Part shown: in pieces, positions 1 to 58,715 of the stretch | How positions within the stretch are numbered: the stretch's first letter is position 1 | Layout: every line of letters starts with the position of its first letter | Notes under the pieces: generated by a model | The model's input: the letters and a program-made list of their open reading frames with translations, nothing else | Database searches by the model: none | What the model was told of the DNA's origin: nothing | Made by a program: the position numbers and the translations under genes | Virus record (IMG/VR): IMGVR_UViG_3300032561_000025 | Coordinates: 1 to 58,715 of that record | DNA length: 58,715 nt | Reading direction: 5' to 3' (one strand) | DNA from: a virus | Taxonomy: Duplodnaviria > Caudoviricetes

Positions 1-172
1 TCGGGGGCGATGGACTCCTTGTCACCGGCCACGCCGCGCAGGGATTCGGCTAGGCTCCAGTCCTTAGGAAGGCCGAAGGCGTCTGAGACGGAGACTCCGG
101 GGAGTCTTCCAGAATCTGCGGGAGGAGTTGCGGCAGCGGATGGCGGCATGGTTGGCATGAGTTAAGGTTTCC
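1..172. repeat. Terminal direct repeat / circular overlap, copy 1 (matches 58544-58715)
   Basis: 172 bp identical to the window end except one base (T46 vs G58589). The scaffold ORF start lies inside it, consistent with a circular genome of about 58543 bp. Confidence 0.95.
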
Positions 173-401
173 GGTTCAAAATGCCCTTGGCTATGTTTAA
201 ACCCTCGATGACGCCTCGATTGAAATCGAAGTCGGCTTGGGTTTTCGGATCGAAATTCATCCTTCGGTCGAGGACGGTTTTCTCAAGCTGGTACTCGATG
301 TACTTCTTGAGCGGGCTGTCGGGCATCACGCGGCAGATCTCTCGGATCTGCGAGTCGGACATTCCGGTAGCCTCGGTTGCGGTCTTGACCAAAATTGACA
401 C
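162..401 (-). CDS. Small head-morphogenesis protein between portal and scaffold
   Basis: 79 aa helical protein ending F.RG.IEGL; this position between portal and scaffold is typical of podovirus head modules. TTGACG lies 35 nt upstream of the GTG. Confidence 0.65.
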   Translation of the reverse strand: MSILVKTATEATGMSDSQIREICRVMPDSPLKKYIEYQLEKTVLDRRMNFDPKTQADFDFNRGVIEGLNIAKGILNRKP

Positions 402-438
402 GCGGGAAACTTTTGAGCAAAGTCCGCTTGCGTCAATA

Positions 439-2685
439 CTAAACTGGCCGTGCTTCTGGAGGTGCGGCTGGCTTGATGATGGGGATCATCGGCCTGCTTC
501 TGGGACCGCCCTGATTGGGGGGGCCGGGCCTGCGCTGGGTTGCGCTGGGAGCCCTTGGCATACCGGGCATTGGGCGAGGGGGAACCTGACCGGGAGGGAC
601 GATGGGGACCGGCGGCATACCGGGCTGCATGAGGTGGGGTTCGTGAACGTCGATCTTTCCCATGATCTGAACGCGCTCCTCCGGGGTAAGCTGCTCCCAC
701 TTGACGGCGACGTTCATGCTGGGCCGGATCTGTTCGGGCGGCTTCTGCATGGAAGCTGCCTGCTGCTGCTGGGCCTGCTGCATCGCCTGCTGGGCCTCTG
801 CCATCTCCTGATCGCTCCAAGTATAGCTCTCGGGCTTCATTCCGGCGATGCGGAACATATCGATGAAGACGCGCTTGGGGTTGATGTTGGTCTTGCCGGG
901 CTGGAAAAGCTGCGGGAAGGTGGGCATCGACTCGATGACGCGGGTGAGTGCGGCGACCCTGCGTGCGTCCGGACCCGGCAGGGTTCCGTCGTGCGGTCGG
1001 TAGTCGAACTCGCCTTGGATGACATCCGGCGTGATCGTGATGGTGTCCTCCTGACTGCCGTCGATTTCGAGAAGGTCGGGACCCTCGATGCGCCGGATAA
1101 GCTCGCCGTCGTAGAACTGCTGGAAGTTGGCGACGATGCGCTTGGTCTGGGGGACGATTCCCTGCACGGAGAGGAGTCGGGCGATGGCAGACATCCGGCC
1201 CTGCGCCATGTGGAGCGAGCCTTGGAATGCGGTCGCGGTGGCGTCGGACTGGTTTAAACCGCCCTGCATCGACTGGGTTGCCCCGGAGGTGCTTTCGGCG
1301 AAGTTAATGAACTCCCGCATCTCGTTGATGAAGTTCGCCGTGGTGTCCACGATGGGGACCTGACGGATGATCTCGCTGATGGGAAGGTTGCCCGCCTCGG
1401 GGAGGATGGAGATGAATTTCCCCTCCTTGTCCGGGTCCTCGAAATCCTGAATGTCGATCAGGTGGCTTTTGGCGAGGAAGACGTTGCCCACGGTCCTCGT
1501 AACCGCATCCATGTGGCGGTTCTTGAGGTAGTCCACATAGTCCTGAATGTTCTTCAGGAGCATGATGTAGGACGGGGTGTATTGGTAGAAGGGTGACGGC
1601 CTCGGCTCTCCGACCGAGTACGGGAACATATCGTGCTCGTACACGGACTCATTCATGGCGAGGACTTCGCGCTCGTTGCCCATGACCACTTGGTACATCA
1701 CAGGCTCGGTGCGGTCATCGATGTCGTAGTCCTTCGGAATGATCCTTACCCAGAGTTCCACCATGCTGACAACGCCGGGATCCTTCGCGTCGTAGCGGGA
1801 ATCGAGCGGGGTGTTGATGCGGGTGCGCTCGTAGGCGGTGCGGCTGACCAGTTCCATCGCCGTGCCGCCCGTGATGGTTCCGGGTGTCGGGTAGCCCAGC
1901 GACTTCGCTGGCTTCATCTTCAATTCCTTGACCGCCCTAGGGGAAATGTAGCGCGGGTCATCGACGGGCAGCTTGGAACGCTGGTCTAGGTCGTTCCACG
2001 CGACGTTGATGCGGTGGCCGCAGAAGCGGCCCTCCTGCATCCGGTACATCGGCATATTCTGGTCGATGTAGAAATCATAGGGGCTGACCACCTCCATGCG
2101 GCAGTATCCCCCAACCCGCTTGCGGACCTTGCGAAGCTCGGTCTTGGGCTGCTGGGTTGCCGGGTCGATGACGGGCTGGCCCTCCTCGTCAACCATCGGC
2201 TCCTCGCTCCATTGCGCCTTGTAGATCGACTGGTAGCAGTCGTAGAAGATTCCCCGGTTGTAGGTCAGCGCGTTCTCGACCCAGAACCATCCAAGCTGGT
2301 AGATCCCGGCCTGCTGCTGCTCGGCGTTCCAGCAGAGCAGTTCGTTCATCGCACGCGATGCGCCCTCGTCCTTCGGAGTCCCCGGATCAACCTTGTGCGG
2401 ACACTGGTCGCCAAACAAAGTCTGGGTCAGGAACGAGGTCATCGTGTGGATGTGCGTCGTTGTGACCGGCAGGACGTAGCGGCGGGGATGGCCCTTCGCC
2501 AGCTTCACATAGTCCTGCGTTGTCATCATGTTGTAGCATTGCAGGATATCGTGAGCCACATCGTAGTCCGATGTGTAAAAGTCCAGTTGGAAGCGAGAGT
2601 TCTGCACATAGTCCGTGCAGAGTTTAAACATACGCCTGCGAAATTCTTCGTCGGCGTCTATTCTCGCTGTGAGGCTTAGTGGCAT
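439..2685 (-). CDS. Portal protein
   Basis: 748 aa downstream of TerL. Portal-like motifs VVSPYDFYID, ELWVR, KNIQD..D..KN..MD and G.....TAT, followed by a Gln/Pro-rich tail. Confidence 0.85.
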   Translation of the reverse strand: MPLSLTARIDADEEFRRRMFKLCTDYVQNSRFQLDFYTSDYDVAHDILQCYNMMTTQDYVKLAKGHPRRYVLPVTTTHIHTMTSFLTQTLFGDQCPHKVDPGTPKDEGASRAMNELLCWNAEQQQAGIYQLGWFWVENALTYNRGIFYDCYQSIYKAQWSEEPMVDEEGQPVIDPATQQPKTELRKVRKRVGGYCRMEVVSPYDFYIDQNMPMYRMQEGRFCGHRINVAWNDLDQRSKLPVDDPRYISPRAVKELKMKPAKSLGYPTPGTITGGTAMELVSRTAYERTRINTPLDSRYDAKDPGVVSMVELWVRIIPKDYDIDDRTEPVMYQVVMGNEREVLAMNESVYEHDMFPYSVGEPRPSPFYQYTPSYIMLLKNIQDYVDYLKNRHMDAVTRTVGNVFLAKSHLIDIQDFEDPDKEGKFISILPEAGNLPISEIIRQVPIVDTTANFINEMREFINFAESTSGATQSMQGGLNQSDATATAFQGSLHMAQGRMSAIARLLSVQGIVPQTKRIVANFQQFYDGELIRRIEGPDLLEIDGSQEDTITITPDVIQGEFDYRPHDGTLPGPDARRVAALTRVIESMPTFPQLFQPGKTNINPKRVFIDMFRIAGMKPESYTWSDQEMAEAQQAMQQAQQQQAASMQKPPEQIRPSMNVAVKWEQLTPEERVQIMGKIDVHEPHLMQPGMPPVPIVPPGQVPPRPMPGMPRAPSATQRRPGPPNQGGPRSRPMIPIIKPAAPPEARPV

Positions 2686-2712
2686 CGTACAGCGGGCCGC
2701 AGAGCGGCCTTG

Positions 2713-3321
2713 TTAGTCGAGATTTGCTTCCTCGGGGGAAACGGGCTTTTTCTTGAAGCCCACACCGGTATTCTTCTTCTTTCCTCCGGAATTGGTCTTG
2801 GTGGTGCCTTGCCCCTCGTCGTTGGAAGCATTCGTCTCGGTGTCTGCCTCCTCCTTCTCGCCCTCGCTCTCCTCGTCTGCGGAGCTTTCCTCGTCGGCGT
2901 TGGCACCCTTGCCCTCGGGCTCCTCCTCGGTCCCGGACTCCTCCTCGGCATTCTCCTCATCCGGGGTTTCCTTCTCCTCGTCCTCGGGCGTCTCCTCGCT
3001 CTCGGGAGTCTCGTCCGCGCCGCCCTTGCTCTCGTCCTCGGCGGTGCAGTGGGTGCAGGAAAGGGTCATCTCGGACTTGCCCGGATTTCCCGCGTCATAG
3101 CGGTCACCGGCAGACATCGCCTTGACCACGCCGTGAATCGTGGCGGTGAACTTGTCACCCACCTTGGCGTCCTCAAGGCCGAACGCGGCGATCTGCTTGC
3201 CGACCAAATCAATCCTTGGGCAAGATTTCTGCTCGCTGGGTTTCTTTCCTGAGAAAGAAGCGGTGGGTGATATGTCCCCGTATTTTTCCTTGTCGGAAAT
3301 TTCTAGCGATGTCTTTTTCAT
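2713..3321 (-). CDS. Hypothetical protein with small beta domain and long acidic tail (possible minor head protein)
   Basis: ATG at 3321. N-terminal PRIDL..KQI..FGL..AKVGD domain followed by about 75 aa of Glu/Asp-rich low complexity; lies between TerL and portal. Confidence 0.6.
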   Translation of the reverse strand: MKKTSLEISDKEKYGDISPTASFSGKKPSEQKSCPRIDLVGKQIAAFGLEDAKVGDKFTATIHGVVKAMSAGDRYDAGNPGKSEMTLSCTHCTAEDESKGGADETPESEETPEDEEKETPDEENAEEESGTEEEPEGKGANADEESSADEESEGEKEEADTETNASNDEGQGTTKTNSGGKKKNTGVGFKKKPVSPEEANLD

Positions 3322-3380
3322 CTTGGGAAATAAGTGTGGCCTTTGGGACCGAAATGACCTCAAAAAAACACAGAGTCAAT

Positions 3381-4979
3381 TCAATACGATTTCTTACGGT
3401 TTAAACTGCGCGGCTTGGTGCGGATGGGACCGGAGAGATTCTTCGCGGCTTCGTCCATCATTTTTCGGGCAAGCTGCATACAGTTGATGATGGCGTACCG
3501 CCATGCGTCGGCGATGTGGTCTGCTCCGTTCGCCCTCGGTCCCTTGACCGGTTCCCCGGAGGAATATCCGGGCTCTCCCTTGAACGGGTATCGGTATTCC
3601 CCGGCGAGGGCGCGGTGCAGGCGCGGGCAGTGAAGGCGGTCGATGCGGTACTGGTAGCGTCCTGACGGGTCCTTCATCTCCATCAGCCGGTTTCCTATGG
3701 CGATGGTGGTGTGGAGGGACCTGACGTATGTCTGGTACTTAGGGAAGAATCCGTTCGCATTGAGGACCGGGATCGAGGCTCCCGTATCCTTCCTCGCCGC
3801 GCCAGCCGGGTCGCAGAAGTCGAGGACGCCGCTGCAAATGCTCCTGTCTCCGACGAACGGGAACTGGGCCTCGGTTATCTCGATCACTGCGCGGCACTGA
3901 CGCTCAACGTCGCTCTGCTCGTCGTAATATTCGTGCAGGTCCCACCAGTATTCGAACGGGACCTGCCTGCCCCCAAGGTCGAAATCCAGCTTGAAGTACG
4001 CGCTGAATGTGACGGCGTGGGTGGATCCAAAGTCCCAGCCGCGAATAAGGTAGGCACCCTTCGGGAATGGAAGATCGACGGCGCAGTGCTTGTCCGTCTT
4101 GTAGGCGAAATAGACGGGCTTCCCCTCGAAAAGGTCGGCGTATTCCCCAAGCAGATACCGCCTGTAGTGGGCGGGCTTGTCGGCATACTGCAACTCTAGG
4201 TTCTCGATGTAGCCCTTGGGCAGGTTCTGGCGGTTCTCATGGGTGGGGATGTGCCAGAAAGCGTACCGGTCGGAGGAGGAATGCTTCTTCTCAAGGTCGG
4301 CGATCCAGTGGTCCGGGTCCGGGGGATTGGTGTCGAGGATGATGCAGTAGTCGGGGATCTCGTCCCCGTAGGCGTCCTTCCACCTCAAACACCCCACCAT
4401 CAGGTCAACGTCGCGCTCCTCCATCAGGTCGGCCTCGACCAAGATGCCCATCGAGCACTCGTAGCCGCGCAACTGCCCCTCCGACTTCTGCTCGTCCTTC
4501 AGGCCGCGAAACTCGATGTAGCTGCAAAGCCGGTCCCCCTCGTTGTCGATCCAGCTTACGATCTGCTGCCGGGTGTGGTGGCCGGAAGCCATGAACTCGT
4601 TGTAGGCATCGACCGCCGCAGCGGACGGGATCCGGACGCGCAAGCCGCCGTTCCACTTACGGAACAGGCTCAACTCCTCGTCAATGGCGATCCGGTAGCC
4701 GTACCGGTCGTAGGTGTCATTGAAGGTCTTTACCGATGTGTCCTGATTGCTGACCTGAGTCTTCCTCACGCACAGCACCTTTGCCCCCGCGAAGTTTAAA
4801 CAGTGCCTTATCGCCTCGACCGCGCACCCCGTGGTCTTTCCGCTCCCGCGCCCACCGATCAGAACCCGGATCAGCGCGGAGGAGTTGTGGAACTCGCGGA
4901 TGGACTTTCCCGGCTTGTACCAATCCTTAGGGGTGTTTTCCCTGCGCGAGGCTAGGGGTTTAGTTAGGGTTGCGGGCAT
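3381..4979 (-). CDS. terL: Terminase large subunit
   Basis: Walker A GGRGSGKT, Walker B ILVEA, DTNPP coupling motif, RNase H-like nuclease residues GWDFG and DHIADAWRY. Confidence 0.93.
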   Translation of the reverse strand: MPATLTKPLASRRENTPKDWYKPGKSIREFHNSSALIRVLIGGRGSGKTTGCAVEAIRHCLNFAGAKVLCVRKTQVSNQDTSVKTFNDTYDRYGYRIAIDEELSLFRKWNGGLRVRIPSAAAVDAYNEFMASGHHTRQQIVSWIDNEGDRLCSYIEFRGLKDEQKSEGQLRGYECSMGILVEADLMEERDVDLMVGCLRWKDAYGDEIPDYCIILDTNPPDPDHWIADLEKKHSSSDRYAFWHIPTHENRQNLPKGYIENLELQYADKPAHYRRYLLGEYADLFEGKPVYFAYKTDKHCAVDLPFPKGAYLIRGWDFGSTHAVTFSAYFKLDFDLGGRQVPFEYWWDLHEYYDEQSDVERQCRAVIEITEAQFPFVGDRSICSGVLDFCDPAGAARKDTGASIPVLNANGFFPKYQTYVRSLHTTIAIGNRLMEMKDPSGRYQYRIDRLHCPRLHRALAGEYRYPFKGEPGYSSGEPVKGPRANGADHIADAWRYAIINCMQLARKMMDEAAKNLSGPIRTKPRSLNRKKSY

Positions 4980-5691
4980 CGGAAGTCTCCAGAGTCAACT
5001 GCTCGGATCCATCGCCCTCCTCGGGCAAGCCCTGCTCGATCTTCTCGTTGATCTTCTCGACGGTTTCCCTGACGCGCTTGAGGTGCCTCGGGGCGGCGAC
5101 GATGGCCGGGATGTTGATCTGGAGCATGGGTACGAGGTTATTGCTTCCCGGCCTCGGCTGGCCAACCCCTCCCTTGACAGCGTACTCGTCCCCGTGCGCC
5201 ACCATCGAAATCTCTCCCAGCAGCTTCACGGACCGGGCAAGGTCTGAAATGGTTTCCGGATCCATGAAGGCGTCTGGGTTCTGCTCCTGCTTCGTTGAGA
5301 TCTGGTCAATGATGTGCTGGATCTGCTGCATGAGCCCGGTCGCTGCGCTGATCGTGCGGTCCCGGTTCTCCTCGATCTTCTTGAGCTTCTTCGCAATCTC
5401 GTCCGGGGACTGCTCGGGGATCGGGATCTTCCTCTGGAAAATCTCACCGTACTTGCGGATGAGCCCCGGCCAGTCCTCGTCGGAGCACCGCCTCAACAGC
5501 TTCAGGTAGGAGCAGTTCCACGCCTTCGATATTTCCCTGAGGCTTATGCCCTTCGCCGCCATGACGAAACAGGCTGCGTGGTTGATGCCGTGGTCGGTGT
5601 GCTGACGGATCTCGGGATCCGAGAGGATGACATCCTTCTTCGTGTCGCCCGTCAGTTCGGTCGGCACGGTGTTTTTCCTTACTTCACCCAC
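4960..5691 (-). CDS. Putative terminase small subunit
   Basis: Directly upstream of and overlapping terL. HTH-like segment GISLREISKAWNCS followed by coiled-coil helices. Confidence 0.55.
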   Translation of the reverse strand: MGEVRKNTVPTELTGDTKKDVILSDPEIRQHTDHGINHAACFVMAAKGISLREISKAWNCSYLKLLRRCSDEDWPGLIRKYGEIFQRKIPIPEQSPDEIAKKLKKIEENRDRTISAATGLMQQIQHIIDQISTKQEQNPDAFMDPETISDLARSVKLLGEISMVAHGDEYAVKGGVGQPRPGSNNLVPMLQINIPAIVAAPRHLKRVRETVEKINEKIEQGLPEEGDGSEQLTLETSDARNPN

Positions 5692-5694
5692 GGT

Positions 5695-5913
5695 TTAGTT
5701 TCGGGTCAGGGACGATGCGCGTGCAAAGGGATAGTCGGCTGGGGATCCTCCCCGGACGGCGGGGAGAGGGGTCTTGGCCTTGTGGACAACGCGCTCGGGC
5801 AGCTTCAGCCCCTTACTCGCCTTGTCGAACTCGGAGACAATTTTCGGGGAAATCTTCCCCTGCGCCTCAAGAACGTGGAACTTCCCCCGCTGCTTTTTTG
5901 AGACGTAGGGCAT
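5695..5913 (-). CDS. Small basic phage protein
   Basis: MPYVSKKQR...EFDKAS..LKLPERV resembles a recurrent small protein found near terminases. ATG at 5913. Confidence 0.6.
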   Translation of the reverse strand: MPYVSKKQRGKFHVLEAQGKISPKIVSEFDKASKGLKLPERVVHKAKTPLPAVRGGSPADYPFARASSLTRN

Positions 5914-5915
5914 GG

Positions 5916-6122
5916 TCAGCCTTCCCTCGACACCTCGCGCAGCCTGCTGGCGGTGTCGGACTTGAGCCACTTCGATCCGCTGTCCTCGCACGCGCCCTCG
6001 GCGGAAGACCCGCAAGGCGTCCCCTCGGGGGCGTCATTGTGCTGGGCCTGAGGCTTGTCGGGACGGGAGGTGAACTGGTGGATGGGTGGGTTTTGGGGGA
6101 GATGGTCGGGATTGTTGTTCAT
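5916..6122 (-). CDS. Hypothetical protein
   Basis: 68-aa ORF packed tightly in the operon; GTTTAAAC lies just upstream of the ATG. Confidence 0.45.
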   Translation of the reverse strand: MNNNPDHLPQNPPIHQFTSRPDKPQAQHNDAPEGTPCGSSAEGACEDSGSKWLKSDTASRLREVSREG

Positions 6123-6136
6123 GGTTTAAACGGGGA

Positions 6137-6298
6137 CTAGCCCTTGACTTTTTTTAGCGCGGGGTTGGCGTGCTTGGCCTTGGCACTCGCATTGTGAGCA
6201 CCGGAAGCGATGATTGCCGCCGCCCTTGCGAACGGCATTCCCTCCTTCGACGCGACCTTTTCGGCGACGGCCTTGAAGCCGGGATGTGCTTTGCTCAT
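6137..6298 (-). CDS. Small basic protein (53 aa, not in ORF track)
   Basis: Manual translation MSKAHPGFKAVAEKVASKEGMPFARAAAIIASGAHNASAKAKHANPALKKVKG; ATGA overlap with the upstream gene. Confidence 0.7.
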   Translation of the reverse strand: MSKAHPGFKAVAEKVASKEGMPFARAAAIIASGAHNASAKAKHANPALKKVKG

Positions 6299-6546
6299 AG
6301 GATGATCATCTGTCCCGATTTATTCGGAAACGCAAGTCTGACAGCCGATTTTGGCGGGCGACCGGGGTAGCCGGGTTGCCACGGCTTCCGGTTCGTGATC
6401 GACCTCCAGCACTCGTCGCAATGCTGCGCGTAGTGCTCACGCGGCTTGCCGCAAATGATGCACCGGCCAGATTCCTTCATCTTGATCTGCCAGCGTCTCT
6501 GCCGGGAGACTCCCTTTCTCGGGTTCTTTGGAATGGGTGATGCCAT
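6295..6546 (-). CDS. Small Zn-finger protein
   Basis: CIICG...HCDEC with a basic N-terminus; TTGACA lies 41 nt upstream. Confidence 0.6.
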   Translation of the reverse strand: MASPIPKNPRKGVSRQRRWQIKMKESGRCIICGKPREHYAQHCDECWRSITNRKPWQPGYPGRPPKSAVRLAFPNKSGQMIIL

Positions 6547-6594
6547 GTGCTTTCACACCATTCCCTGCCATTTTCCGGCAGTGTCAATACTTGT

Positions 6595-6909
6595 TTAAAC
6601 CACAGCGAGTTGACGGTGCTGATCCTCTACGTTCTCGATCCCTTGGTATGCCTGCACGGGCTCCTGCAAAAACCCCTTGGCGCGTTCCTTGGTGGGAGCC
6701 GCGTGGGACTGCCTCATGTGGTGCCGGTTACCCGCCCAGACCCTCGTTGAGACAATCCTGACCCCGTGGAAGGGTCCGCGATGCCAAGCCATGATAGCAC
6801 CCCTCACCGTTGTCCCAAGGCTCCACGTTGTGAAGACAACCTCGTTACCGAACCCGTCAACCCCACTGTACTTGATTTCGACCAGAAACCGTTTCGTCCA
6901 GTGGTTCAT
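6595..6909 (-). CDS. Hypothetical protein
   Basis: 104-aa ORF in the operon; its stop codon lies within a GTTTAAAC site. Confidence 0.5.
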   Translation of the reverse strand: MNHWTKRFLVEIKYSGVDGFGNEVVFTTWSLGTTVRGAIMAWHRGPFHGVRIVSTRVWAGNRHHMRQSHAAPTKERAKGFLQEPVQAYQGIENVEDQHRQLAVV

Positions 6910-6921
6910 CGGGGTGCCCGT

Positions 6922-7239
6922 TTAAACTTGGGACGGATCCGGCTTTGGCTTTGGCTCCAAGGGCCGGTAGTTCCACTCAGCCGCAAGCTCGCTGATCACG
7001 TTCGTCAGGCGCGTGTAGAAATCTCTTTCTTCCCAAGTCGGGGTATGAAATGGGGCCGAGATGCTGACATCTTTCATAATCGACGGCCCCACCTTACAAT
7101 TGACCGTGCGCTGGCACGCAAGCGTTATCCGAACCGTGTCCACTTGTTTCATCGGGTTGTTTGAAAACCCGTTGTCGAACGAAAATCCGGCCTGATGTCC
7201 GCAGAACGGGCAGCATTTGACGATGGGTAGGCTGTTCAT
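6922..7239 (-). CDS. Lar-like zinc-ribbon protein
   Basis: CPFCG near the N-terminus, a later C....C pair and WN.R near the end, the pattern of the Lar restriction-alleviation family. Confidence 0.55.
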   Translation of the reverse strand: MNSLPIVKCCPFCGHQAGFSFDNGFSNNPMKQVDTVRITLACQRTVNCKVGPSIMKDVSISAPFHTPTWEERDFYTRLTNVISELAAEWNYRPLEPKPKPDPSQV

Positions 7240-7355
7240 GTCAGTTTGTACTCCCAGATTTCACGACCGTTCGAAACCCTGCGCTGCGACTTCTTGTGCG
7301 CCCCGGTTTTCTTGATTATCTTTCTGACGATCAGCGACCGGACAGGCGCGCTCAT
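7236..7355 (-). CDS. Small basic protein (39 aa, not in ORF track)
   Basis: MSAPVRSLIVRKIIKKTGAHKKSQRRVSNGREIWEYKLT, with ATGA overlaps on both sides. Confidence 0.5.
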   Translation of the reverse strand: MSAPVRSLIVRKIIKKTGAHKKSQRRVSNGREIWEYKLT

Positions 7356-8233
7356 TTCTTCACCTCCGTCGCGCTCGCGGCCTCCTTCGGCCTGTTGTCT
7401 TTAACGATGGTCGCGCCACTGTAGATCCCCCCTATCAGGCCAGAGAAGTATCCCCGAATCTCGTTCACGGTGCCGCCACAAATCTTGTTCACGGTGCCGC
7501 AACAAATCGCGTTCACGGTGCCGCCACAAATCTCGTTCACGGTGCCGCCACAAATCGCGTTCACGGTGCCGCCCCAAATCGCGTTCACGGTGCCGCCCCA
7601 AATCGCGTTCACGGTGCCGCCACAAATCGCGTTCACGGTGCCGCCACAAATCTCGTTCACGGTGCCGCCACAAATCGCGTTCACGGTGCCGCCCCGAATC
7701 TCGTTCACGGTGCCGCCACAAATCTTGTTCACGGTGCCGCCCCGAATCTCGTTCACGGTGCCGCCACAAATCTTGTTCACGGTGCCGCCCCAAATCGCGT
7801 TCACGGTGCCGCCACAAATCGCGTTCACGGTGCCGCCACAAATCGAGGAAATAACCATCGCGTGCGCACATTCGATCTTCGCGGAAGGAGCGATCACAAA
7901 TTGGCCGCCGATCAGGAGCGCAACGTCGCCTGTAACGATGATGCCCGAGACGTATTGCTTCATGCGCTCGATCACGGCGTCCTGGATTTCGTCCGTGAAC
8001 CATTCGGGTTTTCGCTCCTCGTCGAGATTGAATTTGTAGGTTTCGACCTGATGCGCTGTGGCAAGGCTTTCGGGCGAGAACTCGATCTTGGCGTAATTCA
8101 GGCGCGGACCGTAGTTGAGTTTGAAGATGGTCTCCAATTCCGAATGGGATTCGGTCCAGGGAGACAGCAGAAGGCGAAAACCGCCCTTTGCGGATTCGTC
8201 TTGAACGGCGATGGCTGACTTGTAATTGCACAT
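7352..8233 (-). CDS. Protein with 16x octapeptide repeat (predicted beta-solenoid)
   Basis: N-terminal MC..KSAI...ESHSEL domain followed by I[CWR]GGTVN[AKE] x16. Confidence 0.8.
   Translation of the reverse strand: MCNYKSAIAVQDESAKGGFRLLLSPWTESHSELETIFKLNYGPRLNYAKIEFSPESLATAHQVETYKFNLDEERKPEWFTDEIQDAVIERMKQYVSGIIVTGDVALLIGGQFVIAPSAKIECAHAMVISSICGGTVNAICGGTVNAIWGGTVNKICGGTVNEIRGGTVNKICGGTVNEIRGGTVNAICGGTVNEICGGTVNAICGGTVNAIWGGTVNAIWGGTVNAICGGTVNEICGGTVNAICCGTVNKICGGTVNEIRGYFSGLIGGIYSGATIVKDNRPKEAASATEVKK
7451..7843. repeat. 24-bp tandem repeat, 16 copies
   Basis: Unit gttcacggtgccgccacaaatcgc and variants, read directly from the sequence. Confidence 0.95.
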
Positions 8234-8245
8234 AGTGGGAGTGGG

Positions 8246-8425
8246 TTAAGGTGTTTTATCCGTCGCGCTCGCGGAGAGGGCGGCGTCGTGCGAGAGGAGG
8301 TCGCGGCGTTCATAGATAACGCTCCACCCTTCCAATTCTTCGGGAGGAAGCGAAACGGCGTGTTTGGCTATCTCAGCCAGTCTCTCATCCGTCATTCTGT
8401 CCGGTTGCGAAGCGGGGGTTGTCAT
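8246..8425 (-). CDS. Hypothetical protein (59 aa, not in ORF track)
   Basis: MTTPASQPDRMTDERLAEIAK...; SD-like AGGAG upstream. Confidence 0.5.
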   Translation of the reverse strand: MTTPASQPDRMTDERLAEIAKHAVSLPPEELEGWSVIYERRDLLSHDAALSASATDKTP

Positions 8426-8455
8426 GGGGTTATGTCTCCTATTGAAATAAGGTGA

Positions 8456-8677
8456 TTATCCCTTGGCGACAGGTATCCGCCGAAGCGCGGCCCCAAGTTC
8501 AAGGGCGTTAGGCTCTGGCGAGTGAATCACGGCAACGGGCTTCCCCTGCTTAGTGACGGTGAAGGTTTTTCCCTGCTGAACCTGTGCAATCAGGTCGCCC
8601 GGTTGGGCGCGTAGATCGGACATCGTTATTGTTTCCGTTTCGCCTTCAAGGAGACGTAGGTATCGGAGTCGTTTCAT
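8456..8677 (-). CDS. Phd/YefM antitoxin-like protein
   Basis: TITMSDLR....LI..VQQG..FTVTKQGKPVAVI matches the Phd/YefM DNA-binding fold. Confidence 0.75.
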   Translation of the reverse strand: MKRLRYLRLLEGETETITMSDLRAQPGDLIAQVQQGKTFTVTKQGKPVAVIHSPEPNALELGAALRRIPVAKG

Positions 8678-8710
8678 AATTTACGTGTCGCAATGGGATA
8701 CTCGCCTAAG

Positions 8711-9388
8711 TTATTTGGCCCTCCCGGTGATGGGTGTTTTCTCTGATAGTCTTTTTTGAATCCACGCCTCGATCTTGGATAGGGTGGCTTCTAAAGCCGC
8801 CGCGTTAGCCGCCGCGTTAGCCGCCGCGCTAGCCGCCGCGTTAGCCGCCGCGTAAGCCGCGTGAGCCGCGTTAGCCGCGTGAGCCGCCGCGTAAGCCGCG
8901 TTAGCCGCCGCGTAAGCCGCCGCGCTAGCCGCCGCGTGAGCCGCCGCGTAAGCCGCGTTAGCCGCCGCGTAAGCCGCCGCGCTATTTTTCTCAGTCGGAT
9001 CAGCCAGCCACTTCTTTGCGGCCTCAATTGCCTCTCTCGGGCGATCCTCGCCGGGGTATTTCTTCTCGTAAATTCCAATGACCAGTTTCGCCGCGAAGAT
9101 GGCAAGAGAAACCGAGTCCTCCTTCTTCCATTCCCAGACTTCGACCAGCCGCATCTTCTGATGCACGCTCTTGTCAGCTTGGGCTAGACTTTCTCCAGCG
9201 ACTTCGACTCTCGCAATGAATGCGGTCCAAATATAGCCCATCGCGTCCAGCACTCGCTCGCTGCAATGAAAGCCGTTCTCGCAAAGGACTGGCTTGCCCT
9301 TGACTTGCTTCCACTCGCCAATTTTCCAAGCGCAGTTGCCGTGCGCTGACTTGAGACCATTTGCCAGCGTCTTGAATAGGGTTTTCAT
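8711..9388 (-). CDS. Phage hypothetical protein with Ala-rich repeat
   Basis: N-terminal LCENGFHCS domain, a PREAIEAAKKWL helix, then an (AAYAAANA)n tract. Confidence 0.7.
   Translation of the reverse strand: MKTLFKTLANGLKSAHGNCAWKIGEWKQVKGKPVLCENGFHCSERVLDAMGYIWTAFIARVEVAGESLAQADKSVHQKMRLVEVWEWKKEDSVSLAIFAAKLVIGIYEKKYPGEDRPREAIEAAKKWLADPTEKNSAAAYAAANAAYAAAHAAASAAAYAAANAAYAAAHAANAAHAAYAAANAAASAAANAAANAAALEATLSKIEAWIQKRLSEKTPITGRAK
8793..8981. repeat. 9/12-bp tandem repeat encoding AAxA units
   Basis: gccgccgcgtta / gccgcgtaa / gccgcgtga units, read directly from the sequence. Confidence 0.9.
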
Positions 9389-9433
9389 AAGTTTTTAGCC
9401 CTCCCGGCGTCTCTACGTTGATGATTGAGACGG

Positions 9434-10072
9434 TCATGCCGACTTGAGTTTGGCGGATTGCGAGTGGTTGGCGTAGGTGTCCCACGTCGGATAATAGGCA
9501 TCTGCCTGATCGCCCCATACAGACCATCGCGGGCGGGGGCCACGCGCAAACAGTTCAAGATACGGGCCGGGGCTGCATGCCTCGATAACATCGTAAATCT
9601 CATCGGGCTTCCGCGAATGCTCCCGCTTCATAGTCCTGATGATGTTTACCTGTCGGCGTCCTGGAGCGAGCGTCCGAGCGTTCTTGCCGCGAACGCCGAA
9701 TAAGACTAATTCCGTGGTGTTGCGAAAATAGAAGCCTACACCGCGCCCGTCTGGTCCGCCGTCCTTTCTGACTTTGTGCCAGACGATGTTGCTCTTGTAT
9801 TGGAACCCCCATGCGCGAAGTGTTTCAAGACCCTCTGGCAAAAGGGCATTGGGAACCCACAGATACAAATGGGCGGTTTCAGTCAGGACCGAAGCCACCG
9901 GCATCGCCTTGATATCACTAAGATTCATAGTGCAATACCGATTTAGACGACGGTGTTCAGGCGCGATCTTTCCGGTACGATTCTGGAACTGCCATGGCGG
10001 ATCGGCCAATACTGTTGAAAACTTGTGCCGGCTCGCCACGCGCAGGAGACTTTGGTGAAGTGTGCTAGGCAT
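9434..10072 (-). CDS. MT-A70 family N6-adenine methyltransferase
   Basis: Catalytic DPPW, LYLWV, WGF.YK..IVW.K, HSRKP and LELFAR motifs. Confidence 0.9.
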   Translation of the reverse strand: MPSTLHQSLLRVASRHKFSTVLADPPWQFQNRTGKIAPEHRRLNRYCTMNLSDIKAMPVASVLTETAHLYLWVPNALLPEGLETLRAWGFQYKSNIVWHKVRKDGGPDGRGVGFYFRNTTELVLFGVRGKNARTLAPGRRQVNIIRTMKREHSRKPDEIYDVIEACSPGPYLELFARGPRPRWSVWGDQADAYYPTWDTYANHSQSAKLKSA

Positions 10073-10078
10073 GGCGTA

Positions 10079-11002
10079 TCACTCAATTGCATCGTCGAAC
10101 TCATCCCATTTTTGCTGTTTCCCGCCCCCAAAGAGCGCGACAAAGGATTCGATGAAATCCTGGCGACTCTTGGCGATCTGCAAAAATCCCGTGATCTTGC
10201 TGAGGTGATCCCGCAATTCCTCTTTGGCGTTTTCCTCAATGAATTGATGCAGTCTCATCCATTCTGCGTCTTTTCCAGAATCAGAGGAATACTGCGCCCT
10301 CTTCGCTTTTAATTCAGAGGGAAGTCCGGAAAAAATCGGCTCATAGATAAATCGGTTCGTCCACTTACCAACCCAACTTGGTTTGTTCCTGCTAGCTTTG
10401 AATGAATCACCATAGAGGCGAAGCAGCGAGATGTAGAACTCATCCTTGAATGTTTTTTTCCATTTTTCAGGGATAGAAAGGAGAAGGGTATCGACCGGCC
10501 GCAGTTTCTGGCGAGCGTTGCGGAACGCGATGACGAGGCGGAGTCGGTATTCGCGAGTTGCCGCATTCGGTTTACTCAGGGTTAGGAGCAACGCAATCTG
10601 GTCAAAGTTGAGCCAAGCGAACTTTTGCGGATTTCCTGACGTAAGTTGCGCTCTCTTGCCAACTAGCGTTTCAAACGCGAGTTGTCCTAGCTGAGTCAAC
10701 GACTCTTCATTTTTGTAAATCTGGTCTAGAAGATTCTTGTGCTGGATTCCGAACAGCTTGGCGATCTCCCTAGAATCGACATAAATCTCGCTCCCCTGAT
10801 TTATGGCATGGTTAAATTCGTTCATGGGCTTTGGGCGATAGGCGAGGACCGTATCGGCAATCTTGTCCAGAATTTCGAGGTGGTGATTCACGCCGTTAGT
10901 TGTTTGTAGGTGAGCCGATGGCCAGCCGTCGCAGAGACAAGGCTCGAAAGCCTTTCCCTGCGGTTTCGCGGTCATGGCTGGTCCTTGGGTTGGTGTGCTC
11001 AT
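10079..11002 (-). CDS. Rha-family regulatory protein fused to a P63C domain (true start possibly 10825)
   Basis: DSREIAKLFGIQHKNLL (Rha); W.K.F..EFY...RL....KPSWVGKWTN..IY...LHQF (P63C). Confidence 0.75.
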   Translation of the reverse strand: MSTPTQGPAMTAKPQGKAFEPCLCDGWPSAHLQTTNGVNHHLEILDKIADTVLAYRPKPMNEFNHAINQGSEIYVDSREIAKLFGIQHKNLLDQIYKNEESLTQLGQLAFETLVGKRAQLTSGNPQKFAWLNFDQIALLLTLSKPNAATREYRLRLVIAFRNARQKLRPVDTLLLSIPEKWKKTFKDEFYISLLRLYGDSFKASRNKPSWVGKWTNRFIYEPIFSGLPSELKAKRAQYSSDSGKDAEWMRLHQFIEENAKEELRDHLSKITGFLQIAKSRQDFIESFVALFGGGKQQKWDEFDDAIE

Positions 11003-11006
11003 AAAC

Positions 11007-11474
11007 TCATTCAGCCCTCGTTTCCTTTGGCCCTTCGATTTGCAGTCCCTTGAATTTCGATTCGATCATTCGCTGGTATAGGGTTTCTCCTGTTTCAGTG
11101 TGCGCGTAGGGCAGGAATACTTGGTCCAGAGTGGCCATCTCGGTTTCGATCAGGGCCATTTGCGCCTCTATCCAGTCTTTCAATATCCTCCACGCAACGC
11201 GCCGCGCATAGTCAGAATCGTTGAGAAGCCTGCGCGGAACTTTGCCTTCCCTGACGGCCCGGTTGAGAACGGCGCAGACCTTCTGAACATCGCACGGGAG
11301 CTTAAACGCCATGATACCGCATTGGGTAACGACCTTGAAGCTGATGGCCGTGACGTTCCCTCCAGCGTCGTACTCAGAGAGAATCGCCTGTGCTTTCGCC
11401 TTCACAAGCGCCTGCTGTACCTCGGCGATCGTGCGGAAGGTTGGAACGGTGGTCGTGTAATTCAGCAGCGGCAT
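11007..11474 (-). CDS. Conserved phage hypothetical protein
   Basis: NYTT.V...RTIAEVQ..L...A.RVAWRILKDWIEAQ.A, a pattern I recognise from phage proteins. Confidence 0.7.
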   Translation of the reverse strand: MPLLNYTTTVPTFRTIAEVQQALVKAKAQAILSEYDAGGNVTAISFKVVTQCGIMAFKLPCDVQKVCAVLNRAVREGKVPRRLLNDSDYARRVAWRILKDWIEAQMALIETEMATLDQVFLPYAHTETGETLYQRMIESKFKGLQIEGPKETRAE

Positions 11475-11911
11475 TAGGGCTCCTTTGCGCTTTCGATCGG
11501 CGGGGCGAGCTTTCTCAAGGCGTTACCGCTAGTGAAGGCTCGGAATCCATCCTCAAATTCAACCTCAACGGTGTTCATTTTCCCGCGTGCCAAAATCCGA
11601 CAGCGTTGGCCATTGCGGTCGCCTAGGCGCCTTTTCCATCGCCAAACCAGCGGGTAAATCGACTCTCGTCTTTCGTCTTTCGCGGTTTGCTGATCGGCGG
11701 TGGCGGCGGTTGTGCTCATGCGACTTCCTCCATCAGTTTCTTTTCCTGCCACGTCCAAAACCCCTCCCTCGGCGATCTTCTCGCTCGCCCTGTTCCACAT
11801 CGCCTCAACACCCTCCCAGAAGAAATGCCCCCGCGTGAACACCTCGCGCACCAACATCTCGTCGCTCATCCCCTCCAGCCCGCCCACCCCAAATTTCTCT
11901 TGGTTATCCAT
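11474..11911 (-). CDS. Hypothetical protein, first gene of the leftward operon
   Basis: C-terminal R.GQRCRILARGKMNT..VEFEDG small beta domain; TTGACA lies 39 nt upstream. Confidence 0.55.
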   Translation of the reverse strand: MDNQEKFGVGGLEGMSDEMLVREVFTRGHFFWEGVEAMWNRASEKIAEGGVLDVAGKETDGGSRMSTTAATADQQTAKDERRESIYPLVWRWKRRLGDRNGQRCRILARGKMNTVEVEFEDGFRAFTSGNALRKLAPPIESAKEP

Positions 11912-12344
11912 AAGTCACTGGGTCTGTATCTATCGCGTCAAGTATGTCAATACTTATTTCGCTCTCCCTCTCATAAAAAAAATACCCTCCCACTTTTTCC
12001 ACTCCTTTTCTACCCAGAATTTCCTACAAAAAATTACCCTCCACTTCCCACAAATTATTATCCAGAAAATTTCCCCCGTCCCCAATAAATCAATTCCCCC
12101 AATATTATCCCTCACCAGTTCCCACCCCAGTTTCGAGACGCGCTAACCAATGCAAGGTGGAGCGTGACTCGGGCGTATGGGACCCGCTGGGCTGGTCGGG
12201 ACACGGTTGCCGGGACCGGTTGCCCCTCCGGAGGGTGTCCCTCTGAGCTATTTCGAAGGCACTTTCGACCTTCCGGACCGATCACCTTCACTTTTTAAAC
12301 AGAAACGAGGTTAAACCCTTGGGGCTCAACAAGTAGAATACAGG

Positions 12345-12372
12345 ATTTAACATAATGGAACTTGTGCGAAGT
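12345..12372 (-). other. dif-like XerC/XerD recombination site
   Basis: Minus strand reads ACTTCGCACAA-GTTCCA-TTATGTTAAAT. The right arm is identical to the E. coli dif XerD arm, the geometry is 11-6-11 and the left arm is XerC-like. Confidence 0.8.
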
Positions 12373-12898
12373 AGGCTCACAATCCGCTGCGCCGCACTAC
12401 ATTAACCAAGTGCAACCGATTTGCTGCGCATCTGGTCCGGGTCGAATTTGCTGGACGGACTGAAAAGCGAGGGTAGAATCCGCAGGACGAGCCCCGAGGC
12501 TCGCCGAGGATGACTCAGGCTCCGGATGGAGTCCGGAAAGCGTTGGAATACCCCCACGAAGAGCAACCCTCGTTAAAATCCGGTACAGCGGACAGTGAGG
12601 GAAGACAGCATGGAGGGTCTGGGTCAGTGTGGGTCCGGAGGGAGGGAGTTGCGGGGAGAGCGGTCGGACGGGCCGGGAAACGGGAAGGATAAACCGGGAG
12701 GGTGCGGGCGGGGAGTGGGTCTGGGGTGTGTAAACTTTCCGGGGCGGACCGGGGTAGGTAGTTGCCGGGCTGGAAAGAAAGTGTGATTTTAAACGATATA
12801 TATGATTGACGCCGGGCGGTGTGTTTTCGTAGGGTTTTGGTCGCCGGGGATCCCGGCCCGAAATTAATTCGGCAACCGATAACCAAAAAGGAAATACA

Positions 12899-13900
12899 AT
12901 GGAAACGAAAGCGACAAATCAACAACCCGCAGTGGGTGCGCCGAGCAGTGCGATAATTGCATGGATGAGCCAGATCGTAATCGACGCGGCGCAGCGGGGA
13001 AATATCAAATTATCGATGCCTGCGGAAGTGGTCCGGAAAGTGGTAGGCGAGCAGGTTGAAGTTGCGCGGAAACTACTCGCGCAAGGACTCGCCGAGCAGG
13101 CGGTCGAAGTAGCGAAGACATTAGTAACACGGGTCGAGATAAAGGTGGGGAATTTCCCGCCGGTTAAGCTGGATTCGATGCACTGTCAGGTGCCGGACTT
13201 GGTGCATATCGTGCAGAGTCTGAGGCCGGGAATGCGTAACGTGATGCTTGTGGGTCCCTGCGGATCCGGAAAGACCCGCGCCGTGATGCAGGTCTCTGAG
13301 TCTTGCGGTTTCGGCCCGGCATTCATTCAGGGTCAGACGGTGAGCCGGTTCGAATACGATGGATTCGTCGACGCTCACGGTGTGTATCACTCCAGCACGT
13401 TTAGGCGGTTTTGCGAGGCCCCGAAAGGTGTATACCTGCAAGACGAGATCGACTCGTCAGACAATTCCGCACTGCTTGCCCTGAAAGCGTTTCAGTCAAA
13501 TGGGTGCTTCACCTTTCCGGACGGCAAGACGTTTCAGCGGACCCCGGACCACTACATCATCGCGGCGGCAAACACCTACGGGACCGGAGCCAATCGCCGC
13601 TACTGCGGACGGACGCCCCTTGACGCTGCCACCCTTGACGAATACCGCATCCTAACGTGGAAGTACGACGAAGACCTTGAGGCCCGCCTCGTTGGCAACG
13701 CTGAGTGGCATAGCAGGGTCAAGAGCGTGCGCTGGGCGGTGGACAAGCTGGATCTGGCGCACCCCATCACACCCCGCAACGCCATGAGGGGAGCGGATGA
13801 GATCCGCGCTGGGTCGAATATCGCCGAGCAGGAATTGGCGCAACTGAGGCGCGGACTCATGGACTCGGATTGGCAAAAGGTGATTGCAAACGCCAAGTAA
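12899..13900 (+). CDS. MoxR/CobS-like AAA+ ATPase
   Basis: GPCGSGKT, LQDEID and AAANTYGTG..Y.GR..LDAATLD motifs; SD AAGGA. Confidence 0.85.
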   Translation: METKATNQQPAVGAPSSAIIAWMSQIVIDAAQRGNIKLSMPAEVVRKVVGEQVEVARKLLAQGLAEQAVEVAKTLVTRVEIKVGNFPPVKLDSMHCQVPDLVHIVQSLRPGMRNVMLVGPCGSGKTRAVMQVSESCGFGPAFIQGQTVSRFEYDGFVDAHGVYHSSTFRRFCEAPKGVYLQDEIDSSDNSALLALKAFQSNGCFTFPDGKTFQRTPDHYIIAAANTYGTGANRRYCGRTPLDAATLDEYRILTWKYDEDLEARLVGNAEWHSRVKSVRWAVDKLDLAHPITPRNAMRGADEIRAGSNIAEQELAQLRRGLMDSDWQKVIANAK

Positions 13901-13926
13901 ACGCTGAACCGAAAAAGGGCAATCCG

Positions 13927-14796
13927 ATGAAAACCGAAAACGAGTTTAAACTGGTCGAAACGATAGACCCTAATCCGGGTAGGTTCGGGGACCGCATGAT
14001 CCGCACTCTGGATTTTTGCGATTTGCCGCACCTTCTCCGGGTCGCCGAGGTTGATTCGCCGCAGTGGGCCGAGAAGGGGCACTACAGCAAGGGGGACGGA
14101 GACGCGCAATGGCGCGGGACGAATACGTGGGCCGAGGCAATGCAGCTAGTCCGGACCGGTTGGCCGGAAGGATTTGCCAAGGCGAACGCACTGCGCGGCA
14201 ATCTGGTTGCGAGCGTGTCCGGATCCCGAGCGATGAAACCGAAACTCAGGCGTGACATCGCGGGTTTTATGCCGTGTGTTCCCGCTGTCCTTGCCGGTGA
14301 GCCTGATTCGATGTATTCCATCAAATTAAACGAGGCCGAGAACAGGGGCCGCATCATCCGCATCGTCTATAATGTCTGCGTGTCCGCAGGGATTGACGCG
14401 GAGACAATGACGCTGCGCGGAGCCCTTGCCCTTGCCCTTATCGATTTGCTGGAGGGGTGCGGATTCAGGTGCGAGGTTATCCTCGCTATCGGCGACTCGT
14501 TCGGGGGGTTCAGAAATCAGATATTCGTTCCCCTGAAAAACTCTGACCAAAATCCGGAAATGGATTCCCTCGCTTTCTGGATCGCGCACCCAGCGGGATT
14601 AAGGCGAATCATATTCGCAATTCTGGAAAATTGCTTTCCGGATTTGCCCTATTCCTACGGGTCCCCGACCGAGGTATGCAAGGATCGGCAAGGGGACATC
14701 TACTGCAACGAGGCTTACCTCGGGGACGTTAACAACGAAACCGCAGTCCCCTTCCTAAAAAGTCAGCTTCAAAAGTTCGGCGTCGAAATTTCCTGA
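13927..14796 (+). CDS. vWA-like partner of the AAA ATPase (CobT-like)
   Basis: Directly downstream of the AAA gene. Contains G..P.VP..LAG.P..M and an IRIVYN..VS.......RG..AL.LID.LE..G strand-helix pattern. Confidence 0.65.
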   Translation: MKTENEFKLVETIDPNPGRFGDRMIRTLDFCDLPHLLRVAEVDSPQWAEKGHYSKGDGDAQWRGTNTWAEAMQLVRTGWPEGFAKANALRGNLVASVSGSRAMKPKLRRDIAGFMPCVPAVLAGEPDSMYSIKLNEAENRGRIIRIVYNVCVSAGIDAETMTLRGALALALIDLLEGCGFRCEVILAIGDSFGGFRNQIFVPLKNSDQNPEMDSLAFWIAHPAGLRRIIFAILENCFPDLPYSYGSPTEVCKDRQGDIYCNEAYLGDVNNETAVPFLKSQLQKFGVEIS

Positions 14797-14818
14797 TTGT
14801 TTAAACGAAAGGTCAAAA

Positions 14819-15505
14819 ATGGAAAAGCAAGTTGAACAGTCCACACCGAGCCCCGAGAACACCCCGGAGCCCGTCGAAATCGAGATCGAGATCGAAGGAT
14901 TTGAGACCAAGCCCGAGCCCGAGCCGGTCCCGGTCCCCGATAGCACCCCGGAGCCCCAGCGCAGCCCCGACAGCACCCCCAGCGAGCCTGTCCCGGTCCC
15001 GGAGATACCTGAGCCTAGGGACGACACCCCCTGGCCTGAGGAGGCAAAGAAAAACCGGGAGGCATGGCTCGCCGAGGCGGCACGGCGCACGGCGCGGCAC
15101 GCTGACTCCCTGACCCATGTCCTGTTTTCGACAGGCTACGGCAAGGGAGGCACGCGAGGCCATCGTCAAGTCTACATCATCGCAAACAAGTCCGGCGTCG
15201 GTTTCCAAGTTTTCATCCGTCCCACGGTTCATTCGAAAGACTTGGCAGCCGGTTGCGTGCGGGCCGCCCTCTCCGGTTTAAACATCCGGGCGCGGTTCGG
15301 TCTGGATGATATTGGCAATTGGCCGGACTACCCGCAGCCCGAGGCCAGCGAGGTTCACACCCCGCAAGCCACCCGGATGATCAAAGCCAAGTGCCCGGTG
15401 TGCGGTTGCACGCTCCGCATTTCCGACCACTGGATCGAGAAGTCCGAGGGCAAGCTGACCTGCCCGATGCCGGGGTGCGGCACCCGCATGGAGATCACCC
15501 GGTAA
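14819..15505 (+). CDS. Pro/Glu-rich protein with degenerate SprT-like domain and C-terminal Zn ribbon
   Basis: Q.TRMIK.KCPVCG..LR....WI.....CP..C; no HExxH motif is present. Confidence 0.55.
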   Translation: MEKQVEQSTPSPENTPEPVEIEIEIEGFETKPEPEPVPVPDSTPEPQRSPDSTPSEPVPVPEIPEPRDDTPWPEEAKKNREAWLAEAARRTARHADSLTHVLFSTGYGKGGTRGHRQVYIIANKSGVGFQVFIRPTVHSKDLAAGCVRAALSGLNIRARFGLDDIGNWPDYPQPEASEVHTPQATRMIKAKCPVCGCTLRISDHWIEKSEGKLTCPMPGCGTRMEITR

Positions 15506-15618
15506 CGTCCTACCGAAAACGAGCAGCCCGGCGCAGCATAATATATAAGCTTGACGCTCGCCGGGCTTTCTCCCACCCTACAGTCAGTCGCAATCCAAAA
15601 CTCAACCAAGGAAAGACA

Positions 15619-15822
15619 ATGAAACGCCAGATTACAATCACACTGGTCCGGAGCACACCGCCGCCGAACTTCGAAGACAGTTACAAGGTGCGCAGCATCA
15701 CGAATGCTCTTGCGGTCGAGGTGTTGGGCAAAGTGTTCCACGCCGGGGACACGATGACCACGGTGCAAGCGGAACACCTTCTCATGGATCCCGCAGTGCA
15801 GATGAAGGTGCTTGCATCCTGA
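15619..15822 (+). CDS. Small early protein
   Basis: ATG at 15619 after CAAGGAAAG; TTGACG at 15551 upstream. Confidence 0.55.
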   Translation: MKRQITITLVRSTPPPNFEDSYKVRSITNALAVEVLGKVFHAGDTMTTVQAEHLLMDPAVQMKVLAS

Positions 15823-15922
15823 ATACGGGCGCGGCCTCACCGAGCCCCGGCCCGCGCCGGGGCTCCCCTGAGTCCACAACGGATTCACCCGAAACAAGGC
15901 AACCCACGAAAGAGGACACAAC

Positions 15923-16258
15923 ATGGACAACGAAGACCACAATATCGTCGAATCGCTTGTCAGGATCGACATCCGCAGGGCGCGGGAAATGGCTTGGCTT
16001 TTCCGCAACGTGAACCCGGCCAAACTGACCTGCGAGCAGCGGCAGCGGATGATGGCGACCCTCGTTTATCCGCTCTTTATCGACATTTGCCTTCCGCTGA
16101 TCAAGAGCATCGTCAAGCCCGGCACCGAGATCCGGCCCGACTGGTACACCGGCCTGGTCAACGCGGACGAGGACGGCGAGCACCCCTCGCCCTGCAAGTT
16201 TAAACTCCCCAGCGGCGCGGAGCAGATGCGGCGCATGAGGTTCAACGGGCGCAACTGA
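15923..16258 (+). CDS. Small early protein
   Basis: SD GAGGA; GC3-rich codons. Confidence 0.6.
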   Translation: MDNEDHNIVESLVRIDIRRAREMAWLFRNVNPAKLTCEQRQRMMATLVYPLFIDICLPLIKSIVKPGTEIRPDWYTGLVNADEDGEHPSPCKFKLPSGAEQMRRMRFNGRN

Positions 16259-16354
16259 CCCGCGATCCCACCCCGAGCCCCCGCCGCCCGATCCCCGGCG
16301 CGGGGGCTTCACGGTGGGATCCGGATCACCCGGAGCCCGTAACCAAGGAAATCC

Positions 16355-16576
16355 ATGAGCAACCCGACAAAGGAAACCATCCTCATCCGACTCAATCCGG
16401 CCCCGAAGCCGGGAGTCGCCGAGTACATCCACCTCGTCAACGGTGTGATCGTCGCCAAGTTCCCCGGCACCCTGTCCTTCGACTGGATAAAGGGCTTCTC
16501 CGCAGGGCGCGGTGCGGATCTGGTGAACATTGCCGACCAGCAGCCCCTGACGTACATGGAGCGGAACGCAGTTTAA
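16355..16576 (+). CDS. Small early protein
   Basis: SD AAGGA; stop codon lies inside GTTTAAAC. Confidence 0.6.
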   Translation: MSNPTKETILIRLNPAPKPGVAEYIHLVNGVIVAKFPGTLSFDWIKGFSAGRGADLVNIADQQPLTYMERNAV

Positions 16577-16782
16577 ACGCGAGGTGCGCCGGGGCGTTCC
16601 CAAGGATCCCTCCAACAACGGAAACCCTTCCCGGTTCGTGTGTCCCACCGGGGGCGACCCGACAACGATGGTAGCCGCATCCAAACAAAGATCGTCTTCA
16701 CCGTGTTCTTTGTCCCACAACAATGCGTAGCGAGAGTAGTTGCCGGGAAGCCCACGAGGGCAGCGAACAACAACAACAACCC

Positions 16783-17034
16783 ATGACCCAGTTTAAACCA
16801 GTCAATTCGCTCGATCCTCCGCCTCCCGCGTTCTTGGGGTACAAGTTTTCCAAGGGCGGGAGCCTGATGATTTGCGTCTGCAAATGGTGCGCGTCGGCCC
16901 CGCAGGTCGAGGCATGGGCGGCGAGGCACAAGGCGCAGGTGACCCACGGAATTTGTCAGGCACACTATGCGGAGCAGTCCGCGAAATATATCGGAGAGAA
17001 AACCAATGGCACACAACCGACTGAAGAAAATTAA
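16783..17034 (+). CDS. Small Zn-binding protein
   Basis: CVCKWC...THGIC..H motif; ATG follows a (CAA)n leader. Confidence 0.6.
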   Translation: MTQFKPVNSLDPPPPAFLGYKFSKGGSLMICVCKWCASAPQVEAWAARHKAQVTHGICQAHYAEQSAKYIGEKTNGTQPTEEN

Positions 17035-17278
17035 CGGTAGCGTTAAGACCTTTAACGGTATCGTAAGCGGCGACCACCTGAAAATCTACAGGTTCGCTTT
17101 AAACGGCAACCAAGCCCAGACGATCCTGAAGGCGATGCGGATGATGCTGGTCGCCAACCAAGCGGTGATGAACCAAGGGGCGTTGCCGCCGCCCGCGAAG
17201 ATGGCCCGGCAGACGGACATCGACGCGCTTCGGGACGTTTTGCAGCAGCTTGAGGAGCAGCTTTCCCAGCAGCCGTGA
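17006..17278 (+). CDS. Hypothetical protein
   Basis: SD GGAG; ATG at 17006. Confidence 0.5.
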   Translation: MAHNRLKKINGSVKTFNGIVSGDHLKIYRFALNGNQAQTILKAMRMMLVANQAVMNQGALPPPAKMARQTDIDALRDVLQQLEEQLSQQP

Positions 17279-17644
17279 ATCCGGCAACCCGCGACAAAGA
17301 TCTTCGGGGCGAAACTCCCCGTCTCCGCGACTGGCTTGGGTACGAAACGATGCCACCAGTACCGGCCCCCGAACGGGGGTGTATTTCCTGACTGCCCCGC
17401 GCCGAGCGGCCTGAATCGTTTCATCGGCGCACCAATTTAAATTACAATGAGCAACGAAAGAAAAGTTACACACGCTTTTTCGGCACCGCTTTGCCGTCGA
17501 AGCAAATGTTTTCGTGTTTGCGAATATTACGGACCAACGGGAGGATTCTCGGTCCAATGCCAGAAACACAAATCTGGACGGTATCCGGCGTAGGGCGCGG
17601 TACAGGATCCGCAAGGAAATGGCGGCGCACCAAAGGGGGGACGG

Positions 17645-17965
17645 ATGAAAGTCCATATCTGGCGGGTGAAGCGTTCCCGGCTCCCGCGCCGCGAGGCCGG
17701 TGGAATCACGAAGTTCTCGTCGGTCCAGCTTTACTCAACAAGGAGCGATGCGGTTTCCCGAGCCTCGCTTCTCGTCCTGACAAAGCACCGTGCGAGGACC
17801 GAACTAAAAAAGCATTTAAACAAGTTTATCCAAAGCACGGGGAAAGTTCCCGTCGAGATGTGGTACAGGGTGTGGACCGAAAAGTTTCACGGGATGCCCG
17901 GCTTCAAGGGGGTCCACTACGATCTCTACGTCGAGTGGCAGCAAGCAACCCGCGACCCGTCCTAG
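17645..17965 (+). CDS. Hypothetical basic protein
   Basis: 106-aa ORF convergent with dnaB. Confidence 0.45.
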   Translation: MKVHIWRVKRSRLPRREAGGITKFSSVQLYSTRSDAVSRASLLVLTKHRARTELKKHLNKFIQSTGKVPVEMWYRVWTEKFHGMPGFKGVHYDLYVEWQQATRDPS

Positions 17966-19358
17966 TCGCCGTGGGGTAGCCGGGACTGTTCGGGCTGGGG
18001 AGATCCCTGCCGGGCAGTCTCCGAGATCGGGACGAACTTCGTTATCCTTCGGACAAACCTGAAGGACATCAGCGAGGTCCCGTCATCCCGTCCCTTGGCT
18101 TGGATTACGTTCTGAAAAAAGCTGGGGATCTCGTCCTTGTCCGATGCTTCTGGCTGGGCCTTGCCACTCTTGGGGTCTTCGCTTGGGCGGTGTATGAGGA
18201 TCACCTTGTCGGCGTCCTCCTCCAGCGACCCGCTATCCCGCAGGTCCGACATCCTCGGCTCCCGGTTCTGCTCATTCGCGGAGAGGCGGTTCAACTGCCA
18301 TACGAGGATGATCACGATGTTCAACTCACCGGCCAGCAGCTTCAGGGTCTTCGTGATGCGCCCGATCCCCTGCATCTTTTCATCCTTGCTCCCGGCTAGG
18401 GCGACATCCTCAAGCAATCCGCCGTGGTCGATGACGGCGAGATCAACCTTTCCACTTGCGTGAAGAGCTTTTAGCCGTGCAACGACTCGGGCTAGGGAAC
18501 GGTCGCGTGAGGACGGAACGATGCCCGCTTTTTCGAGATCGGAAAGTTTCTGTTTAAACAAGTTCTGGTCGCCCGGATGGGCTCGGGCCAGATCGCGCAG
18601 GCCGACTCCGGAAACCTCGGCGGCAATTTGCAGGGCGACTTGGAGCGGCCTAACCTCAAGGGTGTCGAGATAAACCTTCACGCCATTGTTTGCCGCGTGG
18701 GAAATTATCTGCCGGGCAAGCGAGGATTTTCCCACGGAAGGCCGGGCTCCCAGAACGACAAGCTGCCCGCGCTGCATGGGTTCGAATAAATAATCCATTT
18801 CCTTCCAAGGCCACCGGACAATTGTTTCGGGCGGCAACTCGCGGGCCTTGATTATCGTTTCTGCGGCCTTTAAAGCCTCTGAGACGATCAGGGGCCACCT
18901 CGGTTCATCTTTGGCGTCTGAGGCCGCTGTAAGCGAAAGGATGCGCCCCACGGGGCCGTCCAGCAGTTCGGACAGACCCTCGCCACGGTAGGATTTGCAC
19001 CCATCGACAAGGTTCAGCCCCTCCTTCAGGACGGAGCGGACCACGAAAAGGTCCCTCACGCGATGTAGGTAATCCTTTAAACCAGCGGTGGTTGGGACTG
19101 CGGATGAAAGTTCGGACAGAAACTGGAGCCCACCGATGGACTCCAGTTCCCTGTTCGCCGTCAGTTCTTGGGCGAGTACACCTACGTCCAAGGATTTCCC
19201 TGCACCCAGCATGGCAACCATGCGCTGAAAAATAATCCGGTGCGATGCTGTCCAAAACCAGTCGGGCATCATCCCCGCTCCGAGACAAATTCCAAGGCTC
19301 TCGCTTCCGTCAAGCAAGCAGCAACTTATGACAGCGGCTTCCGATTTTGGGTCTTGGA

Positions 19359-19362
<4 letters not shown>
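17962..19362 (-). CDS. dnaB: Replicative DNA helicase DnaB
   Basis: N-terminal DnaB domain (E.AVIS..L), GARPSVGKS, QLNR and RP.MSDLRDSGSLEEDAD. Confidence 0.92.
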
Positions 19363-20141
<779 letters not shown>

Positions 20142-20318
20142 GGTCGTGGGAAAATGTCGCCACCAACCAACGAAAGGTTGACCCCCTGCCTTGGGCAGCG
20201 GCAATCGTTGGAGGGTGGCGGGAGGGGATTAACCCTCCAAGTTGGGTTTGATGATTTCATCTGCCGGGGTCAACGACGGCATTGCCAGACGGGAAAATTT
20301 CCCGGCTGGTGTGCAGGG

Positions 20319-20741
20319 TCAATTCAGGGGATTCGTTTGAAGGGATTCGCGGTAAAGGTTTCCTGCGCGGACAGCAACATCCGGAATGTCTCCGGAAAGG
20401 ATTCGCTTGCGCCCGGCCCCGAAGCCCATGTTCCAGACGGTTTCGATGTTCTCGGGTGTGGCGGGTATGTGCTTTTGATCGAGGAGTTTGAGGACGTACT
20501 TCAAATGTTTAAACGCGCATTCACGGGCCAACATATGCGAACGGCAGCAGGGATCGAACGGGTACATCCCCATGTGCTGCTTCCATGTCAGCTTGGAAAT
20601 TTGCCACGGCGACAACTCGCCCTCGGGGCCGCGCTTGTCCCATGAGTTCCCCGTTTCCACTTGGGCAATTACGTCCAGCATCCGGACGAAACTTGCCGGT
20701 GAGTCAACGACGATGACGATTGCTGGCGGGACAAAAATCAT
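20319..20741 (-). CDS. Lysozyme/lytic-transglycosylase-like protein
   Basis: IAQVETG...G..GE....QI....W and WN.G motifs of the SLT/lysozyme fold. Confidence 0.55.
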   Translation of the reverse strand: MIFVPPAIVIVVDSPASFVRMLDVIAQVETGNSWDKRGPEGELSPWQISKLTWKQHMGMYPFDPCCRSHMLARECAFKHLKYVLKLLDQKHIPATPENIETVWNMGFGAGRKRILSGDIPDVAVRAGNLYRESLQTNPLN

Positions 20742-20869
20742 AGGTAAATGAGGACGATGCAAAACAGGGATATGAGCCCGCAGATGATGGCGATGATAAG
20801 GATGTCGAGGTCGTGTATTAGAACGAATATTCTCAGCCGTCTCCTCAACTCCTCAAGGATCGCTTTCAT
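20738..20869 (-). CDS. Small membrane protein
   Basis: One C-terminal hydrophobic helix; ATGA overlaps. Confidence 0.5.
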   Translation of the reverse strand: MKAILEELRRRLRIFVLIHDLDILIIAIICGLISLFCIVLIYL

Positions 20870-21159
20870 TGGGTGATCAGGTTGAACTTCACAAGGACGG
20901 CGCGGGCTTGGGTACAGTACTGAACCTTCATCAGTTCGCTGCAACACCGCATGGGGCATCCGGCAATCGCTTCGGCGGCATCATCAATCATCTTTCTCCT
21001 GCGCTCGCTGTTCACCTCGGGGCCAAGCGGGGGAGTGACGCCTTTCACGGGTGGCGTCTCCTGTTCGGGCTCCGGATCCGCAGCAACCCCCTCTTCGTCA
21101 AGAGGGATCACGCGCATTTTCCCAGACAACTTCAGGACGGTTTTCTTGGGCTCGCTCAT
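20866..21159 (-). CDS. Hypothetical protein
   Basis: Translationally coupled ORF with a Cys-rich C-terminus. Confidence 0.5.
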   Translation of the reverse strand: MSEPKKTVLKLSGKMRVIPLDEEGVAADPEPEQETPPVKGVTPPLGPEVNSERRRKMIDDAAEAIAGCPMRCCSELMKVQYCTQARAVLVKFNLITQ

Positions 21160-21266
21160 AGGTCATCCGTCTTGTCAGGGCCGTCACCACCCCAGATGAC
21201 GTAGCCAATTATGATCCCTAGAGCGAGGGCCACGCCTACGCAGGTGATCACGGATTCATTGGACAT
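21156..21266 (-). CDS. Small single-TM protein (36 aa, not in ORF track)
   Basis: MSNESVITCVGVALALGIIIGYVIWGGDGPDKTDDL; ATGA overlap. Confidence 0.45.
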   Translation of the reverse strand: MSNESVITCVGVALALGIIIGYVIWGGDGPDKTDDL

Positions 21267-21423
21267 GATTGCTATGATCATGGCTTTTGTCGGCAAATAA
21301 AAATATCGCTAACAAGAGGAACAATGCTGCTCCCCAAATATCGTGCGCCGTCGCCGGGTGATCTTCAATGTAGGTGATCACAAACATGGAGACAAAAAAT
21401 CCCAACATGAAGATGCGTTTCAC
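21256..21423 (-). CDS. Small two-TM membrane protein
   Basis: GTG start overlapping the upstream stop; two hydrophobic segments. Confidence 0.45.
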   Translation of the reverse strand: MKRIFMLGFFVSMFVITYIEDHPATAHDIWGAALFLLLAIFLFADKSHDHSNHVQ

Positions 21424-21683
21424 GGCTTTTCCCCCTCCGCGAGCGCGGCCTCGTACTCCTTTAGTACCTGAACTCCAGCGTAGGCAGCATCTGATGTTTG
21501 CCCGGCGTACTGTCCCTGTCCAACGTACCAACGCTCCCACTTCCGAAGTGCATCTATAGCTTTTATGAGCAGCACCGACTTCTGCTCCAGACGGAGGTAT
21601 TCCAAACGCGCTTTATGTCCATCTGGTAAGTGTTCAACCACTTGCTTCAGGGACATTTCTTGCCCGGCTGTTACCTCACTCAT
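21420..21683 (-). CDS. Hypothetical protein
   Basis: Translationally coupled 87-aa ORF. Confidence 0.5.
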   Translation of the reverse strand: MSEVTAGQEMSLKQVVEHLPDGHKARLEYLRLEQKSVLLIKAIDALRKWERWYVGQGQYAGQTSDAAYAGVQVLKEYEAALAEGEKP

Positions 21684-22066
21684 GGCTTAATATTTTCGTA
21701 GAACCAGTTCGATCCCTTGCGTTGCACGGCGATAAAGTGGATGAACGGGTATGTCCGCGCTGCGACCTTGATCTTCACTCGGGCGTCATCCCTCCAAAAC
21801 CCTTTCACCTCGTAGGCCACCAGACCTCCCTCGTATAGGCGAACGAAGTCAGGGGTGTATCGGCAATCGTCCCCCAGCTTCAAGGTCATGCACTGGATCC
21901 CAAGGAAGGCGTGCGGCCATGACCGCAGCAGATCAAGGAATCGCTTCTCGGTCTTGTTTAAATTATCCTCGTCGGAGTTCGGCCTCATTGAAATTTTCAT
22001 CGGCTCGCCGCGCTTGGCGACCCGCGCCTGCAAGATCATAAACTCTGCCTCGGACATTCCCATCAC
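21680..22066 (-). CDS. PD-(D/E)xK endonuclease (DUF1064-like, possible resolvase)
   Basis: NKTE..F, RYTPDF and EVKGFW.DDARVKIK.AA motifs. Confidence 0.75.
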   Translation of the reverse strand: MMGMSEAEFMILQARVAKRGEPMKISMRPNSDEDNLNKTEKRFLDLLRSWPHAFLGIQCMTLKLGDDCRYTPDFVRLYEGGLVAYEVKGFWRDDARVKIKVAARTYPFIHFIAVQRKGSNWFYENIKP

Positions 22067-22273
22067 TCAATTCCCCAGATCTTCAATCGTCTCTTGGCAT
22101 CCGTAGAGGGTGCTGTAAAATTCGCTCTGGGTAAGTTGCGACGGGCGGGGCCAATATCGGCTGATGTGCTTACCGCCAAACCGGAACTTCCACCAGTAGT
22201 AGGAATCCCCAACCTTTATTCCGTGGTCGGGAATTGCTTTCCGCGCCGATTTTACAAAGGTTGCGTGTGCCAT
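22067..22273 (-). CDS. Phage hypothetical protein
   Basis: VKSARK....I..GDSYYWWKF..G.K....P..SQLT pattern. Confidence 0.6.
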   Translation of the reverse strand: MAHATFVKSARKAIPDHGIKVGDSYYWWKFRFGGKHISRYWPRPSQLTQSEFYSTLYGCQETIEDLGN

Positions 22274-22276
22274 AAA

Positions 22277-22603
22277 TTATCCCTTCCTCCAGACGAAGAA
22301 CGTGCCGCCAGCCGGGTTGACGCGCTCCTCGACAATGATCGGGCCGTGCTCGGTTTCCATCGGCTTGTTGTCCTCGTCTAGCTTTATCGGGAACTGATCG
22401 ACGCTGTAGCGTTCTGCCTTGGAGTTCTGTAACCACGCGAGGGCGCGGCAGGTCTTTTCGTCAAAGGCGCGGTGTGGGTTGTTTAAAATCTTGGAAAGCC
22501 CGGAGGGGCTGATTCCAAGCATCTCAGCGGCCTGTGTCTTGCCGCCTCGGGGCATTGCCTCAAGCATGGCGCGGAGCCAGAAAGTAAGAAGTTCGCTGTT
22601 CAT
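22277..22603 (-). CDS. Cro/XRE-like HTH regulator
   Basis: GKTQAAEMLGISPSGLSKILN helix-turn-helix; ATG at 22603. Confidence 0.7.
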   Translation of the reverse strand: MNSELLTFWLRAMLEAMPRGGKTQAAEMLGISPSGLSKILNNPHRAFDEKTCRALAWLQNSKAERYSVDQFPIKLDEDNKPMETEHGPIIVEERVNPAGGTFFVWRKG

Positions 22604-22977
22604 TGTTCTACGATCTCCGGAGCCCCGCCCTTCGGTGCTGTATGGAAAATGTAACGACGCTGCATCTCGTCGAACTCGACGGCGACGATGTTTACTCCCT
22701 GCTCCTTGAACTGGTTCAGCCTCCTGCTCAGTTCCAGTGCGGGCTGACCAAGGCAGTTGAGCGAGCAGGACAGTTCGGTGACGATGTTCGTCCTGCGCCA
22801 CTCCACCTCGGGCAGGTGCTTGGCGATGATCCTGCGGAAGACTTCAGCCGAGAGCGTCAGGATCTCGACCGACTTCTCGGCGAGTTGATCCTGTAGCGGC
22901 TTCGCATCCGAATAAGTCCTTTCCATCAACGACAGCAGTGACTCCTTCGGCAATGCCTTTAGCTCTTCGGTGTCCAC
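22600..22977 (-). CDS. Hypothetical protein, first gene of the replication operon
   Basis: TTGACA-17-TCTACT promoter places +1 at about the GTG. Confidence 0.55.
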   Translation of the reverse strand: MDTEELKALPKESLLSLMERTYSDAKPLQDQLAEKSVEILTLSAEVFRRIIAKHLPEVEWRRTNIVTELSCSLNCLGQPALELSRRLNQFKEQGVNIVAVEFDEMQRRYIFHTAPKGGAPEIVEQ

Positions 22978-22984
22978 GGGGCGC

Positions 22985-23013
22985 AGTAGAAATGTCCCTC
23001 AGTACGGTGTCAA
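22985..23013 (-). promoter_or_regulatory. Sigma70-like promoter for the replication operon
   Basis: AAGTA TTGACA N17 TCTACT, 7 nt from the start codon. Confidence 0.55.
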
Positions 23014-23113
23014 TACTTAATTAGGAAACTTGTTCCCAACTTACTCCCAGTCAAGCCTATATTGCATGAAATTCCTTGACGTTTGGACAGATTGCCAAAG
23101 CGTCAAGATCACT

Positions 23114-23530
23114 ATGTCACATACTCCTCGCTTCCTCCCCACCGCAATGCTGTTCGCTGACGGCAATGCGATCCTCACCTCCGAGACGATCACCACCGGC
23201 ACGAAGACCGTGATGGCCGACACCATCGCCCGAATCAACGTGGCGATCACCGAGGTCAATACCTATTACTGGCTGTACGGATACAGCGCGAGCCCGGCCA
23301 TCCCGGCAGTGCCGACCGTCGCAGCCGCGACCTCCTCCAATGCCCTCGCCAACGGCATCTTCTACCAGAGTGCCAATGCCGATGACGCTGGCCTCTCGGT
23401 AGAACTCGCCGACCGCACGATGTCCGAAGGGTTCACCCGCCCGCAGTCCGCGCTCGACGCGATCCTGACGGAGCCGAACCTGTCGAACATCAAGCTCGCC
23501 CGGTCGAACCTCGACTCGGGTAAGAGCTAA
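23114..23530 (+). CDS. Stand-alone hypothetical protein
   Basis: Strong C-ending codon bias, its own TTGACG element and a downstream terminator; opposite strand to both neighbours. Confidence 0.7.
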   Translation: MSHTPRFLPTAMLFADGNAILTSETITTGTKTVMADTIARINVAITEVNTYYWLYGYSASPAIPAVPTVAAATSSNALANGIFYQSANADDAGLSVELADRTMSEGFTRPQSALDAILTEPNLSNIKLARSNLDSGKS

Positions 23531-23576
23531 CCCCAGCTTCAGCGGGGCGCGATTCCCCGCTCGCTCAGAGGGTAAA

Positions 23577-23623
23577 GGCACCCCTCCGGTACGCCATCTA
23601 CGACCGGGGGGGTTGCCGTTTTT
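23577..23623 (+). terminator. Intrinsic terminator between convergent genes
   Basis: GGCACCCCTCCGGT...ACCGGGGGGGTTGCC stem followed by GTTTTT. Confidence 0.55.
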
Positions 23624-23639
23624 ACACGGTCCGCACCGT

Positions 23640-26600
23640 TTAAATTTCTCCCCTACGCTTGAGTTCTTCAAGCATGGGAGCGGCAACATCATCCGAAAGT
23701 TTCTTCTCTCGGATCAGATTCTGGATGTACTCCTCCCGCTTGGCGTGTGGCATGGCTGCCACCTCTTCGGCCATTTGGAAACCCTGAATCTGGTTTGCCA
23801 CGCTGTCGGTGATTGTTTTGACCTTGATGCCGTGGGCAACGATTTCCTCTGCCTTATCCGGAGCCCGGTTTATCAGAGTCAAAAGGAACCTTGCCCGGTC
23901 GCCGTTTTCCTCGGTCATGTTTCGGATGTTCCGGTCCGACCCAGTAAGCCCCTCGACTTCCCCGGTGACATCCTTCAGGAGACGCTTGATCTGCGGCTCA
24001 GTCATCTTGGAAAGGGTTTCCGTAGCCTCGTCTGCCGTCATGTCGCTGTTCCAGCGAGAAGCTAGGGTTTGGATCTTCTTGCCCTCGGCGTCTCTGGCCT
24101 GCTGCTGATTCCAGAGGGCCGATGAAGAAGCCCCCTTGAACTCGTCAACCGGACTGCTCGATTCGCTGTAGCCGACCGCCTTGCCAAGCGACTTTGCGAT
24201 GTTGGCCGCTCCAGATGCCGTGGGGCTTTGGCCGGGCCGTACCCGTGCGGAGCCCTGCATATACGCGGCGATCTGGGGCTGAATGGTTCCTAATGCAGCC
24301 TTGGCGTTTTCACCGAACTGAGCACCGGTCGGGAAATTTGTGCGATCTAGCGGGTTGGCAATGTCGGCGACACGGTAACCGTTCACGGTATGTCCGGAGA
24401 TCATCACCGATGCCGCGTTCACTGCCGGTCCGCACCACGGCTGGGTCATGCCGCCGATGATGTCCGTCATCGATTCTCCCGCGATGTGGTTGGGATCATA
24501 CCCGTCCTTGAGCCCGTTCACCACTGAGTTTAAACCAGTGATGCGCATTCCACGGCGAAGGTTCGTCCACTTCAGGGGATCCACGTAATGCAGTGTCCCC
24601 TCCTTGTCGGTCCATCCGATTGCCCCCACCGGGGTTCCGGGCGGTCCCATGATCTTGCCGCTGAGAAGGTAATTCAGTGTGAGCGGCACGGCGATGGTAC
24701 TGACCAATGTGCCAGCCAGATTCGATGCCATCATCTTAGCCATTGCCGATCCGCTCGCCGCCTCGACTCCCGGTGCTCCCACAAGGGCGCGGACCGCACC
24801 ACGGTTGAAGTTCTGACCGGCCACGATGAACGGGGCCACACCGGCTTCCTTTGCGAACTGCTTCACCCTGCCCATGAGCCGTGTGTCGTACTGTCCGATC
24901 TGATTGATAAAGTCGCGCCTGCTGGCTTCGCTGTCCTTTGCAAGCCCTTGATCAACGAGATTGTCGTACAGGTCATCCATCACCAGACGCCCGGCCCGGT
25001 CGATGGCTTGAATGATTCCGGGGTGGGTTGCGCGGAGGGCTCCGGTCTCGGCCATGTGCGTCAGCTTATCGGCCACCTCGCCCATCGTGATCGGGTCCTG
25101 CATCGAAGAAAGCTGTTTAAATCCGGGCAAACGATTGAGCTTCCCAAGAAGTTCCGGGTCGTTCGCGCAGACATCCCTTAGGCGTTTCATCAGACGGATG
25201 TTCGCGTCGGCAATGTTCACTCCGGGGATCCGGCTCGCAATGTCCCACGGTGAGTTGCGTCCCAGTGATCGGGCAATCGTCGCCTCGATGTTCGCAACGT
25301 GGAAGGTGGGATCGGTGATGCTCTTCAACTGAACTGTGTTCATCGCCTTTGCGAACATCAGCCAGCCGTTCGAATCGAGCGGGCTGTCGGTCTGCATCAA
25401 GTGCCGGTGCTCGCTCCAGATGTCCTTGCGGATGTAGAGCGGTTCGCCACGGGCGAGGTAGGGATGGGTTTCCTCCCTCTTCCAGTTCCCCATGTCCTCG
25501 GGATCCGGTTCGGTTGTAGCCAGCCCGGCATCTTGCAGGCGGTTGTAATACTCGACCTTGGCGGCTCGCTCCGCATTCGCGGACGCCATCTTGGCGACCT
25601 GATTCTTGTAGGAAAGGTCGTAGCCCTCGGCGGTCCCGGCGCGTTCCATGTTCGTCGAGCTTCCCTGCCTGCGAGGATTTAAAAGGTTTCCGCGCCGCAT
25701 TCCTGCGGTTTCCCCTGTGTTTGGGAACCCTCCCTTTTCCGCATCCATGTCCCGCAGCAATGCCTCGGTGTTCACAAATACACCCGTGTTCGGGCCAAGG
25801 GCCGCGATCTTCCCTCCAAGCAGTCTCTGCCGTTCCTCGGCAATCTGCTGGATCCCGGCCTTATGCTTCTCCAGCACTGCCTGAACTTCCGGATTCTTCA
25901 ACGCGGCATCAAATTCCTCTTGGGTATGAATCGCCGTTCCCGGCATATCGAACACCGGCTTAACCCTCGGGATCTGCGCCTCGACGCGCTTCAGATCCTC
26001 ACGGGCCATCTTCTTCGTCTCCGCGTCTGCTTTCGGGTCATCGATGGTGGCGCGGGCGGCATCGCGCTGCTGATAAAGCTGATCCAGCTTGGCAAGCTGC
26101 ATCTCATGCACGGTCACCGATCCGATCAGCCGGTCGAAGTCAGGATCGTCCCAGTGAGTGCCAAGGTTTTTGATAGCCTCGGATGCGCCCTGCATATACC
26201 CAAGCTGACGCGCACCAACCAAGCGAAACGCGCCATTGGCGGCATTCTCGTCCGCTGCGCGAATATGGGGGATTCCATCCTTCGTGATGGCATACCTCAG
26301 GTAGCGAAAAGCGTTCGCGGTGCCACCCGGATGAGACAGGGCGAAGATCCCTCCACCGGTCAACATTGCCGCAGCCGCACCGTACCCCAAAGCATTCCGC
26401 AGCTTCACCTCCGGATCGTCGCTGTCCGTGTGATACCACCCGTAGGACGCTCCGCTCGCCCCGGCAAGCAACATGGGGGAATACTTTAGGATGCGGGCAT
26501 CGATGAAGCCTGCGGTGTTCGGATCTGCGGCCTTGTCGGGCGGCAGCTTTTCCAGTTCGGACTCGCGCTTTAAACGCTCCTTCTGGGCTGCGGACTCGGC

Positions 26601-29600
26601 GGCGTCCATGACATCCCCGAACCCACCAGCATTTTCATCCATGCGAACCGGCATGATGACAGACGCCATTCTGTCCCCATCCGTCAAGACCATCGCCTTG
26701 TCCTCAGGCCCAATGTAAAGCCTAGGGTTGTTCGTACCCATTCCGCGTGCCTGCTCCAATCCGTCCCGCAGAAAGTCGGAATTGATCGAGAAGATCGGCT
26801 TGCTGCCCTTCGCTATTCCCGGAGCGGAGTATTCACCCGTCTCCAAATTTTGTACCCCGATAGCCAGCTTGCCGTTACCGATGTCGTAAATTCCGACCGC
26901 ATTGTGCTTTTCATCCAGCATCGCTGCGGCCCGGTCGATCTGCTTGATCAGATCCTCGGCATCCACCTTGTACGGCTTGTACGGACCCGTGTCCCGCTTG
27001 ATCGTGACACCATTCTTCCCAACGTCCATGACTTCCTTCGGGACAACCTCCCTCCAGTTCGGATATTTACCACCGTCCTTGTTCTTGGCGATGTCTGCAA
27101 TGTCCCTGCCCTTACCGCCGATAGCAAACGTCAAGCGGCGTCCATCTGTGGCAACCGTGAACGGTCCATCCTGTGCGACCTGATTCAGGACGTAGCGCGT
27201 TGAATCTGTGCTCTGCGAAAGGGCTACCGTTTTCGTGATACTTTCCGCCGTGGGGTTATCGTTTAAACGTGCTACCCCCTTGGGATTCGGAGCTTCCCTT
27301 CCTCCGAGTTCCTTTCCGAACGGAGGCTGAACGGTGACCCTTTCAGATTCCCTCGGATCGAACGGGAGCGTGAAGGACTTCCCGAAACGCTTGTTGATGA
27401 TGTCCCTGAAATTGGTGAGCGCAGCCTTGGAGTTTACGACCGAATAGGACCCGTCATCGGGAACATGGATGACAACCTTTCCCGCCGGTTCATCCGGAGC
27501 CTTGTCGATTAGTTGACCCAGAGCATCGTTGATGAATGCCTTCTGCGCCCCGAACTGCTTCTTGTCCACCAGACGCGAGACTGACTTCTCGCCGACTTCC
27601 GTGGTCTTGGCCTCAACCCCACCGTCCGGGGTTGTCTCGACATGGGCCGGTGCCTTCTCCTCGGGTGCTCCCTCGACCTCGACCGGGATGGGCTTTGCAG
27701 GCGTGCCTTCCGGTTTAAATTCACCAGCCGCTTCCTTCATCCCAGAGCGCAGCGCAACCCGGATCTGAGCAGCCACATCATCCGCAACCGACTTTTTGTT
27801 CTCAGAAATCTTTAGGATGTCGGCTAGATTGTCGTTGGAAATCAGCCCGTCCTGACCGTACTTCCGGGCCAGTTGCGCCATCTGCCAGCTAGTGACGTTC
27901 TCCGCTGCGGACCGCTCATCGACTTCGCCCAGTGCCTTCTGATATTGTTCGGCGGTTGGCGCGGGCTTTTCAATCCCCGGTGCCTCTTCCTCGTCAATGC
28001 TGACAGGAATCGTGGGAGGTTCCGCTTTCGGTGCTGCCTTCTCCGGAACAGGAGCGGGTGCCGCTTCGGCGGGTGCCGGGGCTTGGGGTGCTTCGGATGC
28101 TGGCGCAGCAGGCGCAGGGACAGCGGCGGGGGAGGGAACTGGAGCGGGGGCTTTCTGCGCGTTTTCCGCATTCGCCCGCAAGCTCATCTTGAGTTCGTTC
28201 CCAAGATCCTCAGGACCCATGTCCTTGTCCTTTGCCATGCGCTGAACCTCTGCAAGTCCGCGATCCGTGATCAGCCCGTTCTTCAACGCCTTGCGTGCCA
28301 ATGATATGATCTTGGACTTCTTAACCTCAGGATCGATCAAAGCGTTATCGACTTCTTCCTGTGCGGCATCGTGCGGGGACTGCTTCGCCTCAGGCTCCGC
28401 TTCGCCTTCCTTGGGCTTAACAATCTCCAGCAACTGATCCTGATATTCCTGACGGGTCAGTTCGTGCGCCCGCAACTGCTCCTTCATGTAGTCGAGCCGG
28501 TCGGGATCTGACGCCTTCAGCTTGGCCTCTGCCTCACGGATCATTGCGGGGGTCGGCCTTGGCGTTTCTGTGGCCGCTGCGGCTGGAACGGGCTCCTCGG
28601 CACCCTTGGGTACTGCCGGGGGACTGGTGGGCTTAAAAGCGGGTTTCTGGGCCGATGCGGGGGTTTCCTGCGCCGGGGTAGGCGGGACCTCATAACCGGC
28701 CCGCTCCAACTGTTGCGCGGTGACCGTCTGGCCCTTTGTCCCTCCAAGGATGTCTTCGTTTAAACGGTAAACCGGCTTTTCGCCATCGGCTCCAAAGGAC
28801 ATCGTTCCGGCGTAAACCGCAGGGGCGGTCTTGCGCGGGGCGGCGGGTCCGGTCGTGGGACGCTCGCTGGTCGCCGCAGGGGAAGTCGGGCCAGCCGGTG
28901 TGGTGGATTCTGCCGGGGGAGTCGGCGCGGTCGATTCACCGGCCTGCATCTTTTCCACCTTCTCCTGATCGTTCGGGAAGCTGGCGGGAACCGTTCCCTG
29001 CGGAAGCCCCGGCTGCTCAAGACTGGGTTTCTGAGACTGCTCGATCTTTTGCTCCAGTGCCGCCCGCTGCTTTTCCTGATCGGCTTGTGGTCCGGTCATC
29101 TTCCCCTCTTCCGCTCCGGGAACCATTGCCTCCCCCTCGCGCTGGGTCTTCAGCGCATTCTGCCACCACTCGATATAGGAGTCCCTTGCCTTGGCCGCGT
29201 CCTCGTCGGTTTTCGCGGCCTTGTCGAGCATATCGATGGCATCCACCGGATGCTTCCCCTCAATTGTCTTTGCGATGTCGGGAGGAACGTCGAGCGGGGA
29301 CATGGCGTGCGCTGCCGCTGCGGCGGCTCCGGTCAGGCCAAACAGCACGCTGCCCACCGCAGCGATCTTGTCGGCAAGCGTTGACTTCGGATTCTTAAAC
29401 ACCCCAACCACCTCCGGAATCTGGTCGAGAGCACCCTTCGCCATCTGCACGCCAAACCCACCGGAAATGATGTGTGACAGGAGCGGGGAAATTCCTGCGG
29501 CCCCAGAGGAGGCAAGCATCAATGCCGCGTTCTCCGGAGTCGCCATGCTCTGTGCGAAGTCGCCACCCGCACGGGCCATGCCCTCCGCTACTCCACCCTT

Positions 29601-30179
29601 CGGAGCGGCGGGGAATATGTCTCCGGGGTGTTCAGGCAGGGGAAGGAAATTGCGACCTCCGTCACCCGGCTTCTTGTCGTAACTCTGCTTGATCCAGCGT
29701 GCAACCGGAGCAAGCGGGAGCGGAACTGGCAATCCGGGGGCCACCATCGCGCCCTTCGAATAACTCTGGATTATCCGAGCCGCAACGTCTTCAGCCGGTT
29801 CCTTTACCGAATCCGGAATGCCTTTTGTGTTTCGATTCTTGAGCAGCGGATCCTGATCCAAAACTCCCTCAAGCGCGGTTCCCGTGGCCGAAAGAAGTTT
29901 GCCCGCCGTGCTTCGTTTAAACTCGTCAGTGATGCGCCCCAAGGCTCCTCGTCCACGGTAATTGTTCTCGTCGGGCTGCGCGGGTTCCTCCTGTTCAGGC
30001 TGGGGGCCAAGAAGGTCGGTGACACTTTGACCACCTTCCGGTCGCGGGGGCGGTCCAAGCAAATCATTGACGGACTGCTGCTGACGCTGCGCCGCAGACG
30101 GATCCGTACCCAATAGGTCGGCGACCGTCTTCCCTGCGGCGGTTTGGTCCGGGCCGAGGAGATCAGCGACGGTTGCCAT
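23640..30179 (-). CDS. Large internal virion / DNA-ejection protein (polyvalent type)
   Basis: 2179 aa, last of three genes after the tailspike. TVADLLG N-terminal repeats, Pro/Ala linkers, hydrophobic hairpins and an embedded beta-clamp-like segment. Confidence 0.75.
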   Translation of the reverse strand: MATVADLLGPDQTAAGKTVADLLGTDPSAAQRQQQSVNDLLGPPPRPEGGQSVTDLLGPQPEQEEPAQPDENNYRGRGALGRITDEFKRSTAGKLLSATGTALEGVLDQDPLLKNRNTKGIPDSVKEPAEDVAARIIQSYSKGAMVAPGLPVPLPLAPVARWIKQSYDKKPGDGGRNFLPLPEHPGDIFPAAPKGGVAEGMARAGGDFAQSMATPENAALMLASSGAAGISPLLSHIISGGFGVQMAKGALDQIPEVVGVFKNPKSTLADKIAAVGSVLFGLTGAAAAAAHAMSPLDVPPDIAKTIEGKHPVDAIDMLDKAAKTDEDAAKARDSYIEWWQNALKTQREGEAMVPGAEEGKMTGPQADQEKQRAALEQKIEQSQKPSLEQPGLPQGTVPASFPNDQEKVEKMQAGESTAPTPPAESTTPAGPTSPAATSERPTTGPAAPRKTAPAVYAGTMSFGADGEKPVYRLNEDILGGTKGQTVTAQQLERAGYEVPPTPAQETPASAQKPAFKPTSPPAVPKGAEEPVPAAAATETPRPTPAMIREAEAKLKASDPDRLDYMKEQLRAHELTRQEYQDQLLEIVKPKEGEAEPEAKQSPHDAAQEEVDNALIDPEVKKSKIISLARKALKNGLITDRGLAEVQRMAKDKDMGPEDLGNELKMSLRANAENAQKAPAPVPSPAAVPAPAAPASEAPQAPAPAEAAPAPVPEKAAPKAEPPTIPVSIDEEEAPGIEKPAPTAEQYQKALGEVDERSAAENVTSWQMAQLARKYGQDGLISNDNLADILKISENKKSVADDVAAQIRVALRSGMKEAAGEFKPEGTPAKPIPVEVEGAPEEKAPAHVETTPDGGVEAKTTEVGEKSVSRLVDKKQFGAQKAFINDALGQLIDKAPDEPAGKVVIHVPDDGSYSVVNSKAALTNFRDIINKRFGKSFTLPFDPRESERVTVQPPFGKELGGREAPNPKGVARLNDNPTAESITKTVALSQSTDSTRYVLNQVAQDGPFTVATDGRRLTFAIGGKGRDIADIAKNKDGGKYPNWREVVPKEVMDVGKNGVTIKRDTGPYKPYKVDAEDLIKQIDRAAAMLDEKHNAVGIYDIGNGKLAIGVQNLETGEYSAPGIAKGSKPIFSINSDFLRDGLEQARGMGTNNPRLYIGPEDKAMVLTDGDRMASVIMPVRMDENAGGFGDVMDAAESAAQKERLKRESELEKLPPDKAADPNTAGFIDARILKYSPMLLAGASGASYGWYHTDSDDPEVKLRNALGYGAAAAMLTGGGIFALSHPGGTANAFRYLRYAITKDGIPHIRAADENAANGAFRLVGARQLGYMQGASEAIKNLGTHWDDPDFDRLIGSVTVHEMQLAKLDQLYQQRDAARATIDDPKADAETKKMAREDLKRVEAQIPRVKPVFDMPGTAIHTQEEFDAALKNPEVQAVLEKHKAGIQQIAEERQRLLGGKIAALGPNTGVFVNTEALLRDMDAEKGGFPNTGETAGMRRGNLLNPRRQGSSTNMERAGTAEGYDLSYKNQVAKMASANAERAAKVEYYNRLQDAGLATTEPDPEDMGNWKREETHPYLARGEPLYIRKDIWSEHRHLMQTDSPLDSNGWLMFAKAMNTVQLKSITDPTFHVANIEATIARSLGRNSPWDIASRIPGVNIADANIRLMKRLRDVCANDPELLGKLNRLPGFKQLSSMQDPITMGEVADKLTHMAETGALRATHPGIIQAIDRAGRLVMDDLYDNLVDQGLAKDSEASRRDFINQIGQYDTRLMGRVKQFAKEAGVAPFIVAGQNFNRGAVRALVGAPGVEAASGSAMAKMMASNLAGTLVSTIAVPLTLNYLLSGKIMGPPGTPVGAIGWTDKEGTLHYVDPLKWTNLRRGMRITGLNSVVNGLKDGYDPNHIAGESMTDIIGGMTQPWCGPAVNAASVMISGHTVNGYRVADIANPLDRTNFPTGAQFGENAKAALGTIQPQIAAYMQGSARVRPGQSPTASGAANIAKSLGKAVGYSESSSPVDEFKGASSSALWNQQQARDAEGKKIQTLASRWNSDMTADEATETLSKMTEPQIKRLLKDVTGEVEGLTGSDRNIRNMTEENGDRARFLLTLINRAPDKAEEIVAHGIKVKTITDSVANQIQGFQMAEEVAAMPHAKREEYIQNLIREKKLSDDVAAPMLEELKRRGEI

Positions 30180-30183
30180 CGCG

Positions 30184-31449
30184 TTAGTCTCCTACATTGA
30201 ACCGCTTTTTGAGGACTGCGGCGGCTTGATCCCAAGTGATCTTTTTGGCCTTGTAATCGGCAACGACCTGATCGGTGGACTTGTAATTCGCGCCGAAGTC
30301 GGTGAGCCCTCCCTCTTCTTTGGCTGGGGCAGAAGTCTGCGGGAGAGGCTGGGCAGGCGAGGCTGGGTTCGGAGGAGGATTGCTGAATGTTCCCGTCCTT
30401 GAACTCGGTCCGTTTCCGGGGGCCGTTCCGCTGCCGCCCTGCGTTCCTGTGGCAGGCTGCGCGTTTCCGGCACCATTTTTCTTGGCCTGAATCGCGGCGA
30501 GCAGGGTATCTGTCGCCGAAGTCTTGGGCTGACCGGAAATCTTCACGGACGCCTGCCGTTTCTGAAGGGCATCAAGTTGCGCCTGCGCCTTCGCATATTC
30601 AGGGCTGTTCTGATCCATGCCCTCCATTGAGGTCGCAAGCTCGTCGATCTGCGCCTGATTCTGACGCCACTCAGACTGTGCAGGGGGCTTGGTGTTCTTC
30701 GGAGCCCCCGGAGCCGTGGCAGATGCGGCATTGATCAAACCCTGCGCCGTTGAATACTCAAGGGCCGCTTTCGTCTTTTCCTCCTGAGAAGCGTTCGGAT
30801 CCATGATGACCCCCATCGCGGCGTCCATGCGATTTTGGGCATTGTTCTGCCAAACGCTTCTCCCCGTCCGCTCGATCTTCTCGGTCGGAGCACCGAAAGG
30901 AACCGCCTCGCCCTTCTCATTAACTGCGGTGGGCTGTTCCGTCGAAGTCGTGATTCCCGGCGTCTTCGGGTTCTCGGGATTGATCGTCACACGCGATCCA
31001 ATCGGGGCGAGAGTGTTCGTAACATCTGAGGCGATATTGCGATTAATGACCTGACCGGTATTCGGATCCCTGATAGGAATCCCGGTCTGGACATTCAACG
31101 AAGTCGTTCCGGTATCCAGATTTCGGCTAGGCGTTGACGTTCTGCTTTCCGGAAGCTGACCGTTGTGGGTCGCCGCGTAAACCTTCAACTCTGGGGAAAG
31201 TTGATTGATCGCATTCCTTGCATCGGCTTCTGCCTGACGCCGCGCAACTTCTCCTGCGACCGCCGCAGCGACCGCTCGCGGATCGATGGTGGGCGCAGCT
31301 TCAGCACCCGCCTTCTGCGTGGCGATCTTCTGCTGCGCCAGTGCCTGCTTCTGAATCGCGTCCTGTATAAACGCCTGTTCAGCCTCGTTGCCCATCTTCG
31401 CCGTGTCGAAGAAGCCTGCGTCCCCTAGTGATACAAAGTTGCCGGGCAT
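30184..31449 (-). CDS. Internal virion / ejection protein
   Basis: Ala/Gln/Pro-rich helical protein between the pilot and the large ejection protein. Confidence 0.6.
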   Translation of the reverse strand: MPGNFVSLGDAGFFDTAKMGNEAEQAFIQDAIQKQALAQQKIATQKAGAEAAPTIDPRAVAAAVAGEVARRQAEADARNAINQLSPELKVYAATHNGQLPESRTSTPSRNLDTGTTSLNVQTGIPIRDPNTGQVINRNIASDVTNTLAPIGSRVTINPENPKTPGITTSTEQPTAVNEKGEAVPFGAPTEKIERTGRSVWQNNAQNRMDAAMGVIMDPNASQEEKTKAALEYSTAQGLINAASATAPGAPKNTKPPAQSEWRQNQAQIDELATSMEGMDQNSPEYAKAQAQLDALQKRQASVKISGQPKTSATDTLLAAIQAKKNGAGNAQPATGTQGGSGTAPGNGPSSRTGTFSNPPPNPASPAQPLPQTSAPAKEEGGLTDFGANYKSTDQVVADYKAKKITWDQAAAVLKKRFNVGD

Positions 31450-31463
31450 GGTAGTTTAAATTC

Positions 31464-32261
31464 CTAGAACGCGAGAAGGTCTGGAAGGAATGAACTTAAC
31501 ATATCGGCGATGCCTCCACCAGCAGCAGACATTAACCCTGCCGTTCCTCCCGTGCCTCCGAGCAAATTGTAGATGCTTCCCGCACCTGTAAGCCCTCCGA
31601 GGATAGACTGAAGTTGGTTCGGCTGCTGAACCATCGTCGGATATCCGATTGTTGCTCCACCGGCAAGTTGCTGTGTGACCCCAGCCTGAGACTGGTACGG
31701 GGCGTACAGCGCATTGTTCACTCCGGACAGGTAGCTCAAGGGCTGGCTCACCGCACCCGAGATGATGCCCGGTGCGTTCTGCTGCTGCTGCCGCTCAAAC
31801 TCCTCGTTCTGGGTGAGGATCTGGCCGCGTGACAACGCGCCCTTCTGGGCCGCAGAGGCAATGTCGGCGTCCGTCGCCTGCTGGTTGGCCGTAGAGAATC
31901 CCATTCCCGCCCGAGACATTTGCGCCCTCTGGCGTGCCGCAGCGTCCTGCCCGGCTCCCAACTGGCTCTGATACGCCTGATTTGCGTAGTTGGAAACCAG
32001 CGGGCTCTGAAGGTAATTCCCGTTCAGTTCGTTTAAACCGTAGTTGTAAATCGAACCGAAGGCCGGATTGTTCGCTGCTCCCTGAAGGCGATTGGCAAAT
32101 GCGTTTGCCGAGTTCGTCGCGTTGCTGAGTCCCCCGTTGTTCAATGCGTCGAAGATCGACTGCATCGAAGTGATCGCACCCGTGTTCGGGGTGTTGCCCT
32201 GACCGTACATATTGTATACGGAGGGCTGAACGGTCGAGTAATTGGTCCCTAGGAAACTCAT
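31464..32261 (-). CDS. Internal virion / DNA pilot protein
   Basis: Gln/Asn/Ala/Gly-rich with a Gly-rich hydrophobic C-terminus, typical of podovirus ejection proteins; ATG at 32261. Confidence 0.65.
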   Translation of the reverse strand: MSFLGTNYSTVQPSVYNMYGQGNTPNTGAITSMQSIFDALNNGGLSNATNSANAFANRLQGAANNPAFGSIYNYGLNELNGNYLQSPLVSNYANQAYQSQLGAGQDAAARQRAQMSRAGMGFSTANQQATDADIASAAQKGALSRGQILTQNEEFERQQQQNAPGIISGAVSQPLSYLSGVNNALYAPYQSQAGVTQQLAGGATIGYPTMVQQPNQLQSILGGLTGAGSIYNLLGGTGGTAGLMSAAGGGIADMLSSFLPDLLAF

Positions 32262-32347
32262 GTGCCGGGCTTGAGTTTCTTGACAAAACTTTCCTACAGG
32301 CAACAAGAAACGTCCTTTCGGACATTTCTAATTTGGAAAGAAACGCG

Positions 32348-35131
32348 CTAGGTTGCGACTGTGATGATCGCCTGATAAAATCCGGTCACGGTCCCGCCGC
32401 TGACGTTGCGAAGCGTCAGCTTCATCTGGTAGGCATCCGTTGCCGTGTCATCGACAATCGACTCGCAGATCACCCCGATGGCAGAGGTTGTGTTGACGCG
32501 GAACAGATTGCTCTTCCCGTCCAGCAAAGCCGAGTACGCATAGCAGACCTGAGTCGCCCCTGCTGCCATTCCTGACAGGGATATGTAAACCCCTAAAGTA
32601 TTGTTGTATCCTGCGTTGGCCCATTCTCCAGACGGGGATCCGGGGGTTGTCGGCATTGCGAGTCCTGCCGGCAATCCAAAAGACCCCACCGTGCCAAGGG
32701 AGATGATCTGGTTGAACCCAGAACCGGATGCGAAGGTGAATCGCGTGTAAGCCCCCGGAATGTCCGCTATGGCAAATTCGAACGTGCATCCGACGAAGTA
32801 TCCGTAAACGTAGCACGACGAATCGACGCACCCGCCAAACCACCCAGTGACCTTGAATACGTTCCTAGCAACAAAATATGGAGACTGGTTGAAAAACGCC
32901 TTCGCCCCAACGATGTTGTTTACATCGATGGCTATGAAATCCCAGATGTTTCCATCCCAAGAAACATTGGCTACGTTGTCGAACGAGACAGCATTATATC
33001 CCGTGTCGAAAAAGTTGCAGTGAAGCTCATTCCCCTGAAATACACATCCAGAACTTCCGTCCGAGGTGACAAGGGCTCCGATGGCGCAGTTTGAGATGTG
33101 CTGAACGAAAACCTTTGTGTCCAGAACCTCCTTGCCACCCGAAGCGTCCATCAAATACTTGACGGCGATGTGGCTTGTGGTGATCTCCTGAAGATCGAAA
33201 TTCCACACACCGCAGTTCCGTATCGTGATTCCGGCCCCTGAGGAAAAGCCGTGGATTCTCGGAAGGGTTGATTTTGCGATCCCGTTTCCGGAAAACAGAA
33301 AGGCATCTGTCGCCCCGGTTCCTGCGGTCAACGTCGAGTTCGGAGAAGCACTGATGGGTGTTCCGTAAAGCACCGTGATCACGCGGCTGGATCGAGTCGT
33401 GTAGGCTCCGTCCATTGCTATGATCTGCGTCGGATTCGCAGAGGTCCCCGTGCTGTTAATCGCCGCCTGAATTGAGAGGGAATCGTCGCCTCCGAGCCCC
33501 GCTCCGAACCATTCGACCGGGATCAGCGATGTCGCGGCTCCGATCTGGATTGTGTTTAAAATATACGAGCCGCTGAAAATCTGCTTTTTCGGGGCTTTGA
33601 TCGTTCCCGAGAAGGTGATTGTCTGACCGCTCTCTGGTTGGATCATGCCCTGAATCACAACTGGACTCGCAATGGTCAGGGCGGTTGCAACGTAGAATGT
33701 CCCGTATGGAAAAACAACTGTGCCTCCAACCGCTGCCGCAGCGGTGTCTGCCGCAGCAATCGCTGCACGGTCGTTGGTCAATCCGTTTCCGACCGCACCG
33801 TAATCCTTCACGTTGAAGTCATACGGTCCGTACCATCCAGCGTCGTAATTGGTCGCGCTGTTCTTTGCCAGCCGGGCGTACTTCGCGCCACCAGAAGGAA
33901 GACCGCCCCCACCTCCAGCGGGGGTTGACCAGTTTCCAGTTCCGTCCAGATACTTGCTCGCATCATTCGGAAGGACCGGCGCAACGCCAGAGCGGCCTGT
34001 CGAGACGGGCTGCTTGATGTTGTCAAAGGCCGTGGGAGCGTTTGCGACATCGAGCAAATTCTGGGCCTTGGACAGCTTGTAGGTGTCGGCATACGCTTCC
34101 GCTGCCGCAATTGCCGCAGCCTGTGCCGCCGCCGCCGCACCAGAAACATCGAACGAAGCCGCTGACTTTCCGCTATCCTTGATGAGTTTCCCGGTCACTC
34201 CATTATAGGACGCGAAATTGTCAGCTACCGCACCGGCTGGCCCTATGACATCCCCTGTCCCAGCCCCCGAAACGCTGATGGTCACGTTGCCCGTGCCGCC
34301 CGCAGGGCTGATGCTTATCCCAGTACCGGCGATGATTTGGGTAACTCCACCACCACCTCCTCCGGTCCCCAGCCCGCAGAAGCAGAATCCTGCGTTTTGC
34401 GCCCCGTCGAGAACAACGCCAGAGATCGGCGTGACCGTGAAATCAATGTAGCCCGTGTGCGGGGTTACGGTCGTGATCGCAAATATCGAGAACTTCGTCC
34501 CGTTGTTCTCCTCGAAAATCAGGATGTAATTCCCGGCAACAAGCTGACCCATGATTCCGGAAATATCATTCCCGCTTCGATCAAGAGTGCTTGCAAAGAC
34601 ATGGGTGATCGACCCAAAGGTGGCATTGTTGTACGCCACCATTCCTGCGCCGGGAGGGGCCGTGGTCCCGGCAGAAAACACTTGGTGAAGCGTGAACCCT
34701 CCAGCGAGTCCCGTTGTACCCTGAGGTCCCTGAATGTTGACCGCTAGGTTGATGTTGCTCGTCAGCCCGGACTCCGCGATGTAAAGGCCAGCGGCGGGCT
34801 TTGTCGTGCTTCCTCCGGTCCAATCGATGATCAGGGCAACGATCCCCACCCCGGATGGACCGGGGACCAAGGCGATGATTGGGCTCCAGCCATTGCCTCC
34901 AGCCGACACTCCGCTGGAAATGATAACCGGACTGGAAACCGTCGTGGGTGAAGATACGGACGATGCTGCCGGTACTGAAACGGTCAGGTTCTTAAACGCG
35001 AAGGAAACCTCCCTCGCCCATTTTTTAAACGTAGCCTCAACCTTTCCCGCATCACTGGAAGCATCGACTCCTGACGGTGCCGGTGACTCGTCAACCGGGG
35101 GCGAGATAACCGATAGAGTTTCGTCGGCCAT
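32348..35131 (-). CDS. Tailspike with pectate-lyase-3-like beta-helix
   Basis: FNVKDYGAVGNGLTNDRAAI and a second VEWFGA..GGDDS..IQAAIN motif. ATG at 35131 overlaps the upstream stop. Confidence 0.8.
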   Translation of the reverse strand: MADETLSVISPPVDESPAPSGVDASSDAGKVEATFKKWAREVSFAFKNLTVSVPAASSVSSPTTVSSPVIISSGVSAGGNGWSPIIALVPGPSGVGIVALIIDWTGGSTTKPAAGLYIAESGLTSNINLAVNIQGPQGTTGLAGGFTLHQVFSAGTTAPPGAGMVAYNNATFGSITHVFASTLDRSGNDISGIMGQLVAGNYILIFEENNGTKFSIFAITTVTPHTGYIDFTVTPISGVVLDGAQNAGFCFCGLGTGGGGGGVTQIIAGTGISISPAGGTGNVTISVSGAGTGDVIGPAGAVADNFASYNGVTGKLIKDSGKSAASFDVSGAAAAAQAAAIAAAEAYADTYKLSKAQNLLDVANAPTAFDNIKQPVSTGRSGVAPVLPNDASKYLDGTGNWSTPAGGGGGLPSGGAKYARLAKNSATNYDAGWYGPYDFNVKDYGAVGNGLTNDRAAIAAADTAAAAVGGTVVFPYGTFYVATALTIASPVVIQGMIQPESGQTITFSGTIKAPKKQIFSGSYILNTIQIGAATSLIPVEWFGAGLGGDDSLSIQAAINSTGTSANPTQIIAMDGAYTTRSSRVITVLYGTPISASPNSTLTAGTGATDAFLFSGNGIAKSTLPRIHGFSSGAGITIRNCGVWNFDLQEITTSHIAVKYLMDASGGKEVLDTKVFVQHISNCAIGALVTSDGSSGCVFQGNELHCNFFDTGYNAVSFDNVANVSWDGNIWDFIAIDVNNIVGAKAFFNQSPYFVARNVFKVTGWFGGCVDSSCYVYGYFVGCTFEFAIADIPGAYTRFTFASGSGFNQIISLGTVGSFGLPAGLAMPTTPGSPSGEWANAGYNNTLGVYISLSGMAAGATQVCYAYSALLDGKSNLFRVNTTSAIGVICESIVDDTATDAYQMKLTLRNVSGGTVTGFYQAIITVAT

Positions 35132-37494
35132 CAGTAGGTGTTTCCAAGGCGACCAAGGATCCGGCACTGGGAAATGCGGAAGGTAAGCCCCGGAGTTGCA
35201 GCCTGAATCTTAACCCTGAAGAAACGTCCCGCCGCCTTCACGTTCGTCTTGGTGACGTAATTCTTGTTCCCCTGAACCATCAGCACAATCGGAGCCGACC
35301 ACTTGATGTCATCATCATAGTTTGCCCGAGCACCGATATAGACAAAGATCGGCATCGCCACAGAACGCTTGGACTTGGTTTGGATCGAGAACCACTGGGT
35401 GTCCGCGTACTTCCATGTGAGAGGATCCCCTCCGTCGTGATCCACCGATTCGTAAACCGAGCAGATCGGATCGCCAATGCGGTCCGTGGCTCCGTTGTCA
35501 TAAACCATCAGGCCAGCGGCGTTGTTTAAATTGAGCGTTGCCGCAGGAGCTAGGAAATATGGATTTATCCCGGTCCCCGCCACATAGCCGAATGCCGCCG
35601 CGATTTGCTCGTCTGCCGTTGAGCGGGCCTGAAGAACCGACAAAGCGGGCCATGCGCCATTCGTGTACCAGTACGAGTTGAAGAAGTTCAAAAACTCAAG
35701 CGGATCCTGAGGACCCGTTGCCGTGGGATGCGCGGTATTGTAAAGATCCCTCGCAGCCGTAGGAGACATCGTAGGCTGTAGCGGGGGCGCATCCGTCTGT
35801 ACCGCCATAACCGGGTAGGCGGGATAGGCGTCCGATACCTCGTCTGCCCACTCCGCTGAAGCCGTAAATGACTGTGGGTTTGCCCATGTTCCGCTTACCG
35901 TGCTCCAGATGTAATCCTGATTCCAGTCGATCCTTCCCATCGCCGTGATCGCGCTGAATGCCGTCGAATAATCATCAATGGTGCAGGAGTTTTCGACGTA
36001 GTTGTAAATGAATACGCGAAGGGATCCGGTTCCAAACTGCGTCACCCGAGGGTAAATAAACCAGATTTCGAAGTCCTTCTCGTTGTGGAATCCGATGATC
36101 TCGCTCGCCCGAGACAGATCCAACTCCTCCTTTAACTGCTTGTAGTGCTGCTGGGCAATCGGAGTCAGCGTGCTGCTGCCTTGGTAGCAGTAGATTCCAC
36201 GGTTTCCCCAGAGGTAGATCCTGTCCTGACCCACCTTCACAAAGGAATAATCACCGACCAGACCCTCGTCGGTTATCTCCGGGCGAAGGAAAAAAGTCCC
36301 GTTGCCAACACCCGTGTACTGCAACGACTGGATCGAGCGGTTCTTGAAGATGTAGGCGTAGTCCGAAATCGTATCAACGTGCAGGATCGGACCGTTCACC
36401 AAGGATCCCGTGTTCACCAGTTCCCCCGCACCGTTCGCGTCCACGGTGAAAATCTGGGTCCCAATTGGGAATACAGTTCCTTCCGCTGCCGCGCCTGTCA
36501 GATCCTGAGGAACGACGGTGAATCCAAAGATTTCATTGATCGGCTCCGCGAACACGCTCACCGCATCGTTTAAACCGATGTTCGTCACGTTGACGTAGGA
36601 CTGGCCGACAATGAACTCTCCAGCGTTGTGTCCCCCGGTCCCAGAGGATCCGACGCCAACCCTCTTTAAGACCATCGTGTTGTTCACAGTGTCGATGCTG
36701 TTTACAACGTAAATGTCCTGCCCCGGAGATCCTACCGGGCCAATCGACACATAGACGCCGGGCTCAAAAAGCGGGATAGTGGAAACCGAAACAACCACCG
36801 TGTCCCCGGCATTTGGGTTCGCAAAATCAGCCGACAGGGCAAGCACCGCTCCAGATGCTGCAACCGCCGCCGTGTTCACCCGCATGATGTTGCTGGGATT
36901 TGATGCGAAGCAGATCCGAGTCTGTGCCTCGTAGGGGACGTAGGATTGCAGGAAAATATCCTTAGTGACACCGGCTGGGACGGTCTGGGTAAATCCGGAT
37001 GCGGTCCCCACGATACCGCTTGCAGGCAGAACGCTTCCAACTTGGAAGAACGTGAACGTGGGATCAGTGTCGATCCGAAGGAATTGCAACGCCTGAAGCC
37101 CCGTGGGATTCTGATCGACGTAGATGTAATCGCTCTCGACCCCAACCGCAGGAAGCGTGAATACTGCGGTCGTGTTGAAGACAAAGCTGCTCGCCGTTGT
37201 CCCCACCGGAATCCACATCGTAAAGTCATTCTGGTCGGACCACTTCAATATGTCTCTGCTCCACAGCAAAATGAATCCCTGAAACGCATTGACTCCCTTA
37301 TACGTTGTCCCGGCAGGAAGTCCGGGGATCACGGAAACGGACGGGGATGACGCATCCCACATCACGGGAGCAACATCCGGATGCGTTACAAGAACCTTGT
37401 TCAGGTAATTGCAGCAGACGAACCTTCGACCGGGGCGGGCAATTCGCCTTCCGAAATCAGTGATTGGACTGAGCGTGGCCGAGAGCGCACCCAT
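35131..37494 (-). CDS. Tail nozzle / tail tubular protein B-like beta-propeller (C-terminal part)
   Basis: WSD..D...W, YIFK.RSI, IY.Y.G....I, EIWFIYP and GRFFRVKI, a P22 gp10 / T7 gp12-like pattern. Confidence 0.7.
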   Translation of the reverse strand: MGALSATLSPITDFGRRIARPGRRFVCCNYLNKVLVTHPDVAPVMWDASSPSVSVIPGLPAGTTYKGVNAFQGFILLWSRDILKWSDQNDFTMWIPVGTTASSFVFNTTAVFTLPAVGVESDYIYVDQNPTGLQALQFLRIDTDPTFTFFQVGSVLPASGIVGTASGFTQTVPAGVTKDIFLQSYVPYEAQTRICFASNPSNIMRVNTAAVAASGAVLALSADFANPNAGDTVVVSVSTIPLFEPGVYVSIGPVGSPGQDIYVVNSIDTVNNTMVLKRVGVGSSGTGGHNAGEFIVGQSYVNVTNIGLNDAVSVFAEPINEIFGFTVVPQDLTGAAAEGTVFPIGTQIFTVDANGAGELVNTGSLVNGPILHVDTISDYAYIFKNRSIQSLQYTGVGNGTFFLRPEITDEGLVGDYSFVKVGQDRIYLWGNRGIYCYQGSSTLTPIAQQHYKQLKEELDLSRASEIIGFHNEKDFEIWFIYPRVTQFGTGSLRVFIYNYVENSCTIDDYSTAFSAITAMGRIDWNQDYIWSTVSGTWANPQSFTASAEWADEVSDAYPAYPVMAVQTDAPPLQPTMSPTAARDLYNTAHPTATGPQDPLEFLNFFNSYWYTNGAWPALSVLQARSTADEQIAAAFGYVAGTGINPYFLAPAATLNLNNAAGLMVYDNGATDRIGDPICSVYESVDHDGGDPLTWKYADTQWFSIQTKSKRSVAMPIFVYIGARANYDDDIKWSAPIVLMVQGNKNYVTKTNVKAAGRFFRVKIQAATPGLTFRISQCRILGRLGNTY

Positions 37495-37544
37495 GATGGG
37501 GTCACTATCACGACCCCATGCGATTTGCCAGTTTAAACGATCCC

Positions 37545-38144
37545 TCAGTCCCTGATGTCCGTACCGCGCTGCGAGATAATTCTGGGAAGAACGGTGTAAA
37601 CCCGCATCCTCGGGAAGCTGTCCAGAACCAACGCCAGATCAATCGGAGCCCAGATTTTCCTCTGGGTAGCTACCAGCATGGGAACTGCCTTCGGCCAGAC
37701 GATGTACCCGTGGGTGCATTGCGGCCAAGCAACATGAAACACCTCACCCTTAATCTGTAGCCTTGGTTTGTCGAACGTGTTGCAGGAACCGACCATAAGG
37801 ATGTCCGCATCCTTCGGGGTGTCCTCCAAGGCCATCTCCATCCGTTCCTTCCAGTCCTCGCAGAACAGAGCATCGTCCTCAAGGATCATCGTCGGCTCTC
37901 CCCATGCGGAAACGATCTGCCACGCGATATGGTGGCTCAACGCAAGCCCCACCGTCTTCGGACCCATGAGGTATCCGGATCCGGGGTTGTCTATCTCGTA
38001 GGGGATCGTGGTGCGCAATCCTGACATGGGACCGTTCACCCCATCCATGACATGAGGCATGGGAAGCCCAAGGGAAGCCATGTGCTTCAGGGTTTCGTCG
38101 CGGCGTCCGGTGCTTTCCGGAAGGGAAATCATCAGGCTTTTCAT
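37545..38144 (-). CDS. Glycosyltransferase family 25
   Basis: ISL...RR, G.ALSH...W, ILEDDA, THGYIV and PID motifs. Confidence 0.85.
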   Translation of the reverse strand: MKSLMISLPESTGRRDETLKHMASLGLPMPHVMDGVNGPMSGLRTTIPYEIDNPGSGYLMGPKTVGLALSHHIAWQIVSAWGEPTMILEDDALFCEDWKERMEMALEDTPKDADILMVGSCNTFDKPRLQIKGEVFHVAWPQCTHGYIVWPKAVPMLVATQRKIWAPIDLALVLDSFPRMRVYTVLPRIISQRGTDIRD

Positions 38145-39112
38145 AAATATTTCAAAGGTGTTCCAGTGAACCATTCGACTTCCGGCTTGGTTGGAACCGG
38201 GAACTTCGCACCGATCAGTGTTTCCTCGCGCAGGTATTTAAGATCCCTACCGTTTCCAAAATCATTCGGGCTCCATCCAGCCTCCGCTCGCACAAGTTCA
38301 AGAATCCTGTGGCTCTTGTCCTTTGGAGAAACGCCGGGATCTGAACGCACCATTGAATTTTTCTCAGCCCGCGCCATGTCCTCGCTTTCGAGAAGCCCCA
38401 TTTTCCTGTCGAAGCAAAACTTGGCACCGCTCATTTCAAGGGCGATTCCGGTAACGATGTCCTCGTATCCCATGCCGTCGCACCGCTCGTCCCACCCGTT
38501 GATCTTCAGGAATGCTGTGACGGGGGAAACGATGCAGCACCCATAGAACCACCCGGATCCGCAGGGCATGACATCCGGAAGATCCTTTCCGCTCAGACGG
38601 ATCCTTTTTTCTCGGTGATCCTCACCCTGCTCCGTTTGTTTAAACGAAGCAATGGTTCCCGCAGGATTCATCTTCAGGTCGGACACTTTCTGGAAATTAC
38701 CCAAGGTGATGATGTCCCCGCGTTCCGTCGCCATCCGCACCCGCTTCAGCCAGCCGATTCGGAGGATGCTCAGATCGTCAACGTAAACGATCCACCCGTC
38801 CCTTGCGCAGCACAAGGCCGTGTTCCGCGCATTCGCTGCTGCAAAATAATCCCGCTTGGTCAGCCGGTGCGGCCCCTGCCAGACGGTCGGCTTCGGAGGG
38901 ATGTGGATGAACGGGAGCCGGGTCATGTTCGCAAACGTGAGCTTGCGCTGAGTCACGTTGTATGGAGTCCATCCCTCCATGTCTTGCATCCAGAAATCGA
39001 CAACGACGATCTCGATGTTCGCCCGGTCGTTTCCTATCTCCCGCTCAAGCGAGCGGAAGAACCACTCGATCTGGGGGTTTAAACGGTTGGTGCAATATGC
39101 GATGGTCAACAT
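38141..39112 (-). CDS. GT-A fold (GT2-like) glycosyltransferase
   Basis: EIVVVD, A.ARNTAL..A....IVYVDD and NGWDE..G.GYED motifs. Confidence 0.8.
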   Translation of the reverse strand: MLTIAYCTNRLNPQIEWFFRSLEREIGNDRANIEIVVVDFWMQDMEGWTPYNVTQRKLTFANMTRLPFIHIPPKPTVWQGPHRLTKRDYFAAANARNTALCCARDGWIVYVDDLSILRIGWLKRVRMATERGDIITLGNFQKVSDLKMNPAGTIASFKQTEQGEDHREKRIRLSGKDLPDVMPCGSGWFYGCCIVSPVTAFLKINGWDERCDGMGYEDIVTGIALEMSGAKFCFDRKMGLLESEDMARAEKNSMVRSDPGVSPKDKSHRILELVRAEAGWSPNDFGNGRDLKYLREETLIGAKFPVPTKPEVEWFTGTPLKYL

Positions 39113-40956
39113 AGGCTGATTCTTTGGAACATGGCACCGGTTCCCATCCGGAAAAGCATCTTGAATCCGAGTCTCTTTGTCAGGATTGCCGCCCCCTCGG
39201 ACACGTTTCCACCGGACCACATCAGATCGTCCATGTAGCAGAAACCACCGAGAATAACCTTGGGCGCGAAACGCTCGACATCGACGGTGGCTTGGCTCGC
39301 GTGATTCCCGTCGATCAGCAGGAAGCCTATCCCCTCCGGTGCGTCAACGGCGTCCGACCGCTTGCGGTGAACTTGAACGATGTCGGCGACCCTGAAACGG
39401 TCCAGCGCGGACAGGAAGGAACGGTAGATGCTTTCGTGATCCAGCTTGCCCCACCACTCCGCGTTGTTCTCGGTTTCTCCCTCGATGGAATCCTTCGGGT
39501 TCCACGGATCGATGCCGTGGATGGTTCCGGTCCCCACCGCACGCATCGCAAGGGCCACTGAAATCAGCGAGCGGCCACCGTACACTCCAATCTCGACCAC
39601 GACCTCCGGGCGGTAGGCCAGCACCAGCGAGGCGAAGACGATGTTGTTCTCGGTCAAAGACCAGCCGGGAAGGCGGGAGATTTCGTTGATGATCGTGTTG
39701 ATGATGTCGAGCGTCTTCGCAACGGTCCCCGTGGGAACGTCGATCATCCTCGGCGCGATCTCTTCCTTTTTCTCGGCCTGCCCGTTTACGAGCGCATCGT
39801 ACATTTCCTTGCTGATCTCGCTAACGCCTCCCCGTGTGACGCAATCATCGATCACCATCGGGTTGTCGGATGCGATCACGCCTCCGAATCCCTGCTTGGT
39901 CGGTGTCCACGGGACGCTGCGGATCTGGCTGGCGCGAAGCGGAATCGAAATGTCCTGACTGAAGAAATGGAAAACCTTTGGGAATCTCATTTCGCTGACC
40001 GGCTGGAACGGAAGCATCCGCAGGTCGAATGATCCAAGGGCGCAGTAGGAGTCGTTCACCCCCATAGAGACGAGCATCTGATCCGGGTCGCCCTCCTCAG
40101 GAACAAGGCCGCAGGGGAACACCACCAGCGGAAGACCGGCGTGATTCGGCGGCTCGAAATTCGTCGGGTCGTTCATGCTTCCCCTCAGGAGGGGCGGCGT
40201 GATGTCGATGATTTCGAATGGGGGCTTCTGGCTGAAGGTGTATGCGCCCATGTAGTAGCGGCGGCGGCGCACCGGATGGGGCATATAACCGTGGTAGAAG
40301 GACAGCATCTTTCCGCGCCACGGGACCGGCGGGGTGCCTCCCGAGAGCGGTCCCCACTGCCAGCAAAAATTCTTGTCATCGTGTGCGTCCCACCGTCCCA
40401 GCACCTCCCCGGTGTCCGGGTTCACCTCGACCACCTTGTGCGGGTAAGTCCAGTAGATGAAGTACAGATGGTCGCCGATGTAGAAAAACTGCCAGTTCTT
40501 CTGCTGCTTGTCCGGGGTTCCGTTCCCCTCGTACTTGATGATCGGGAGCAGTTCCGCAGACTGGATCGAATTTCCGTTCCGGATCCGCGCCAAGCGAACG
40601 CACGGGGGACGCTTCAGATCGTCGGTCGCGTGGACGAAGCAGATCAGCAGATCACCGTTCGGGCAGCGAATCACCCTCGGATCCTCGGCATGGCCGTCCT
40701 CCGGAAAACCCGGAAGGTCGATCTCATGCACCAGATTCATGTTGATTCCGTCCGGTGCGCCGGTCGGCTTTTGCCATGCCAGCTTGAATACCAGCCGCTT
40801 GCTGCCGTTTTCCTCGGCATACCGCACGATCCGCGTGCAGAGAAGAAGCTCGCCATTAATTCGAACCATCCCGCCGTTATATCCCCCGGCCTCGCTTTTC
40901 AGGAGCCGAACGGAAAATCCTTGCTGGGTTACGGATGGGATGGGGTCGGTTGTCAT
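39106..40956 (-). CDS. Fusion of a five-bladed beta-propeller glycoside enzyme (GH130/GT91-like) and a class I SAM methyltransferase (Methyltransf_24-like)
   Basis: EDPR, KNW.FF, GGTPP, VVFPCG and G.ND in the N-terminal part; VEIGVYGGRS, IDPW and IDGNH in the C-terminal part. Confidence 0.75.
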   Translation of the reverse strand: MTTDPIPSVTQQGFSVRLLKSEAGGYNGGMVRINGELLLCTRIVRYAEENGSKRLVFKLAWQKPTGAPDGINMNLVHEIDLPGFPEDGHAEDPRVIRCPNGDLLICFVHATDDLKRPPCVRLARIRNGNSIQSAELLPIIKYEGNGTPDKQQKNWQFFYIGDHLYFIYWTYPHKVVEVNPDTGEVLGRWDAHDDKNFCWQWGPLSGGTPPVPWRGKMLSFYHGYMPHPVRRRRYYMGAYTFSQKPPFEIIDITPPLLRGSMNDPTNFEPPNHAGLPLVVFPCGLVPEEGDPDQMLVSMGVNDSYCALGSFDLRMLPFQPVSEMRFPKVFHFFSQDISIPLRASQIRSVPWTPTKQGFGGVIASDNPMVIDDCVTRGGVSEISKEMYDALVNGQAEKKEEIAPRMIDVPTGTVAKTLDIINTIINEISRLPGWSLTENNIVFASLVLAYRPEVVVEIGVYGGRSLISVALAMRAVGTGTIHGIDPWNPKDSIEGETENNAEWWGKLDHESIYRSFLSALDRFRVADIVQVHRKRSDAVDAPEGIGFLLIDGNHASQATVDVERFAPKVILGGFCYMDDLMWSGGNVSEGAAILTKRLGFKMLFRMGTGAMFQRISLC

Positions 40957-40961
40957 AAATT

Positions 40962-41010
40962 AATTCCCTAATTAGAGCTTGACGCATCGGGGTCAAGTCT
41001 TAAATTGGCC
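40962..41010. promoter_or_regulatory. Overlapping divergent promoters
   Basis: CTTGAC-N8-GTCAAG palindrome supplies -35 elements on both strands; AT-rich; ATGs at 40956 and 41016. Confidence 0.5.
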
Positions 41011-41015
41011 GGGCT

Positions 41016-42251
41016 ATGACTGAAATACCCTCCGAGTCAGAGAAAATCCCTGACGAGCCAAAGACCGAAATTGTTGAATTGTCCGCTCTGGAAACAATCG
41101 AGCGTGCTCAGATCGACTCCCAAATATCCACCGCACGGAAATTCCCCCGTGTGCTGTCCAAGGTAAAGGCCGATATGCTGACTTTCGCCACGCTGGACGA
41201 GGAAACCGCAGCCTCCTGCTTCTACACCCTTCCGCGAGGAGGGAAGGTAATTCAGGGGCCGAGCATCCGTCTGGCCGAAATTGCGGTCAGTTGCTACGGG
41301 AATATGCGGACCGGGGCTCGCGTGATCGACGTACAGGCGTCCGGGGACAACCCCCATGTCGTTGTCCAAGCCGTCGCGCATGACCTCGAAAGGAACCTCG
41401 CCATTTCCATCGAGAAACGGCGCAGGATCTTCAAGAAGAAGAACAAGCCGAATATTGACGAGGATGACATCAATCTCGCCTGCAACGCCTGCATCGCCAT
41501 CGCCTTCCGCGATGCCGCCTTCAAGGTGGTCCCCCTCGCCCTGATTAAGCCCGTTTTCGACCGGGCGAAGCGGGTTGCGGTCGGCGAGGTCAGCAGCCTT
41601 GTCGAGAAACGCGGGAAAATCATCGACCGCCTGAAGCAGATGGGCGTCATGGAAAACCGTATTTTGGCAGTCGTTGACTGTCAGAAGGTTGAGGATGTCA
41701 CCATCGACAAGCTCGAAATCCTGATCGGCCTCGGGACCGCTCTCAAGGATGGAGAGACAACCATCGAGGAGGCATTCCCCACCGCCCCCCAGACCGAACT
41801 TCGCAGGCCGTTGTTTAAACAAGCGGACTCGGCCCATCCCGCCGGAACCACGGGATCGCCACCGGCCAGCGGTTCTGCCCCGGCCACATCGGCGGCAGAC
41901 TCCCACCCGGATCTTGAGGCGCAGACTCCTCCCGCTGCCCCGCCGCAGCCTCAGGAACCGCCCAAGCGCGGCCCCGGTCGCCCGAGGAAGGTACAGGATG
42001 CCCCACCGGCTCCCACGGCCCCCAGCGAGCCTGAAATCACCCCGCAGGAGCGCGAGACGATGATCAACCGGATGCAGCAGGAGATGCTGAACGGGAACGT
42101 CAGCGAAACTCGCCTCTTCGCCTACGCCAAGAATCTGCCCGGCATGGTTCACGAAGGCGCGGCAAGCGTGTGGGAACTGAAATCCTCCGCTCTTGCCAAG
42201 CTGGAAAAGGCAATAACCGGGCTTTCGACAATTCCCCATCCCCCAGCCTAA
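41016..42251 (+). CDS. Putative ssDNA-annealing / recombination protein
   Basis: A..FPR...CFY.LPRGG..I.GPSIRLAE......GN pattern; adjacent to a Cas4-like nuclease. Confidence 0.55.
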   Translation: MTEIPSESEKIPDEPKTEIVELSALETIERAQIDSQISTARKFPRVLSKVKADMLTFATLDEETAASCFYTLPRGGKVIQGPSIRLAEIAVSCYGNMRTGARVIDVQASGDNPHVVVQAVAHDLERNLAISIEKRRRIFKKKNKPNIDEDDINLACNACIAIAFRDAAFKVVPLALIKPVFDRAKRVAVGEVSSLVEKRGKIIDRLKQMGVMENRILAVVDCQKVEDVTIDKLEILIGLGTALKDGETTIEEAFPTAPQTELRRPLFKQADSAHPAGTTGSPPASGSAPATSAADSHPDLEAQTPPAAPPQPQEPPKRGPGRPRKVQDAPPAPTAPSEPEITPQERETMINRMQQEMLNGNVSETRLFAYAKNLPGMVHEGAASVWELKSSALAKLEKAITGLSTIPHPPA

Positions 42252-42252
42252 C

Positions 42253-43398
42253 ATGAGCGAGGAAAATCCTTCCGTCGAAGTCGGGGAAAATCCTGACTCC
42301 CGTCGTGGCCTGCCAAGCGCATCGGAGTACCCCCGGATACATGGGTGTCCGGGGTATCTCCAGCTAAAGAGAAAATTACCCCATAGGGATCCGGTGGTTT
42401 TTGACTACACCGAGAGCGGAAAACGAATTCACGCTTATCTGGCTGATCCATCGTCTGATAAGAAAATGTTGGGGCTCAAGGACGAGGAAATTGAATTCGC
42501 TGTCCGGTGCTGGGAGCAGTGGATCTCCATGCTCGACAAATATTTCCCGGCAGTCGATCCCGCGACTGCCGTCGAGGATATTGTCGAGCGCAGAATATTC
42601 CTGAAGGGTCCGGACGGCAGGGATATTTTCAGCGGACAACTCGACCGAATCATGGTCGCGCCGAAATTAATCATCGGCACCGACTGGAAAACCGGACGCA
42701 TACCGGTTGAAAGCGTCGAGTCGAATATGCAGATCAGAGCCTATGTCGTTCTGATCGCAGAACTTCTAGGTTATGATCGGACCATCCTGATGTCGATCAT
42801 TCAGCCGTGGATTTCCCAGACTCCAATCCTCGTTGAATACGGCCCCGAGGAAATCAAGAAGGCGAGGGAGGAATTATTTGCCACCCTGCGCCTTGCCGAG
42901 GAGCCCAATGCCCTCCGGATCCCCGGTGAGCACTGCCGTTACTGCCCATGCCGGGCAAACTGCGAAGAAGCGAAATTTGTCACTATGGAGCTTTCCAAGG
43001 TAGAGCCCGCTACCCTTACCTCAAACGACCAGATTGCGGCCTTCCTAGGCCGTGTATCGCTTGCGGAAAAGGTCATTGAGGCGGTAAAGGCAGAGGCCAA
43101 GCGCAGGATCGAGGCCGGTGAGGTAATACCCGGATGGTGCCTTCGCCCCGGTCGCAAGATGGATGAAATCACCGATGCCGAGTTGGTTTTCACCCGCGCC
43201 TCAAATCTCGGCGTAACCCCACAGCAGTTCATGTCTGCCGTCAAAATCGTAAAGGGATCCCTGAAGGATGCCGTGAAAGCGGCCACCAATCAGAAGGGTA
43301 AATCATTGGACGAAACGATGGCAGTCCTGCTCGATGGTTGCGTCACGGAAAAGTTGGCGGCTTCGTTCCTAGCGCAGGAAACCAAACCGTCTGTTTAA
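42253..43398 (+). CDS. Cas4-like PD-(D/E)xK exonuclease (DUF2800-like)
   Basis: SAS...CPG, G..IH, D....DWKTG, Q..AY and G.HCRYCP....C (Fe-S cysteines). Confidence 0.8.
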   Translation: MSEENPSVEVGENPDSRRGLPSASEYPRIHGCPGYLQLKRKLPHRDPVVFDYTESGKRIHAYLADPSSDKKMLGLKDEEIEFAVRCWEQWISMLDKYFPAVDPATAVEDIVERRIFLKGPDGRDIFSGQLDRIMVAPKLIIGTDWKTGRIPVESVESNMQIRAYVVLIAELLGYDRTILMSIIQPWISQTPILVEYGPEEIKKAREELFATLRLAEEPNALRIPGEHCRYCPCRANCEEAKFVTMELSKVEPATLTSNDQIAAFLGRVSLAEKVIEAVKAEAKRRIEAGEVIPGWCLRPGRKMDEITDAELVFTRASNLGVTPQQFMSAVKIVKGSLKDAVKAATNQKGKSLDETMAVLLDGCVTEKLAASFLAQETKPSV

Positions 43399-43401
43399 AC
43401 A

Positions 43402-43563
43402 GTGATCTACTATCATCCCATAATTGTTTCCATCGCGGTAATTCTTGTTTTGTGTCCTGCGGCTTTTTACCTGATTTTCAGGTTGATGGACAAATACCAA
43501 GAAATTGACGATCCAACTCGCCGCCTTGGAAATCCGTTCGATCCGGATGACCGAAGACCGTGA
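43402..43563 (+). CDS. Small single-TM protein (53 aa, not in ORF track)
   Basis: GTG start; IIVSIAVILVLCPAAFYLIF hydrophobic helix. Confidence 0.45.
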   Translation: MIYYHPIIVSIAVILVLCPAAFYLIFRLMDKYQEIDDPTRRLGNPFDPDDRRP

Positions 43564-43678
43564 CGATAAGTTTTGGCTTGATATTACCCTAAACTGCTAA
43601 TAGTCCGTCATTCAACATTGAATAATCCGGAAATCCACAGGGGTTTCTAGCTGTGCCGAGCCGATCACTTCAAGGGGA

Positions 43679-43712
43679 GGGCTTGGGGGCGCACAACCCC
43701 CAAGCCCTTTTT
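43679..43712 (+). terminator. Intrinsic terminator
   Basis: GGGCTTGGGGG-cgcacaa-CCCCCAAGCCC followed by TTTTT. Confidence 0.8.
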
Positions 43713-43745
43713 GTTTCTTGAGCCCCCCGATGCCGAGCCGGGAAA

Positions 43746-44153
43746 TCAATTCTGCGCCGTGCCCTTGTGCGTTCCGTCAAGCTCTAGGATCAGGTGGTCG
43801 AGCTTGCTCTCCATCCGGTCCTGCTTTTGGTTTCCTAAGGCGATCAGTTCCTTCAACGACGCCATTTCCTTGTCCCTACCCTGAACCTGCTGCTGCCATT
43901 CGGCGCGAGGAACAAATAGGGCCATGTCGTGCTCAGTCGTATTCGTCTGGACGTACTGCTCAAGCGGCTTGAATCGGAGATCAATGTCTTTGAACTCTTG
44001 GTCGAATTGACCGCGAGCGTAGCTAATGCTAACGACGGTCCCGGCGATCCCCATCAATATAGGGATCAATGCTGCCATGATGATTTCTGCCCACCTCGAC
44101 CGCTTTTCGTCCTGATGGGAGGAGTTTTCGCCGTGGTAGGTCGGAGGACTCAT
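43746..44153 (-). CDS. Single-TM coiled-coil protein (lysis accessory, i-spanin-like)
   Basis: N-terminal TM helix then a coiled coil; last gene of the lysis cassette. Confidence 0.5.
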   Translation of the reverse strand: MSPPTYHGENSSHQDEKRSRWAEIIMAALIPILMGIAGTVVSISYARGQFDQEFKDIDLRFKPLEQYVQTNTTEHDMALFVPRAEWQQQVQGRDKEMASLKELIALGNQKQDRMESKLDHLILELDGTHKGTAQN

Positions 44154-44761
44154 GGTGTACCTTTTGTTAGACTCGCTGCATAAGTTGAAAGTTCATGGCA
44201 GTAAACCACCCCTCCCGGCTTGGGAGGAAGGATGTGGGTCACGCTGGGAAGGTCGGGATACCCGAGCAGCGGCAGATGCGGGACAACATCGTTTGCCATC
44301 TGAAACGCCGTTCCCTTCAGGGTCTTGAGGACGTTGATTGCCCGGTCCGAAATCATCTTCGGGCAGGCGAACAGGCAGTATTCCTTGGAGCCGTACTCGA
44401 CCGCCCATAATGCGGCCAGCGGACCTCCACGCGAATGCCCACCCACAATCGCCCAGTCGTACTCGTTTAAACTCTTGCCCGAGGACGTTCTCAGGCTCTC
44501 GTATGTTCCCCAGATACCAGCGGCCACCTCGCCGTATGGCGTATCGTCAGGCTCGATCTCGCAGTCTAGGATCCATTCTTCAAGCGTGCGGGTGCCTGCG
44601 AAGCCAATCGTCAGGCACCCCGTATCGTCAAGGCACACGGCCCCGTAGGGAACCATCCTGTCGCCCATGTCCAGACCGAGGATCGTGTCGATCACATGGA
44701 CGTTCGCAGCGGGTAGGGCATACGCCGCTGCGATTGCGGACAGGTACGGGGCCGGGTTCAT
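44150..44761 (-). CDS. Class 3 lipase (alpha/beta hydrolase)
   Basis: F.GT....EW..D, GHSRGG nucleophile elbow, NDVVP.LP and a C-terminal His. Confidence 0.85.
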   Translation of the reverse strand: MNPAPYLSAIAAAYALPAANVHVIDTILGLDMGDRMVPYGAVCLDDTGCLTIGFAGTRTLEEWILDCEIEPDDTPYGEVAAGIWGTYESLRTSSGKSLNEYDWAIVGGHSRGGPLAALWAVEYGSKEYCLFACPKMISDRAINVLKTLKGTAFQMANDVVPHLPLLGYPDLPSVTHILPPKPGGVVYCHELSTYAASLTKGTP

Positions 44762-44765
44762 GCGG

Positions 44766-45074
44766 CTACTTTAGCTGCATCGTGGTCGCCGCGCCCGCTC
44801 CGTTGACCACATCCAGTTGGAACACCGGATTCACGATGTCGTGGATGGTCACATGGAGTTCTTGGGCCGTGATCTCCGTGGAGGTCTTGGTGATGTTCTT
44901 CCCGGTGATGGTGCCTCCCGCACCGCCCGTCACGCCAACGACGAGGTTGAGTTGGCCGATGGTGCCGTTGGGGATGTGCTGGTTGATGAAGCCGTCAGGG
45001 GTGATGACGCAGCCGCCGAAGGCGAGGGCCAGAGGCAGCGAGATGAGAGTGGTCAGGATTCGTTTGATGTTCAT
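44766..45074 (-). CDS. Lipoprotein (o-spanin-like)
   Basis: MNIKRILTTLISLPLALAFGG-C lipobox; ATG at 45074. Confidence 0.6.
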   Translation of the reverse strand: MNIKRILTTLISLPLALAFGGCVITPDGFINQHIPNGTIGQLNLVVGVTGGAGGTITGKNITKTSTEITAQELHVTIHDIVNPVFQLDVVNGAGAATTMQLK

Positions 45075-45346
45075 GGGGTGGGAAGGGTTGGCGGGGCGAA
45101 GATGTTGGGGAAGGGATGATTTTGAAGGTATCCCCTGACATCGGCCAGCCCGGTGAAGAAGGGAACCGCGCAGAGGTGGATCAATTCCACCTCGATTGTG
45201 TGGGGCTGTAGGTCGAGGTGGGCAGCACCATCGGCAACGGCAATGCCGCCACCAACGGGAGCACCCACGGGGAACCCATCGATAAAGCCCGTGAAGAAGG
45301 CGGCAAGAGCACCGCCGAACCAGACCTTGAATGCTGATGTGTTCAT
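45071..45346 (-). CDS. Putative holin
   Basis: 91 aa with two hydrophobic segments and a YL..HP.P end; ATG at 45346. Confidence 0.55.
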   Translation of the reverse strand: MNTSAFKVWFGGALAAFFTGFIDGFPVGAPVGGGIAVADGAAHLDLQPHTIEVELIHLCAVPFFTGLADVRGYLQNHPFPNIFAPPTLPTP

Positions 45347-46125
45347 GTGATTTGGGCCAAATCGGACTGGAGGGTTGCGAGGTCGAATCCTGACGGGGAT
45401 TCCCCGTTTGCCTCGATCCACTCGGGGGTAAGGCAGGCGTAGGCTTCATCAAAATACCTGTTCCAGAAGTCCCATGTCATCCTCTGCTTCTGCCCCCAAG
45501 TGATGCAGGTGAGTCCGTCCTCGTCAGCCGCGACGATAATGACGCAGTGTCCTCCCCATGAGCCGGGGGATCCAGCCGGGGTGGGATCGATGTCCCATAC
45601 GCCGCCAACCTGAGCCTGAGCCGACACAGGAAGCGCAACCCCCGTGTAGAGGAATCCGAACAGGTAGAGGGCCTGCATCACCTCCACCTTGTTCAAGGGG
45701 TTCACAGCGGCATACGCAGCTATCCTGTGGCCCGTCCCAGCGATGCCGTTAGTCCTCCAGTAGTTGAGGACGTTCAACTCGATCCCCCCCTGATCCGTTG
45801 AGGGGTCTGCGGGGTTGAACCCGCAAGCCGCCTCGTAGGCCAGCAGGATGTCATGGTCCGAGATAGTCACCTCGGGGGGATTTGCGTTCGCCGTGATCGT
45901 CTGAACCGCATGGCCCATCCCTGAACAGGTGCAGCATCCGTAACGGTCGTTGTTCATCATTCCGCATGGGAAGGTGACAAGCTTAGTCCAATCCACGCTC
46001 GCGGGGGGAGGAGGCAATGCCCTAACGTACTTCGCTAGGCGCAGCGTGCGCGGATCATGGCGAGGGCTTTTCTTGCCCAGCTTCACCTTGAGGAAATCGG
46101 TACTCGCATGAGTTGGATTCGGCAT
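45343..46125 (-). CDS. Papain-fold (C1-like) cysteine peptidase, candidate endolysin
   Basis: ND.YG.CT.S..GH (catalytic Cys), D.GG, WGGHCV (His) and TWG. Confidence 0.7.
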   Translation of the reverse strand: MPNPTHASTDFLKVKLGKKSPRHDPRTLRLAKYVRALPPPPASVDWTKLVTFPCGMMNNDRYGCCTCSGMGHAVQTITANANPPEVTISDHDILLAYEAACGFNPADPSTDQGGIELNVLNYWRTNGIAGTGHRIAAYAAVNPLNKVEVMQALYLFGFLYTGVALPVSAQAQVGGVWDIDPTPAGSPGSWGGHCVIIVAADEDGLTCITWGQKQRMTWDFWNRYFDEAYACLTPEWIEANGESPSGFDLATLQSDLAQIT

Positions 46126-46193
46126 CGTAGGGGGGAAGGTTGAGATAGAGGTGATGAAGGTGATCGTAGGTGGGATCGAATCGCTGGCAGGAG

Positions 46194-46523
46194 TCAGTGA
46201 AGGGGCATCCGGCTCCGTCGCAGCGGGGTTCGATCATGGGTTGTCGGGAGGGGGTGGCGGGGGGGGGCGTAGAGATACCAGTCGCCCTTCCCATCGGCAT
46301 CCACAACCTCGTCAACGAGGACTAGGGAGGGGTTGGTGGAGGGGTCGCCGTAGACGGCCTGCACTTCGCTTGCCCAGTCTATGCCGTAGAGGGTGCCGTT
46401 CGTGGAGACGCCTGACCACTGGTTATATGACCCGTGGTAGGTGTCCCGCAGGTACAGGCAAACCTTGGCGTCGGCGTCCTGCGCGGCGGCGTAGCTGTTG
46501 AAGGTTAAGAAGGTGCGGCTCAT
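46194..46523 (-). CDS. Small protein coupled to the LamG-like gene
   Basis: ATGA overlap with 46520; the C-terminus probably depends on a poly-G tract. Confidence 0.55.
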   Translation of the reverse strand: MSRTFLTFNSYAAAQDADAKVCLYLRDTYHGSYNQWSGVSTNGTLYGIDWASEVQAVYGDPSTNPSLVLVDEVVDADGKGDWYLYAPPRHPLPTTHDRTPLRRSRMPLH

Positions 46524-48562
46524 GGCGTGACGATCTTCCACTTGCTAATCTGATAATTTGCGATTTGGGCCTGTGTCGCTGCGCTGTCGGCTGCGCTGCG
46601 CAGGAGAAGTTCGCTGACTAGGATGTTCGTGTATTGGGACGATCCGGTTCCTGCACCGCTCCCGAGCGTCAGCCCGTTCATGTTGTTTGCGCCGGGGGTC
46701 ACGTTTACCGTAATGGGTGCGGTTAGGTTGACCTTCCCCGATGAGCTTGCCCCGTTGAATACAAACGCGGAAGCGCATAGGTTCTGGGTTGCCTTCGTGT
46801 TGGAAAAGCCGCTGGTGGCGTTTGAGCCAGCGTAAAGCCGAAGCGGCTTTGTGGGTGTGTCGGCCCCCACAACGAAAAGCGCACCCGTATTGTAGGTGCC
46901 GCCATCAAACACATCCTGATAGGTTGGCGTTGTGCCGGAATTTAGCAGGGAGAATGTCGCATAGATGGACTCCGGCTGCGCGTAGCTAAACGGCGCACTT
47001 GCCATGTAGCTGCTCGTCCCGTTGAAGTACGCGCAATTTTGGCCCACGACGCACGCGCCGCCGTTGATCGTCCAGACCTCGCCCGTAGTGGCAGTCCATG
47101 TCGCGCCCGAGGAGTAGCTGGCGTTCGGGTTGCAGGTGAGGGTTGCCACCGCGCTTGCCACCGTGACGCTGTAGATGCTGCCCGTCCACGGCCCCACCGT
47201 TGCAGTTACTGCGGCGTTTGTGAGCGTATGAACCGATCCAACCGTCCCTAGCGGGGTTGACCCGTTCTGCGTGAAGGTCGCGCCCACCCCGTCAGTCCAT
47301 GCGATTGCCAGCGTGCCGCGTGCGCCCGCCGTGATGGAGCAGGCAGAGGTCGAGTCCACGTTCGTCGCCGCGCTGCCATCGCCCACCACAAGGCGCACAA
47401 CTCCCGTTGTGAGCAGAAGCACGCGAATCCCGTTGTTGCCGCTCAACTTGTCAAAGAGGGTTACGTTCGATGCGGGCGCATAGCTGGACAGGGCCAAGTC
47501 AAAGGTGAGCGTCGTATTGCCCGTAATGGTCTGCGTTGGCGTGGTCAGCGTGTATCCCGCCGTGCCATTGTTGTAAGAGTATTTCGTCCCTGCATACGCC
47601 AGCAATAATGGCTCGCTGGCAGCTACTAATTGCACGAGGTCCCTCTCGCCTGCGATGCGTGCTCCTGTCGCGCCGGTGCTGGCGATCGTCACCGTCGCCT
47701 GCGCGTTGTTCGGATTGAACTCCGTGAACTGGGGTAACAGCTTTGCCACCCGCGAGAAGTCCGCGTCAAACACAAGGTAGGCGTTGCTGATCGGACCCGT
47801 GTTCGTCGTTCCGCTGGCGATGGAGTTGTAGACACAGGCGCGATACATGACACCGGCCATATTGCCGTTGTTCTGCTCCGTGGCCCCAAGCTCAAGCTGA
47901 TAGGTTCCCGCGTGGATCGCCCCGGAGGCTATTGTCTGCTGCGCCCCAAGCGTTGACCAAGAAATGCCGTCCGGCGAAATGTAGAAGTTGACGTGTCCCG
48001 ACGAAGCCTCGTATGTCACCCTGCACCACGAAACGGAATAGGCCGCAAGCCCGGTTGCGTTCTGTGAAGTCGCCGCCCGCGTCGAACTCCCGTTGGTGCT
48101 CGTCAAGAAAACGAACCTGCCGCTGGAGTTTATGTAGAAGGTGTAGTCCCGGCTCGTGGAGACATCGTCCTTCGAGATCAGGCTTGGGTTGTTCGGCTGG
48201 GATGACCAACTCGACAGCATGATCTGGCACCTTAGATCAATGTCGCCCGTTATTTGCAGCGCAGCGGAACTCGGCGCCCAAGCGTAGTTATATGTGACCC
48301 CATTCAGCACCAAGCAATTCGTGGAGCTGTTGCCGCTGCGATCCGCGATCAGCGAAATCTTCGGAGGAGACGAACTGTCGCACTGGTAGGTCGCGTCGGA
48401 CTTGCTGCCTTGAAGCGAATACAGAGCCGCGGCACCGCCCGACTTGCTGAACAGGTAGCCGACATTCGATCCGCTAAGAATCGAAGCCCATTGCGCCGAA
48501 ACAGGCAGGACCGCAGCCGCAAGCAGGGCGAGCAGAACTGCTAAACGGTGGAGGAATTTCAT
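46520..48562 (-). CDS. Signal-peptide protein with concanavalin/LamG-like domains
   Basis: MKFLHRLAVLLALLAAAVLPVSA signal; LQITGDIDLR..I and V.FY.S.DG..W..LG beta-sandwich motifs. Confidence 0.65.
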   Translation of the reverse strand: MKFLHRLAVLLALLAAAVLPVSAQWASILSGSNVGYLFSKSGGAAALYSLQGSKSDATYQCDSSSPPKISLIADRSGNSSTNCLVLNGVTYNYAWAPSSAALQITGDIDLRCQIMLSSWSSQPNNPSLISKDDVSTSRDYTFYINSSGRFVFLTSTNGSSTRAATSQNATGLAAYSVSWCRVTYEASSGHVNFYISPDGISWSTLGAQQTIASGAIHAGTYQLELGATEQNNGNMAGVMYRACVYNSIASGTTNTGPISNAYLVFDADFSRVAKLLPQFTEFNPNNAQATVTIASTGATGARIAGERDLVQLVAASEPLLLAYAGTKYSYNNGTAGYTLTTPTQTITGNTTLTFDLALSSYAPASNVTLFDKLSGNNGIRVLLLTTGVVRLVVGDGSAATNVDSTSACSITAGARGTLAIAWTDGVGATFTQNGSTPLGTVGSVHTLTNAAVTATVGPWTGSIYSVTVASAVATLTCNPNASYSSGATWTATTGEVWTINGGACVVGQNCAYFNGTSSYMASAPFSYAQPESIYATFSLLNSGTTPTYQDVFDGGTYNTGALFVVGADTPTKPLRLYAGSNATSGFSNTKATQNLCASAFVFNGASSSGKVNLTAPITVNVTPGANNMNGLTLGSGAGTGSSQYTNILVSELLLRSAADSAATQAQIANYQISKWKIVTP

Positions 48563-48568
48563 GGCTGA

Positions 48569-50056
48569 TTAAGCGCCGGAAGCCGCAGCCCAGGTGCCGA
48601 TGTAGCCAGTCCCGAAGGTGAAGCTCCAATGCACGCCGTCCGAAATCGCGACCGCGTAGTCGCCGACCGAAGGCGACGCATCTTGGAAATAGTAGTTTAC
48701 CGTGATGGCAGCGCCCGAGACGTAGAAGATGTCGCCGGAATAGGGCTGGAAGTTGATGTGATGCGCCCCGACAGCGGCAGCGACGATCATAACCGCCATG
48801 CCCTTGTTGCCCGCAGCAGCAGCCGGAAGCGTGTAGGTGCGATTAGCGGCGGTGCAGTCGGTGTAGACGATGGTCAGCGGAGCGACCAGCGTCATCGCGC
48901 CCGCAGTCGTGTCGGGAGCCGCAATCGTTCCGACGAAAGCAGCCCTGCCTGCAGCATTGGCGAAAGCGTCGGTCGCGACAGCAGTCGTATTATCCAGAAC
49001 CGACTGGGTTGTCGCCGTAGTCGTGCTAGGAAGGGCCGTTGTGCTCGACAGAACACCCAGCGAATTATTAACCACTACCCCAGCCGTCGAAAACGTGCTC
49101 ACTACCGGACTCACCGCGAACGTGGCCGTCCCCGTAGCCGAAGCCAGCGTGATCCCCGTCCCGAACGTACCCGTGCCGAGAGTCAGATCGCTCAACGCAG
49201 CCGATTTTACCGTGTTCACTCCCAAGAGCGATGTACCCGTGAACGTGTTCGTTCCCGCTGCCAGTTGCGGATAACGGGCGTCTAGCTGGGACAGGGCTAC
49301 GTCGTTGCTGACCGCATACCAGATGCCCGGTGTTCCCGCCGCGTACTGGAAGGAAACCGCCTGATTGACAAGAGGCATCGAATAGCTCGTCCCTCCCCCG
49401 ACCTTGTTGAAGACATCGGTCCCGCCCGTGTTGATCGTGACCCCGTTCGATCCTCCCATGATCACCAGCTTTGCCGCCACCCTTGTCTTGTCGGCAGGAG
49501 CGGTGGGAAGCGTGATCGTGATCGCGTTGCTCGTCGTGTCGCAGGGAACGAAGTCACCCGGCTGGGCCGCGTAGGTCGCCGCCGTCTTCACCGCAGTCGT
49601 GTTTAAACCAACCGAGAAATACTGCCCGGTCCCAACCGTGGGAAATGCCAGACCGTTTATCGATGTCAGACCTGTCGGCGTTAATGTCCACGATGCCGCC
49701 GATCCGTTGTTCGTAAGGATTGCATTCGCCGTACCCGCGCTCATTGATGGAAGGATGCTCGATCCGCTCACGATCAGCCCTCCGTTCGCGTCTACACTCA
49801 GGTACTGGAACTTCCCCGATGGATTCACAGCGGTCCCAAACACCGCGCTGGGTGCGCTTACCGTTGCGCCCGGCAGCGAAGAGGTTGCCAGCATCAGCGC
49901 ACCGTTCGCATCGACGTTCAGGTATTTAAACACACCTGACGGGTTCACCGCCAGACCCGCCACATCGGTCGGCGCGGGAGTTGTCGCCATGACCGGTATC
50001 CCCAAAGCAAGCAAGGCGACCGAGAAAAGTTTGTTCATCAGTGTTTTCATGGGCAT
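48569..50056 (-). CDS. Signal-peptide fibre-like protein
   Basis: Signal peptide, a duplicated AVNPSG.F.YL.VDANG.L motif and TITLP.A...G fibre domains. Confidence 0.65.
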   Translation of the reverse strand: MPMKTLMNKLFSVALLALGIPVMATTPAPTDVAGLAVNPSGVFKYLNVDANGALMLATSSLPGATVSAPSAVFGTAVNPSGKFQYLSVDANGGLIVSGSSILPSMSAGTANAILTNNGSAASWTLTPTGLTSINGLAFPTVGTGQYFSVGLNTTAVKTAATYAAQPGDFVPCDTTSNAITITLPTAPADKTRVAAKLVIMGGSNGVTINTGGTDVFNKVGGGTSYSMPLVNQAVSFQYAAGTPGIWYAVSNDVALSQLDARYPQLAAGTNTFTGTSLLGVNTVKSAALSDLTLGTGTFGTGITLASATGTATFAVSPVVSTFSTAGVVVNNSLGVLSSTTALPSTTTATTQSVLDNTTAVATDAFANAAGRAAFVGTIAAPDTTAGAMTLVAPLTIVYTDCTAANRTYTLPAAAAGNKGMAVMIVAAAVGAHHINFQPYSGDIFYVSGAAITVNYYFQDASPSVGDYAVAISDGVHWSFTFGTGYIGTWAAASGA

Positions 50057-50071
50057 TATGCGTTTAAATCC

Positions 50072-50929
50072 TCAATAGGTCACAATTACAATCCCAGAAC
50101 CTCCAAACCCCGGAGCTACGTTTGTTTGGCTTCCTGAGTAACCGCCGCCACCTCCACCACCGGATCCAGTGTTGGGAGTTGCATCCGTGGCGACACCATT
50201 GTGGTCACCACCATGCCCAGCACCGGCTGTTCCGGGCGGCGTGGAATAATTACCTCCAACGCTGGCGACTCCGGTTGCCCCGCCTCCCCCACCGGCTCCA
50301 TAATACACACCGGCATAAAGATACCCGGTCCCACCATTGCCGCCAACTCCTCGGGTTGAGTAGACCCCATCTGAGCCTGTGGATGCCTGACCGCCGCCAC
50401 CACCTCCCGCCGAATTTGCCCCATTGCCTCCGGTATTTCCTTGCCCGGCTGTACCGGAACCGGGGTTCGAATAAGTTGCCGCTGCTCCACCGCCTGACCC
50501 ACCGGTTGCTCCAGCGGAGTTGTAATATCCTCCATGACCACCTCCCACCGCGACAAGGGTTCCAAATATCGATGACCCTCCATTCGTATCCCAAGAACCA
50601 TAATTTCCTACGGTTACCGTAATGGTTGATCCCGGCGTGACCGAATAGGTTGTGTTTCGGATTACGCCGCCGCCGCCGCCGCCGCCGCCAGCCTCACCGT
50701 CAGGAGTTGTTGCCTCTCCGCCACCACCACCGCCGCCCACCACAAGGACATCAACACTCGTTATACCCACAGGCACCGTCCAGCTTGTCGTTCCAACCGT
50801 GCTGAACGTGACTGTTCCGTGGGACACAACCTGACCCCACAGACCAAACGGGATCTGCTGAAAGGCGATAAGCGGGGCGCATACCGCCACCGCGCACGCG
50901 ATCAGGAATAGCTTAGTAGTTCTGGACAT
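50072..50929 (-). CDS. Signal-peptide glycine-rich fibre-tip-like protein
   Basis: F...[22 protein letters not shown]...[10 protein letters not shown] glycine-rich domain after a signal peptide. Confidence 0.7.
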
Positions 50930-52547
50930 AGGAGCCTTGCAGATAACCGGATACGGCGTTGTATTTTACCGTGTAGGTGTCCGTGTGCGTCCCTGAAGTC
51001 ATTATCGGAGCGTTATTGCTGGGCCATTTCATTGTGGGCCAAGTAACCGTGTAGGCATTCGCACCCGTCTGGTGGATGTCGATGGTGATTATTTGCCCGT
51101 CCTGAACATGGGCGAAGGAAATCGTGCAGTTTCCACCGCCAACCGTGGTCAGGGTAAGGTCAAAGGAATTGCTCAGAGCCCAGTCGATTGTCGCCGCGCC
51201 ACCGCTTTCCGTAACTGTCACCGTACCCGGTGTCATGTTTTGGTTCGCCGCAGCCACCGTTGTCGCCCCGGTCCCGCCATTGCCCACTGCAAGCGTTCCA
51301 GTTACTCCTCCGCTGCCCGAGGTAGAGAGATTAATCGCGTTGACGGTGACCGTACCAGCCGTGTTCGTAAGGCCCGTAGAAAAGGTCAGAGCGGTCGGAT
51401 TAGGGATTGCGAACCATCCTTTAGTTCCTCCGCTGTTCGTCCCGTAATAATAACTGTTCCCCGGAGAAGCACTGTCGTTGGTCAGCGTGACCGTGCCTGA
51501 GGAATTGTAGACCGACTGGGAAAACGTGTACGCGGTCCCCGGAGGCGTTGCCCATGTCCCGTCTCCGCGCCAGTACGTCGATGCCGATGCCGATGTCCCG
51601 CTGTTTAAATTCCCAACCGGGAGATTCCCGGTCACCCCGCCGGATCCCGCGCTCGCAAGGCTGATTGCGTTTACCGTAATCGTCCCGAGGGTATTTGTCA
51701 GGCCGGTCGAGAACGAAAGTGCTGTCGGATTCGCAATGGCGAACCAGCCGCGAGTCCCGCTTGAATTTGTCCCGTAGTAGTACGAGGCCGCAGGAGTAGG
51801 GGTATCCCCGGTTAGGGTGATCGTCCCGGATCCATTCGTGACGGATTGGGCAAATGTAAGCGTCGATTGCTTACCGGCCAGCGCACTGCTCAAGTCCGTC
51901 TGTGCAGAAAGCGTTCCTCCAATCGATCCCCAGTTTGCACTGCCTGCCCCTCCTGACGCATTCAGCGTGCTGCCAGACATCGAAAGGTTTGTTCCCAGAG
52001 TCGCGTTCGCCCATGCCGATCCGTTCCAATAAAGAAAATTATTCAGGGACGGAGTGGCCGGTGCTGTGATCCTTGCGTTCAGTGCCGTGTTTAAATCGGT
52101 CTGGTTCGATAGGGTTCCCGTGATTGATCCCCACGTTCCGCTCCCACTTGCGTTAAGGGTCGCCCCGGCAAGGGAAAGATTCGTCCCCAGAGTAATATTT
52201 GTAAATCCACCGGATCCGTTTCCCGCGAGAAGCTGGCTCGTTGTTGCCGTCGTAACCGGTGCCTTGGTGCCAAGAGCAGAGACGAGATCGGTCTGGTTTG
52301 TAAGCGTTCCGGTGATCGCACCCCATGACGCGCTTCCCCCTGTCCCCCCCACAATCGTTACCCCGGTGAAATCCACAGTGATTCCGGAACTAAAATTGTA
52401 GTAGGTTATCCCCGAAGTGTTGATCGTTCCGATGTGTCCCGATGTCCCGTTTGGCAACACCGTGACCGCCTGATGCTGGGCTAACGCGCCGCCACAAATT
52501 GCCAGCGAAAACCAAACCGTAAAGATCAGTTTAAACAGATTTTTCAT
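50913..52547 (-). CDS. Signal-peptide repetitive fibre protein
   Basis: Signal peptide ending ALA-Q, WG.I.GTL..QTDL x3, a duplicated ~85-aa block and [14 protein letters not shown]. Confidence 0.7.
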
Positions 52548-52801
52548 CAGAGTGTCCTCACCCAGATCACGTTGTTGGTCATCGAGTCGTAATCGTTTGG
52601 AAGCAGGAAGGTGACTCCATCATCCGCCTCTCCCGCTCCCTTTGCCCGCAGCTTCCACTCCTGACTGTCATCGTTCAGGCTGAAAACATAGGCGCACGGG
52701 AATTGTAGGCCAAGCGTGGGGATTCCACGGATCCCGGCGATGCTGGTGATCTGGCCTTGGAATGCAACGACCTGTGCCTGTGGAAGCGGGAATTGGTACA
52801 T
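52547..52801 (-). CDS. Small virion-associated protein, paralog of the upstream gene's C-terminus
   Basis: Shares DD...WKLR....GE.D....F.LP.DY....NN.IWVR with 52801-53379. Confidence 0.65.
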
Positions 52802-53379
52802 CAGCGGATCCTCACCCAGATTTTATTGTTTGAAACGAGGCCGTAATCGAACGGGAGAATGAAGCCATTGTCGTTGTCATCCTCGCCAACCGCACGCTGC
52901 CGCAGCTTCCAGATCTCCATGTCATCGCTGATGCTCACGGCGATGGTCTGAGGAATCACGGTTTGCGTTGTCGGCAACTGCCTTATGGCATCGTGCGTGG
53001 TCAGGTCACCCCGAAACTCCACCACCGACTGCTCCGGGAAAGCGAACACCGTCTCGCTCGCCTTCGTCAGCGAGTACAGCTTCTGCTCCGAGGCGATCAA
53101 CACCGCAACCTGACGGTTCATGCCGGTGGAAGGCATCACGTTGCACTGGAATATCAGGCACACCGGGCTGTCGAGAACCGATCCAAGAATCGGCTCGATA
53201 CCCGGAGCGGACCGCACAACGCCATCATCAAACCGCACGTTTGATGCCGCAGTCGCATAGCGCGGATCCGGCTGGTCACCGGGAATGCGCGTCATCAGCC
53301 CGAGGGTCGGCGACTTGATCACCACCTCAAACCGCCCCATGCCGGGGCGCATGAAATCTTTTTCGAGTTTACGTCTCAC
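52801..53379 (-). CDS. Nozzle-like N-terminal fragment fused to a small repeated domain
   Basis: GL.T..P....P.......NVRF..G......G resembles the start of P22 gp10-like proteins. Confidence 0.55.
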   Translation of the reverse strand: MRRKLEKDFMRPGMGRFEVVIKSPTLGLMTRIPGDQPDPRYATAASNVRFDDGVVRSAPGIEPILGSVLDSPVCLIFQCNVMPSTGMNRQVAVLIASEQKLYSLTKASETVFAFPEQSVVEFRGDLTTHDAIRQLPTTQTVIPQTIAVSISDDMEIWKLRQRAVGEDDNDNGFILPFDYGLVSNNKIWVRIR

Positions 53380-54080
53380 GACTTGATGATCATGCGAAGC
53401 CCTAGAGAGGGCTGAAGATTATTGTGCGAGGTGCCTCCTCCGGTCGATCCGGTCGCAGATGCGGAATGGTCGGCGAGAATGCCACCAGCAGCACCCACGT
53501 TTCCGTTTGCCTGCGCGTTATTCAAATTCGCCGAAACGCTGTGGGTGTGGGCGGGCATTTCGTCAACGGTCAGCGTGTGGGTTTCCTCGCCTTCCTCTCC
53601 GCCCAGAGTCCAGTTCGTCGCGTCGGGTGCGTCACCGGTCCCTAGGCCAACCGCTGTCCTACCCTTTAGGTTCGGGAGCCCGAAATTCGTAACCCCGTCG
53701 CCTCCGAAGGTTGTGCCTAAAATCGCGGCAAGGGCCGGATAGGTTGCAATCAATTCCAGGGATCCGTCGCACTCCAGCCACCCCGAGGGAACCGAGGCAC
53801 CGCCATACGGGGCGATTAAACCCACCGGAATGAAATTCCCCACCACATCCCATGAGGGGGTTGAACTCGGTCCCGTGGACCGCAGGATCGTCCCCGCCGC
53901 GCCATACGGTGTCGGAAGGCCGTTCGGGACAGCCGAGGCGTTCAGCTCCCCCGTGGTCATGTTGAACGACACACTCAGGAAATTCTGAAGGTACGTCCAA
54001 ATCTTGCGGATTTCTGATGCTCCCGCGCTGATCGCATTTGAGTCGGCGGGTTGGGTAGGATCGATGATGGGGAGAGACAT
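53376..54080 (-). CDS. Tail collar domain protein
   Basis: PVG.I..Y.G..VP.GWL.CDG....YP.L...LGT.FGGDG.TNF.LP.L.GR, GEETHTLT..EMPAHTH and HNNLQP. Confidence 0.85.
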   Translation of the reverse strand: MSLPIIDPTQPADSNAISAGASEIRKIWTYLQNFLSVSFNMTTGELNASAVPNGLPTPYGAAGTILRSTGPSSTPSWDVVGNFIPVGLIAPYGGASVPSGWLECDGSLELIATYPALAAILGTTFGGDGVTNFGLPNLKGRTAVGLGTGDAPDATNWTLGGEEGEETHTLTVDEMPAHTHSVSANLNNAQANGNVGAAGGILADHSASATGSTGGGTSHNNLQPSLGLRMIIKS

Positions 54081-54097
54081 AAGAGTTCCTGTTTAAA

Positions 54098-54748
54098 CTA
54101 GAAGCCAGACATCCTGAACCTTCTTCCGCGAACCTCGCGGAAGCCGTCATCCGCAGCCGCAAGCTGGTACTGACGCTCAACTTCGGCCTGCGCAGCCTGT
54201 GCCATCTGCAAGGCGTCCGGGGTTCCAACGTGCCGGTAGGCGTACTGCTTCGCCTGTTCAAGCACCAGCATTGGATATTCCTTCGTCAGGTAATTCGAAT
54301 CCGTACCACCGGACAGGTCCGCAAAATAAAGGTAGCAGTCGAGTTGGAAGGTGGTCGTTGATCCGACCTGACCCAGAGTGTTTAAACTCCAGTTCGTGCC
54401 GTCGAAGTCGATGTACGCCTTCCGGTCCGGGGCTCCAACCTGAATCTCCAGCAGCCGCATCACCTCCTGCTTGCTGTAGAGAAACCAGTTCACAAACCCC
54501 TGCGGCGTTGTCGCATCCGTTCCGCGCAGTGGATTGATTCCGCTCTGCGGCTCCTTGAACGTAGCGGGCAGGTTGACCGATCCGTTCCCTCCGGGAATCG
54601 TCAGGCTGATCGTGTTCTTCATGCCGCGCCACGACCGCCTACGCTGTAGCTCGGACAGGGCCGTGTTGACCCATGTGGTCAGAATCCCGATCTGCGTGTC
54701 CTGCTTGGTGCAGTCGAGGAGAAGGGTCCGGTATTGGTCTAAGGTCAT
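54098..54748 (-). CDS. Head-tail adaptor / tail tubular protein A-like (paralog 2)
   Basis: WVN.A..ELQR, LP..FKEPQ.G and YLT..YP..VL; located after the capsid genes. Confidence 0.65.
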   Translation of the reverse strand: MTLDQYRTLLLDCTKQDTQIGILTTWVNTALSELQRRRSWRGMKNTISLTIPGGNGSVNLPATFKEPQSGINPLRGTDATTPQGFVNWFLYSKQEVMRLLEIQVGAPDRKAYIDFDGTNWSLNTLGQVGSTTTFQLDCYLYFADLSGGTDSNYLTKEYPMLVLEQAKQYAYRHVGTPDALQMAQAAQAEVERQYQLAAADDGFREVRGRRFRMSGF

Positions 54749-54751
54749 GGG

Positions 54752-55390
54752 TTATTCCTTGTCGGGCCGGGGCGCGGCGTTCGCCGCTCCAACATCGACC
54801 CCGGTTATCCGCTGCATCTCAGTCTGCCACGCCTGCTCATGCTCCTGCCACACCGGATCGCTGATTGACTGGAAAATCAGGGAAAGCGTCTTCGACAGGA
54901 TTGCGTTCGGGTAAAACGTCAGCAATGGCGTACCCTTTGTCAGGTCGGTCACCACATCCGGGTAGGCGTAGTAATAGACGAGGATCGCCCATGCCGCCGA
55001 TGCCACCGCAGGAGGCAGCAAACCTAGCTGGAAGGCCGAGTTGTCCTGCGTGAATACCAAGTATGGGCTTGGAAGGAACGAAGCCGCCAGACGCTCTATT
55101 TCGCTCCTGCTGTAGACCGGGCAGGGTGCCTGCGTCCCGCTTCCGATCTTTGCAAACGACCAGAACCTCCCGTTCTGCGGCTCCTTCCAGTTCAGCGGAA
55201 GGGCAATCGTTCCCGCACCGGCTGGCAACGTCACCGTCGCCGTCGCCTTCATCTGCTCAAATGAATGCGCCGCCGCCGTGTCACGAACCGCCCGATTGAT
55301 GAAATCCGCGTAGCTCGGCGCAATATCCGGCCTGTTTACACTCGTATTCAGGATGGCGATTACGTCGTTGAAACTTTGGGGAATTGCCAT
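54752..55390 (-). CDS. Head-tail adaptor / tail tubular protein A-like (paralog 1)
   Basis: NRPD.....DFIN.A, LP..WKEPQ.G and LLT.YP..IL. Confidence 0.65.
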   Translation of the reverse strand: MAIPQSFNDVIAILNTSVNRPDIAPSYADFINRAVRDTAAAHSFEQMKATATVTLPAGAGTIALPLNWKEPQNGRFWSFAKIGSGTQAPCPVYSRSEIERLAASFLPSPYLVFTQDNSAFQLGLLPPAVASAAWAILVYYYAYPDVVTDLTKGTPLLTFYPNAILSKTLSLIFQSISDPVWQEHEQAWQTEMQRITGVDVGAANAAPRPDKE

Positions 55391-55408
55391 GTTAGTTTAA
55401 ACGAAACG

Positions 55409-55443
55409 AAAAAGGCGGCGGTCCCGCACCGGGAGCCGCCGCC
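55409..55443 (-). terminator. Intrinsic terminator after the capsid operon
   Basis: Minus strand GGCGGCGGCTCCCGGTGCGGGACCGCCGCC followed by TTTTT. Confidence 0.8.
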
Positions 55444-55488
55444 CAAGGACCGCGCACACCAACCTGACCGCGACGTAGAACCTGCGCG

Positions 55489-55683
55489 TCAGATGCCGTG
55501 GACGGCTCCCGGCGCGGACTTGGGGGTGTTTTCCTTGTCGATCTGGTCGATCTTCTTCGTGGGAGGCATCCCGCCGATGGTGGCGATCTGCTCCTCCGGG
55601 GTGTTGCTGGGCGAATGAACCTTGCCGCCGCTCGGACCCTTGGTGCTGCCGGGCTTGGAGGCTTCGGAATAGGACTTCTTCAT
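55489..55683 (-). CDS. Small basic protein
   Basis: 64-aa ORF at the end of the capsid operon, with high-expression codon usage. Confidence 0.55.
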   Translation of the reverse strand: MKKSYSEASKPGSTKGPSGGKVHSPSNTPEEQIATIGGMPPTKKIDQIDKENTPKSAPGAVHGI

Positions 55684-55696
55684 GGTGGTGTGGACG

Positions 55697-56032
55697 TTAT
55701 TGGATGACGATGCTGTAGCGGTCTGCTACTTTCAGAATCTGGGTTGCGATCTCAAAATCTTGGCACAGGTAGCTTTGGCCGGGAAAGACGAACTTCGTGC
55801 CGTCTTCGAAGGTTATTCGCTCCCTTGGGTTGGTGTTCTTGACGAATCGGATGGCCTTGAAGGTTTCCCTGTCGATCTTGACCGTCGCGGATAGCGGACG
55901 CTCGATGATCGGCTCGGGTTCCACAGGTGTCTTTTTCGTCCCCTCCTTTGTGCCCGCGACACCAGTTGGCGTGTCGCGGGGTGTGTTCAAGATTTCTTCA
56001 GGGCTTCGTACTTGGCGTGACGTTTCGATCAT
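55697..56032 (-). CDS. Hypothetical protein downstream of the major capsid gene
   Basis: 111-aa ORF in the operon. Confidence 0.55.
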   Translation of the reverse strand: MIETSRQVRSPEEILNTPRDTPTGVAGTKEGTKKTPVEPEPIIERPLSATVKIDRETFKAIRFVKNTNPRERITFEDGTKFVFPGQSYLCQDFEIATQILKVADRYSIVIQ

Positions 56033-56074
56033 TCCCGAATGCTTCGGCTCTTGATCGTTACGTCAATCCTAAAC

Positions 56075-57295
56075 TCAGCCAGCGATGATCTTCTGGAGGC
56101 TGTTCGCGTACCCGAAGGCTTGCGCGAACTTCAGCTTCAGGCCGTACTTGGCCCGGAACTGCTCCTTGTAGGCGTCCTGTCCGGGAGTCTGGACGTTCGG
56201 CTCCAAGAACAGGGGCTCCATCACCTTCATCACGACGTTCGGCAGATCGACCACGAACATCGAGGACTGGTAGGCGGTGGACTCCTGTAGGAGCGGGTGG
56301 AACGTCAGTTCCAGAATCCCGAACGGCGTGACGATGGTCGTGATGTTCATCCCGAACACCGTCTCGTTGTTCATGATGCGGAAGCCGCTCGCCGCGCTGT
56401 TCGCGTAGTTGCTGACCGCCGCAAAGGCATTCGGGCCGCAGAAGGCCAGCTTCGACGGGCTTCCGAACACCATGAAAGACTGGAGCCACGCGAGGAACGT
56501 GGACAGCGGGCATCCGGCGGCACCGAGGCCGTTCAGGATGTTGCTGGTGTACCCACCCTTGACGAGGGCATCACGGATGCCGCCCGTCGAGTAGATGTAC
56601 GCGCCGTTCGTCGCGCCGATCAGGCGGTTGCGCCGCCCGAGCAGGAAGCTCTTCTCGATGTCGCCGGAAACCTTTTCCAGCGCGTAGATCCGGCGTTCCC
56701 GCAGCGGACCCGCCATGTCCGTCCTCAGGACCGTCCCCTTGTAGGCGTTGGTCAGGAATACCGAGGCGTTGAACGTCTCGACGTAGTTCACCAACTCGTC
56801 CGGGGTCTCGTAGATCGAGGTCGTGGGGGCCGATCCCTCCTCCGCCGTCACCGCGATCCGCGTCCACAGGTCGCCGATCAGCACCGCTGCCGCCGTCGTT
56901 CCCGCATGGCCGCGCTCCACGCTAACCGCCGAACTCGTCGCGTCGGCGGTCACCCGCACGAACTCTCCCGTCCGCGAGTTCTCCAGCACCGTGTTCAGGG
57001 CCAGTCCCGGCCAAACCGCATTCGCCGGGGTCCCGCCGTCGTTCCACCCAAGGGTGGTCACGCTCGCGTTATACCCCGCGTCGGAGTAATAGTCGTTGCG
57101 AACCGGATTCCGCTCAAACCAGTGGAACTCCGTCGCCTCCGCGTTTTCTTTCCTCAACATCGTCATCAACGCGAAGAGGACGGCACCGCTTCCGATCCCC
57201 TTGGCATGACGGACAGTTACGTGCTGCTGCCACTCGCCAGTGAGATCATCCGGGTCCGCGTTCTGAACGGACAGTAGGCCAGAAATTAAAGACAT
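56075..57295 (-). CDS. Major capsid protein (SU10 / DUF5309-like HK97 fold)
   Basis: EFHWFE, NY.ETF, E...DIE..FL.G, TGGI and TPFG.L...HP motifs; follows the scaffold; strongest codon bias in the window. Confidence 0.85.
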   Translation of the reverse strand: MSLISGLLSVQNADPDDLTGEWQQHVTVRHAKGIGSGAVLFALMTMLRKENAEATEFHWFERNPVRNDYYSDAGYNASVTTLGWNDGGTPANAVWPGLALNTVLENSRTGEFVRVTADATSSAVSVERGHAGTTAAAVLIGDLWTRIAVTAEEGSAPTTSIYETPDELVNYVETFNASVFLTNAYKGTVLRTDMAGPLRERRIYALEKVSGDIEKSFLLGRRNRLIGATNGAYIYSTGGIRDALVKGGYTSNILNGLGAAGCPLSTFLAWLQSFMVFGSPSKLAFCGPNAFAAVSNYANSAASGFRIMNNETVFGMNITTIVTPFGILELTFHPLLQESTAYQSSMFVVDLPNVVMKVMEPLFLEPNVQTPGQDAYKEQFRAKYGLKLKFAQAFGYANSLQKIIAG

Positions 57296-57304
57296 GATTG
57301 GAAC

Positions 57305-57350
57305 TCCTGTTTGGGTTTAAACTGTGCTACGATGCAGGACCCAAACAGGA
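57305..57350 (-). promoter_or_regulatory. 12-bp perfect stem overlapping the capsid SD
   Basis: TCCTGTTTGGGT (57305-57316) is the reverse complement of ACCCAAACAGGA (57339-57350). Confidence 0.6.
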
Positions 57351-57501
57351 ATATAGTCCTTATGTCAACAACTTTCGTCCTTACGGAAAGTTTGGGATGT
57401 AAACTATTGCGGCCTTTTAGCCTACAATAGATCGTACCGACGCTCCGAGATAACGCCTATTTCCGAATGAAACGATTCAGAAAAACGTATCCCTACAATA
57501 A

Positions 57502-58701
57502 CTACATCAGCGATTCGATGGCCGACTTCTGGAATCCGCGATCCTTGCCACCTCCCTGCCCCGTGGGAGCGGGAACATTTCCCGCCGGGGGCTGCGGGGT
57601 GCGCCGTGCAGGCGCGGCAGCGGGTCTGGCAGCGGGTGCTGCTGGCTGTGCCTTTGCGGAAGCTGGCGCGGCGGGAGCGGCCTGACCGAATCCCTTGTCG
57701 TATTTTCGGATGTGGTTCACGGTGAGATCAACGGTCATCTTGTTGAACTCAGCCTGCGACATCTTGGCTACGGCCTCGGGGTTCTGCTTGATGAGAGCGT
57801 TCGCGTATTCTCGGACGAGATCCATGTGGGGCTCGATGTAGGGATATTCCGCAATGAGTTCCCCCTCGATGCGCTGCTCCTCGGCCTGAATGTGGACTGA
57901 GTTTAAACGGTCCACGGCTTCGATCATGGGCTTGAACTGGTTCACGATGTCCTTGCGAACTTCGATCAGTGCGCGGGCCATGTCCTTGCGGCGAACCTCC
58001 TCGAAAGCCTTGATGCCCTCGGGTCCCCCGGTGAGGATCTTGTCCATCGTCTCGTCATCGATGGGCGTGGGCTTGAGTTTCTTTGAGGCATCCTCGATCC
58101 AGTCGGATTCCTTCTTGGCAAGCTCGGAGGCGGCAGCGGCCTGCTGCTCCGGAGTCTTGTCGGAAGGCTTTGCTGCTGCGGCGGCAGCGGCGGCAGCGGC
58201 GGCGGCGGAGTCGATTTCCTCCTTGGTGGTAGCCTTGGCTTCCTTCTCGGTGAGGAGCTTCTGAAGTTCCTCGGCGGTGTACTCCTTGTCGCCAACCTTG
58301 ATCTTGGAGGGGGCTTCCGGCTCCTTCTTGGCGGCGGGCTTCGCGGGCTGCTTGGGAGCCTTGGCGGCGGGCTTTGCGGCGGGAGCCTCGGGCTTTTTGT
58401 CTGCGGGAGCCTTCTTTTCGGGCTCAACCGGGGGCTTTTCGTCGGCGGGGGGAGTGCTTGCCTTGCCCTCGTCGGGAGGCGTTTCCTCCGCGTGCTGCGT
58501 CTCCATCTTGTCCGGATCGGGGGTGCCGGGAGCCTTTTCGGGCTCGGGGGCGATGGACTCCTTGTCACCGGCCACGCCGCGCAGGGATGCGGCTAGGCTC
58601 CAGTCCTTAGGAAGGCCGAAGGCGTCTGAGACGGAGACTCCGGGGAGTCTTCCAGAATCTGCGGGAGGAGTTGCGGCAGCGGATGGCGGCATGGTTGGCA
58701 T
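57502..58701 (-). CDS. Capsid scaffolding protein
   Basis: Pro/Ala/Glu/Lys-rich N-terminus, KIKVGDKEYT.EEL motif and coiled coil; directly upstream of the major capsid gene. Confidence 0.75.
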   Translation of the reverse strand: MPTMPPSAAATPPADSGRLPGVSVSDAFGLPKDWSLAASLRGVAGDKESIAPEPEKAPGTPDPDKMETQHAEETPPDEGKASTPPADEKPPVEPEKKAPADKKPEAPAAKPAAKAPKQPAKPAAKKEPEAPSKIKVGDKEYTAEELQKLLTEKEAKATTKEEIDSAAAAAAAAAAAAKPSDKTPEQQAAAASELAKKESDWIEDASKKLKPTPIDDETMDKILTGGPEGIKAFEEVRRKDMARALIEVRKDIVNQFKPMIEAVDRLNSVHIQAEEQRIEGELIAEYPYIEPHMDLVREYANALIKQNPEAVAKMSQAEFNKMTVDLTVNHIRKYDKGFGQAAPAAPASAKAQPAAPAARPAAAPARRTPQPPAGNVPAPTGQGGGKDRGFQKSAIESLM

Positions 58702-58715
58702 GAGTTAAGGTTTCC
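58544..58715. repeat. Terminal direct repeat / circular overlap, copy 2
   Basis: Matches 1-172 with one mismatch. Confidence 0.95.

Follow-up and report, generated by a model that had tools for sequence, protein, structure and literature searches.

A dispersed 8-bp palindrome in a lake-water podovirus genome co-occurs with a phage-encoded SprT-like zinc-ribbon protein

Background

HIP1, an 8-bp palindrome of cyanobacteria, is mirrored in some cyanophages. The word GTTTAAAC, which we examined in the window (the whole 58,715-nt stretch of IMG/VR record IMGVR_UViG_3300032561_000025, a 58% GC podovirus genome from lake water), is also an 8-bp palindrome and is similarly abundant, but unlike HIP1 it shows no chromosome-wide enrichment in the carrier genomes examined. 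The original prediction knew of no described phage system using this palindrome, and our literature search agrees, having found no paper that describes a pairing of this word with a protein in phages. As for the protein discussed below, the Cluster AZ preprint names the homologue a DNA-binding SprT-like protease; according to its authors, phages Liebe and Maureen differ by a natural truncation at the N-terminus, which is associated with clear instead of turbid plaques.

Abundance and placement of the word

There are 36 exact copies of GTTTAAAC in the window, spanning positions 195 to 57908 as predicted, and it is the most frequent 8-mer. The mononucleotide expectation is 0.43. In 100 dinucleotide-preserving shuffles the word occurred 0.29 times on average and never more than twice, and none reached 36. 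The excess is therefore approximately 85- to 125-fold, in line with the earlier estimate of less than one expected copy and a roughly 100-fold excess. The predicted 19 or so copies with one changed flank were also recovered, as nine copies of GTTTAAAT (all where the original prediction had placed them), two of ATTTAAAC, three of CTTTAAAC, three of TTTTAAAC and two of GTTTAAAA. G..C flanks are found on 36 of the 58 TTTAAA hexamers in the window, and no base outside the eight is conserved in the flanks of the window copies.

The gaps between copies average 1649 bp and range from 220 to 7024 bp, a looser spacing than the 0.5-1.5 kb originally suggested. Compared with random placement, the spacing is unusual in that no pair lies closer than 220 bp, a minimum matched in only 0.7% of 20000 simulations, but it is otherwise compatible with such placement (CV 0.91, equally low in 37% of simulations). 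By our own heuristic gene calls, 24 of the 36 copies lie wholly within coding-sequence bodies, 16 of them read as x-Leu-Asn via the rare TTA codon and eight as Phe-Lys, and the other 12 are in spacers or at gene boundaries, where four give a TAA stop. The word is thus read in different frames and also sits in spacers, as had been noted before.

[quoted passage not shown] The copy at 6124-6131 is in an intergenic spacer, that at 6593-6600 gives the TAA stop of ORF 6595-6909(-), and that at 6920-6927 gives the TAA stop of ORF 6922-7239(-), with the next start codon 11 nt downstream. Past the copies at 13944-13951, 14799-14806 and 15276-15283, which are taken up below, the word occurs in ORF 15923-16258(+) (16198-16205, K-F-K-L), as the TAA stop of ORF 16355-16576(+) (16571-16578), in sequence called intergenic by our heuristic (16791-16798), in the DnaB-like helicase gene (18552-18559, L-F-K-Q), in ORF 19359-20204(-) (19581-19588, G-L-N) and in ORF 20319-20762(-) (20507-20514, A-F-K-H).

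The 2179-aa ORF 23640-30179(-) contains the copies at 24528-24535, 27261-27268, 28758-28765 and 29915-29922, and ORF 31464-32306(-) contains that at 32031-32038. The virion protein ORF 35131-37494(-) has one copy within it (36568-36575) and one in the intergenic spacer 37 nt upstream of its start (37531-37538); ORF 38141-39220(-) has one copy (38638-38645), and another (39077-39084) is at its boundary with ORF 39106-40956(-). Further copies lie in ORF 41016-42251(+) (41813-41820, L-F-K-Q), at the end of the PD-(D/E)XK (DUF2800) gene 42253-43398(+), as its TAA stop codon (43393-43400), in ORF 44150-44761(-) (44465-44472), in ORF 48569-50056(-) (49601-49608) and, 11 nt in from its start, in the tail-protein ORF 50913-52547(-) (52529-52536). 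Near the right end, the copy at 54091-54098 lies in the spacer that separates the collar-domain gene from an adaptor gene, and that at 54380-54387 in the SU10-type adaptor gene 54098-54748(-) (VLVL in a relative). Two more precede gene starts, that of the adaptor gene 54752-55390(-) by 5 nt (55395-55402) and that of the major capsid gene 56075-57295(-) by 20 nt (57315-57322), and the last copy is in ORF 57502-58701(-) (57901-57908, R-L-N-S, where relatives have KQEP or ELDS).

Selection on the DNA word

Across 500 synonymous shuffles, GTTTAAAC averaged 9.8 copies and never exceeded 14, against 36 observed, and this average includes approximately eight non-coding copies, which the procedure leaves untouched. 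Leu-Asn pairs are coded TTAAAC in 23 of 68 cases, while TTA accounts for only 63 of 1293 Leu codons in the window. When seven sites were compared with their orthologues in two relatives, the residues differed in 12 of 13 comparisons, and the remaining one involves three synonymous changes, including a switch of Ser codon family. Because synonymous shuffles lose nearly all the coding copies, the rare TTA codon is used and the residues of relatives differ, it is the DNA word and not the protein that is maintained by selection. The earlier view of a dispersed cis-signal selected at the DNA level is borne out by both the shuffles and the orthologues, and the codon-preserving null that might have overturned it does not reproduce the count.

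Co-occurrence with a SprT-like zinc-ribbon protein

GTTTAAAC and a SprT-like zinc-ribbon protein co-occur in many unrelated phages. Viral contigs were scanned for two copies of GTTTAAAC 300-330 bp apart, which gave 119 loci, 67 of them hugely enriched in the word, with GC contents from 32% to 63%. When the approximately 70 window proteins were compared with the GTTTAAAC-rich loci by tblastn, the product of gene 14819-15505 matched 12 loci, two of its neighbours matched three and two, and one further gene matched one, weakly. A profile search with the 14819-15505 family matched 38 GTTTAAAC loci, and in an ORF clustering of the loci the SprT-like family ranked first (35 rich and 0 poor loci). 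The family is encoded in the fetched fragment of 37 of 67 rich loci vs 0 of 37 poor ones (Fisher 7.6e-10), although kinship among the loci inflates these counts. In whole-record searches it was found in 44 of the 67 rich loci (2 of 2 among records at least 90% complete) and in 2 of 42 poor records (0 of 7 among those at least 90% complete).

Eighty loci picked solely for encoding the protein, which are those closest to one family member (56-100% identity) and include several contigs of the first sample, each have at least three copies of GTTTAAAC; together they hold 744 in 912 kb, against 11.2 expected and five copies of the control word. By comparison, 120 loci picked by pairs of the control word, CAAATTTG, contain no family gene and 17 GTTTAAAC in 1.13 Mb, and just four of these loci are rich in CAAATTTG itself. 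Some members with both HExxH and the ribbon are at loci that have few or no copies of GTTTAAAC and of its variant GTGTAAAC; two examples have no GTTTAAAC, one (L234) with a single GTGTAAAC in 20.7 kb and the other (L235) with three GTGTAAAC in 16.3 kb. In only 16 of 114 loci does a copy of GTTTAAAC lie in the 100 nt before the family gene, about what chance gives at those densities.

Word and protein also vary together across ten cultured phages, taken as whole records. Persinger, ECO1230-10, Mano and Pan1 have the ribbon, with 4, 5, 4 and 16 copies of GTTTAAAC and none of GTGTAAAC, an asymmetric one-base variant. In each of these four, one copy precedes the family gene by no more than about 80 nt; so it does in the window, where the copy at 14799-14806 lies in a 22-nt spacer, just before the ribosome-binding site and ATG of gene 14819-15505. 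Crewmate, Barnstormer, Intolerant and 4A, which cluster together in the protein tree, have 0, 0, 1 and 1 GTTTAAAC but 21, 23, 40 and 13 GTGTAAAC. The homologues in CN1 and Psa21-HRN have neither the QxTR motif nor the cysteines of the ribbon, and these phages have no GTTTAAAC, with one and zero GTGTAAAC, respectively. The palindromic form of GTTTAAAC suggests a reader acting as a dimer, whereas the asymmetry of GTGTAAAC suggests a monomeric one.

The candidate reader and its family

The candidate reader gene (14819-15505(+); P0001, 228 aa) is the last of a conserved module composed of MoxR-like AAA+ ATPase, vWA/DUF7192 and SprT-like genes. In the window, the first gene of the module encodes an AAA_5 (MoxR-like) ATPase (12899-13900(+), Pfam AAA_5, E 9.6e-5), and a DUF7192 gene without an HExxH motif (13870-14796(+), Pfam DUF7192, E 1.1e-28) takes the slot where other phages have a vWA protein. 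Copies of GTTTAAAC lie within the DUF7192 gene (13944-13951, E-F-K-L) and within the candidate reader gene itself (15276-15283, G-L-N).

The 14819-15505 protein is SprT-like-derived. Its N-terminus is disordered and rich in Pro and Glu; a remnant zincin-like domain follows, and the C-terminal part is a zinc ribbon (QATRMIKAKCPVCG...R...W...CPMPGCG). It matches family profile A1 with an E of 5.7e-18, and its structure model has a pLDDT of 84.7. Fold matches are weak (Z 5.3-5.6), as is the best PDB match of a typical family member, the human SPRTN SprT domain on DNA (6mdw, E 0.012). The ribbon pattern conserved in the family is Q-x-T-R-M/L-x-K ... C-x2-C ... R ... W ... C.

In alignments, the HExxH core is deleted from the zincin-like domain of the window protein. 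The five proteins most similar to it (37-44% identical) likewise have no HExxH but keep the ribbon. By sequence comparison, then, the protein belongs to a conserved clade that has lost the protease core but not the ribbon, so that proteolysis would seem unnecessary for reading GTTTAAAC; the pairing of word and protein within the clade is known from one genome, the window. Ten further family members without HExxH are located in some of the richest loci (L013, for example, has 37 GTTTAAAC in 12.4 kb), and in some very GTTTAAAC-rich records the family is reduced to a ribbon ORF of 60-111 aa.

Alternative explanations

The enrichment of GTTTAAAC is independent of host and lineage. HIP1 provides a precedent for a host signature, in which a chromosomal mutational, repair or methylation bias is mirrored by the phage, but we give this explanation hardly any credence here. 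The two nearest relatives (65-69% TerL identity) have no GTTTAAAC in 13.9 kb and 47.6 kb, and the SprT-like family gene was not found in either of these sequences; the word is enriched in viral contigs across the wide GC range given above, and sites have been created via amino-acid changes. Five carrier genomes hold 7-19 copies of GTTTAAAC vs 30-82 of the control word per strand, and the former are concentrated at SprT-like family-gene loci. Novosphingobium sp. FKTRR1 has 14 GTTTAAAC in 5.0 Mb (and 30 of the control word), of which 11 are on one 28.4-kb phage-like contig that also encodes the SprT-like family gene, and Beijerinckiaceae elements have just two each, both at the family gene. Host-chromosome enrichment, which the original prediction named beside the shuffle result as evidence against itself, is not seen in the one carrier genome examined in this respect.

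It is also unlikely, if less easily dismissed, that another factor reads GTTTAAAC and the SprT-like gene merely travels with it, whether that factor is the AAA+ protein, the vWA/DUF7192 protein, or some other phage protein or a conserved host one such as a nucleoid protein or RNA polymerase. The module does co-occur as a whole: of 118 loci, 86 have an AAA_5 homologue within 1.5 kb of the family gene and 67 have a vWA or DUF7192 homologue within 3.5 kb of it. No family match was found in one GTTTAAAC-rich record (G034, 81% complete, 17.9 kb, with inverted terminal repeats). However, the annotated part of Arthrobacter phage Crewmate has the SprT-like gene and the word variant with no adjoining AAA+ or vWA annotated, both ribbon-less homologues go with loss of both words, records with a ribbon-only ORF remain GTTTAAAC-rich, and Escherichia, Pseudomonas, a cyanobacterium and Actinobacteria would all need to have the same host reader. 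A transcription signal for host or phage RNA polymerase (promoter, terminator or stoperator-like roadblock), independent of the SprT-like protein, might be read into the placement of the copies by our heuristic gene calls, as 12 of 36 are outside coding bodies while 8.7% of the window is non-coding (p 3e-5), and 11 of 36 have a start codon within 60 nt vs 12.8% expected (p 0.004). We consider this very improbable, because 24 copies are inside genes in both usable frames, the unconserved flanks offer no -35/-10 or hairpin context, and spacers may just be the cheapest site to write a word. A site of DNA chemistry (nick, base modification or restriction decoy) could be, for example, the target of the MT-A70 adenine methyltransferase that the window encodes (9434-10072); a DNA methylase gene adjoins the SprT-like gene in Crewmate, and GTTTAAAC is the known restriction site of PmeI. 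This seems very improbable, given that no methyltransferase is among the 20 most widespread clusters listed for rich loci (nine of them Pfam-identified), that only the 14819-15505 protein, its two neighbours and the one weak single match recur there, and that methylation or restriction pressure accounts for avoidance or tolerance, not for an excess of this size.

Proposed role of the word and its reader

GTTTAAAC is probably the recognition site of the phage's own 14819-15505 protein, with the ribbon as the reading head, and we infer that the protein binds the word directly. The original prediction offered several functions for the palindrome, among them binding, modification, self-marking and packaging; co-occurrence and co-variation narrow these to a site tied to the phage-encoded SprT-like zinc-ribbon protein. 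The phage has accumulated GTTTAAAC under selection to about one copy per 1.6 kb, accepting rare codons and amino-acid changes where it lies in genes and packing copies into spacers. In the ancestral form of the protein, the C-terminal ribbon may have anchored a DNA-dependent metalloprotease on the chromosome of the phage itself, while in the window clade, with the protease core deleted, occupancy of GTTTAAAC would itself be the conserved activity. The 14819-15505 protein may thus mark or regulate phage DNA across the genome, and it may be that occupancy of its sites silences or organizes transcription in a manner resembling stoperators or, alternatively, flags phage DNA for the AAA+/vWA partners.

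The word and selection on the DNA

The 8-bp palindrome GTTTAAAC is present in 36 copies in the window, where dinucleotide shuffles yield a mean of 0.29 copies (maximum 2) and base composition predicts 0.43. This bears out the original prediction of many copies against an expectation of fewer than one, and the word is the top-ranking 8-mer by frequency in the genome. The 19 additional sites said to differ in one flank are also there; 36 of the 58 TTTAAA hexamers have the G and C flanks that complete the word, and bases outside these eight positions show no conservation. The copies had been described as spread about every 0.5-1.5 kb; the spacing is looser than that and broadly random by simulation (CV 0.91), except that no pair is less than 220 bp apart, a result reached by 0.7% of the simulations.

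Selection acts on the DNA word, as had been proposed from its occurrence in different reading frames. Synonymous shuffling within genes leaves a mean of 9.8 copies (maximum 14) against the 36 observed, about 8 of those left being non-coding and untouched by the shuffle; genes here, as throughout the window, are our own heuristic calls. Leu-Asn is encoded as TTAAAC in 23 of 68 cases, TTA accounts for 63 of 1293 leucine codons, and 15 of those 63 TTA codons lie within the word. At seven sites in genes shared with two relatives of the phage, the encoded amino acids differ in 12 of 13 comparisons: CNHY or CTHY in the terminase of the relatives corresponds to CLNF in the window, and VLKM or LLKI in the portal protein to MFKL. 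The single comparison with the same residues requires three synonymous changes, including a switch between serine codon families. By the heuristic gene calls, 12 of the 36 copies fall outside the bodies of coding sequences, although such non-coding DNA is 8.7% of the sequence (p 3e-5), and 11 of 36 lie within 60 nt of a start codon, against 12.8% expected (p 0.004). Four copies supply a TAA stop codon.

The phage and its relatives

The window, an entire IMG/VR record of 58,715 bp (57.8% GC, 93% complete according to CheckV), is from an SU10-type podovirus, with genes for an SU10 portal (439-2685, minus strand), a large terminase (3381-4979, minus), the SU10 major capsid protein (56075-57295, minus) and two SU10 adaptors, along with a DnaB-like helicase (17962-19362, minus). 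Its DNA is contained in 20 freshwater or lake-water metagenome DNA runs, with no RNA run among the holders listed. Contigs from four runs show 31 variable places on 1-20000, none of them within the 16 word copies there, a comparison with no power as about 0.2 would be expected by chance; contigs of sequencing runs cannot reveal nicks or molecule ends.

Two relatives were found, with terminase identities of 65-69% and capsid identities of 72-74%, and they have no copies of the word in 13.9 kb and 47.6 kb, respectively. A terminase search of metagenome contigs returned the same two and nothing further.

Several other features of the genome were observed. GC-rich 6-bp palindromes are nearly missing (CGGCCG 1, GCCGGC 2, GGCGCC 2, GCGCGC 1, CCGCGG 1), a 20-kb stretch of the nearest relative having 50 CGGCCG and 42 GCCGGC, which suggests strong restriction avoidance peculiar to the window phage. 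TCCGGA (54) and GGATCC (51) are about 3-fold above expectation. The longest word-free stretch, 6928-13943 (7.0 kb), is not significant alone; it has a lower GC content (55.3%) and lower third-position GC, its genes look accessory (Imm5-like/DUF7666, an MT-A70 methyltransferase at 9434-10072 on the minus strand, Rha/P63C), and one low-depth contig from run X17 omits 8767-11883. Possibly this is a variable island, acquired too recently to have gained the word. At 7463-7837, 15 copies of a 15-base string, mostly with a 24-bp period, encode a tandem 8-residue protein repeat within ORF 7352-8233 (minus), which has HTH_26 and beta-helix-repeat matches. ORF 39106-40956 (616 aa), with a weak glycoside-hydrolase-130-like region and a Methyltransf_24 domain, adjoins a family-25 glycosyltransferase gene (37545-38174), and the two products may have a role in surface-sugar modification.

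One gene accompanies the word

Viral contigs were scanned for pairs of GTTTAAAC 300-330 bp apart, which gave at least 119 loci, 67 of them hugely enriched in the word (up to 37 copies in 12.4 kb) at GC contents from 32% to 63%. The same scan with CAAATTTG, a control palindrome of equal composition, gave 120 loci, rich by the same rule in only 4 cases; these four (7, 11, 12 and 16 copies, among L238-L357) may represent another word system. When all window proteins were compared with the 119 loci by tblastn, the product of 14819-15505 (plus strand) alone was widespread, matching 12 loci, while the two genes upstream of it had matches in 3 and 2 loci and the PD-(D/E)XK nuclease gene at 42253-43398 (plus) in 1. 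The gene was thus reached through comparison with word-rich loci and not through Pfam. A profile built from the tblastn matches detected the family in 38 loci, and in an all-against-all clustering of 2650 ORFs this family ranked first, with 35 rich and 0 poor loci.

Considering only the fetched fragments, the family is encoded in 37 of 67 rich loci and 0 of 37 poor loci (Fisher 7.6e-10). Searching the whole records raised the count to 44 of 67 rich loci, with 2 of 42 poor records also positive, one of which stems from a fragment that is actually rich; among records at least 90% complete, the family is found in 2 of 2 rich and 0 of 7 poor. No members were found in the 120 control-word loci. In the reverse direction, relatives of the family are encoded in 447 stretches of viral contigs, and the best 80 of these, picked on protein alone, all have at least three copies of GTTTAAAC. 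The total is 744 in 912 kb, where 11.2 would be expected and the control word occurs 5 times. As the 80 are closely related to a single member, several of them on contigs of the first sample, they are not independent events; kinship among loci likewise inflates the co-occurrence counts.

Enrichment in GTTTAAAC or its one-base asymmetric variant GTGTAAAC accompanies the family in the window with its 36 copies, in the 80 protein-chosen loci and in the eight ribbon-bearing cultured phages counted below. The exceptions to the pairing are locus L234 and, in part, L235. On the side of the word, the clearest exception is virus record G034 (locus L112; 17.9 kb, inverted terminal repeats, 81% complete, 36% GC), which has 10 copies in 8.4 kb and no match in a family profile search; it may have a different reader. 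The family gene was not found in the two word-free relatives of the window phage by a profile search in which the same profile, from member A1, matches the window as a positive control.

A protease-derived zinc-ribbon protein

Typical members of the family are about 190-240 aa long, with N-R-E-x-W-L near the start, an HExxH zincin core, L-G-x-Y-P-H, and then a ribbon with the signature K-K-Q-x-T-R-M-L-K-x-x-C-P-x-C-G ... R ... W ... C-P. Columns invariant over 32 sequences are E, P, R and two C. Pfam SprT-like (PF10263) is matched by 15 of the 32 aligned members at E<=0.01 (best 1.8e-7); L030, the one member whose score was shown, reaches 21 bits against a cut-off of 25.6. Zn_ribbon_SprT (PF17283) is matched by 0 of 32 at E<=0.01 and by nothing in the window, and the family's ribbon is a different, unnamed one.

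The window protein (P0001, 228 aa) has no Pfam match at all; PF10263 finds nothing for it at E<=0.01 and nothing in the window at E<=1, and Pfam scans of some 60 window ORFs gave no SprT. Its homology to the family comes from the A1 profile, which matches the window with E values of 5.7e-18 and 2.6e-9, and from tblastn, which ties it to 12 ORFs that are HExxH-bearing or related. All of the family motifs are found in it (the N-R-E-x-W-L start, Y-P, Q-x-T-R-(M/L)-x-K and the ribbon cysteines). Relative to L030 it lacks about 45 residues spanning HExxH, both ends of the family signature being kept. The five nearest relatives (P0002-P0006, 37-44% identical) from a search of a 5.8-billion-protein collection share the same deletion, HExxH is absent from all six, and the six form a strongly supported clade in a quick tree; the protease-less form is therefore conserved rather than a wreck. 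No further close relatives were found in viral or metagenome contigs, and a search with the clade alignment recovered only distant full-length members. Ten other members without HExxH are located in some of the richest loci, and a few rich records retain merely a ribbon ORF of 60-111 aa. The ribbon is the constant element wherever the word is found.

The model of one typical member (pLDDT 93.6) has as its best match the SprT domain of human SPRTN on DNA (6mdw), weakly, at E 0.012. The model of the window protein (pLDDT 84.7) appears to retain a zincin-like remnant, with weak matches (Z 5.3-5.6). Aligned with VIA-align, its N-terminal domain matches minigluzincins (Z 5.5), SPRTN 6mdx (Z 5.3) and Wss1 (Z 4.5), all under the reliable level of the tool, and its ribbon resembles MCM zinc fingers (Z 4.2). 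Foldseek returned nothing at E<=0.001 for this model, and a sequence search of solved structures gave no significant match.

The family gene is often part of a module. Of 118 loci, 86 have a MoxR-like AAA_5 gene no more than 1.5 kb away from it, and 67 have a vWA or DUF7192 gene no more than 3.5 kb away. In the window the AAA_5 gene (12899-13900), the DUF7192 gene (13870-14796) and the candidate reader gene (14819-15505) form one operon on the plus strand. The vWA partner in locus L008 bears HExxH motifs, of which the window's DUF7192 protein has none. Since Crewmate, a cultured phage discussed below, has no AAA+ or vWA gene annotated next to its SprT-like gene, what all have in common is the SprT-like gene. 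In a very word-rich lineage (L013, 6907-8914), the family gene is beside Amidoligase_2 and class-II glutamine amidotransferase genes.

Cultured phages and a one-base variant

Homologues are encoded in 164 cultured phage records. We counted both words over the whole records of ten cultured phages, with ribbon status taken from the alignment and GTGTAAAC counted on both strands. Four ribbon-bearing phages carry GTTTAAAC and no GTGTAAAC: Persinger (4 copies), ECO1230-10 (5), Mano (4) and Pan1 (16). No alternative palindrome stood out in the phages having the protein without GTTTAAAC; the asymmetric GTGTAAAC did, with 21 copies in Crewmate and 23 in Barnstormer (neither having GTTTAAAC), 40 in Intolerant and 13 in 4A (each with one GTTTAAAC). 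The two phages without the ribbon, CN1 and Psa21-HRN, have no GTTTAAAC, and one and zero copies of GTGTAAAC, respectively. One of the two words is thus present in 8 of 8 ribbon-bearing phages counted, and reversed control words are absent from all ten. The four GTGTAAAC phages cluster together on the protein tree, and in them the variant occurs in both orientations (strand splits of 7/14, 15/8, 21/19 and 9/4). Over 29 kb of Crewmate, all 14 TGTAAA hexamers are inside the full 8-mer.

In the window, as in the four cultured GTTTAAAC phages, a copy sits a short way upstream of the family gene. We considered the word as an operator of the family gene and rejected this, as 16 of 114 loci have a copy in the 100 nt that precede the gene, approximately the chance level.

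Comparison with host signatures and known systems

Our first guess, initially held to be somewhat the likelier reading, was that the word is a signature of the host. We rejected it on the strength of the word-free relatives, the 32%-63% GC range of the rich contigs and the carrier genomes, which are not enriched. The host enrichment on which the original prediction might have failed was sought in five carrier bacterial genomes, and these have 7-19 copies per strand in 3.9-8.4 Mb, below the reversed control word. A single 28.4-kb contig of Novosphingobium sp. FKTRR1, which bears the family gene, accounts for 11 of the 14 copies in that genome. The HIP1 sequence of cyanobacteria (GCGATCGC) is also a hyper-abundant, frame-independent 8-bp palindrome written into genes, and the present word resembles it in each of these respects; HIP1, however, is a property of the host chromosome, and here the word is restricted to the phage element, chromosome-wide enrichment being absent from the five carriers. 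Over-representation is also a feature of Chi sites and uptake sequences (DUS/USS), short words that flag self DNA to a protein machine, but these are host-encoded, species-specific and oriented, whereas this one word occurs in phages whose hosts are unrelated and goes with a phage gene. A separate arrangement was seen in Beijerinckiaceae and other Alphaproteobacteria (L219-L227, L230), whose genomes hold as many as three or more copies of a family member. Every copy is accompanied by precisely two GTTTAAAC separated by about 1.5-1.6 kb, one lying within the gene itself and the other some 1.2 kb upstream. The pattern suggests a small multi-copy element that has a local pair of sites, not a genome-wide array.

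The closest parallel among phages is the stoperators and operators of Cluster A mycobacteriophages, bound by the helix-turn-helix immunity repressors L5 gp71 and Bxb1 gp69. As with stoperators, dozens of copies of a short word lie within and between genes across the genome; stoperators are read by one phage-encoded protein, the role for which we have a candidate here. Stoperators, however, are 13-bp asymmetric sites oriented with transcription in temperate phages of one host genus, whereas this word is an 8-bp palindrome or its one-base variant in both orientations, its candidate reader is a SprT-like zinc-ribbon protein, and its carriers are spread across many bacterial phyla. Neither an integrase nor a CI-like repressor was found among about 60 ORFs scanned in the window (a record 93% complete). 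SPRTN, Wss1 and SprT are DNA-dependent metalloproteases and ArdC is an anti-restriction protein; typical family members share with these an HExxH zincin core and, after it, a small DNA-binding subdomain that binds zinc, but the catalytic core is lost from the window protein. To our knowledge, members of these groups bind DNA by structure and not by sequence, and none has been linked to a genome-wide word. The view that no described phage system uses this word agrees with our literature searches, which found no paper on enrichment of the word or its variant, the supplements of the Cluster AZ preprint cited below aside. In the accessible text of a jumbo-phage survey, peptidases of the SprT-like and ArdC-like kinds come up solely as probable proteases directed against the host.

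Possible function and significance

On these sequence comparisons, the ribbon is rather likely to be a reader of the word, in phages selected to carry it at roughly kilobase intervals. As to what reading accomplishes, the indications diverge. A preprint on Cluster AZ phages describes a natural truncation of a family homologue that accompanies clear rather than turbid plaques (10.1101/2025.05.26.655371), which points to a regulatory or silencing role like that of stoperators. A different role, in which proteins on phage DNA are remodelled or removed, is suggested by the association with AAA+ and vWA partners and by the protease ancestry.

A more detailed model, tentative and on balance doubtful, would have the word act as an address label. 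The phage would write the 8-bp word throughout its own chromosome, and a machine made of the protease-derived zinc-ribbon reader, a MoxR-type AAA+ ATPase and a vWA adaptor would assemble only there, stripping or degrading host proteins such as silencers, nucleases or stalled complexes. Self-recognition would then proceed through sequence instead of base modification. The window's clade would act without a protease, through occupancy or remodelling alone, and the specificity of the reader would have moved by one base, from GTTTAAAC to GTGTAAAC, between phage groups.

The word accounts for the high frequency of PmeI sites in some GC-rich phage genomes, and it offers a simple sequence marker for a phage module. 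A putative natural change of specificity (T to G at position 3) and the natural protease-less variants are handles for dissecting the mechanism. Should the pairing hold, a phage family that is very widespread and so far uncharacterised would gain a testable function, the sequence-specific reading of a word that the phage itself spreads, and it would be the second case, after the mycobacteriophage stoperators and far more widespread than these, of whole coding sequence shaped around the binding site of one protein.

What the first reader, a model, noticed from the sequence alone, without database searches (positions are those of the whole stretch)
12345..12372. dif-like XerC/D site in a tailed phage with no integrase
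Seen: ACTTCGCACAA-GTTCCA-TTATGTTAAAT on the minus strand, in the 1-kb non-coding divergent control region. The XerD arm is identical to that of E. coli dif (GGTGCGCATAA-TGTATA-TTATGTTAAAT). No tyrosine/serine recombinase or ParAB was found. Established: Xer hijacking is known for filamentous phages (CTX, VGJ), TLC and plasmid cer/psi/pdif sites. Inference: this podovirus-like phage uses host XerCD either to integrate at dif or to resolve dimers of its circular replicon. I am not aware of this being well described for tailed phages.
Basis: partly seen in the sequence, partly recalled or inferred. Interest (0 to 1): 0.8.

Follow-up and report, generated by a model that had tools for sequence, protein, structure and literature searches.

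The report
Plasmid-type Xer site in tailed phage
A complete short-tailed lake phage with no recombinase gene carries one copy of the 28-base site on which bacterial XerC/XerD enzymes act, more likely to keep its own circular DNA in single units than to insert into the host chromosome.

Summary
Minus strand 12345-12372 reads ACTTCGCACAA-GTTCCA-TTATGTTAAAT, once only, in 987 non-coding bases between divergent operons.

Both 11-base arms are identical (22 of 22) to dif-type sites lying among cellular genes on metagenome contigs. They are 21 of 22 identical to a published betaproteobacterial dif. About 3e-8 such matches are expected by chance.

The record closes on itself with a 172-base overlap. 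It encodes no tyrosine or serine recombinase, rve transposase, ParA, ParB or DUF3653.

Integration at dif is disfavoured:
- The central 6 bases match TGTATA at 2 of 6, but the Xer core printed for plasmid pSDC153 at 5 of 6.
- The exact 28-mer is absent from 185,579 species genomes.
- None of the 120 listed capsid-homologue clusters lies on a contig over 70 kb.
- Contigs of 3 of 4 runs bridge the intact site.

Five structural relatives lack the site and the whole early region.

Best reading: a plasmid-type Xer site acting between copies of the phage's own DNA. Function is inferred, not shown.

The scan noted dif-like sites in tailed phages before, on other DNA. My six topic searches of the paper library found no report.

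The parts
12345..12355 (-). XerD-binding arm, TTATGTTAAAT on the - strand
   Evidence: It is 11 of 11 to E. coli and betaproteobacterial dif as printed in PMC2731167. It is also 11 of 11 to the chromosomal-context sites L216, L217 and L210.
12356..12361 (-). 6-base central region, GTTCCA on the - strand
   Evidence: 2 of 6 to TGTATA, 1 of 6 to L216, and 5 of 6 to the Xer core printed for the pSDC153 minicircle. It is also 5 of 6 to the site of IMG/VR record G025.
12362..12372 (-). XerC-binding arm, ACTTCGCACAA on the - strand
   Evidence: 11 of 11 to L216, L217 and L210. 10 of 11 to the Thiobacillus denitrificans dif of PMC2731167.
11912..12898 (.). 987-base non-coding region between divergent operons. 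It is C-rich on the + strand to the left of the site and G-rich to the right.
   Evidence: No Rfam family matched at E up to 1. One promoter-like site was found against 0.7 expected.
11474..11911 (-). First gene of the leftward operon, 145 aa, no family. The operon runs on through Rha/P63C and MT-A70 to terS, terL and portal.
   Evidence: No Pfam or PHROG hit.
12899..14796 (+). First genes of the rightward operon: an AAA_5 (CobS/MoxR-like) ATPase at 12899-13900 and a DUF7192 protein at 13870-14796.
   Evidence: The pair recurs in 72 of 80 distant IMG/VR loci. Two of those loci carry an exact XerD arm upstream in the same orientation.
17962..20204 (-). DnaB-type helicase (17962-19362) and DnaD-like loader (19359-20204). 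No polymerase hit was seen, so replication probably relies on host enzymes.
3381..5691 (-). Large terminase (3381-4979) and a probable small terminase (4960-5691). The site lies 7,366 bases upstream in the same direction of transcription.
   Evidence: for TerL. The 4960-5691 product has no family but is kept next to TerL in 4 of 5 relatives.
1..172 (.). Terminal overlap with 58544-58715 (171 of 172 identical), so the assembly is circular.

Best explanation
The 28 bases are a genuine core site for the host's XerC/XerD recombinases, of the kind that plasmids carry (cer/psi type) rather than a copy of dif.

How it would work:
- The two arms are taken letter for letter from a bacterial dif type, so host XerC and XerD should bind them.
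- The 6-base centre, where the strands are exchanged, is unlike dif. Productive exchange is therefore expected only between two copies of the phage's own site.
- The phage has no polymerase hit but a DnaD-like loader and a DnaB helicase. Its DNA would circularise and be replicated as a circle by host enzymes.
- Homologous recombination would join circles into dimers, and host XerCD acting at the two directly repeated sites would return them to monomers.
- That would keep an episomal or early replicative form countable and heritable without a phage recombinase or a partition system, as cer is held to do for ColE1 (recalled).

Shown: the sequence, its uniqueness and non-coding place, the identity of its arms to chromosomal sites, the lack of any recombinase in a closed genome, and the lack of integrated relatives.

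Inferred: binding, recombination, the partner site, and the episomal stage.
For: Arms:
- 22 of 22 to sites lying among cellular genes on metagenome contigs. L217 is from a 297-kb contig (amidohydrolase, two ferritins). L216 has GC 0.64 (MacB/FtsX permease, MR_MLE, GDSL lipase).
- 21 of 22 to a printed betaproteobacterial dif.
- Chance expectation 2.8e-8.

Centre: 2 of 6 to TGTATA, but 5 of 6 to the Xer core in the pSDC153 minicircle.

No sign of integration:
- 0 exact 28-mers in genome contigs.
- 0 of the 120 listed capsid-homologue clusters lie on a contig over 69,613 bases.
- Contigs of 3 of 4 laid runs bridge the site with no difference listed there.

The same style of site elsewhere (IMG/VR scan for the arms):
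- The centre is within one change of TGTATA in 48 of 74 contigs under 16 kb, but in only 10 of 38 of 16 kb or more. Fisher p = 1.4e-4, not corrected for relatedness.
- The 7 ParA-bearing records all have non-dif centres ending in CA.

Recurrence at the same place: two distant phages share only the ATPase-DUF7192 pair with the window. Both carry an exact XerD arm with a partial XerC arm in the equivalent divergent non-coding region, in the same orientation. These are L033 (XerC arm 8 of 11) and L019 (4 of 11), 2 of 80 loci. Nothing but the arm aligns between them.
Against: - No experiment of any kind; XerCD binding is not shown.
- Plasmid sites of this type are said to need about 180 bases of accessory DNA and host PepA with ArgR or ArcA (passage in PMC5357621). 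I could not test for that.
- No partition genes and no clear repressor were found, so an episomal stage is a guess.
- A lytic phage that packages from concatemers has no obvious need for monomers.
- Five relatives by structural genes (capsid 56-75% identical) lack a full site, so the phage family does without it. They also lack the whole 5.7-22 kb early region.
- The closest relatives of the neighbouring ATPase (53-59% identical) could not be fetched, so conservation among close kin is untested.
Confidence: 0.45

Rival explanations
1. Attachment site of an IMEX. The phage integrates at the host's dif, using host XerCD in place of an integrase.
For: - No recombinase in a closed genome.
- Replication genes are of the host-dependent type common in temperate phages, and a Rha-type regulator is present.
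- The arms are identical to chromosomal dif-type sites.
- There is precedent in filamentous, double-jelly-roll and micro-viruses (passages in PMC12715192; listings).
- Published dif centres are not invariant. Ralstonia and Dechloromonas differ from TGTATA in the table of PMC2731167, so an unknown host might match.
Against: - The centre is 2 of 6 to TGTATA and 1 of 6 to L216. On the XerC side, only the third of the first three bases agrees with TGTATA.
- None of the 8 metagenome sites with identical arms has this centre.
- The 28-mer is absent from 185,579 species genomes.
- 0 of 120 listed capsid-homologue clusters lie on contigs over 70 kb.
- The site is intact in the window and in contigs of 3 of 4 runs.
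- No DUF3653 was found (its link to the Xer activator XafT is recalled).
- In IMG/VR provirus G025 a like site lies between terS and terL.
- In Providencia phage PSTCR3 it lies by the terminase genes, while an integrase and cI are annotated elsewhere.
Confidence: 0.12
2. A site tied to packaging or genome ends. Two copies in terminally repeated virion DNA would be recombined by XerCD to circularise the injected genome, as Cre-lox is held to do for part of P1 particles (recalled). Alternatively, the site marks the head of the late operon.
For: - In 15 of 17 IMG/VR records that have a Terminase_6N hit and a dif-type site, the site lies 350-3,397 bases upstream of the terminase ATPase domain.
- In the window it heads the operon that ends in terS, terL and portal.
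Against: - Here the site is 7,366 bases from terL, with about 15 genes between.
- It is single-copy in the assembly.
- The 172-base overlap lies elsewhere, inside the scaffold gene region.
- No raw reads were available to map the physical ends (laid contigs only).
- The 17 records fall into fewer independent lineages than 17, judged from shared arms and centres.
Confidence: 0.12
3. A fixed crossover point for exchange of gene blocks between phages (as at pdif modules of Acinetobacter plasmids), with no role in the single infection cycle.
For: - The window is a mosaic. Relatives share portal, terminase, capsid and tail genes but none of 5.7-22 kb.
- The site sits at an operon boundary.
- Earlier notes e1-135177 and e1-5323331 (not checked by me) report block swaps at such sites in enterobacterial prophages.
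Against: - The boundary of similarity with the relatives is at about 5.7 kb and 22 kb, not at 12.3 kb.
- Only one site is present, whereas module exchange needs two.
Confidence: 0.08
4. A binding site without recombination. XerD or XerC, or another protein that reads the same letters, acts as operator, roadblock or decoy in the control region.
For: - Across the window, L033 and L019, the conserved island is essentially the XerD arm plus TT.
- The complete relative G044 carries, upstream of its terS, two XerD-arm-like 11-mers (each 10 of 11) in tail-to-tail order 11 bases apart. That arrangement is not a recombination core.
Against: The XerC arm here is also perfect (11 of 11 to chromosomal sites) and at the exact 6-base spacing. 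A plain operator would not need that.
Confidence: 0.1
5. Chance resemblance, or an inert scrap of host DNA.
For: Structural relatives lack it. No function has been shown.
Against: - Expectation is 2.8e-8.
- No flank similarity to the chromosomal sites beyond the core was reported by blastn.
- The site is identical in contigs from three further runs.
- It recurs in many other large viral contigs, nearly always outside long ORFs.
Confidence: 0.08

Closest known systems
Plasmid multimer-resolution sites acted on by host XerCD: psi of pSC101 and cer of ColE1
   Same: - An 11-6-11 core with a good XerD arm.
- A XerC arm whose inner end reads CAA rather than TAA.
- A centre unlike dif: 5 of 6 identical to the core printed for the pSDC153 Xer minicircle.
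- Carried by a replicon that has no recombinase of its own, and here no partition genes either.
   Different: - The carrier is a 58.5-kb tailed phage, not a small plasmid.
- Accessory sequences and PepA, ArgR or ArcA dependence are untested.
- That pSDC153 carries psi is my recollection. The paper passage names only the plasmid and 'xer recombination'.
IMEX attachment sites (CTXphi, VGJphi and TLCphi of Vibrio cholerae; dif-type double-jelly-roll phages; gokushovirus prophages)
   Same: A virus without an integrase that presents a dif-like site to host XerCD (passages in PMC12715192 and PMC5357621).
   Different: - Those are small non-tailed viruses found integrated at dif, often in arrays.
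- Their centres keep homology to dif on one side, or they encode XafT.
- Here no integrated copy, no such homology to TGTATA and no DUF3653 was found.
Chromosomal dif with FtsK/KOPS
   Same: Both arms are letter-perfect to dif-type sites in cellular context.
   Different: - The centre differs.
- There is no excess or polarity of the KOPS octamer: 13 found against 13.4 expected.
- The site lies at a point of divergent transcription in a phage.
Cre-loxP of phage P1 (recalled, not read here)
   Same: A site-specific recombination site on a tailed phage, held to serve dimer resolution of the plasmid prophage and circularisation of injected DNA.
   Different: P1 encodes its own recombinase and partition system. 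This phage would borrow the host's enzymes and has neither.
Dif-type sites in other tailed phages seen here (IMG/VR records; Providencia phage PSTCR3, MW057855)
   Same: A canonical XerD arm, a good XerC arm, and a free centre that often ends in CA or CCA. The sites are intergenic, and no tyrosine or serine recombinase was found in 0 of 17 terminase-bearing IMG/VR records.
   Different: Most lie within 3.4 kb upstream of terL, whereas here the distance is 7.4 kb. PSTCR3 has its own integrase and cI.

Membership tests
Xer core site (dif/cer/psi class) | Two 11-bp arms of partial dyad symmetry separated by 6-8 bp | tested here: met
   The layout is 11-6-11. The inner ends read CACAA / TTATG.
Xer core site (dif/cer/psi class) | Arms match known XerC and XerD binding arms | tested here: met
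   The XerD arm is 11 of 11 to printed E. coli and betaproteobacterial dif. The XerC arm is 10 of 11 to Thiobacillus denitrificans. Both arms are 22 of 22 to L216, L217 and L210.
Xer core site (dif/cer/psi class) | Bound and cut by XerC/XerD | not testable with these tools
   Needs protein-DNA and recombination assays.
Chromosomal dif | Lies at the replication terminus, with KOPS pointing to it | tested here: not met
   It sits on a phage genome. The KOPS octamer occurs 13 times against 13.4 expected, with mixed strands.
Chromosomal dif | Centre of the host's dif type (TGTATA in most beta- and gamma-proteobacteria of the printed table) | tested here: not met
   2 of 6. The host's own dif is unknown.
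IMEX attachment site | The element has no recombinase of its own | tested here: met
   on a genome that closes.
IMEX attachment site | Integrated copies flanked by dif and a hybrid site | tested here: not met
   - 0 exact 28-mers in genome contigs.
- 0 of 120 listed capsid-homologue clusters on contigs over 70 kb.
- The site is bridged in 3 of 4 runs.
Limits: only contigs were laid, the host is unknown, and the metagenome scan for a junction returned nothing, perhaps because near-identical records are left out.
IMEX attachment site | Centre homologous to the host's dif on the side of the exchanging recombinase, or a Xer activator (XafT) encoded | tested here: inconclusive
   Little homology to TGTATA or to L216, and no DUF3653. 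However, the host's dif is unknown, and activators of other families would be missed.
Plasmid multimer-resolution site (cer/psi) | A core with a non-dif centre on an autonomous circular replicon | tested here: met
   Centre; circular assembly. Autonomy as a plasmid is not shown.
Plasmid multimer-resolution site (cer/psi) | About 180 bp of accessory DNA beside the XerC arm that binds PepA with ArgR or ArcA | not testable with these tools
   The feature is as described in PMC5357621. The 527 non-coding bases on the XerC side (12373-12898) leave room for it, but no model of such sequences was on hand.

The most novel reading that the evidence does not exclude
Host XerCD is a general, so far undescribed helper of tailed double-stranded-DNA phages.

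Plasmid-type Xer sites, with arms copied from the host's dif and a freely drifting centre, sit at fixed places in many unrelated tailed phages. Those places are the head of the terminase operon, or, as here, the early control region. The phages may or may not have an integrase of their own.

The sites would act on phage DNA itself: turning multimers into single circles, circularising injected DNA, or swapping gene blocks between phages. They would not serve integration.
Probability: 0.3. Interest if true: 0.8.

Novelty: new variant of a known kind. Interest (0 to 1): 0.6.

Why it matters
Borrowing of XerCD is established for plasmids and for small non-tailed viruses.

If tailed phages use it too, three things follow:
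- A large share of 'recombinase-free' phages would have a hidden site-specific recombination step that depends on a host enzyme.
- The arms of the site would give a new marker for host prediction. Here they point to bacteria whose dif reads ACTTCGCACAA...TTATGTTAAAT.
- The strong placement next to terminase genes in other phages (15 of 17 records) would link Xer recombination to DNA packaging or to the modular evolution of phages.

It is directly testable in culturable systems that carry such sites.

Tried and rejected
The contigs of the closest ATPase relatives P0002-P0009 therefore could not be read.
- The listing of cluster members gave no names or accessions for them.
I never obtained a handle on a bacterial genome, so host genomes could not be searched by taxon.

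Scans that found nothing:
- A single-protein scan of viral contigs with the ATPase.
- blastn of 11000-14000 against isolated phages.
- Genome contigs with the exact 28-mer, and with the alignment of P0007 and P0009 (97 pattern matches, none a relative).
- Metagenome contigs with the left flank plus XerD arm, meant to catch junctions. Near-identical records may be left out, so this shows little.

Read laying, run X18: the listed pieces stop at 12364 and resume at 12404, and the two pieces carry about twice the depth of their neighbours. No loose end was shown there, and 46 pieces and 5 loose ends were not listed. I read this as strain variation or a region shared by two strains, and draw nothing from it.

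A lenient dif scan (2 mismatches in each of the XerD arm and the last 8 XerC-arm bases) had no power: 1 hit observed against about 1.1 in shuffles.

Negative checks on the window:
- Rfam: no family in 11700-13000.
- Promoter and terminator scan: at chance level.
- Repeats in the region: nothing telling.
- KOPS: no bias.
- PHROG scans of 20 further ORFs gave a DnaD-like loader, a weak HTH DNA-binding-protein match (22277-22801) and a junction-resolvase-like or endonuclease-like match, but no repressor, excisionase or partition protein.
- PF03354 and PF04860 added almost nothing to the classification of the IMG/VR records.

Host guess: homologues of the L216 permease are named Opitutus, Lacunisphaera and Opitutae, but also Vicinamibacterales and Bryobacterales, at 60-65% identity. 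The same arms occur on low-GC contigs. The arms therefore do not name a host.

Papers opened that proved irrelevant: PMC3861242 and PMC3094311.

Not tried: supplements (closed). The supplement of PMC3025954, seen only as a listing, may list dif sites of more phyla. No structure, complex or atlas job was run.

Full report
**What is there.**
The + strand at 12345-12372 reads ATTTAACATAA TGGAAC TTGTGCGAAGT. On the minus strand this is ACTTCGCACAA-GTTCCA-TTATGTTAAAT, the 11-6-11 layout of a Xer core site.
- It is unique in the window. No second place matches with up to 3 mismatches, and none did in 100 shuffles.
- The XerD arm with up to 1 mismatch also occurs only here.
- From base composition, 0.006 exact XerD arms are expected per window. 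Only 2.8e-8 sites would also carry a XerC arm within one change of the betaproteobacterial form.
- The site lies in the 987 bases between the start codons at 11911 (- strand) and 12899 (+ strand), 434 and 527 bases from them.

**The genome.**
The window is an IMG/VR virus record, classed linear and 93% complete.
- Its first 172 bases recur at its end with one mismatch, so the assembly closes into a circle of about 58.5 kb.
- Pfam on 40 ORFs gave SU10-type portal, capsid and adaptors, a large terminase, a tail collar, MT-A70, a Rha/P63C regulator, an AAA_5 ATPase with a DUF7192 neighbour, a DnaB helicase and a PD-(D/E)XK nuclease.
- PHROGs added a DnaD-like loader.
- Six-frame searches at E up to 1 found no tyrosine recombinase, serine recombinase, rve transposase, ParA (AAA_31), ParB_N or DUF3653.
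- The stretch is held by 20 listed runs of lake water, freshwater and one biocathode sample. Seven of these runs, from four studies, are not marked as possible sources.

**Is it a Xer site?**
- The table of PMC2731167 (passages) prints E. coli dif as GGTGCGCATAA TGTATA TTATGTTAAAT and Thiobacillus denitrificans dif as ACTTCGCATAA TGTATA TTATGTTAAAT.
- The window's arms are 18 of 22 to the first and 21 of 22 to the second.
- In that table this XerD arm is the beta- and gamma-proteobacterial form; alphaproteobacterial arms differ.
- A scan of JGI metagenome contigs for both arms with any centre gave 8 contigs.
- L217 (from a 297-kb contig, GC 0.40) and L210 have the centre TGTATA. L216 (GC 0.64) has TAGATA.
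- L217 and L216 lie among cellular genes: an amidohydrolase and two ferritins in one, and an MR_MLE enzyme, a MacB/FtsX permease and a GDSL lipase in the other.
- So the phage's two arms are letter for letter those of real chromosomal dif-type sites. Only the centre differs: 2 of 6 and 1 of 6.
- Named homologues of the L216 permease are Opitutaceae-like or acidobacterial at 60-65%. This is a lead to a host lineage, no more.

**The centre.**
- GTTCCA is 5 of 6 identical to GATCCA, the centre of the core GGTGCGCGCAA GATCCA TTATGTTAAAC.
- That core is printed in the appendix of PMC8340030, for a minicircle made by E. coli Xer recombination of plasmid pSDC153.
- I recall that this plasmid carries psi of pSC101; the passage does not say so.
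- The inner end of the XerC arm (CAA, not TAA) is shared with that core.

**Tests for integration.**
- The exact 28-mer is in none of the 185,579 species genomes.
- The capsid protein has 240 homologues at E up to 1e-20. For the 120 listed (49-100% identical), the longest contig on record is 69,613 bases, and many are 55-69 kb. This phage family was therefore never seen inside a chromosome-sized contig.
- The close ATPase clade also sits on contigs of at most 59,166 bases.
- Logan contigs of 3 of 4 laid runs (X14, X16, X17) bridge the site, with no difference listed in it.
- A metagenome scan for the left flank joined to the XerD arm found nothing. This may only reflect the exclusion of near-identical records.

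**Relatives.**
*By capsid.* Ten IMG/VR loci are 56-75% identical.
- Five long records share portal, terminase, capsid, adaptors and tail genes with the window, but nothing between 5.7 and 22 kb.
- None of the five has the ATPase.
- None has a full dif-type site. Across all 10 records, only 2 hold a XerD arm within one mismatch.
- One of these, in G039, has no XerC-like partner.
- The other is in the complete record G044. It is a tail-to-tail pair of XerD-arm-like 11-mers 11 bases apart, in non-coding DNA about 1.4 kb upstream of terS.

*By the ATPase.* IMG/VR holds only distant relatives, at most 46% identical. They share just the ATPase-DUF7192 pair.
- Of 80 loci, 3 carry an exact XerD arm.
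- Two of these, L033 and L019, have it 2.5-2.6 kb upstream of the ATPase, in the same orientation. In both it lies in a non-coding stretch between divergent genes, with XerC arms 8 of 11 and 4 of 11 to the window's.
- L033 belongs to a 40,249-base record with terminal repeats, rated 100% complete, without a tyrosine or serine recombinase.
- An alignment of the three regions keeps only the arm, one following base and TT.

**The wider class.**
*Hits to the window's own arm type.* Six IMG/VR contigs match.
- L002 is an inovirus, with Zot, secretin and Rep_trans. L005 and L007 have the same ORF layout but were not scanned.
- L004 and L006 are tailed phages with a terminase.
- In L003 the match lies inside a glycosyltransferase ORF.

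- The centre is within one change of TGTATA in 48 of 74 contigs under 16 kb, but in 10 of 38 contigs of 16 kb or more. Fisher p = 1.4e-4, not corrected for relatedness.
- Of the first 80 listed, I examined the 32 records of about 17 kb or more. Six further large records among L168-L199 were left out of the family searches. Of the 32, 2 have a tyrosine recombinase.
- With L004, L006, L033 and L019 added (36 records), none has a serine recombinase.
- 17 of the 36 have a Terminase_6N hit, 13 of them over the cut-off. 8 have ParA, 7 over the cut-off.
- None of the 17 terminase-bearing records has either recombinase.
- G014 has both ParA and a Terminase_3 hit, so it looks like a phage-plasmid.
- In 15 of the 17, the site lies 350-3,397 bases upstream of the terminase ATPase domain. 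Orientation relative to terL is mixed, 10 against 5.

*Two cases that show the site is not an attachment site.*
- G025 is classed provirus by IMG/VR. Its site lies between a Terminase_2 small subunit and terL.
- The isolated, circular 39,447-base Providencia phage PSTCR3 carries GGTACACATAA-GCACCA-TTATGTTAAAT beside its terminase genes. An integrase and a cI repressor are annotated about 18 and 11 kb away.

**How it most likely works.**
- The arms should recruit host XerC and XerD.
- Strand exchange needs matching centres, and this centre matches no dif seen. The natural partner is therefore a second copy of the same site, in a dimer of the phage circle or in another copy of the phage.
- That is how plasmid sites of the cer/psi type are described (passages in PMC5357621).
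- It explains why the centres of large replicons drift while those of small integrating viruses stay close to dif.
- I rate this at 0.45.
- Its weak points are the unknown need of a tailed phage for monomers, the untested accessory sequences, and the absence of the site from structural relatives.
- Integration (0.12), a role tied to genome ends or packaging (0.12), binding without recombination (0.10), a crossover point for block exchange (0.08) and chance or relic (0.08) remain open.

**Known or new.**
- Xer hijacking is described for plasmids and for filamentous, double-jelly-roll and micro-viruses. I saw this in passages of PMC12715192, PMC5357621 and PMC11630473, and in listings of PMC7062461, PMC3091885 and PMC6744903.
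- PMC11630473 states that tailed Vibrio prophages use their own integrases, while filamentous and a few tailless ones sit at dif.
- PMC8026635 says that most plasmid prophages encode their own Xer-like recombinases.
- Six topic searches found no report of a dif-type site on a tailed phage. The library lacks most subscription journals, and supplements were closed.
- Within this scan the theme is not new. 155 earlier notes in at least 145 genomes hold the search words, several on tailed phages. They are unchecked AI notes. I reached the psi-like reading and the terminase association (data) before reading them.

**Limits.**
- All evidence is by sequence.
- The host is unknown.
- Only contigs, not raw reads, were laid.
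- The closest relatives of the site's own module could not be fetched.
- The counts over IMG/VR are not corrected for shared ancestry.

Noticed in passing
window 1-172 and 58544-58715: The two ends of the record overlap by 172 bases with one mismatch, so the genome is a closed circle although IMG/VR lists it as linear and 93% complete.
   Followed up: yes
IMG/VR records G001, G002, G009, G010, G016, G017, G022, G024, G025, G028, G030, G031, G035, G036, G037 (loci L004, L006, L104, L105, L123, L127, L133, L135, L136, L139, L143, L144, L160, L162, L167): In 15 of 17 terminase-bearing viral records with a dif-type site, the site lies 350-3,397 bases upstream of the terminase ATPase domain. None of the 17 has a tyrosine or serine recombinase.
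   Followed up: partly
L229 1501-1533 (G044:C1:20416-20448): A complete relative (capsid 74% identical) has two XerD-arm-like 11-mers, each 10 of 11, tail to tail and 11 bases apart. They lie inside a longer imperfect palindrome in non-coding DNA upstream of terS. This is not a recombination core.
   Followed up: partly
L209 4007-4034 (Providencia phage PSTCR3, MW057855): An isolated temperate phage with an annotated integrase and cI carries a dif-type site with centre GCACCA beside its terminase genes. About 50 bases on its XerC side are shared at 80% with IMG/VR provirus G025, although their flanks are otherwise unrelated.
   Followed up: partly
L202 and L203 (G018): A 26-kb 'provirus' is a tandem array of roughly 10.4-kb units, with several dif-like sites repeated at that spacing. 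This is the look of an IMEX array.
   Followed up: no
IMG/VR records G011, G014, G015, G019, G026, G027, G033: Seven records with a ParA gene carry dif-type sites whose centres all end in CA; five of them have direct and one inverted terminal repeats, and one (G026) is linear and rated 44% complete. G014 (110 kb) also has a terminase hit, so it looks like a phage-plasmid.
   Followed up: partly
window 5700-22000: The whole early and replication region has no counterpart in five relatives that share the structural genes at 56-75% capsid identity. This is a sharp mosaic boundary.
   Followed up: partly
L216 3268-3294: A GC-rich metagenome contig with cellular genes carries a dif-type site whose arms are identical to the phage's. 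Homologues of the neighbouring permease are named Opitutus, Lacunisphaera and Opitutae, and also two acidobacterial orders.
   Followed up: partly
window 21680-22066: A 128-aa product matches PHROG families annotated as Holliday-junction resolvase and endonuclease (E 1e-10). That could matter if only one pair of strands is exchanged at the site.
   Followed up: no
window, 36 places: The palindrome GTTTAAAC occurs 36 times with no extended consensus around it. It is unrelated to the dif-type site.
   Followed up: partly

Follow-up and report, generated by a model that had tools for sequence, protein, structure and literature searches.

Genomic Context of the Giant Protein P0001

The window, i.e., the complete stretch of 58,715 nucleotides of DNA from an uncultured phage analyzed here, encodes portal, terminase, major head, tail, and tail-spike-like proteins as well as a giant open reading frame on the minus strand, P0001. 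The gene of P0001 follows the tail-spike-like gene two genes further downstream on the same strand; it is preceded by tail-spike-like and virion-structural genes and followed by genes for a DnaB-like helicase and its loader, both of which are encoded by the phage. P0001 thus lies among the virion genes of a phage with portal and terminase, which is the setting of polyvalent proteins: giant, multi-domain proteins of phages with portal–terminase systems that are predicted to be packaged and injected, as described by Iyer et al. 2017 (PMC5512222). The protein comprises the following features:

23640–30179, minus strand: giant open reading frame P0001, 2179 residues (ORF translation)
29994–30179, minus strand: N-terminal four-fold repeat x-V-x-D-L-L-G-[PT], at residues 6, 21, 39, and 55
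29274–29639, minus strand: Gly/Ala-rich hydrophobic N-terminal region, residues 181–302, common to P0001 and the giant P0012 (BLASTP E 5.6e-5)
27387–27563, minus strand: conserved upstream cassette element, residues 873–931, a helix followed by strand-strand-helix
26640–27257, minus strand: cut-down β-clamp module, residues 975–1180 (model and profile match)
24276–25940, minus strand: C-terminal region, residues 1414–1968 (BLASTP E 5e-49 to P0085)

In Pfam, PHROGs, and NCBIfam, the clamp module is the sole recognizable domain of P0001; searches of these collections revealed neither LPD nor enzyme domains in the protein. The N- and C-terminal parts and five neighboring open reading frames gave no Pfam match above the cut-off, and a Pfam search with residues 1414–1968 remained without a match; among module-bearing proteins, this C-terminal region is common to P0001 and P0085 only. 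Hydropathy analysis places two hydrophobic 19-mers in residues 181–302. As a separate observation, an Atlas lead connects the C-terminal part to viral clusters, one of which carries LPD38 in 61% of its members.

The Central Segment of P0001 Is a Relative of the Bacterial β-Clamp

An earlier note on this DNA, made from the sequence, had described a series of motifs of the sliding clamp DnaN between positions 26640 and 27240. The plus-strand frame is not coding here; it is the minus-strand frame of P0001 that carries the motifs, all six of which were recovered in order within residues 990–1179 (window positions 26643–27212):

27177–27212, minus strand: STDSTRYVLNQV, residues 990–1001
27132–27155, minus strand: VATDGRRL, residues 1009–1016
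27039–27071, minus strand: GKYPNWREVVP, the interdomain linker motif, residues 1037–1047
26928–26963, minus strand: DAEDLIKQIDRA, residues 1073–1084
26757–26792, minus strand: FSINSDFLRDGL, residues 1130–1141
26643–26660, minus strand: VIMPVR, residues 1174–1179

Sequence profiles identify this segment as a true relative of the bacterial β-clamp. It matches positions 255–367 of the 368 positions of PHROG 947, ‘DNA polymerase processivity factor’ (E 7.5e-8), and positions 255–366 of the 367 positions of NCBIfam TIGR00663, dnaN (E 1.1e-7), the latter with a score of 31.2 bits that is far below the cut-off of 137.65. The Pfam families suggested by the earlier note were likewise hit by the window sequence: DNA_pol3_beta_3 (PF02768) with E 0.0055 and 16.9 bits, below its cut-off of 27 bits, and DNA_pol3_beta_2 with E 0.066. 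The PF02768 cut-off is passed by the relatives P0007 (28.2 bits) and P0008 (30.5 bits). When a profile of six module sequences was searched against PDB sequences, all 29 of the 29 matches were β-clamps (best E 8.3e-7), with profile positions 3–205 aligned to β residues 136–366.

The predicted structure agrees with this assignment. The model of residues 975–1180 superimposes on residues 132–366 of E. coli β with Z 15.2 and an rmsd of 3.0 Å over 166 aligned residues; a core-only AlphaFold model of the module (pLDDT 86.8, pTM 0.85) reaches Z 19.0 and 2.5 Å over 173 residues with its best clamp match. When the core model was compared with 48,161 PDB representatives, bacterial β-clamps took all of the first 16 places (Z 15.2–19.0), followed by clamps of the PCNA type (Z 6.3–12.3), with all other folds at 4.3 or lower. 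The modeled segment displays the β-α-β-β-β repeats of the clamp fold, which bears out the clamp-like domain of the earlier note. A chance match of the motifs, which we considered as well, is ruled out by the PDB profile search and the structure search.

The Module Recurs in Giant Phage Proteins

The module matched 115 cluster representatives at E<=1e-3. On re-scanning, 108 of the 115 stored proteins matched, 68 of which are giants of 1252–5386 residues with the module in mid-chain; the fusion that the earlier note proposed to look for in other phages is therefore a recurrent one. At the IMG/VR loci, the module lies within frames of 1670–3791 residues in nine out of eleven cases. Stand-alone cassette forms of about 400 residues exist; a word-indexed search for stand-alone relatives of 206–657 residues returned none at E<=1e-3. 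No match was obtained among the 50,697 phage records of INPHARED, either by tblastn of the module or by megablast of 20 kb, and a viral-contig scan with a single protein gave 23 pattern matches, none of which was confirmed. Since a tblastn search with 23 window proteins found nothing at E<=1e-5 in loci L002–L012, the phages that carry these loci are otherwise unrelated to the one studied here.

Three of the eight relatives scanned with Pfam contain domains of polyvalent proteins: LPD1, LPD5, and 2H/Acb1-like domains in P0007, a Kinase-PolyVal domain in P0006, and LPD38 together with PBECR3 in P0012; a precomputed list assigns Kinase-PolyVal to P0004 and P0005 as well. Moreover, the giant gene is located beside portal, terminase, or tail-spike genes in three of the five loci whose neighbors were scanned (L002–L004); in this they differ from the window, where the gene of P0001 is apart from the portal gene. 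Because only the clamp module is recognizable in P0001, its polyvalent status rests on these relatives. A literature search returned no description of a clamp module in giant phage proteins, with the reservation that the supplementary domain tables of PMC5512222 (131 domains) might name the domain; the terms clamp, DnaN, PCNA, sliding, and polymerase III do not occur in its main text, and the passages of PMC7824862 considered here make no connection between clamps and polyvalent proteins.

Retained and Deleted Parts of the Clamp

A clamp ring is built from twelve β-α-β-β-β motifs. The module retains the interdomain linker listed above and the two segments that flank it:

27072–27257, minus strand: N-terminal half of domain II, residues 975–1036, a helix and three strands
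26640–27038, minus strand: complete domain III, residues 1048–1180 (TIGR00663, PHROG 947, and model)

The first segment carries R995, L998, and T1011–L1016, which correspond to R152, L155, and T172–L177 of β; in the linker, P1040 and V1045 are the equivalents of β P242 and V247; and domain III contributes N1133, F1136, and V1174–R1179, equivalent to N320, Y323, and V360–R365. Domain I is absent, as the earlier note had stated: Pfam finds no match to PF00712 in P0001, and alignments to clamps begin at β residues 132–136 when structure and profile are taken together, and at 132–133 in the structural alignments. The assignment of the remainder to domains II and III holds for domain III, which is whole, but only for the N-terminal half of domain II, the second half of which, about 40 residues equivalent to approximately 196–236 of E. 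coli β, has been deleted. Accordingly, the linker follows 29 residues past ATDGRRL in the module as compared to 59–81 in full-length clamps. This deletion pattern is identical in 68 of the 68 giants.

Hence, the module departs from a replicative clamp, a protein of about 366–390 residues with three complete domains, in being a fragment embedded in 2179 residues. The dimer interface is affected, too: According to an excerpt of PMC11139829, it is formed by I78 and F106 of domain I with I272 and L273 of domain III. The former two are gone with their domain; the equivalent of I272 is A1086, a variable column in the alignment (A in 17, E in 13, and Q in 12 of 78 module sequences), and the equivalent of L273 is M1087 (M in 21, A in 19, and V in 17 of 78). 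As judged from sequence, the module should thus lack the head-to-tail interface, and the loss of domain I and of the second half of domain II would leave it unable to form a head-to-tail ring. A bona fide replicative clamp is ruled out on these two grounds.

One could still imagine that a closed clamp is reached by a new route, with several copies of the module or the upstream element completing a ring that serves as processivity factor for the host polymerase. The module does provide three of the twelve motifs of a ring, the strand-strand-helix part of the upstream element is matched in 61 of the 68 giants (its helix in 36 of 68), and the approximately 400-residue cassettes can stand alone. 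We nevertheless regard this as very improbable: half of the known dimer interface is missing, the I272 column varies between A, E, and Q, and the module sits in the middle of very long chains. Furthermore, comparison of the upstream element with full clamps by hhalign was not significant (probability about 1%, E 0.057). In the first, longer model, the element had pLDDT values of 52–75, and the one long alignment that takes it in has an rmsd of 10.1 Å.

Ligand-Pocket Residues Are Among the Best Conserved of the Module

We then compared the retained residues with the clamp's ligand pocket, for which 18 residues of the E. coli protein are listed in an excerpt of PMC11139829. Read from the PDB-profile alignment, 13 of these 18 are identical in the module, namely R152, L155, T172, G174, R176, L177, P242, V247, V360, M362, N320, P363, and R365. 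Two are changed conservatively (Y323F, M364V), and three differ (H175R, R246E, V344D), for which reason the ligand preference may differ from that of E. coli β. Among 78 module sequences, 45 of 205 columns show at least 60% conservation, and 14 of the 18 pocket positions are found among them (hypergeometric p 1.6e-7). The claim of the earlier note that the retained motifs are those lining the ligand pocket is therefore borne out, and the deleted parts, domain I and the equivalent of β residues 196–236 (approximately), are those which the pocket does not need. At the sequence level, the hydrophobic pocket between domains II and III, with its subsites I and II, is preserved.

Conservation of this kind bears on the question of whether the module has a ligand at all or is an inherited relic kept on as a stable spacer or packaging domain. 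In real clamps, too, conservation is strongest in the pocket, so that part of the signal may reflect inherited structure, and the M-P motif has been lost in a few members of the family (P0014, P0015, and P0018). Yet these surface residues are near-invariant over 78 sequences that are otherwise merely 26–40% identical to that of the window, and the same precise deletion recurs in every giant, which renders a module without ligand function improbable.

The conserved columns also speak to a role in DNA contact, in which channel-type helices would hold on to the end of the phage DNA, but not surround it, while it is packaged or ejected. Three such helices are kept in the module model, a monomeric β variant still binds DNA (excerpt of PMC11139829), and P0001 is probably delivered along with DNA. 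However, only three of a ring's twelve channel helices are left, and it is the pocket that is best conserved and not the basic residues of the helix surface: K983 is found in 49 of 78 sequences, column 1079 is K in 30 and R in 22 of 78, and the position of R1083 is mostly Q (56 of 78). Ring-style gripping of DNA by a module without domain I is unlikely; simple DNA contact is possible, but as the function of the module we consider it doubtful at best.

If the pocket is used, its putative ligand could in principle come from the phage itself: a motif in the same giant, the helicase, the loader, or a small early protein, with a role in assembly, autoinhibition, or recruitment of replication proteins. 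The four N-terminal D-L-L-G repeats of P0001 are similar to the [SD]-L-[FL] with which clamp-binding motifs end, short acidic-hydrophobic repeats occur at the start of many related giants, and a zinc-ribbon-like open reading frame of 83 residues (6295–6546) ends with Q-M-I-I-L. Within the first 30 residues of 65 giants, motifs of the [SD][LIVM][FL] type were seen 15 times against 5.8 expected, distributed over 12 of the 65 proteins, and repeated 4-mers occur in the first 90 residues of 23 of 65 giants; a control stretch contains them in 16 of 65. The motif enrichment is modest and weak as evidence, because the patterns were picked after the data had been seen, and loose matches in phage open reading frames are expected by chance. 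Canonical clamp-binding motifs, for their part, are absent from P0001 and not enriched in 69 giants (Q..[LM]F was seen 15 times versus 23.9 times in shuffled sequences), and the N-terminal motifs vary widely from one giant to the next, in contrast to the near-invariant pocket. A predicted complex of the module with the N-terminal 70 residues scored 0.00 (mark 0.32); as it was computed without controls, it is neutral on binding. Taken together, a phage-encoded partner seems unlikely, if somewhat less so than the other alternatives discussed above.

Proposed Function of P0001

Our preferred reading, to which we assign a probability of about 0.55, is that P0001 is a giant of the polyvalent type, probably injected, whose monomeric clamp-motif docking module captures clamp partners of the host. 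The module is a reduced descendant of a bacterial or phage β-clamp that has lost domain I and half of domain II but has kept exactly the parts that build the pocket, namely the N-terminal half of domain II, domain III, and the linker between them; it would be a monomeric docking site for peptides with clamp-binding motifs. P0001 is probably packaged in the capsid, as suggested by the position of its gene, the polyvalent domains of its relatives, and the relatives encoded next to portal genes, and it would enter the cell together with the DNA. Inside the cell, it could capture Pol III α, δ, Hda, translesion polymerases, MutS, and MutL, and these host proteins would be either sequestered or brought to the incoming phage DNA. 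A monomeric clamp can still be a strong ligand trap: the binding of δ to a monomeric β variant is about 50 times stronger than to the dimer (excerpt of PMC11139829). The earlier note had also remarked that the phage is without its own polymerase, and in fact no PolA, PolB, or Pol III α family was found in the record, which is 93% complete; the phage would therefore depend on host clamp partners.

It is tempting, though distinctly more tentative, to extend this reading to injected giants as a class, which might carry the ringless pocket as a decoy or, in phages that lack a polymerase, as a recruiter of the host replisome. A decoy would rival the host clamp for the clamp-loader subunit δ, Pol III, Hda, translesion polymerases, or MutS and MutL at the time of DNA entry.

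The ligand pocket of the β-clamp is the hub that links bacterial replication and repair proteins to DNA; drugs are directed at it as well. If the proposed function is correct, phages would have found a new means of tapping or jamming this hub in a natural, ringless, pocket-only clamp that many of their giant proteins carry, and a protein-capture domain would be added to the catalogue of polyvalent-protein parts. As a decoy, the module would represent a new kind of effector for host takeover or counter-defense; as a recruiter, it would be what initially draws the host replisome to the DNA of polymerase-less phages. In either case, the module shows in nature how little of the clamp defines the pocket.

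Comparison with Known Systems

The β-clamp DnaN (2POL/1MMI; PF00712, PF02767, PF02768; TIGR00663) shares its fold with the module over β residues 133–366 (approximately), with Z up to 19.0, an rmsd of 2.5 Å, 18–27% identity, and the same order of motifs. DnaN has three domains, whereas the module is devoid of domain I and about 40 residues of domain II and is located in mid-chain. Where E. coli DnaN has H175 and R246, P0001 has R and E, and most of the module family has Q at the position of R246. Nearest to the module are full-length clamp-like proteins of 340–400 residues (for example, P0058 and P0072–P0074): They share the lineage-specific states ATDGRRL, where 11 of 13 have R in place of H175, and YPNW.QV.P, where 10 of 13 have Q in place of R246, as well as the M-P-x-R end, but they differ from the module in having all three domains and the wider motif spacing of 59–81. 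The module probably derives from this branch.

Reduced clamp folds are also known from ‘PolIII beta-like’ phage proteins of about 210–250 residues in BFVD, for example in Bacillus phage vB_BcM_Sam46, Xanthomonas phage Suba, and Escherichia phage Seurat; unlike the module, these are encoded by separate small genes (best BFVD match to the module model: E 1e-9, TM 0.65). Polyvalent proteins share LPD1, LPD5, LPD38, PBECR3, Kinase-PolyVal, and 2H/Acb1-like domains with relatives of the module, whereas P0001 itself contains none of the named polyvalent domains according to Pfam. Twort Gp168, in complex with the S. aureus β-clamp (PDB 7EVP, the clamp chain of which matched our module model in the structure search), is another phage protein aimed at the clamp system. 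Gp168 is small and binds the host clamp; P0001 would follow the opposite strategy, since here it is the phage that brings a replica of the pocket of the clamp. For a pocket without a ring, the working analogy that serves best is the monomeric I272A/L273A variant of E. coli β bound to δ (1JQL; PMC11139829), in which the pocket is still used in the absence of a ring, as we propose for the module. That variant is engineered and has three domains, while the module occurs naturally, as a truncated domain within a phage protein.

Clamp identity of the embedded module

The giant open reading frame of the window carries the features listed below, and the six DnaN signatures that the earlier note had read from its translation (e.g., VATDGRRL, GKYPNWREVVP, and VIMPVR) were all found, in the order described there, at residues 990–1179.

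23640–30179, minus strand: giant open reading frame, 2179 aa
29994–30179, minus strand: N-terminal repeat x-V-x-D-L-L-G-[PT], four copies at aa 6, 21, 39, and 55 (aa 1–62)
27387–27563, minus strand: helix plus strand-strand-helix element (aa 873–931), conserved upstream of the module
26643–27212, minus strand: the six motifs within the clamp module (aa 975–1180)

Scored as a single sequence, the module matches clamp families modestly: Pfam DNA_pol3_beta_3 and DNA_pol3_beta_2, the families named in the earlier note, were recovered at E 0.0055 (16.9 bits, below the cut-off of 27 bits) and E 0.066, TIGR00663 at E 1.1e-7 (31.2 bits; equivalog cut-off 137.65), and PHROG 947 "DNA polymerase processivity factor" at E 7.5e-8, and a PDB search returned one DnaN at E 0.01. 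The relatives P0007 and P0008 pass the DNA_pol3_beta_3 cut-off. With profile A2, built from six module sequences, all 29 distinct PDB sequences matched were beta clamps (best E 8.3e-7); the alignment extends from end to end and places profile positions 3–205 on residues 136–366 of E. coli beta.

The AlphaFold model of residues 826–1200 is mediocre overall (pLDDT 59.9), and its residues 975–1180 superimpose on E. coli beta 132–366 with Z 15.2 and an rmsd of 3.0 Å over 166 residues. The model of the core alone (residues 977–1181) reaches a pLDDT of 86.8 and a pTM of 0.85. Its exhaustive comparison with 48,161 PDB representatives yielded the clamp fold that the earlier note anticipated: 16 bacterial beta clamps lead the ranking (Z 15.2–19.0, rmsd 2.2–2.9 Å, 163–175 aligned residues), followed by PCNA, 9-1-1, and viral processivity factors (Z 6.3–12.3), and below the clamp-type folds scores fall to Z ≤4.3. 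By sequence and by predicted fold, the module is a clamp.

A cut-down clamp that keeps its ligand pocket

What the module comprises is the N-terminal half of domain II, followed by the interdomain linker and a complete domain III. This delimitation follows from three observations: Module alignments never reach beta residues before ~132, and an N-terminal clamp domain was not detected; the ATDGRRL strand and the YPNW linker are separated by 29 residues, compared with 59–81 in the nearest full-length clamps (13 with both motifs locatable); and the profile alignment has a gap of ~40 residues opposite beta ~196–236, the second half of domain II. Thus, the earlier reading as a genuine clamp fragment lacking domain I and retaining the pocket holds, except that domain II is only half present. 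The strand-strand-helix part of the upstream element lies beside the module in 61 of 68 giants (module-bearing proteins of 1252–5386 aa); the hhalign alignment of the element with the missing half of domain II gave a probability of ~1%, which is not significant.

Pocket equivalences were read from the profile alignment of the module on E. coli beta.

Pocket residues of E. coli beta, as given in PMC11139829, and their module equivalents; H175 and M362 belong to both subsites
Subsite I, start: R152=R995, L155=L998, T172=T1011, G174=G1013, H175=R1014
Subsite I, continued: R176=R1015, L177=L1016, P242=P1040, R246=E1044, V247=V1045
Subsite I, end: V360=V1174, M362=M1176
Subsite II: N320=N1133, Y323=F1136, V344=D1160, P363=P1177, M364=V1178, R365=R1179

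Thirteen of these 18 residues are identical to E. coli beta, two are conservative replacements, and three differ. When 78 module sequences are aligned, 45 of the 205 columns reach at least 60% conservation, and these columns include 14 of the 18 pocket positions (p 1.6e-7), examples being R995 (73/78), T1011 (73), G1013 (75), P1040 (75), and M1176 (72/72). The column matching I272, a residue of the dimer interface, varies between sequences (A, E, Q), and the partners of I272, I78 and F106, lie within the missing domain I. Judged from these alignments, the parts retained are those that build the pocket, and the parts lost are those it does not need. Since the R at 175 and the Q at 246 of the family also occur in the nearest full-length clamps (11/13 and 10/13, respectively), the branch of these clamps suggests itself as the origin of the module.

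The close relatives P0014, P0015, and P0018 have a terminal pocket motif without M-P (V-I-M-Q-H-K, V-I-M-N-V-R, and I-V-M-D-M-K, respectively), and in some lineages the pocket may no longer be functional.

Distribution and host proteins of the module

When 1.84 billion cluster representatives were searched exhaustively with HMMER, 115 proteins were recovered at E ≤1e-3, of which 108 were matched again with the longer cassette (module plus upstream element). The survey that the earlier note proposed thereby places the fusion in 68 giants (median 2476 aa), with the module mid-chain at a median relative position of 0.41; a further three proteins have 500–999 aa and 37 fewer than 500 aa, including true clamps of ~370 aa. 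Neither the module nor the surrounding 20 kb (window 20000–40000) has a match among 50,697 INPHARED phage records.

Polyvalent-protein domains were present in three of eight relatives scanned with Pfam: LPD1, LPD5, and a 2H/Acb1-like domain in P0007, Kinase-PolyVal in P0006 (also in P0004 and P0005, according to a precomputed list), and LPD38 and PBECR3 in P0012. The scan returned nothing for P0085, P0009, and P0014. Outside the module, Pfam, PHROGs, and NCBIfam assign no domain to the giant protein, which has long linkers rich in Pro/Ala/Glu, four hydrophobic 19-mers, a Gly/Ala-rich hydrophobic region common to P0012, and a C-terminal region common to P0085 only. An Atlas lead connects it to viral clusters, one with LPD38 in 61% of its members, and in BFVD one entry that matches the structural model (rank 12) has [quoted passage not shown] as its sole annotation.

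Stand-alone forms also occur, none with a Pfam family of its own: P0068, P0070, P0083, P0087, and P0108 (206–225 aa) combine the half-domain-II motifs with a shortened domain III, and P0020, P0024, P0029, P0030, and P0044 (397–465 aa) contain the whole cassette and end exactly at M-P-x-R. P0060 (770 aa) and P0101 (488 aa) are tandem-repeat proteins with ten and four matched stretches that correspond only to the ATDGRRL strand region, P0101 repeating "...VTTDGRRLE.ITDG..." four times.

Genomic context and probable packaging

Eleven IMG/VR loci encode module relatives, nine of them in open frames of 1670–3791 aa. Neighboring genes were scanned in five loci; L007 and L009 were uninformative, and in the other three, which belong to otherwise unrelated uncultured phages, the giant gene lies near or next to the portal gene:

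L004, 4737–13553: giant gene between terminase and portal
L003, 4157–11506: giant gene after the terminase, two genes upstream of the portal
L002, 9056–14056: giant gene between the tail-spike gene and the portal

The window record (58,715 bases, linear class, estimated completeness 93%) encodes portal, large terminase, major head, tail, tail-spike-like, and virion-structural proteins, besides a DnaB-like helicase, a DnaD-like loader, an exonuclease, and methyltransferases. In agreement with the earlier note, the polymerase families PolA, PolB, and Pol III alpha were not found in it. An 83-aa open reading frame (window 6295–6546, minus strand) has two zinc-ribbon-like CxxC pairs and ends in Q-M-I-I-L, which resembles a C-terminal clamp-binding motif, perhaps by chance.

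According to Iyer et al. 2017 (PMC5512222), phage proteins of the polyvalent type are likely to be packaged and injected; the terms clamp, DnaN, PCNA, sliding, and polymerase III do not occur in the main text of that paper, supplementary tables aside, and the literature searched gave no description of such a module in a giant phage protein. Many other giants start with short tandem acidic-hydrophobic motifs (e.g., S-I-F-D-E-I-D, S-L-F-E-E-L-D, A-F-L-D), whose N-terminal enrichment is modest and relies on patterns defined post hoc. The N-terminal repeats could be a capsid-targeting or a clamp-motif-like signal.

Proposed mechanism and comparison with known clamps

We favor, at a probability of about 0.55, a reading of the module as a predicted monomeric docking site for clamp-binding motifs on a probably injected giant protein. 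After injection into the host cell, the module, as a ringless monomer, would dock clamp-binding-motif ligands in its retained pocket and would thereby either sequester or recruit host clamp partners, with which the phage would have to deal because none of the three polymerase families was found. Motif counts revealed no enrichment of canonical clamp-binding motifs in the giants themselves, which fits ligands from elsewhere. Less probable alternatives are a ligand internal to the phage, contact with DNA, a ring of a new kind, and a relic.

Real clamps end at VIMPxR, as the stand-alone cassette forms of ~400 aa end at a VIMPxR-type motif, whereas the giant protein continues for 1000 more residues. 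The closest working analogy is an engineered monomeric beta variant in which the pocket is still in use: According to PMC11139829, binding of the clamp-loader subunit delta to the monomeric variant is ~50-fold stronger than its binding to the ring.

Follow-up and report, generated by a model that had tools for sequence, protein, structure and literature searches.

The window, i.e., the whole 58,715-nt stretch of DNA analysed here, is the almost complete genome of a short-tailed phage that has not been cultured. Four consecutive minus-strand genes, SP1–SP4, occupy positions 46520–52547, and on sequence reading each begins with a leader of the Sec/signal peptidase I type (Table 1). They lie inside the late structural operon, tightly coupled to upstream virion genes, and each overlaps the preceding gene or sits no more than 15 nt from it. 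A strong terminator-like hairpin between convergent strands likely marks the end of the late transcription unit containing them; across positions 43000–58715, neither promoter-like sites (7 vs 5.4 in shuffles) nor terminator-like sites (17 vs 14.3) are in excess. Leaderless receptor-binding candidates in the window are the collar-domain fibre and a pectate-lyase-like tailspike. The upstream neighbours g192 and g84 have a C-terminal domain in common (42% identity over 79 aa).

Table 1. Features of the SP1–SP4 region and of one further gene of the window.
Feature	Position	Strand	Description
g147	20319–20762		borderline heuristic pass
Terminator-like hairpin	43674–43712	.	16-bp stem, 9 G-C pairs, T run
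g115	46194–46541	-	115 aa, leaderless, directly after SP4
SP4	46520–48562	-	680 aa ORF
SP4 leader	48494–48562	-	residues 1–23, predicted cleavage between VSA and Q
SP3	48569–50056	-	495 aa ORF
SP3 central domain	49292–49609	-	about residues 150–255; T4 gp10/CBA120 TSP4 'XD'-like fold
SP3 leader	49985–50056	-	residues 1–24, predicted
SP2	50072–50929	-	285 aa ORF
SP2 leader	50864–50929	-	residues 1–22, predicted
SP1	50913–52547	-	544 aa ORF
SP1 leader	52479–52547	-	residues 1–23, predicted cleavage between ALA and Q
g84	52547–52801	-	leaderless upstream neighbour; fails heuristic
g192	52801–53379	-	leaderless upstream neighbour; fails heuristic
Collar-domain fibre	53376–54080	-	PF07484 Collar (E 1e-22) and PF21939 Gp10_C; leaderless

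Leader peptides of SP1–SP4 and their relatives

All four leaders carry K/R among their first 9 residues, an uncharged hydrophobic core of 11–13 residues (best 8-residue hydropathy 2.2–3.4) and Pro or Gly-Gly at position -4/-5, with Pro/Gly at -4 throughout. Residues -3 to -1 and the residue after the candidate cleavage site are A-L-A and Q in SP1, L-I-A and F in SP2, V-M-A and T in SP3, V-S-A and Q in SP4; none of the leaders contains a lipobox. The basic n-region, hydrophobic h-region and Ala at -1 described in an earlier note on this DNA are therefore present in every case. Such cores have the length of a cleaved signal rather than of a membrane anchor.

Leaders were scored with our own crude, untrained rule, requiring a net positive n-region, a hydrophobic stretch (at least 9 uncharged residues, best 8-residue window with mean hydropathy of at least 2.0) and a -3/-1 site. 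Among 30 chosen window proteins, it passes SP1–SP4 (4/4) and one of the 26 others, the borderline g147. It rejects portal, terminase, capsid, collar-domain fibre and tailspike, and the earlier note was right that the last two possess no signal peptide. When gene sets are built as greedy longest ORFs from the window together with 23 related loci, the rule passes 21 of 457 ORFs, SP1–SP4 included; by our arithmetic, the chance of four passes in a row at this base rate is ~1e-4. Leader anatomy and heuristic thus confirm the claim of Sec signal peptides on four consecutive fibre-like genes: they look to be true Sec signals that can be cleaved, and SP1–SP4 are quite probably exported and cleaved.

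SP1 has 858 homologues, and 59 of the 120 listed pass the heuristic; among the matches listed, 46 of these 59 carry Gln after the candidate cleavage site, as SP1 and SP4 do. For SP4, 28 homologues were found, and at 21 of 23 viral loci the SP4 homologue lacks a leader. In the N-terminal alignment of this family the leader forms a prefix of ~20 aa on otherwise collinear orthologues, and relatives with leaders keep them at the same place. One related genome (locus L009, genome G001) has leaders on three consecutive genes, encoding proteins of 595 aa (including a fibre chaperone domain, Peptidase_S74), 125 aa and 718 aa, and locus L006 has them on two. Same-strand neighbours carry a leader in 10/25 cases beside leader-bearing fibre genes vs 5/137 beside leaderless ones (Fisher p 2.4e-6, counting related sequences as independent and leaving out 10 of 103 loci, with no ORF matching); without two near-identical loci the former count is 8/22 (p 3e-5). 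This pattern suggests that leaders behave as a block trait: where one gene has a leader, its neighbours tend to have one too. Most orthologues in other viral contigs are leaderless.

G001 is rated 98% complete and has a T7-like gene order, in which the position behind the giant internal protein is taken by the three genes with leaders. A scan of 13 further large ORFs there matched none of them to a fibre or spike family, so the leader-bearing genes appear to be its only recognised fibre genes.

Cysteine content differs with the leader. Among 119 listed SP1 homologues, leader-bearing proteins have even non-zero counts in 49 cases, odd in 7 and zero in 2, vs 15, 38 and 8 for leaderless ones (Fisher p 1.7e-10, again with related sequences counted as independent). 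Even counts in the leader-bearing relatives point to an oxidising compartment. The window itself offers no clear reason for periplasmic folding: the mature SP1–SP4 contain 1, 0, 2 and 10 cysteines, respectively, i.e., an odd number in SP1 and none in SP2, and glycosylation motifs are unenriched. In none of the four proteins does the Bacteroidota O-glycosylation motif D-(S/T)-(A/I/L/V/M/T) or the motif D/E-x-N-x-S/T exceed shuffles, which lends no support to the earlier idea of periplasmic glycosylation; plain N-x-S/T lies above the shuffle mean in SP1 only (20 vs 12.4).

Mature domains and the g115 protein

In SP1, tail-fibre repeats rich in Gly, Ser and Thr make up the body together with a C-terminal beta domain, and the protein matches phrog_25379 'tail protein' (E 1.8e-10); the sole difference of its variant P0179 is a 25-aa deletion. 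SP2 is a stand-alone glycine-rich domain placed almost directly after the leader (residues 44–285, PF21722 Gly_rich_2, E 3.9e-23), with further matches to phrog_2295 and phrog_863. The model of SP4 (mean pLDDT 71) matches tandem laminin-G/neurexin LNS domains (Foldseek E 2.5e-10), and the protein is predicted to be a triple LamG/concanavalin-like lectin; similar LamG proteins include 'structural protein' entries in Synechococcus and Cellulophaga phages. The fibre repeats, glycine-rich domain and LamG-like lectin domains named in the earlier note are borne out.

In the structure model of SP3, the leader is followed by a fibre-like stretch of low confidence, a confidently modelled central domain (pLDDT 90–97 over residues 151–250), a linker and a C-terminal beta domain. 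Foldseek aligns the central domain with CBA120 TSP4 residues 1–335 (7rej_A; E 3.1e-5, rmsd 2.4 A, 108 columns), and also with T4 gp10 (2fl8_A), a T4 baseplate chain (5iv5_AC) and baseplate chains of Klebsiella phage KP1. The gp10/TSP4-like module is a docking hub of branched receptor-binding complexes. The 1449 library matches of SP3 fall mostly on residues about 150–270, and its two closest C-terminal relatives, P0030 and P0035, carry leaders as well. Pfam and PHROG searches revealed no recognised N-terminal virion-anchor domain in SP1–SP4, and no domain is common to their N-termini. Taken with the models, the matches suggest that SP1–SP4 are appendage-like, receptor-binding-type proteins.

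At 9 of 23 viral loci, a homologue of the small, conserved g115 comes directly after the SP4 homologue, whether or not the fibre gene has a leader. A complex model of g115 with mature SP4 scored 0.78, vs 0.09 for the best of 3 controls; in a benchmark, the mark set for this score was reached by 58/80 solved complexes and 2/110 mismatched pairs. Runs agreed on at least 52% of contacts, with partner pLDDT of at least 71, and the modelled interface involves the most conserved motifs of the SP4 family (residues 60–71 and 295–317). The leaderless g115 is predicted on this basis to bind SP4 across compartments. If it is a folding chaperone, its leaderless state argues against periplasmic folding.

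Where the probably exported proteins may act

Since the leaders look genuine, stand on appendage proteins of a late structural operon and are absent from the collar fibre and tailspike, an extracytoplasmic step, as the earlier note proposed, is the simplest reading; block-wise leaders and even cysteines back it at class level, and its glycosylation part is not supported. We hypothesize that SP1–SP4 are made late in infection, exported by the host Sec system and trimmed by signal peptidase I. They would fold in the periplasm of a host that we infer to have two membranes, apart from the cytoplasmic head and tail, and would come together with particles and with partners lacking leaders, g115 among them, only once the holin opens the inner membrane. 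This opening would fall shortly before the outer membrane goes, and SP1–SP4 would then attach to the particles as accessory parts for host recognition. The least certain step is this attachment to virions at lysis, and we put forward the whole chain, from late export through periplasmic folding to docking at holin opening, as our preferred but tentative reading. Leaderless SP4 orthologues occupying the same slot count in its favour, and SP2, being little more than one domain, counts against it. The position upstream of the lysis genes, cited earlier in its support, is real, but fibre genes commonly lie there and it has little discriminating value. Export of virion parts is not known to us to have been shown for any tailed phage, and our literature search found neither such a case nor a paper describing an export route for phage tail-fibre-type proteins.

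The main alternative, only slightly less likely, is that SP1–SP4 are exported and never join the virion, serving as secreted or envelope-bound lectin- or adhesin-like factors derived from fibre genes. On the infected cell, they might bind receptors or cover them up, providing superinfection exclusion or keeping progeny off debris, or they might be displayed in a Bdellovibrio-like manner. The genuine-looking leaders suit such roles, as do the missing virion-anchor domains and the bare Gly_rich_2 of SP2, a domain that in cellular proteins often comes fused to a prepilin-type leader (several matches with PF07963). As the phage keeps a leaderless collar fibre and tailspike, infectivity need not depend on SP1–SP4 being part of the particle. 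Exported phage proteins acting on the envelope are well known (Llp, Cor, Lom, Bor) and provide a precedent. Another is given by the MAT fibres of Bdellovibrio, described in PMC10769870 as phage-fibre-like, with a signal peptide, and shown on the cell surface. Against a life wholly off the virion stand the virion docking-hub fold in SP3, the predicted binding of SP4 by leaderless g115 and the leader-bearing genes of G001, its only recognised fibre-type ones. Furthermore, SP1–SP4 are translationally coupled within the late structural operon rather than set apart as morons, and a path through the outer membrane is not apparent, with no T9SS or autotransporter domain found by Pfam. The window holds no leaderless paralogue of SP1–SP4 bearing the same binding domain, so a decoy aimed at the receptor of the virion itself would have no counterpart.

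Improbable in our view are N-termini that stay uncleaved and either tether the proteins to the membrane, in SAR-like or signal-anchor fashion, or serve as hydrophobic plugs in the particle, keeping the proteins at the inner membrane or on the cytoplasmic side. SAR endolysins, membrane-tethered phage proteins released at holin triggering, set a precedent for tethering, and the L, A pair at -3/-1 of SP2, followed by F, is less canonical. However, the cores are short and strongly hydrophobic, not long or Gly/Ala-rich like SAR domains, and all four leaders combine Pro/Gly at -4 with small -3/-1 residues. Even cysteine counts in leader-bearing relatives also argue against tethering, as does the candidate cleavage site followed by Gln in most of the listed leader-bearing SP1 homologues, a pattern tied in PMC5837995 to signal peptidase I processing in Bacteroidota.

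An annotation artefact, with true starts downstream and the hydrophobic codons untranslated, is very hard to credit: further in-frame GTG/TTG/ATG codons exist in SP1 (only at codons 30–31), SP2 (codons 14 and 35) and SP3 (several, including ATG at codon 23; a database gene call two codons later still keeps the leader), but SP4 has no other within its first 45 codons, the annotated starts abut preceding stop codons, with GAGG-type sites upstream of SP1 and SP3, relatives place their leaders identically, and four independent signal-like hydrophobic open stretches would hardly arise by chance (~1e-4, as above).

Comparison with known systems

The closest counterparts are leaderless orthologues in other uncultured phages (e.g., loci L010, L012 and L019; proteins P0005 and P0009). 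They belong to the same family, share the N-terminus that follows the leader and occupy the same slot at the end of the structural module, often with a g115-like gene next to it. They differ in having no signal peptide; in L010, only 4 nt separate the end of the upstream gene from the start, leaving no room for one.

The XD-like fold of SP3 recurs in the CBA120 TSP4/TSP2 and T4 gp10 complexes (rmsd 2.3–2.8 A over 105–108 columns), and these branched complexes and SP1–SP4 alike involve several different binding proteins encoded side by side. Unlike SP1–SP4, the receptor-binding parts of CBA120 and T4 are all leaderless and assembled in the cytoplasm. Phage-encoded, Sec-exported proteins include spanins, SAR endolysins and receptor-blocking lipoproteins such as T5 Llp and Cor, with the receptor blockers encoded beside receptor-binding genes. 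Such envelope proteins are small lysis or exclusion factors, often lipoproteins or uncleaved anchors, whereas the SP1–SP4 leaders lack a lipobox and the bodies behind them are large fibre, lectin and hub domains.

In Porphyromonas gingivalis phages, signal-peptide genes obey the Bacteroidetes Q-rule, with type I signals followed by Gln as in SP1 and SP4; they comprise five genes of unknown function, capsid proteins and spanins, and the term 'tail fiber' is absent from the main text of that article (PMC10367356). The MAT fibres of Bdellovibrio bacteriovorus, as presented in PMC10769870, resemble SP1–SP4 in being phage-tail-fibre-like, beginning with a signal peptide and working outside the cytoplasm, and some end in Peptidase_S74, as does the 595-aa leader-bearing protein of L009. 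In all MAT fibres, according to PMC10769870, the leader is followed by a shared conserved domain of ~130 aa, whereas SP1–SP4 have no N-terminal domain in common, and the MAT genes are cellular, with their fibres displayed on the predator cell, whereas SP1–SP4 belong to a phage late operon.

Leader peptides of SP1–SP4

Four consecutive minus-strand fibre-like genes, SP1–SP4, encode N-terminal leaders that match the anatomy of Sec/signal peptidase I substrates, with cleavage and export predicted. In all four proteins a net charge of +2 (K2/K6 in SP1, R3/K6 in SP2, K4/K9 in SP3 and K2/R6 in SP4) precedes a hydrophobic core of 11–13 residues, within the length range of the h-region of a Sec/SPase I signal (~7–15 residues); the best 8-residue mean hydropathies are 2.24, 3.15, 2.91 and 3.35, respectively. 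The cores are followed by Gly-Gly or Pro at −5/−4 and by the −3/−1 sites ALA↓Q (SP1), LIA↓F (SP2), VMA↓T (SP3) and VSA↓Q (SP4), the Leu at −3 of SP2 being the least canonical cleavage-site residue of the four. The reading frames, n-regions, h-regions and cleavage sites thus agree with the earlier note, which had described four consecutive fibre-like ORFs with signal peptides.

Leaders were scored by a simple self-written heuristic, not a trained predictor, that looks for a net positive n-region, an uncharged hydrophobic stretch and a −3/−1 site. When it was run on 30 chosen window proteins, SP1–SP4 and the borderline protein g147 passed; the portal, terminase, capsid, collar fibre and tailspike failed, and the collar protein and tailspike had already been described as devoid of signal peptides. 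Greedy ORF sets from the window and 23 related loci gave 21 passes among 457 ORFs, a base rate at which four adjacent passes would occur by chance with a probability of ~1e-4.

The annotated starts are well supported. They overlap or abut the upstream neighbour genes, and GAGG-type sites precede SP1 and SP3. True starts downstream of the hydrophobic segments, which would have undone the earlier claim, are improbable; within the first 45 codons of SP4, no further in-frame start occurs. Dual forms produced by internal initiation were likewise rejected, since SP4 lacks an internal start and SP1 lacks any with a ribosome-binding site. No excess of promoters or terminators separates SP1–SP4 from the virion genes, and a strong hairpin closes the unit.

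Leaders of other classes do not fit. No lipobox Cys at +1 was flagged in SP1–SP4, neither an RR motif nor a prepilin motif (G↓F-T-L-I-E) is visible in their sequences, and SP2 does not match PF07963 (prepilin) in Pfam; lipoprotein (SPase II), twin-arginine and prepilin leaders are thus not supported. SAR domains are long N-terminal helices of weak hydrophobicity that are rich in Gly, Ala and Ser and lack a cleavage site; the cores of SP1–SP4 do not fit this description, being short, rich in Leu, Val, Ile and Phe, and followed by −3/−1 sites.

We consider export of SP1–SP4 likely, and the wider class shows two independent hallmarks of it. In statistics that treat related sequences as independent, Gln follows the candidate cleavage site in 46 of the 59 leader-bearing SP1 homologues, and the cysteine counts of leader-bearing homologues are even and non-zero in 49 cases, odd in 7 and zero in 2, versus 15, 38 and 8 for leaderless ones (p 1.7e-10). 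A Gln after the cleavage site is described as a signal peptidase I substrate pattern of Bacteroidota (PMC5837995). Even cysteine counts fit disulfide pairing in an oxidising compartment. The window itself gives a weaker picture, with 1, 0, 2 and 10 mature cysteines in SP1–SP4; paired cysteines, though strong in the wider class, are not a clear reason for export here. Periplasmic glycosylation, suggested in the earlier note, found no backing, the Bacteroidota O-glycosylation motif and D/E-x-N-x-S/T both occurring at or below shuffle expectation in SP1–SP4.

The Gln at +1, present in two of the four window leaders as well, hints at Bacteroidota-type processing, but SD-like 4-mers before 23 of 54 genes genome-wide (versus 16% in random 14-mers) pull the other way, such motifs not being typical of Bacteroidota. 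A (G)TTTAAAC-type motif precedes several gene starts, including that of SP3. In the host search, a genome-contig scan returned nothing beyond two metagenome bins, whose meaning is doubtful, and a helicase query in Atlas gave mostly viral clusters. We infer a two-membrane host solely from the lipoprotein and membrane coiled-coil candidates adjoining a lipase gene.

Genome context and related fibre clusters

The window is rated 93% complete as a whole IMG/VR virus record (58,715 nt) and, judging by its genes, belongs to a short-tailed phage. No tRNA genes were found in it, and no close DNA relative exists among 50,697 deposited phage genomes. Capsid matches to cultured phages are distant only; SP4, SP3, SP1 and two leader-bearing relatives gave partial matches or none against cultured-phage proteins.

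Features of the window and of two other viral contigs
Feature	Sequence	Coordinates	Strand	Remark
SU10/P22-type portal	window	439-2685		
Large terminase	window	3381-4979		
g147	window	20319-20762	-	147 aa
2179-aa protein	window	23640-30179		
Pectate-lyase-like tailspike	window	32348-35167		
787-aa virion protein	window	35131-37494		
Strong hairpin	window	43674-43712		
Post-g115 block	window	43746-46125	-	260-aa phrog_19005 protein
Class-3 lipase	window	in 43746-46125	-	PF01764, E 2.6e-5
135-aa protein	window	in 43746-46125	-	N-terminal membrane segment
Lipoprotein candidate	window	in 43746-46125, start near 45074	-	...LAFGGC
g115	window	46194-46541	-	
SP4	window	46520-48562	-	
SP3	window	48569-50056	-	
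SP2	window	50072-50929	-	
SP1	window	50913-52547	-	
g84	window	52547-52801	-	
g192	window	52801-53379	-	
Collar-domain fibre	window	53376-54080	-	
212-aa and 216-aa virion proteins	window	54098-55390	-	adjacent
Major capsid protein	window	56075-57295		
Contractile-tail baseplate locus	L032	9267-12829	+	245-aa protein, then leader-bearing fibre-motif protein
Loci L027-L029	G001	25682-40653		

The minus strand carries, in order, a scaffold-like gene, the capsid gene, three small virion proteins, the collar fibre, g192, g84, SP1–SP4 and g115, followed by a block with a class-3 lipase, a lipoprotein candidate and membrane proteins, in which a Pfam/PHROG-type search found no classical endolysin domain. 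SP1–SP4 do lie directly upstream of the lysis genes, as noted earlier, but this is an ordinary place for fibre genes and discriminates little between joining of virions at lysis and other fates.

Several neighbouring proteins are related to one another. The leaderless g192 and g84 have a C-terminal domain in common (~80 aa; 42% identity over 79 aa), and the N-terminus of g192 weakly matches a PHROG that the 787-aa virion protein matches too. The 212-aa and 216-aa virion proteins are paralogues (~26% identity over 164–179 aa), both matching phrog_2941. The protein g147, whose N-terminus is hydrophobic, barely passes the leader rule and shows a sub-threshold transglycosylase-like match (PF06737, E 0.0049); it is a possible membrane-tethered wall hydrolase, distant from the lysis block.

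The SP4 family has 28 members in the protein collection, five of them with leaders. Viral-contig scans with SP4 and SP3 as single proteins found nothing, and alignment queries were used instead; among the 23 viral loci with SP4 homologues, the leader is present on the homologue in two only, L006 and L009. It forms a prefix of ~20 residues on otherwise collinear proteins, and leaderless orthologues start exactly at the mature N-terminus in the alignment. In L009/G001 the two preceding genes also carry leaders, and one of these encodes a fibre of 595 aa that contains the chaperone domain Peptidase_S74; in L006 the gene before the homologue does so. Whether homologues keep the signal, a question raised in the earlier note, thus receives a divided answer: some do, with 59 of 120 SP1 homologues among the matches listed passing the leader rule, but the SP4 homologue is leaderless in 21 of 23 loci. 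Among SP3 relatives, the two closest over the C-terminus (P0030 and P0035) are leader-bearing, and another has an ordinary fibre N-terminus. An SP1 variant from the population or the assembly (P0179, 519 aa) is identical save for a clean 25-aa deletion of residues 213–237 in the repeat region.

A viral-contig alignment scan retained 80 of 548 loci, 12 of which have the motif fibre with a leader, and runs of two to four leader-bearing genes occur in L035, L042, L048/50/51 and L100. Leaders are found on 10 of 25 neighbours of leader-bearing fibre genes versus 5 of 137 neighbours of leaderless ones, with related sequences counted as independent; the former figure becomes 8 of 22 once two near-identical loci are dropped. 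These counts and runs mark the leader as a property of entire fibre clusters, which acquire or lose it en bloc in phages that are not related. A common ancestry for the three leader-bearing genomes was rejected, since no homologue of the window capsid protein is detectable in the other two (G001 and G002).

Two of these contigs illustrate the arrangement. G001 is an unrelated 59-kb phage genome, rated 98% complete, with a T7-like order (nozzle, internal proteins, 3490-aa protein). Behind its 3490-aa protein come three leader-bearing fibre-type genes, of which the first encodes a Peptidase_S74 domain; together they occupy the tail-fibre slot, and none of 13 other large ORFs scanned gave a fibre-family match. 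In the baseplate locus L032, the match of the 245-aa protein to a tail-fibre family is confined to positions 1–134 of 445, and the adjacent leader-bearing protein has 941 or 956 aa depending on the start chosen, the latter length being that of the longest ORF. The pair resembles a fibre divided in two, with an anchor that lacks a leader and a distal part that would be exported.

Fold models and the g115 partner

Each of SP1–SP4 has homology to, or the fold of, a fibre or appendage family. SP1 contains repeated fibre motifs and matches the PHROG "tail protein" family phrog_25379, and SP2 consists of the leader and a Gly_rich_2 domain (PF21722), also matching phrog_863. The central domain of the SP3 model (pLDDT above 90) matches the N-terminal XD domains of CBA120 tailspike 4 (7rej_A; Foldseek E 3.1e-5, probability 1.00, rmsd 2.4 Å over 108 columns), as well as T4 gp10 and baseplate chains from a Klebsiella phage, and is present in 1449 library proteins. 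By this match it has a gp10-like XD fold, the docking-hub module of branched receptor-binding complexes of the CBA120 type. SP4 is modelled as tandem LamG/concanavalin-like lectin domains (mean pLDDT 71), resembling many phage "ConA-like lectin" proteins, some of them named structural proteins.

No recognised virion-anchor domain was found in SP1–SP4 using Pfam and PHROGs; the short N-termini that they conserve with leaderless orthologues could be docking peptides. All-against-all BLASTP of the window proteins revealed no paralogue of any of the four and no mutual similarity, and PDB sequence searches with SP4 (as a profile), SP3 and SP1 gave nothing at E up to 1. A kinship of the Gp10_C region of the collar fibre with the SP3 hub domain was rejected for want of a profile match.

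The gene g115 encodes a small, leaderless protein of a conserved family (~90–115 aa) represented in the window and in L005, L006, L013–L015, L020, L021 and L023, with no Pfam or PHROG match. Its members always directly follow SP4-family genes, as in 9 of the 23 viral loci. A complex model of g115 with mature SP4 scored 0.78, versus 0.09 for the best of three controls; of 80 solved complexes, 58 attained that mark, as did 2 of 110 mismatched pairs. Contacts agree by at least 52% across runs, the partner pLDDT is at least 71, and the modelled contacts fall on invariant motifs of the SP4 family. The model supports binding of g115 to mature SP4; g115 may be an adaptor, a chaperone or a tip partner. 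If SP4 is exported, it could meet a cytoplasmic g115 either ahead of export or once the inner membrane has opened, and at no other time.

Possible destinations of the probably exported proteins

Assembly of tailed phages is, in the textbook account, wholly cytoplasmic, and we know of no experimental precedent for exported tailed-phage virion parts. The single most likely mechanism, proposed here tentatively, is periplasmic folding followed by docking at holin opening. SP1–SP4 would be exported while construction of the head and tail core proceeds in the cytoplasm; this accessory host-recognition set would fold in the periplasm, in many relatives with disulfides, and adaptors that lack a leader, g115 for example, would snap it onto particles during the seconds that separate holin opening from rupture of the outer membrane. 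Joining of the virion is favoured by the predicted hub fold of SP3, the leaderless orthologues in the same slot, the fibre slot of G001 and the modelled binding of g115 to invariant motifs of the SP4 family. On the other hand, a chaperone role, which g115 could have, would through its cytoplasmic location speak against periplasmic folding, and the leaderless binding proteins of the window phage could suffice for infection. Of the extracytoplasmic step and joining at lysis put forward in the earlier note, the export is likely, but the joining is only a possibility beside a non-virion fate. Slightly less likely again is the wider reading that two-compartment assembly, with entire fibre clusters turning the leader on or off together, recurs in unrelated short- and contractile-tailed phages (leaders in 12 of 80 viral loci sampled with one fibre motif).

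The main rival, only slightly less likely than docking at holin opening, is that SP1–SP4 are fibre-derived secreted factors that never reside on the particle. MAT fibres of Bdellovibrio, which are leader-bearing phage-fibre-like adhesins, do reach the cell surface (PMC10769870), but SP1–SP4 lack the shared N-terminal domain defining that family, and an outer-membrane route is not evident for them. An uncleaved tether or an annotation artefact is improbable even when the two are taken together.

If export of host-recognition parts and their addition at lysis are routine, phage proteins with leaders, which are mostly dismissed at present as "membrane or secreted, non-structural", should be treated in host-range prediction as candidates for receptor binding. 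Transferring a fibre from one phage to another would then need the leader as well as a host that can oxidise and trim the protein, and the short interval between inner- and outer-membrane rupture would be an assembly step. If they act off the particle, SP1–SP4 would represent a new class of fibre-derived secreted factors of infected cells. In both cases, block-wise gain and loss of the leader on orthologous fibre clusters gives experiments a clean comparative handle.

Among the literature on exported tail fibres, no title or abstract on the signal peptide of a tailed-phage fibre was found. The nearest report in print concerns Porphyromonas phages, in which signal peptides are noted for capsid proteins, spanins and genes whose function is unknown (PMC10367356). 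Another counts signal peptides in two rumen Bacteroides phages, with no proteins named in the passage concerned (PMC5723332). SP1–SP4 are set apart, by description only, from the Bdellovibrio MAT superfamily: they share no common domain of this kind, whereas all MAT members have a beta-rich conserved domain, ~130 aa in length, directly after the signal peptide (PMC10769870).
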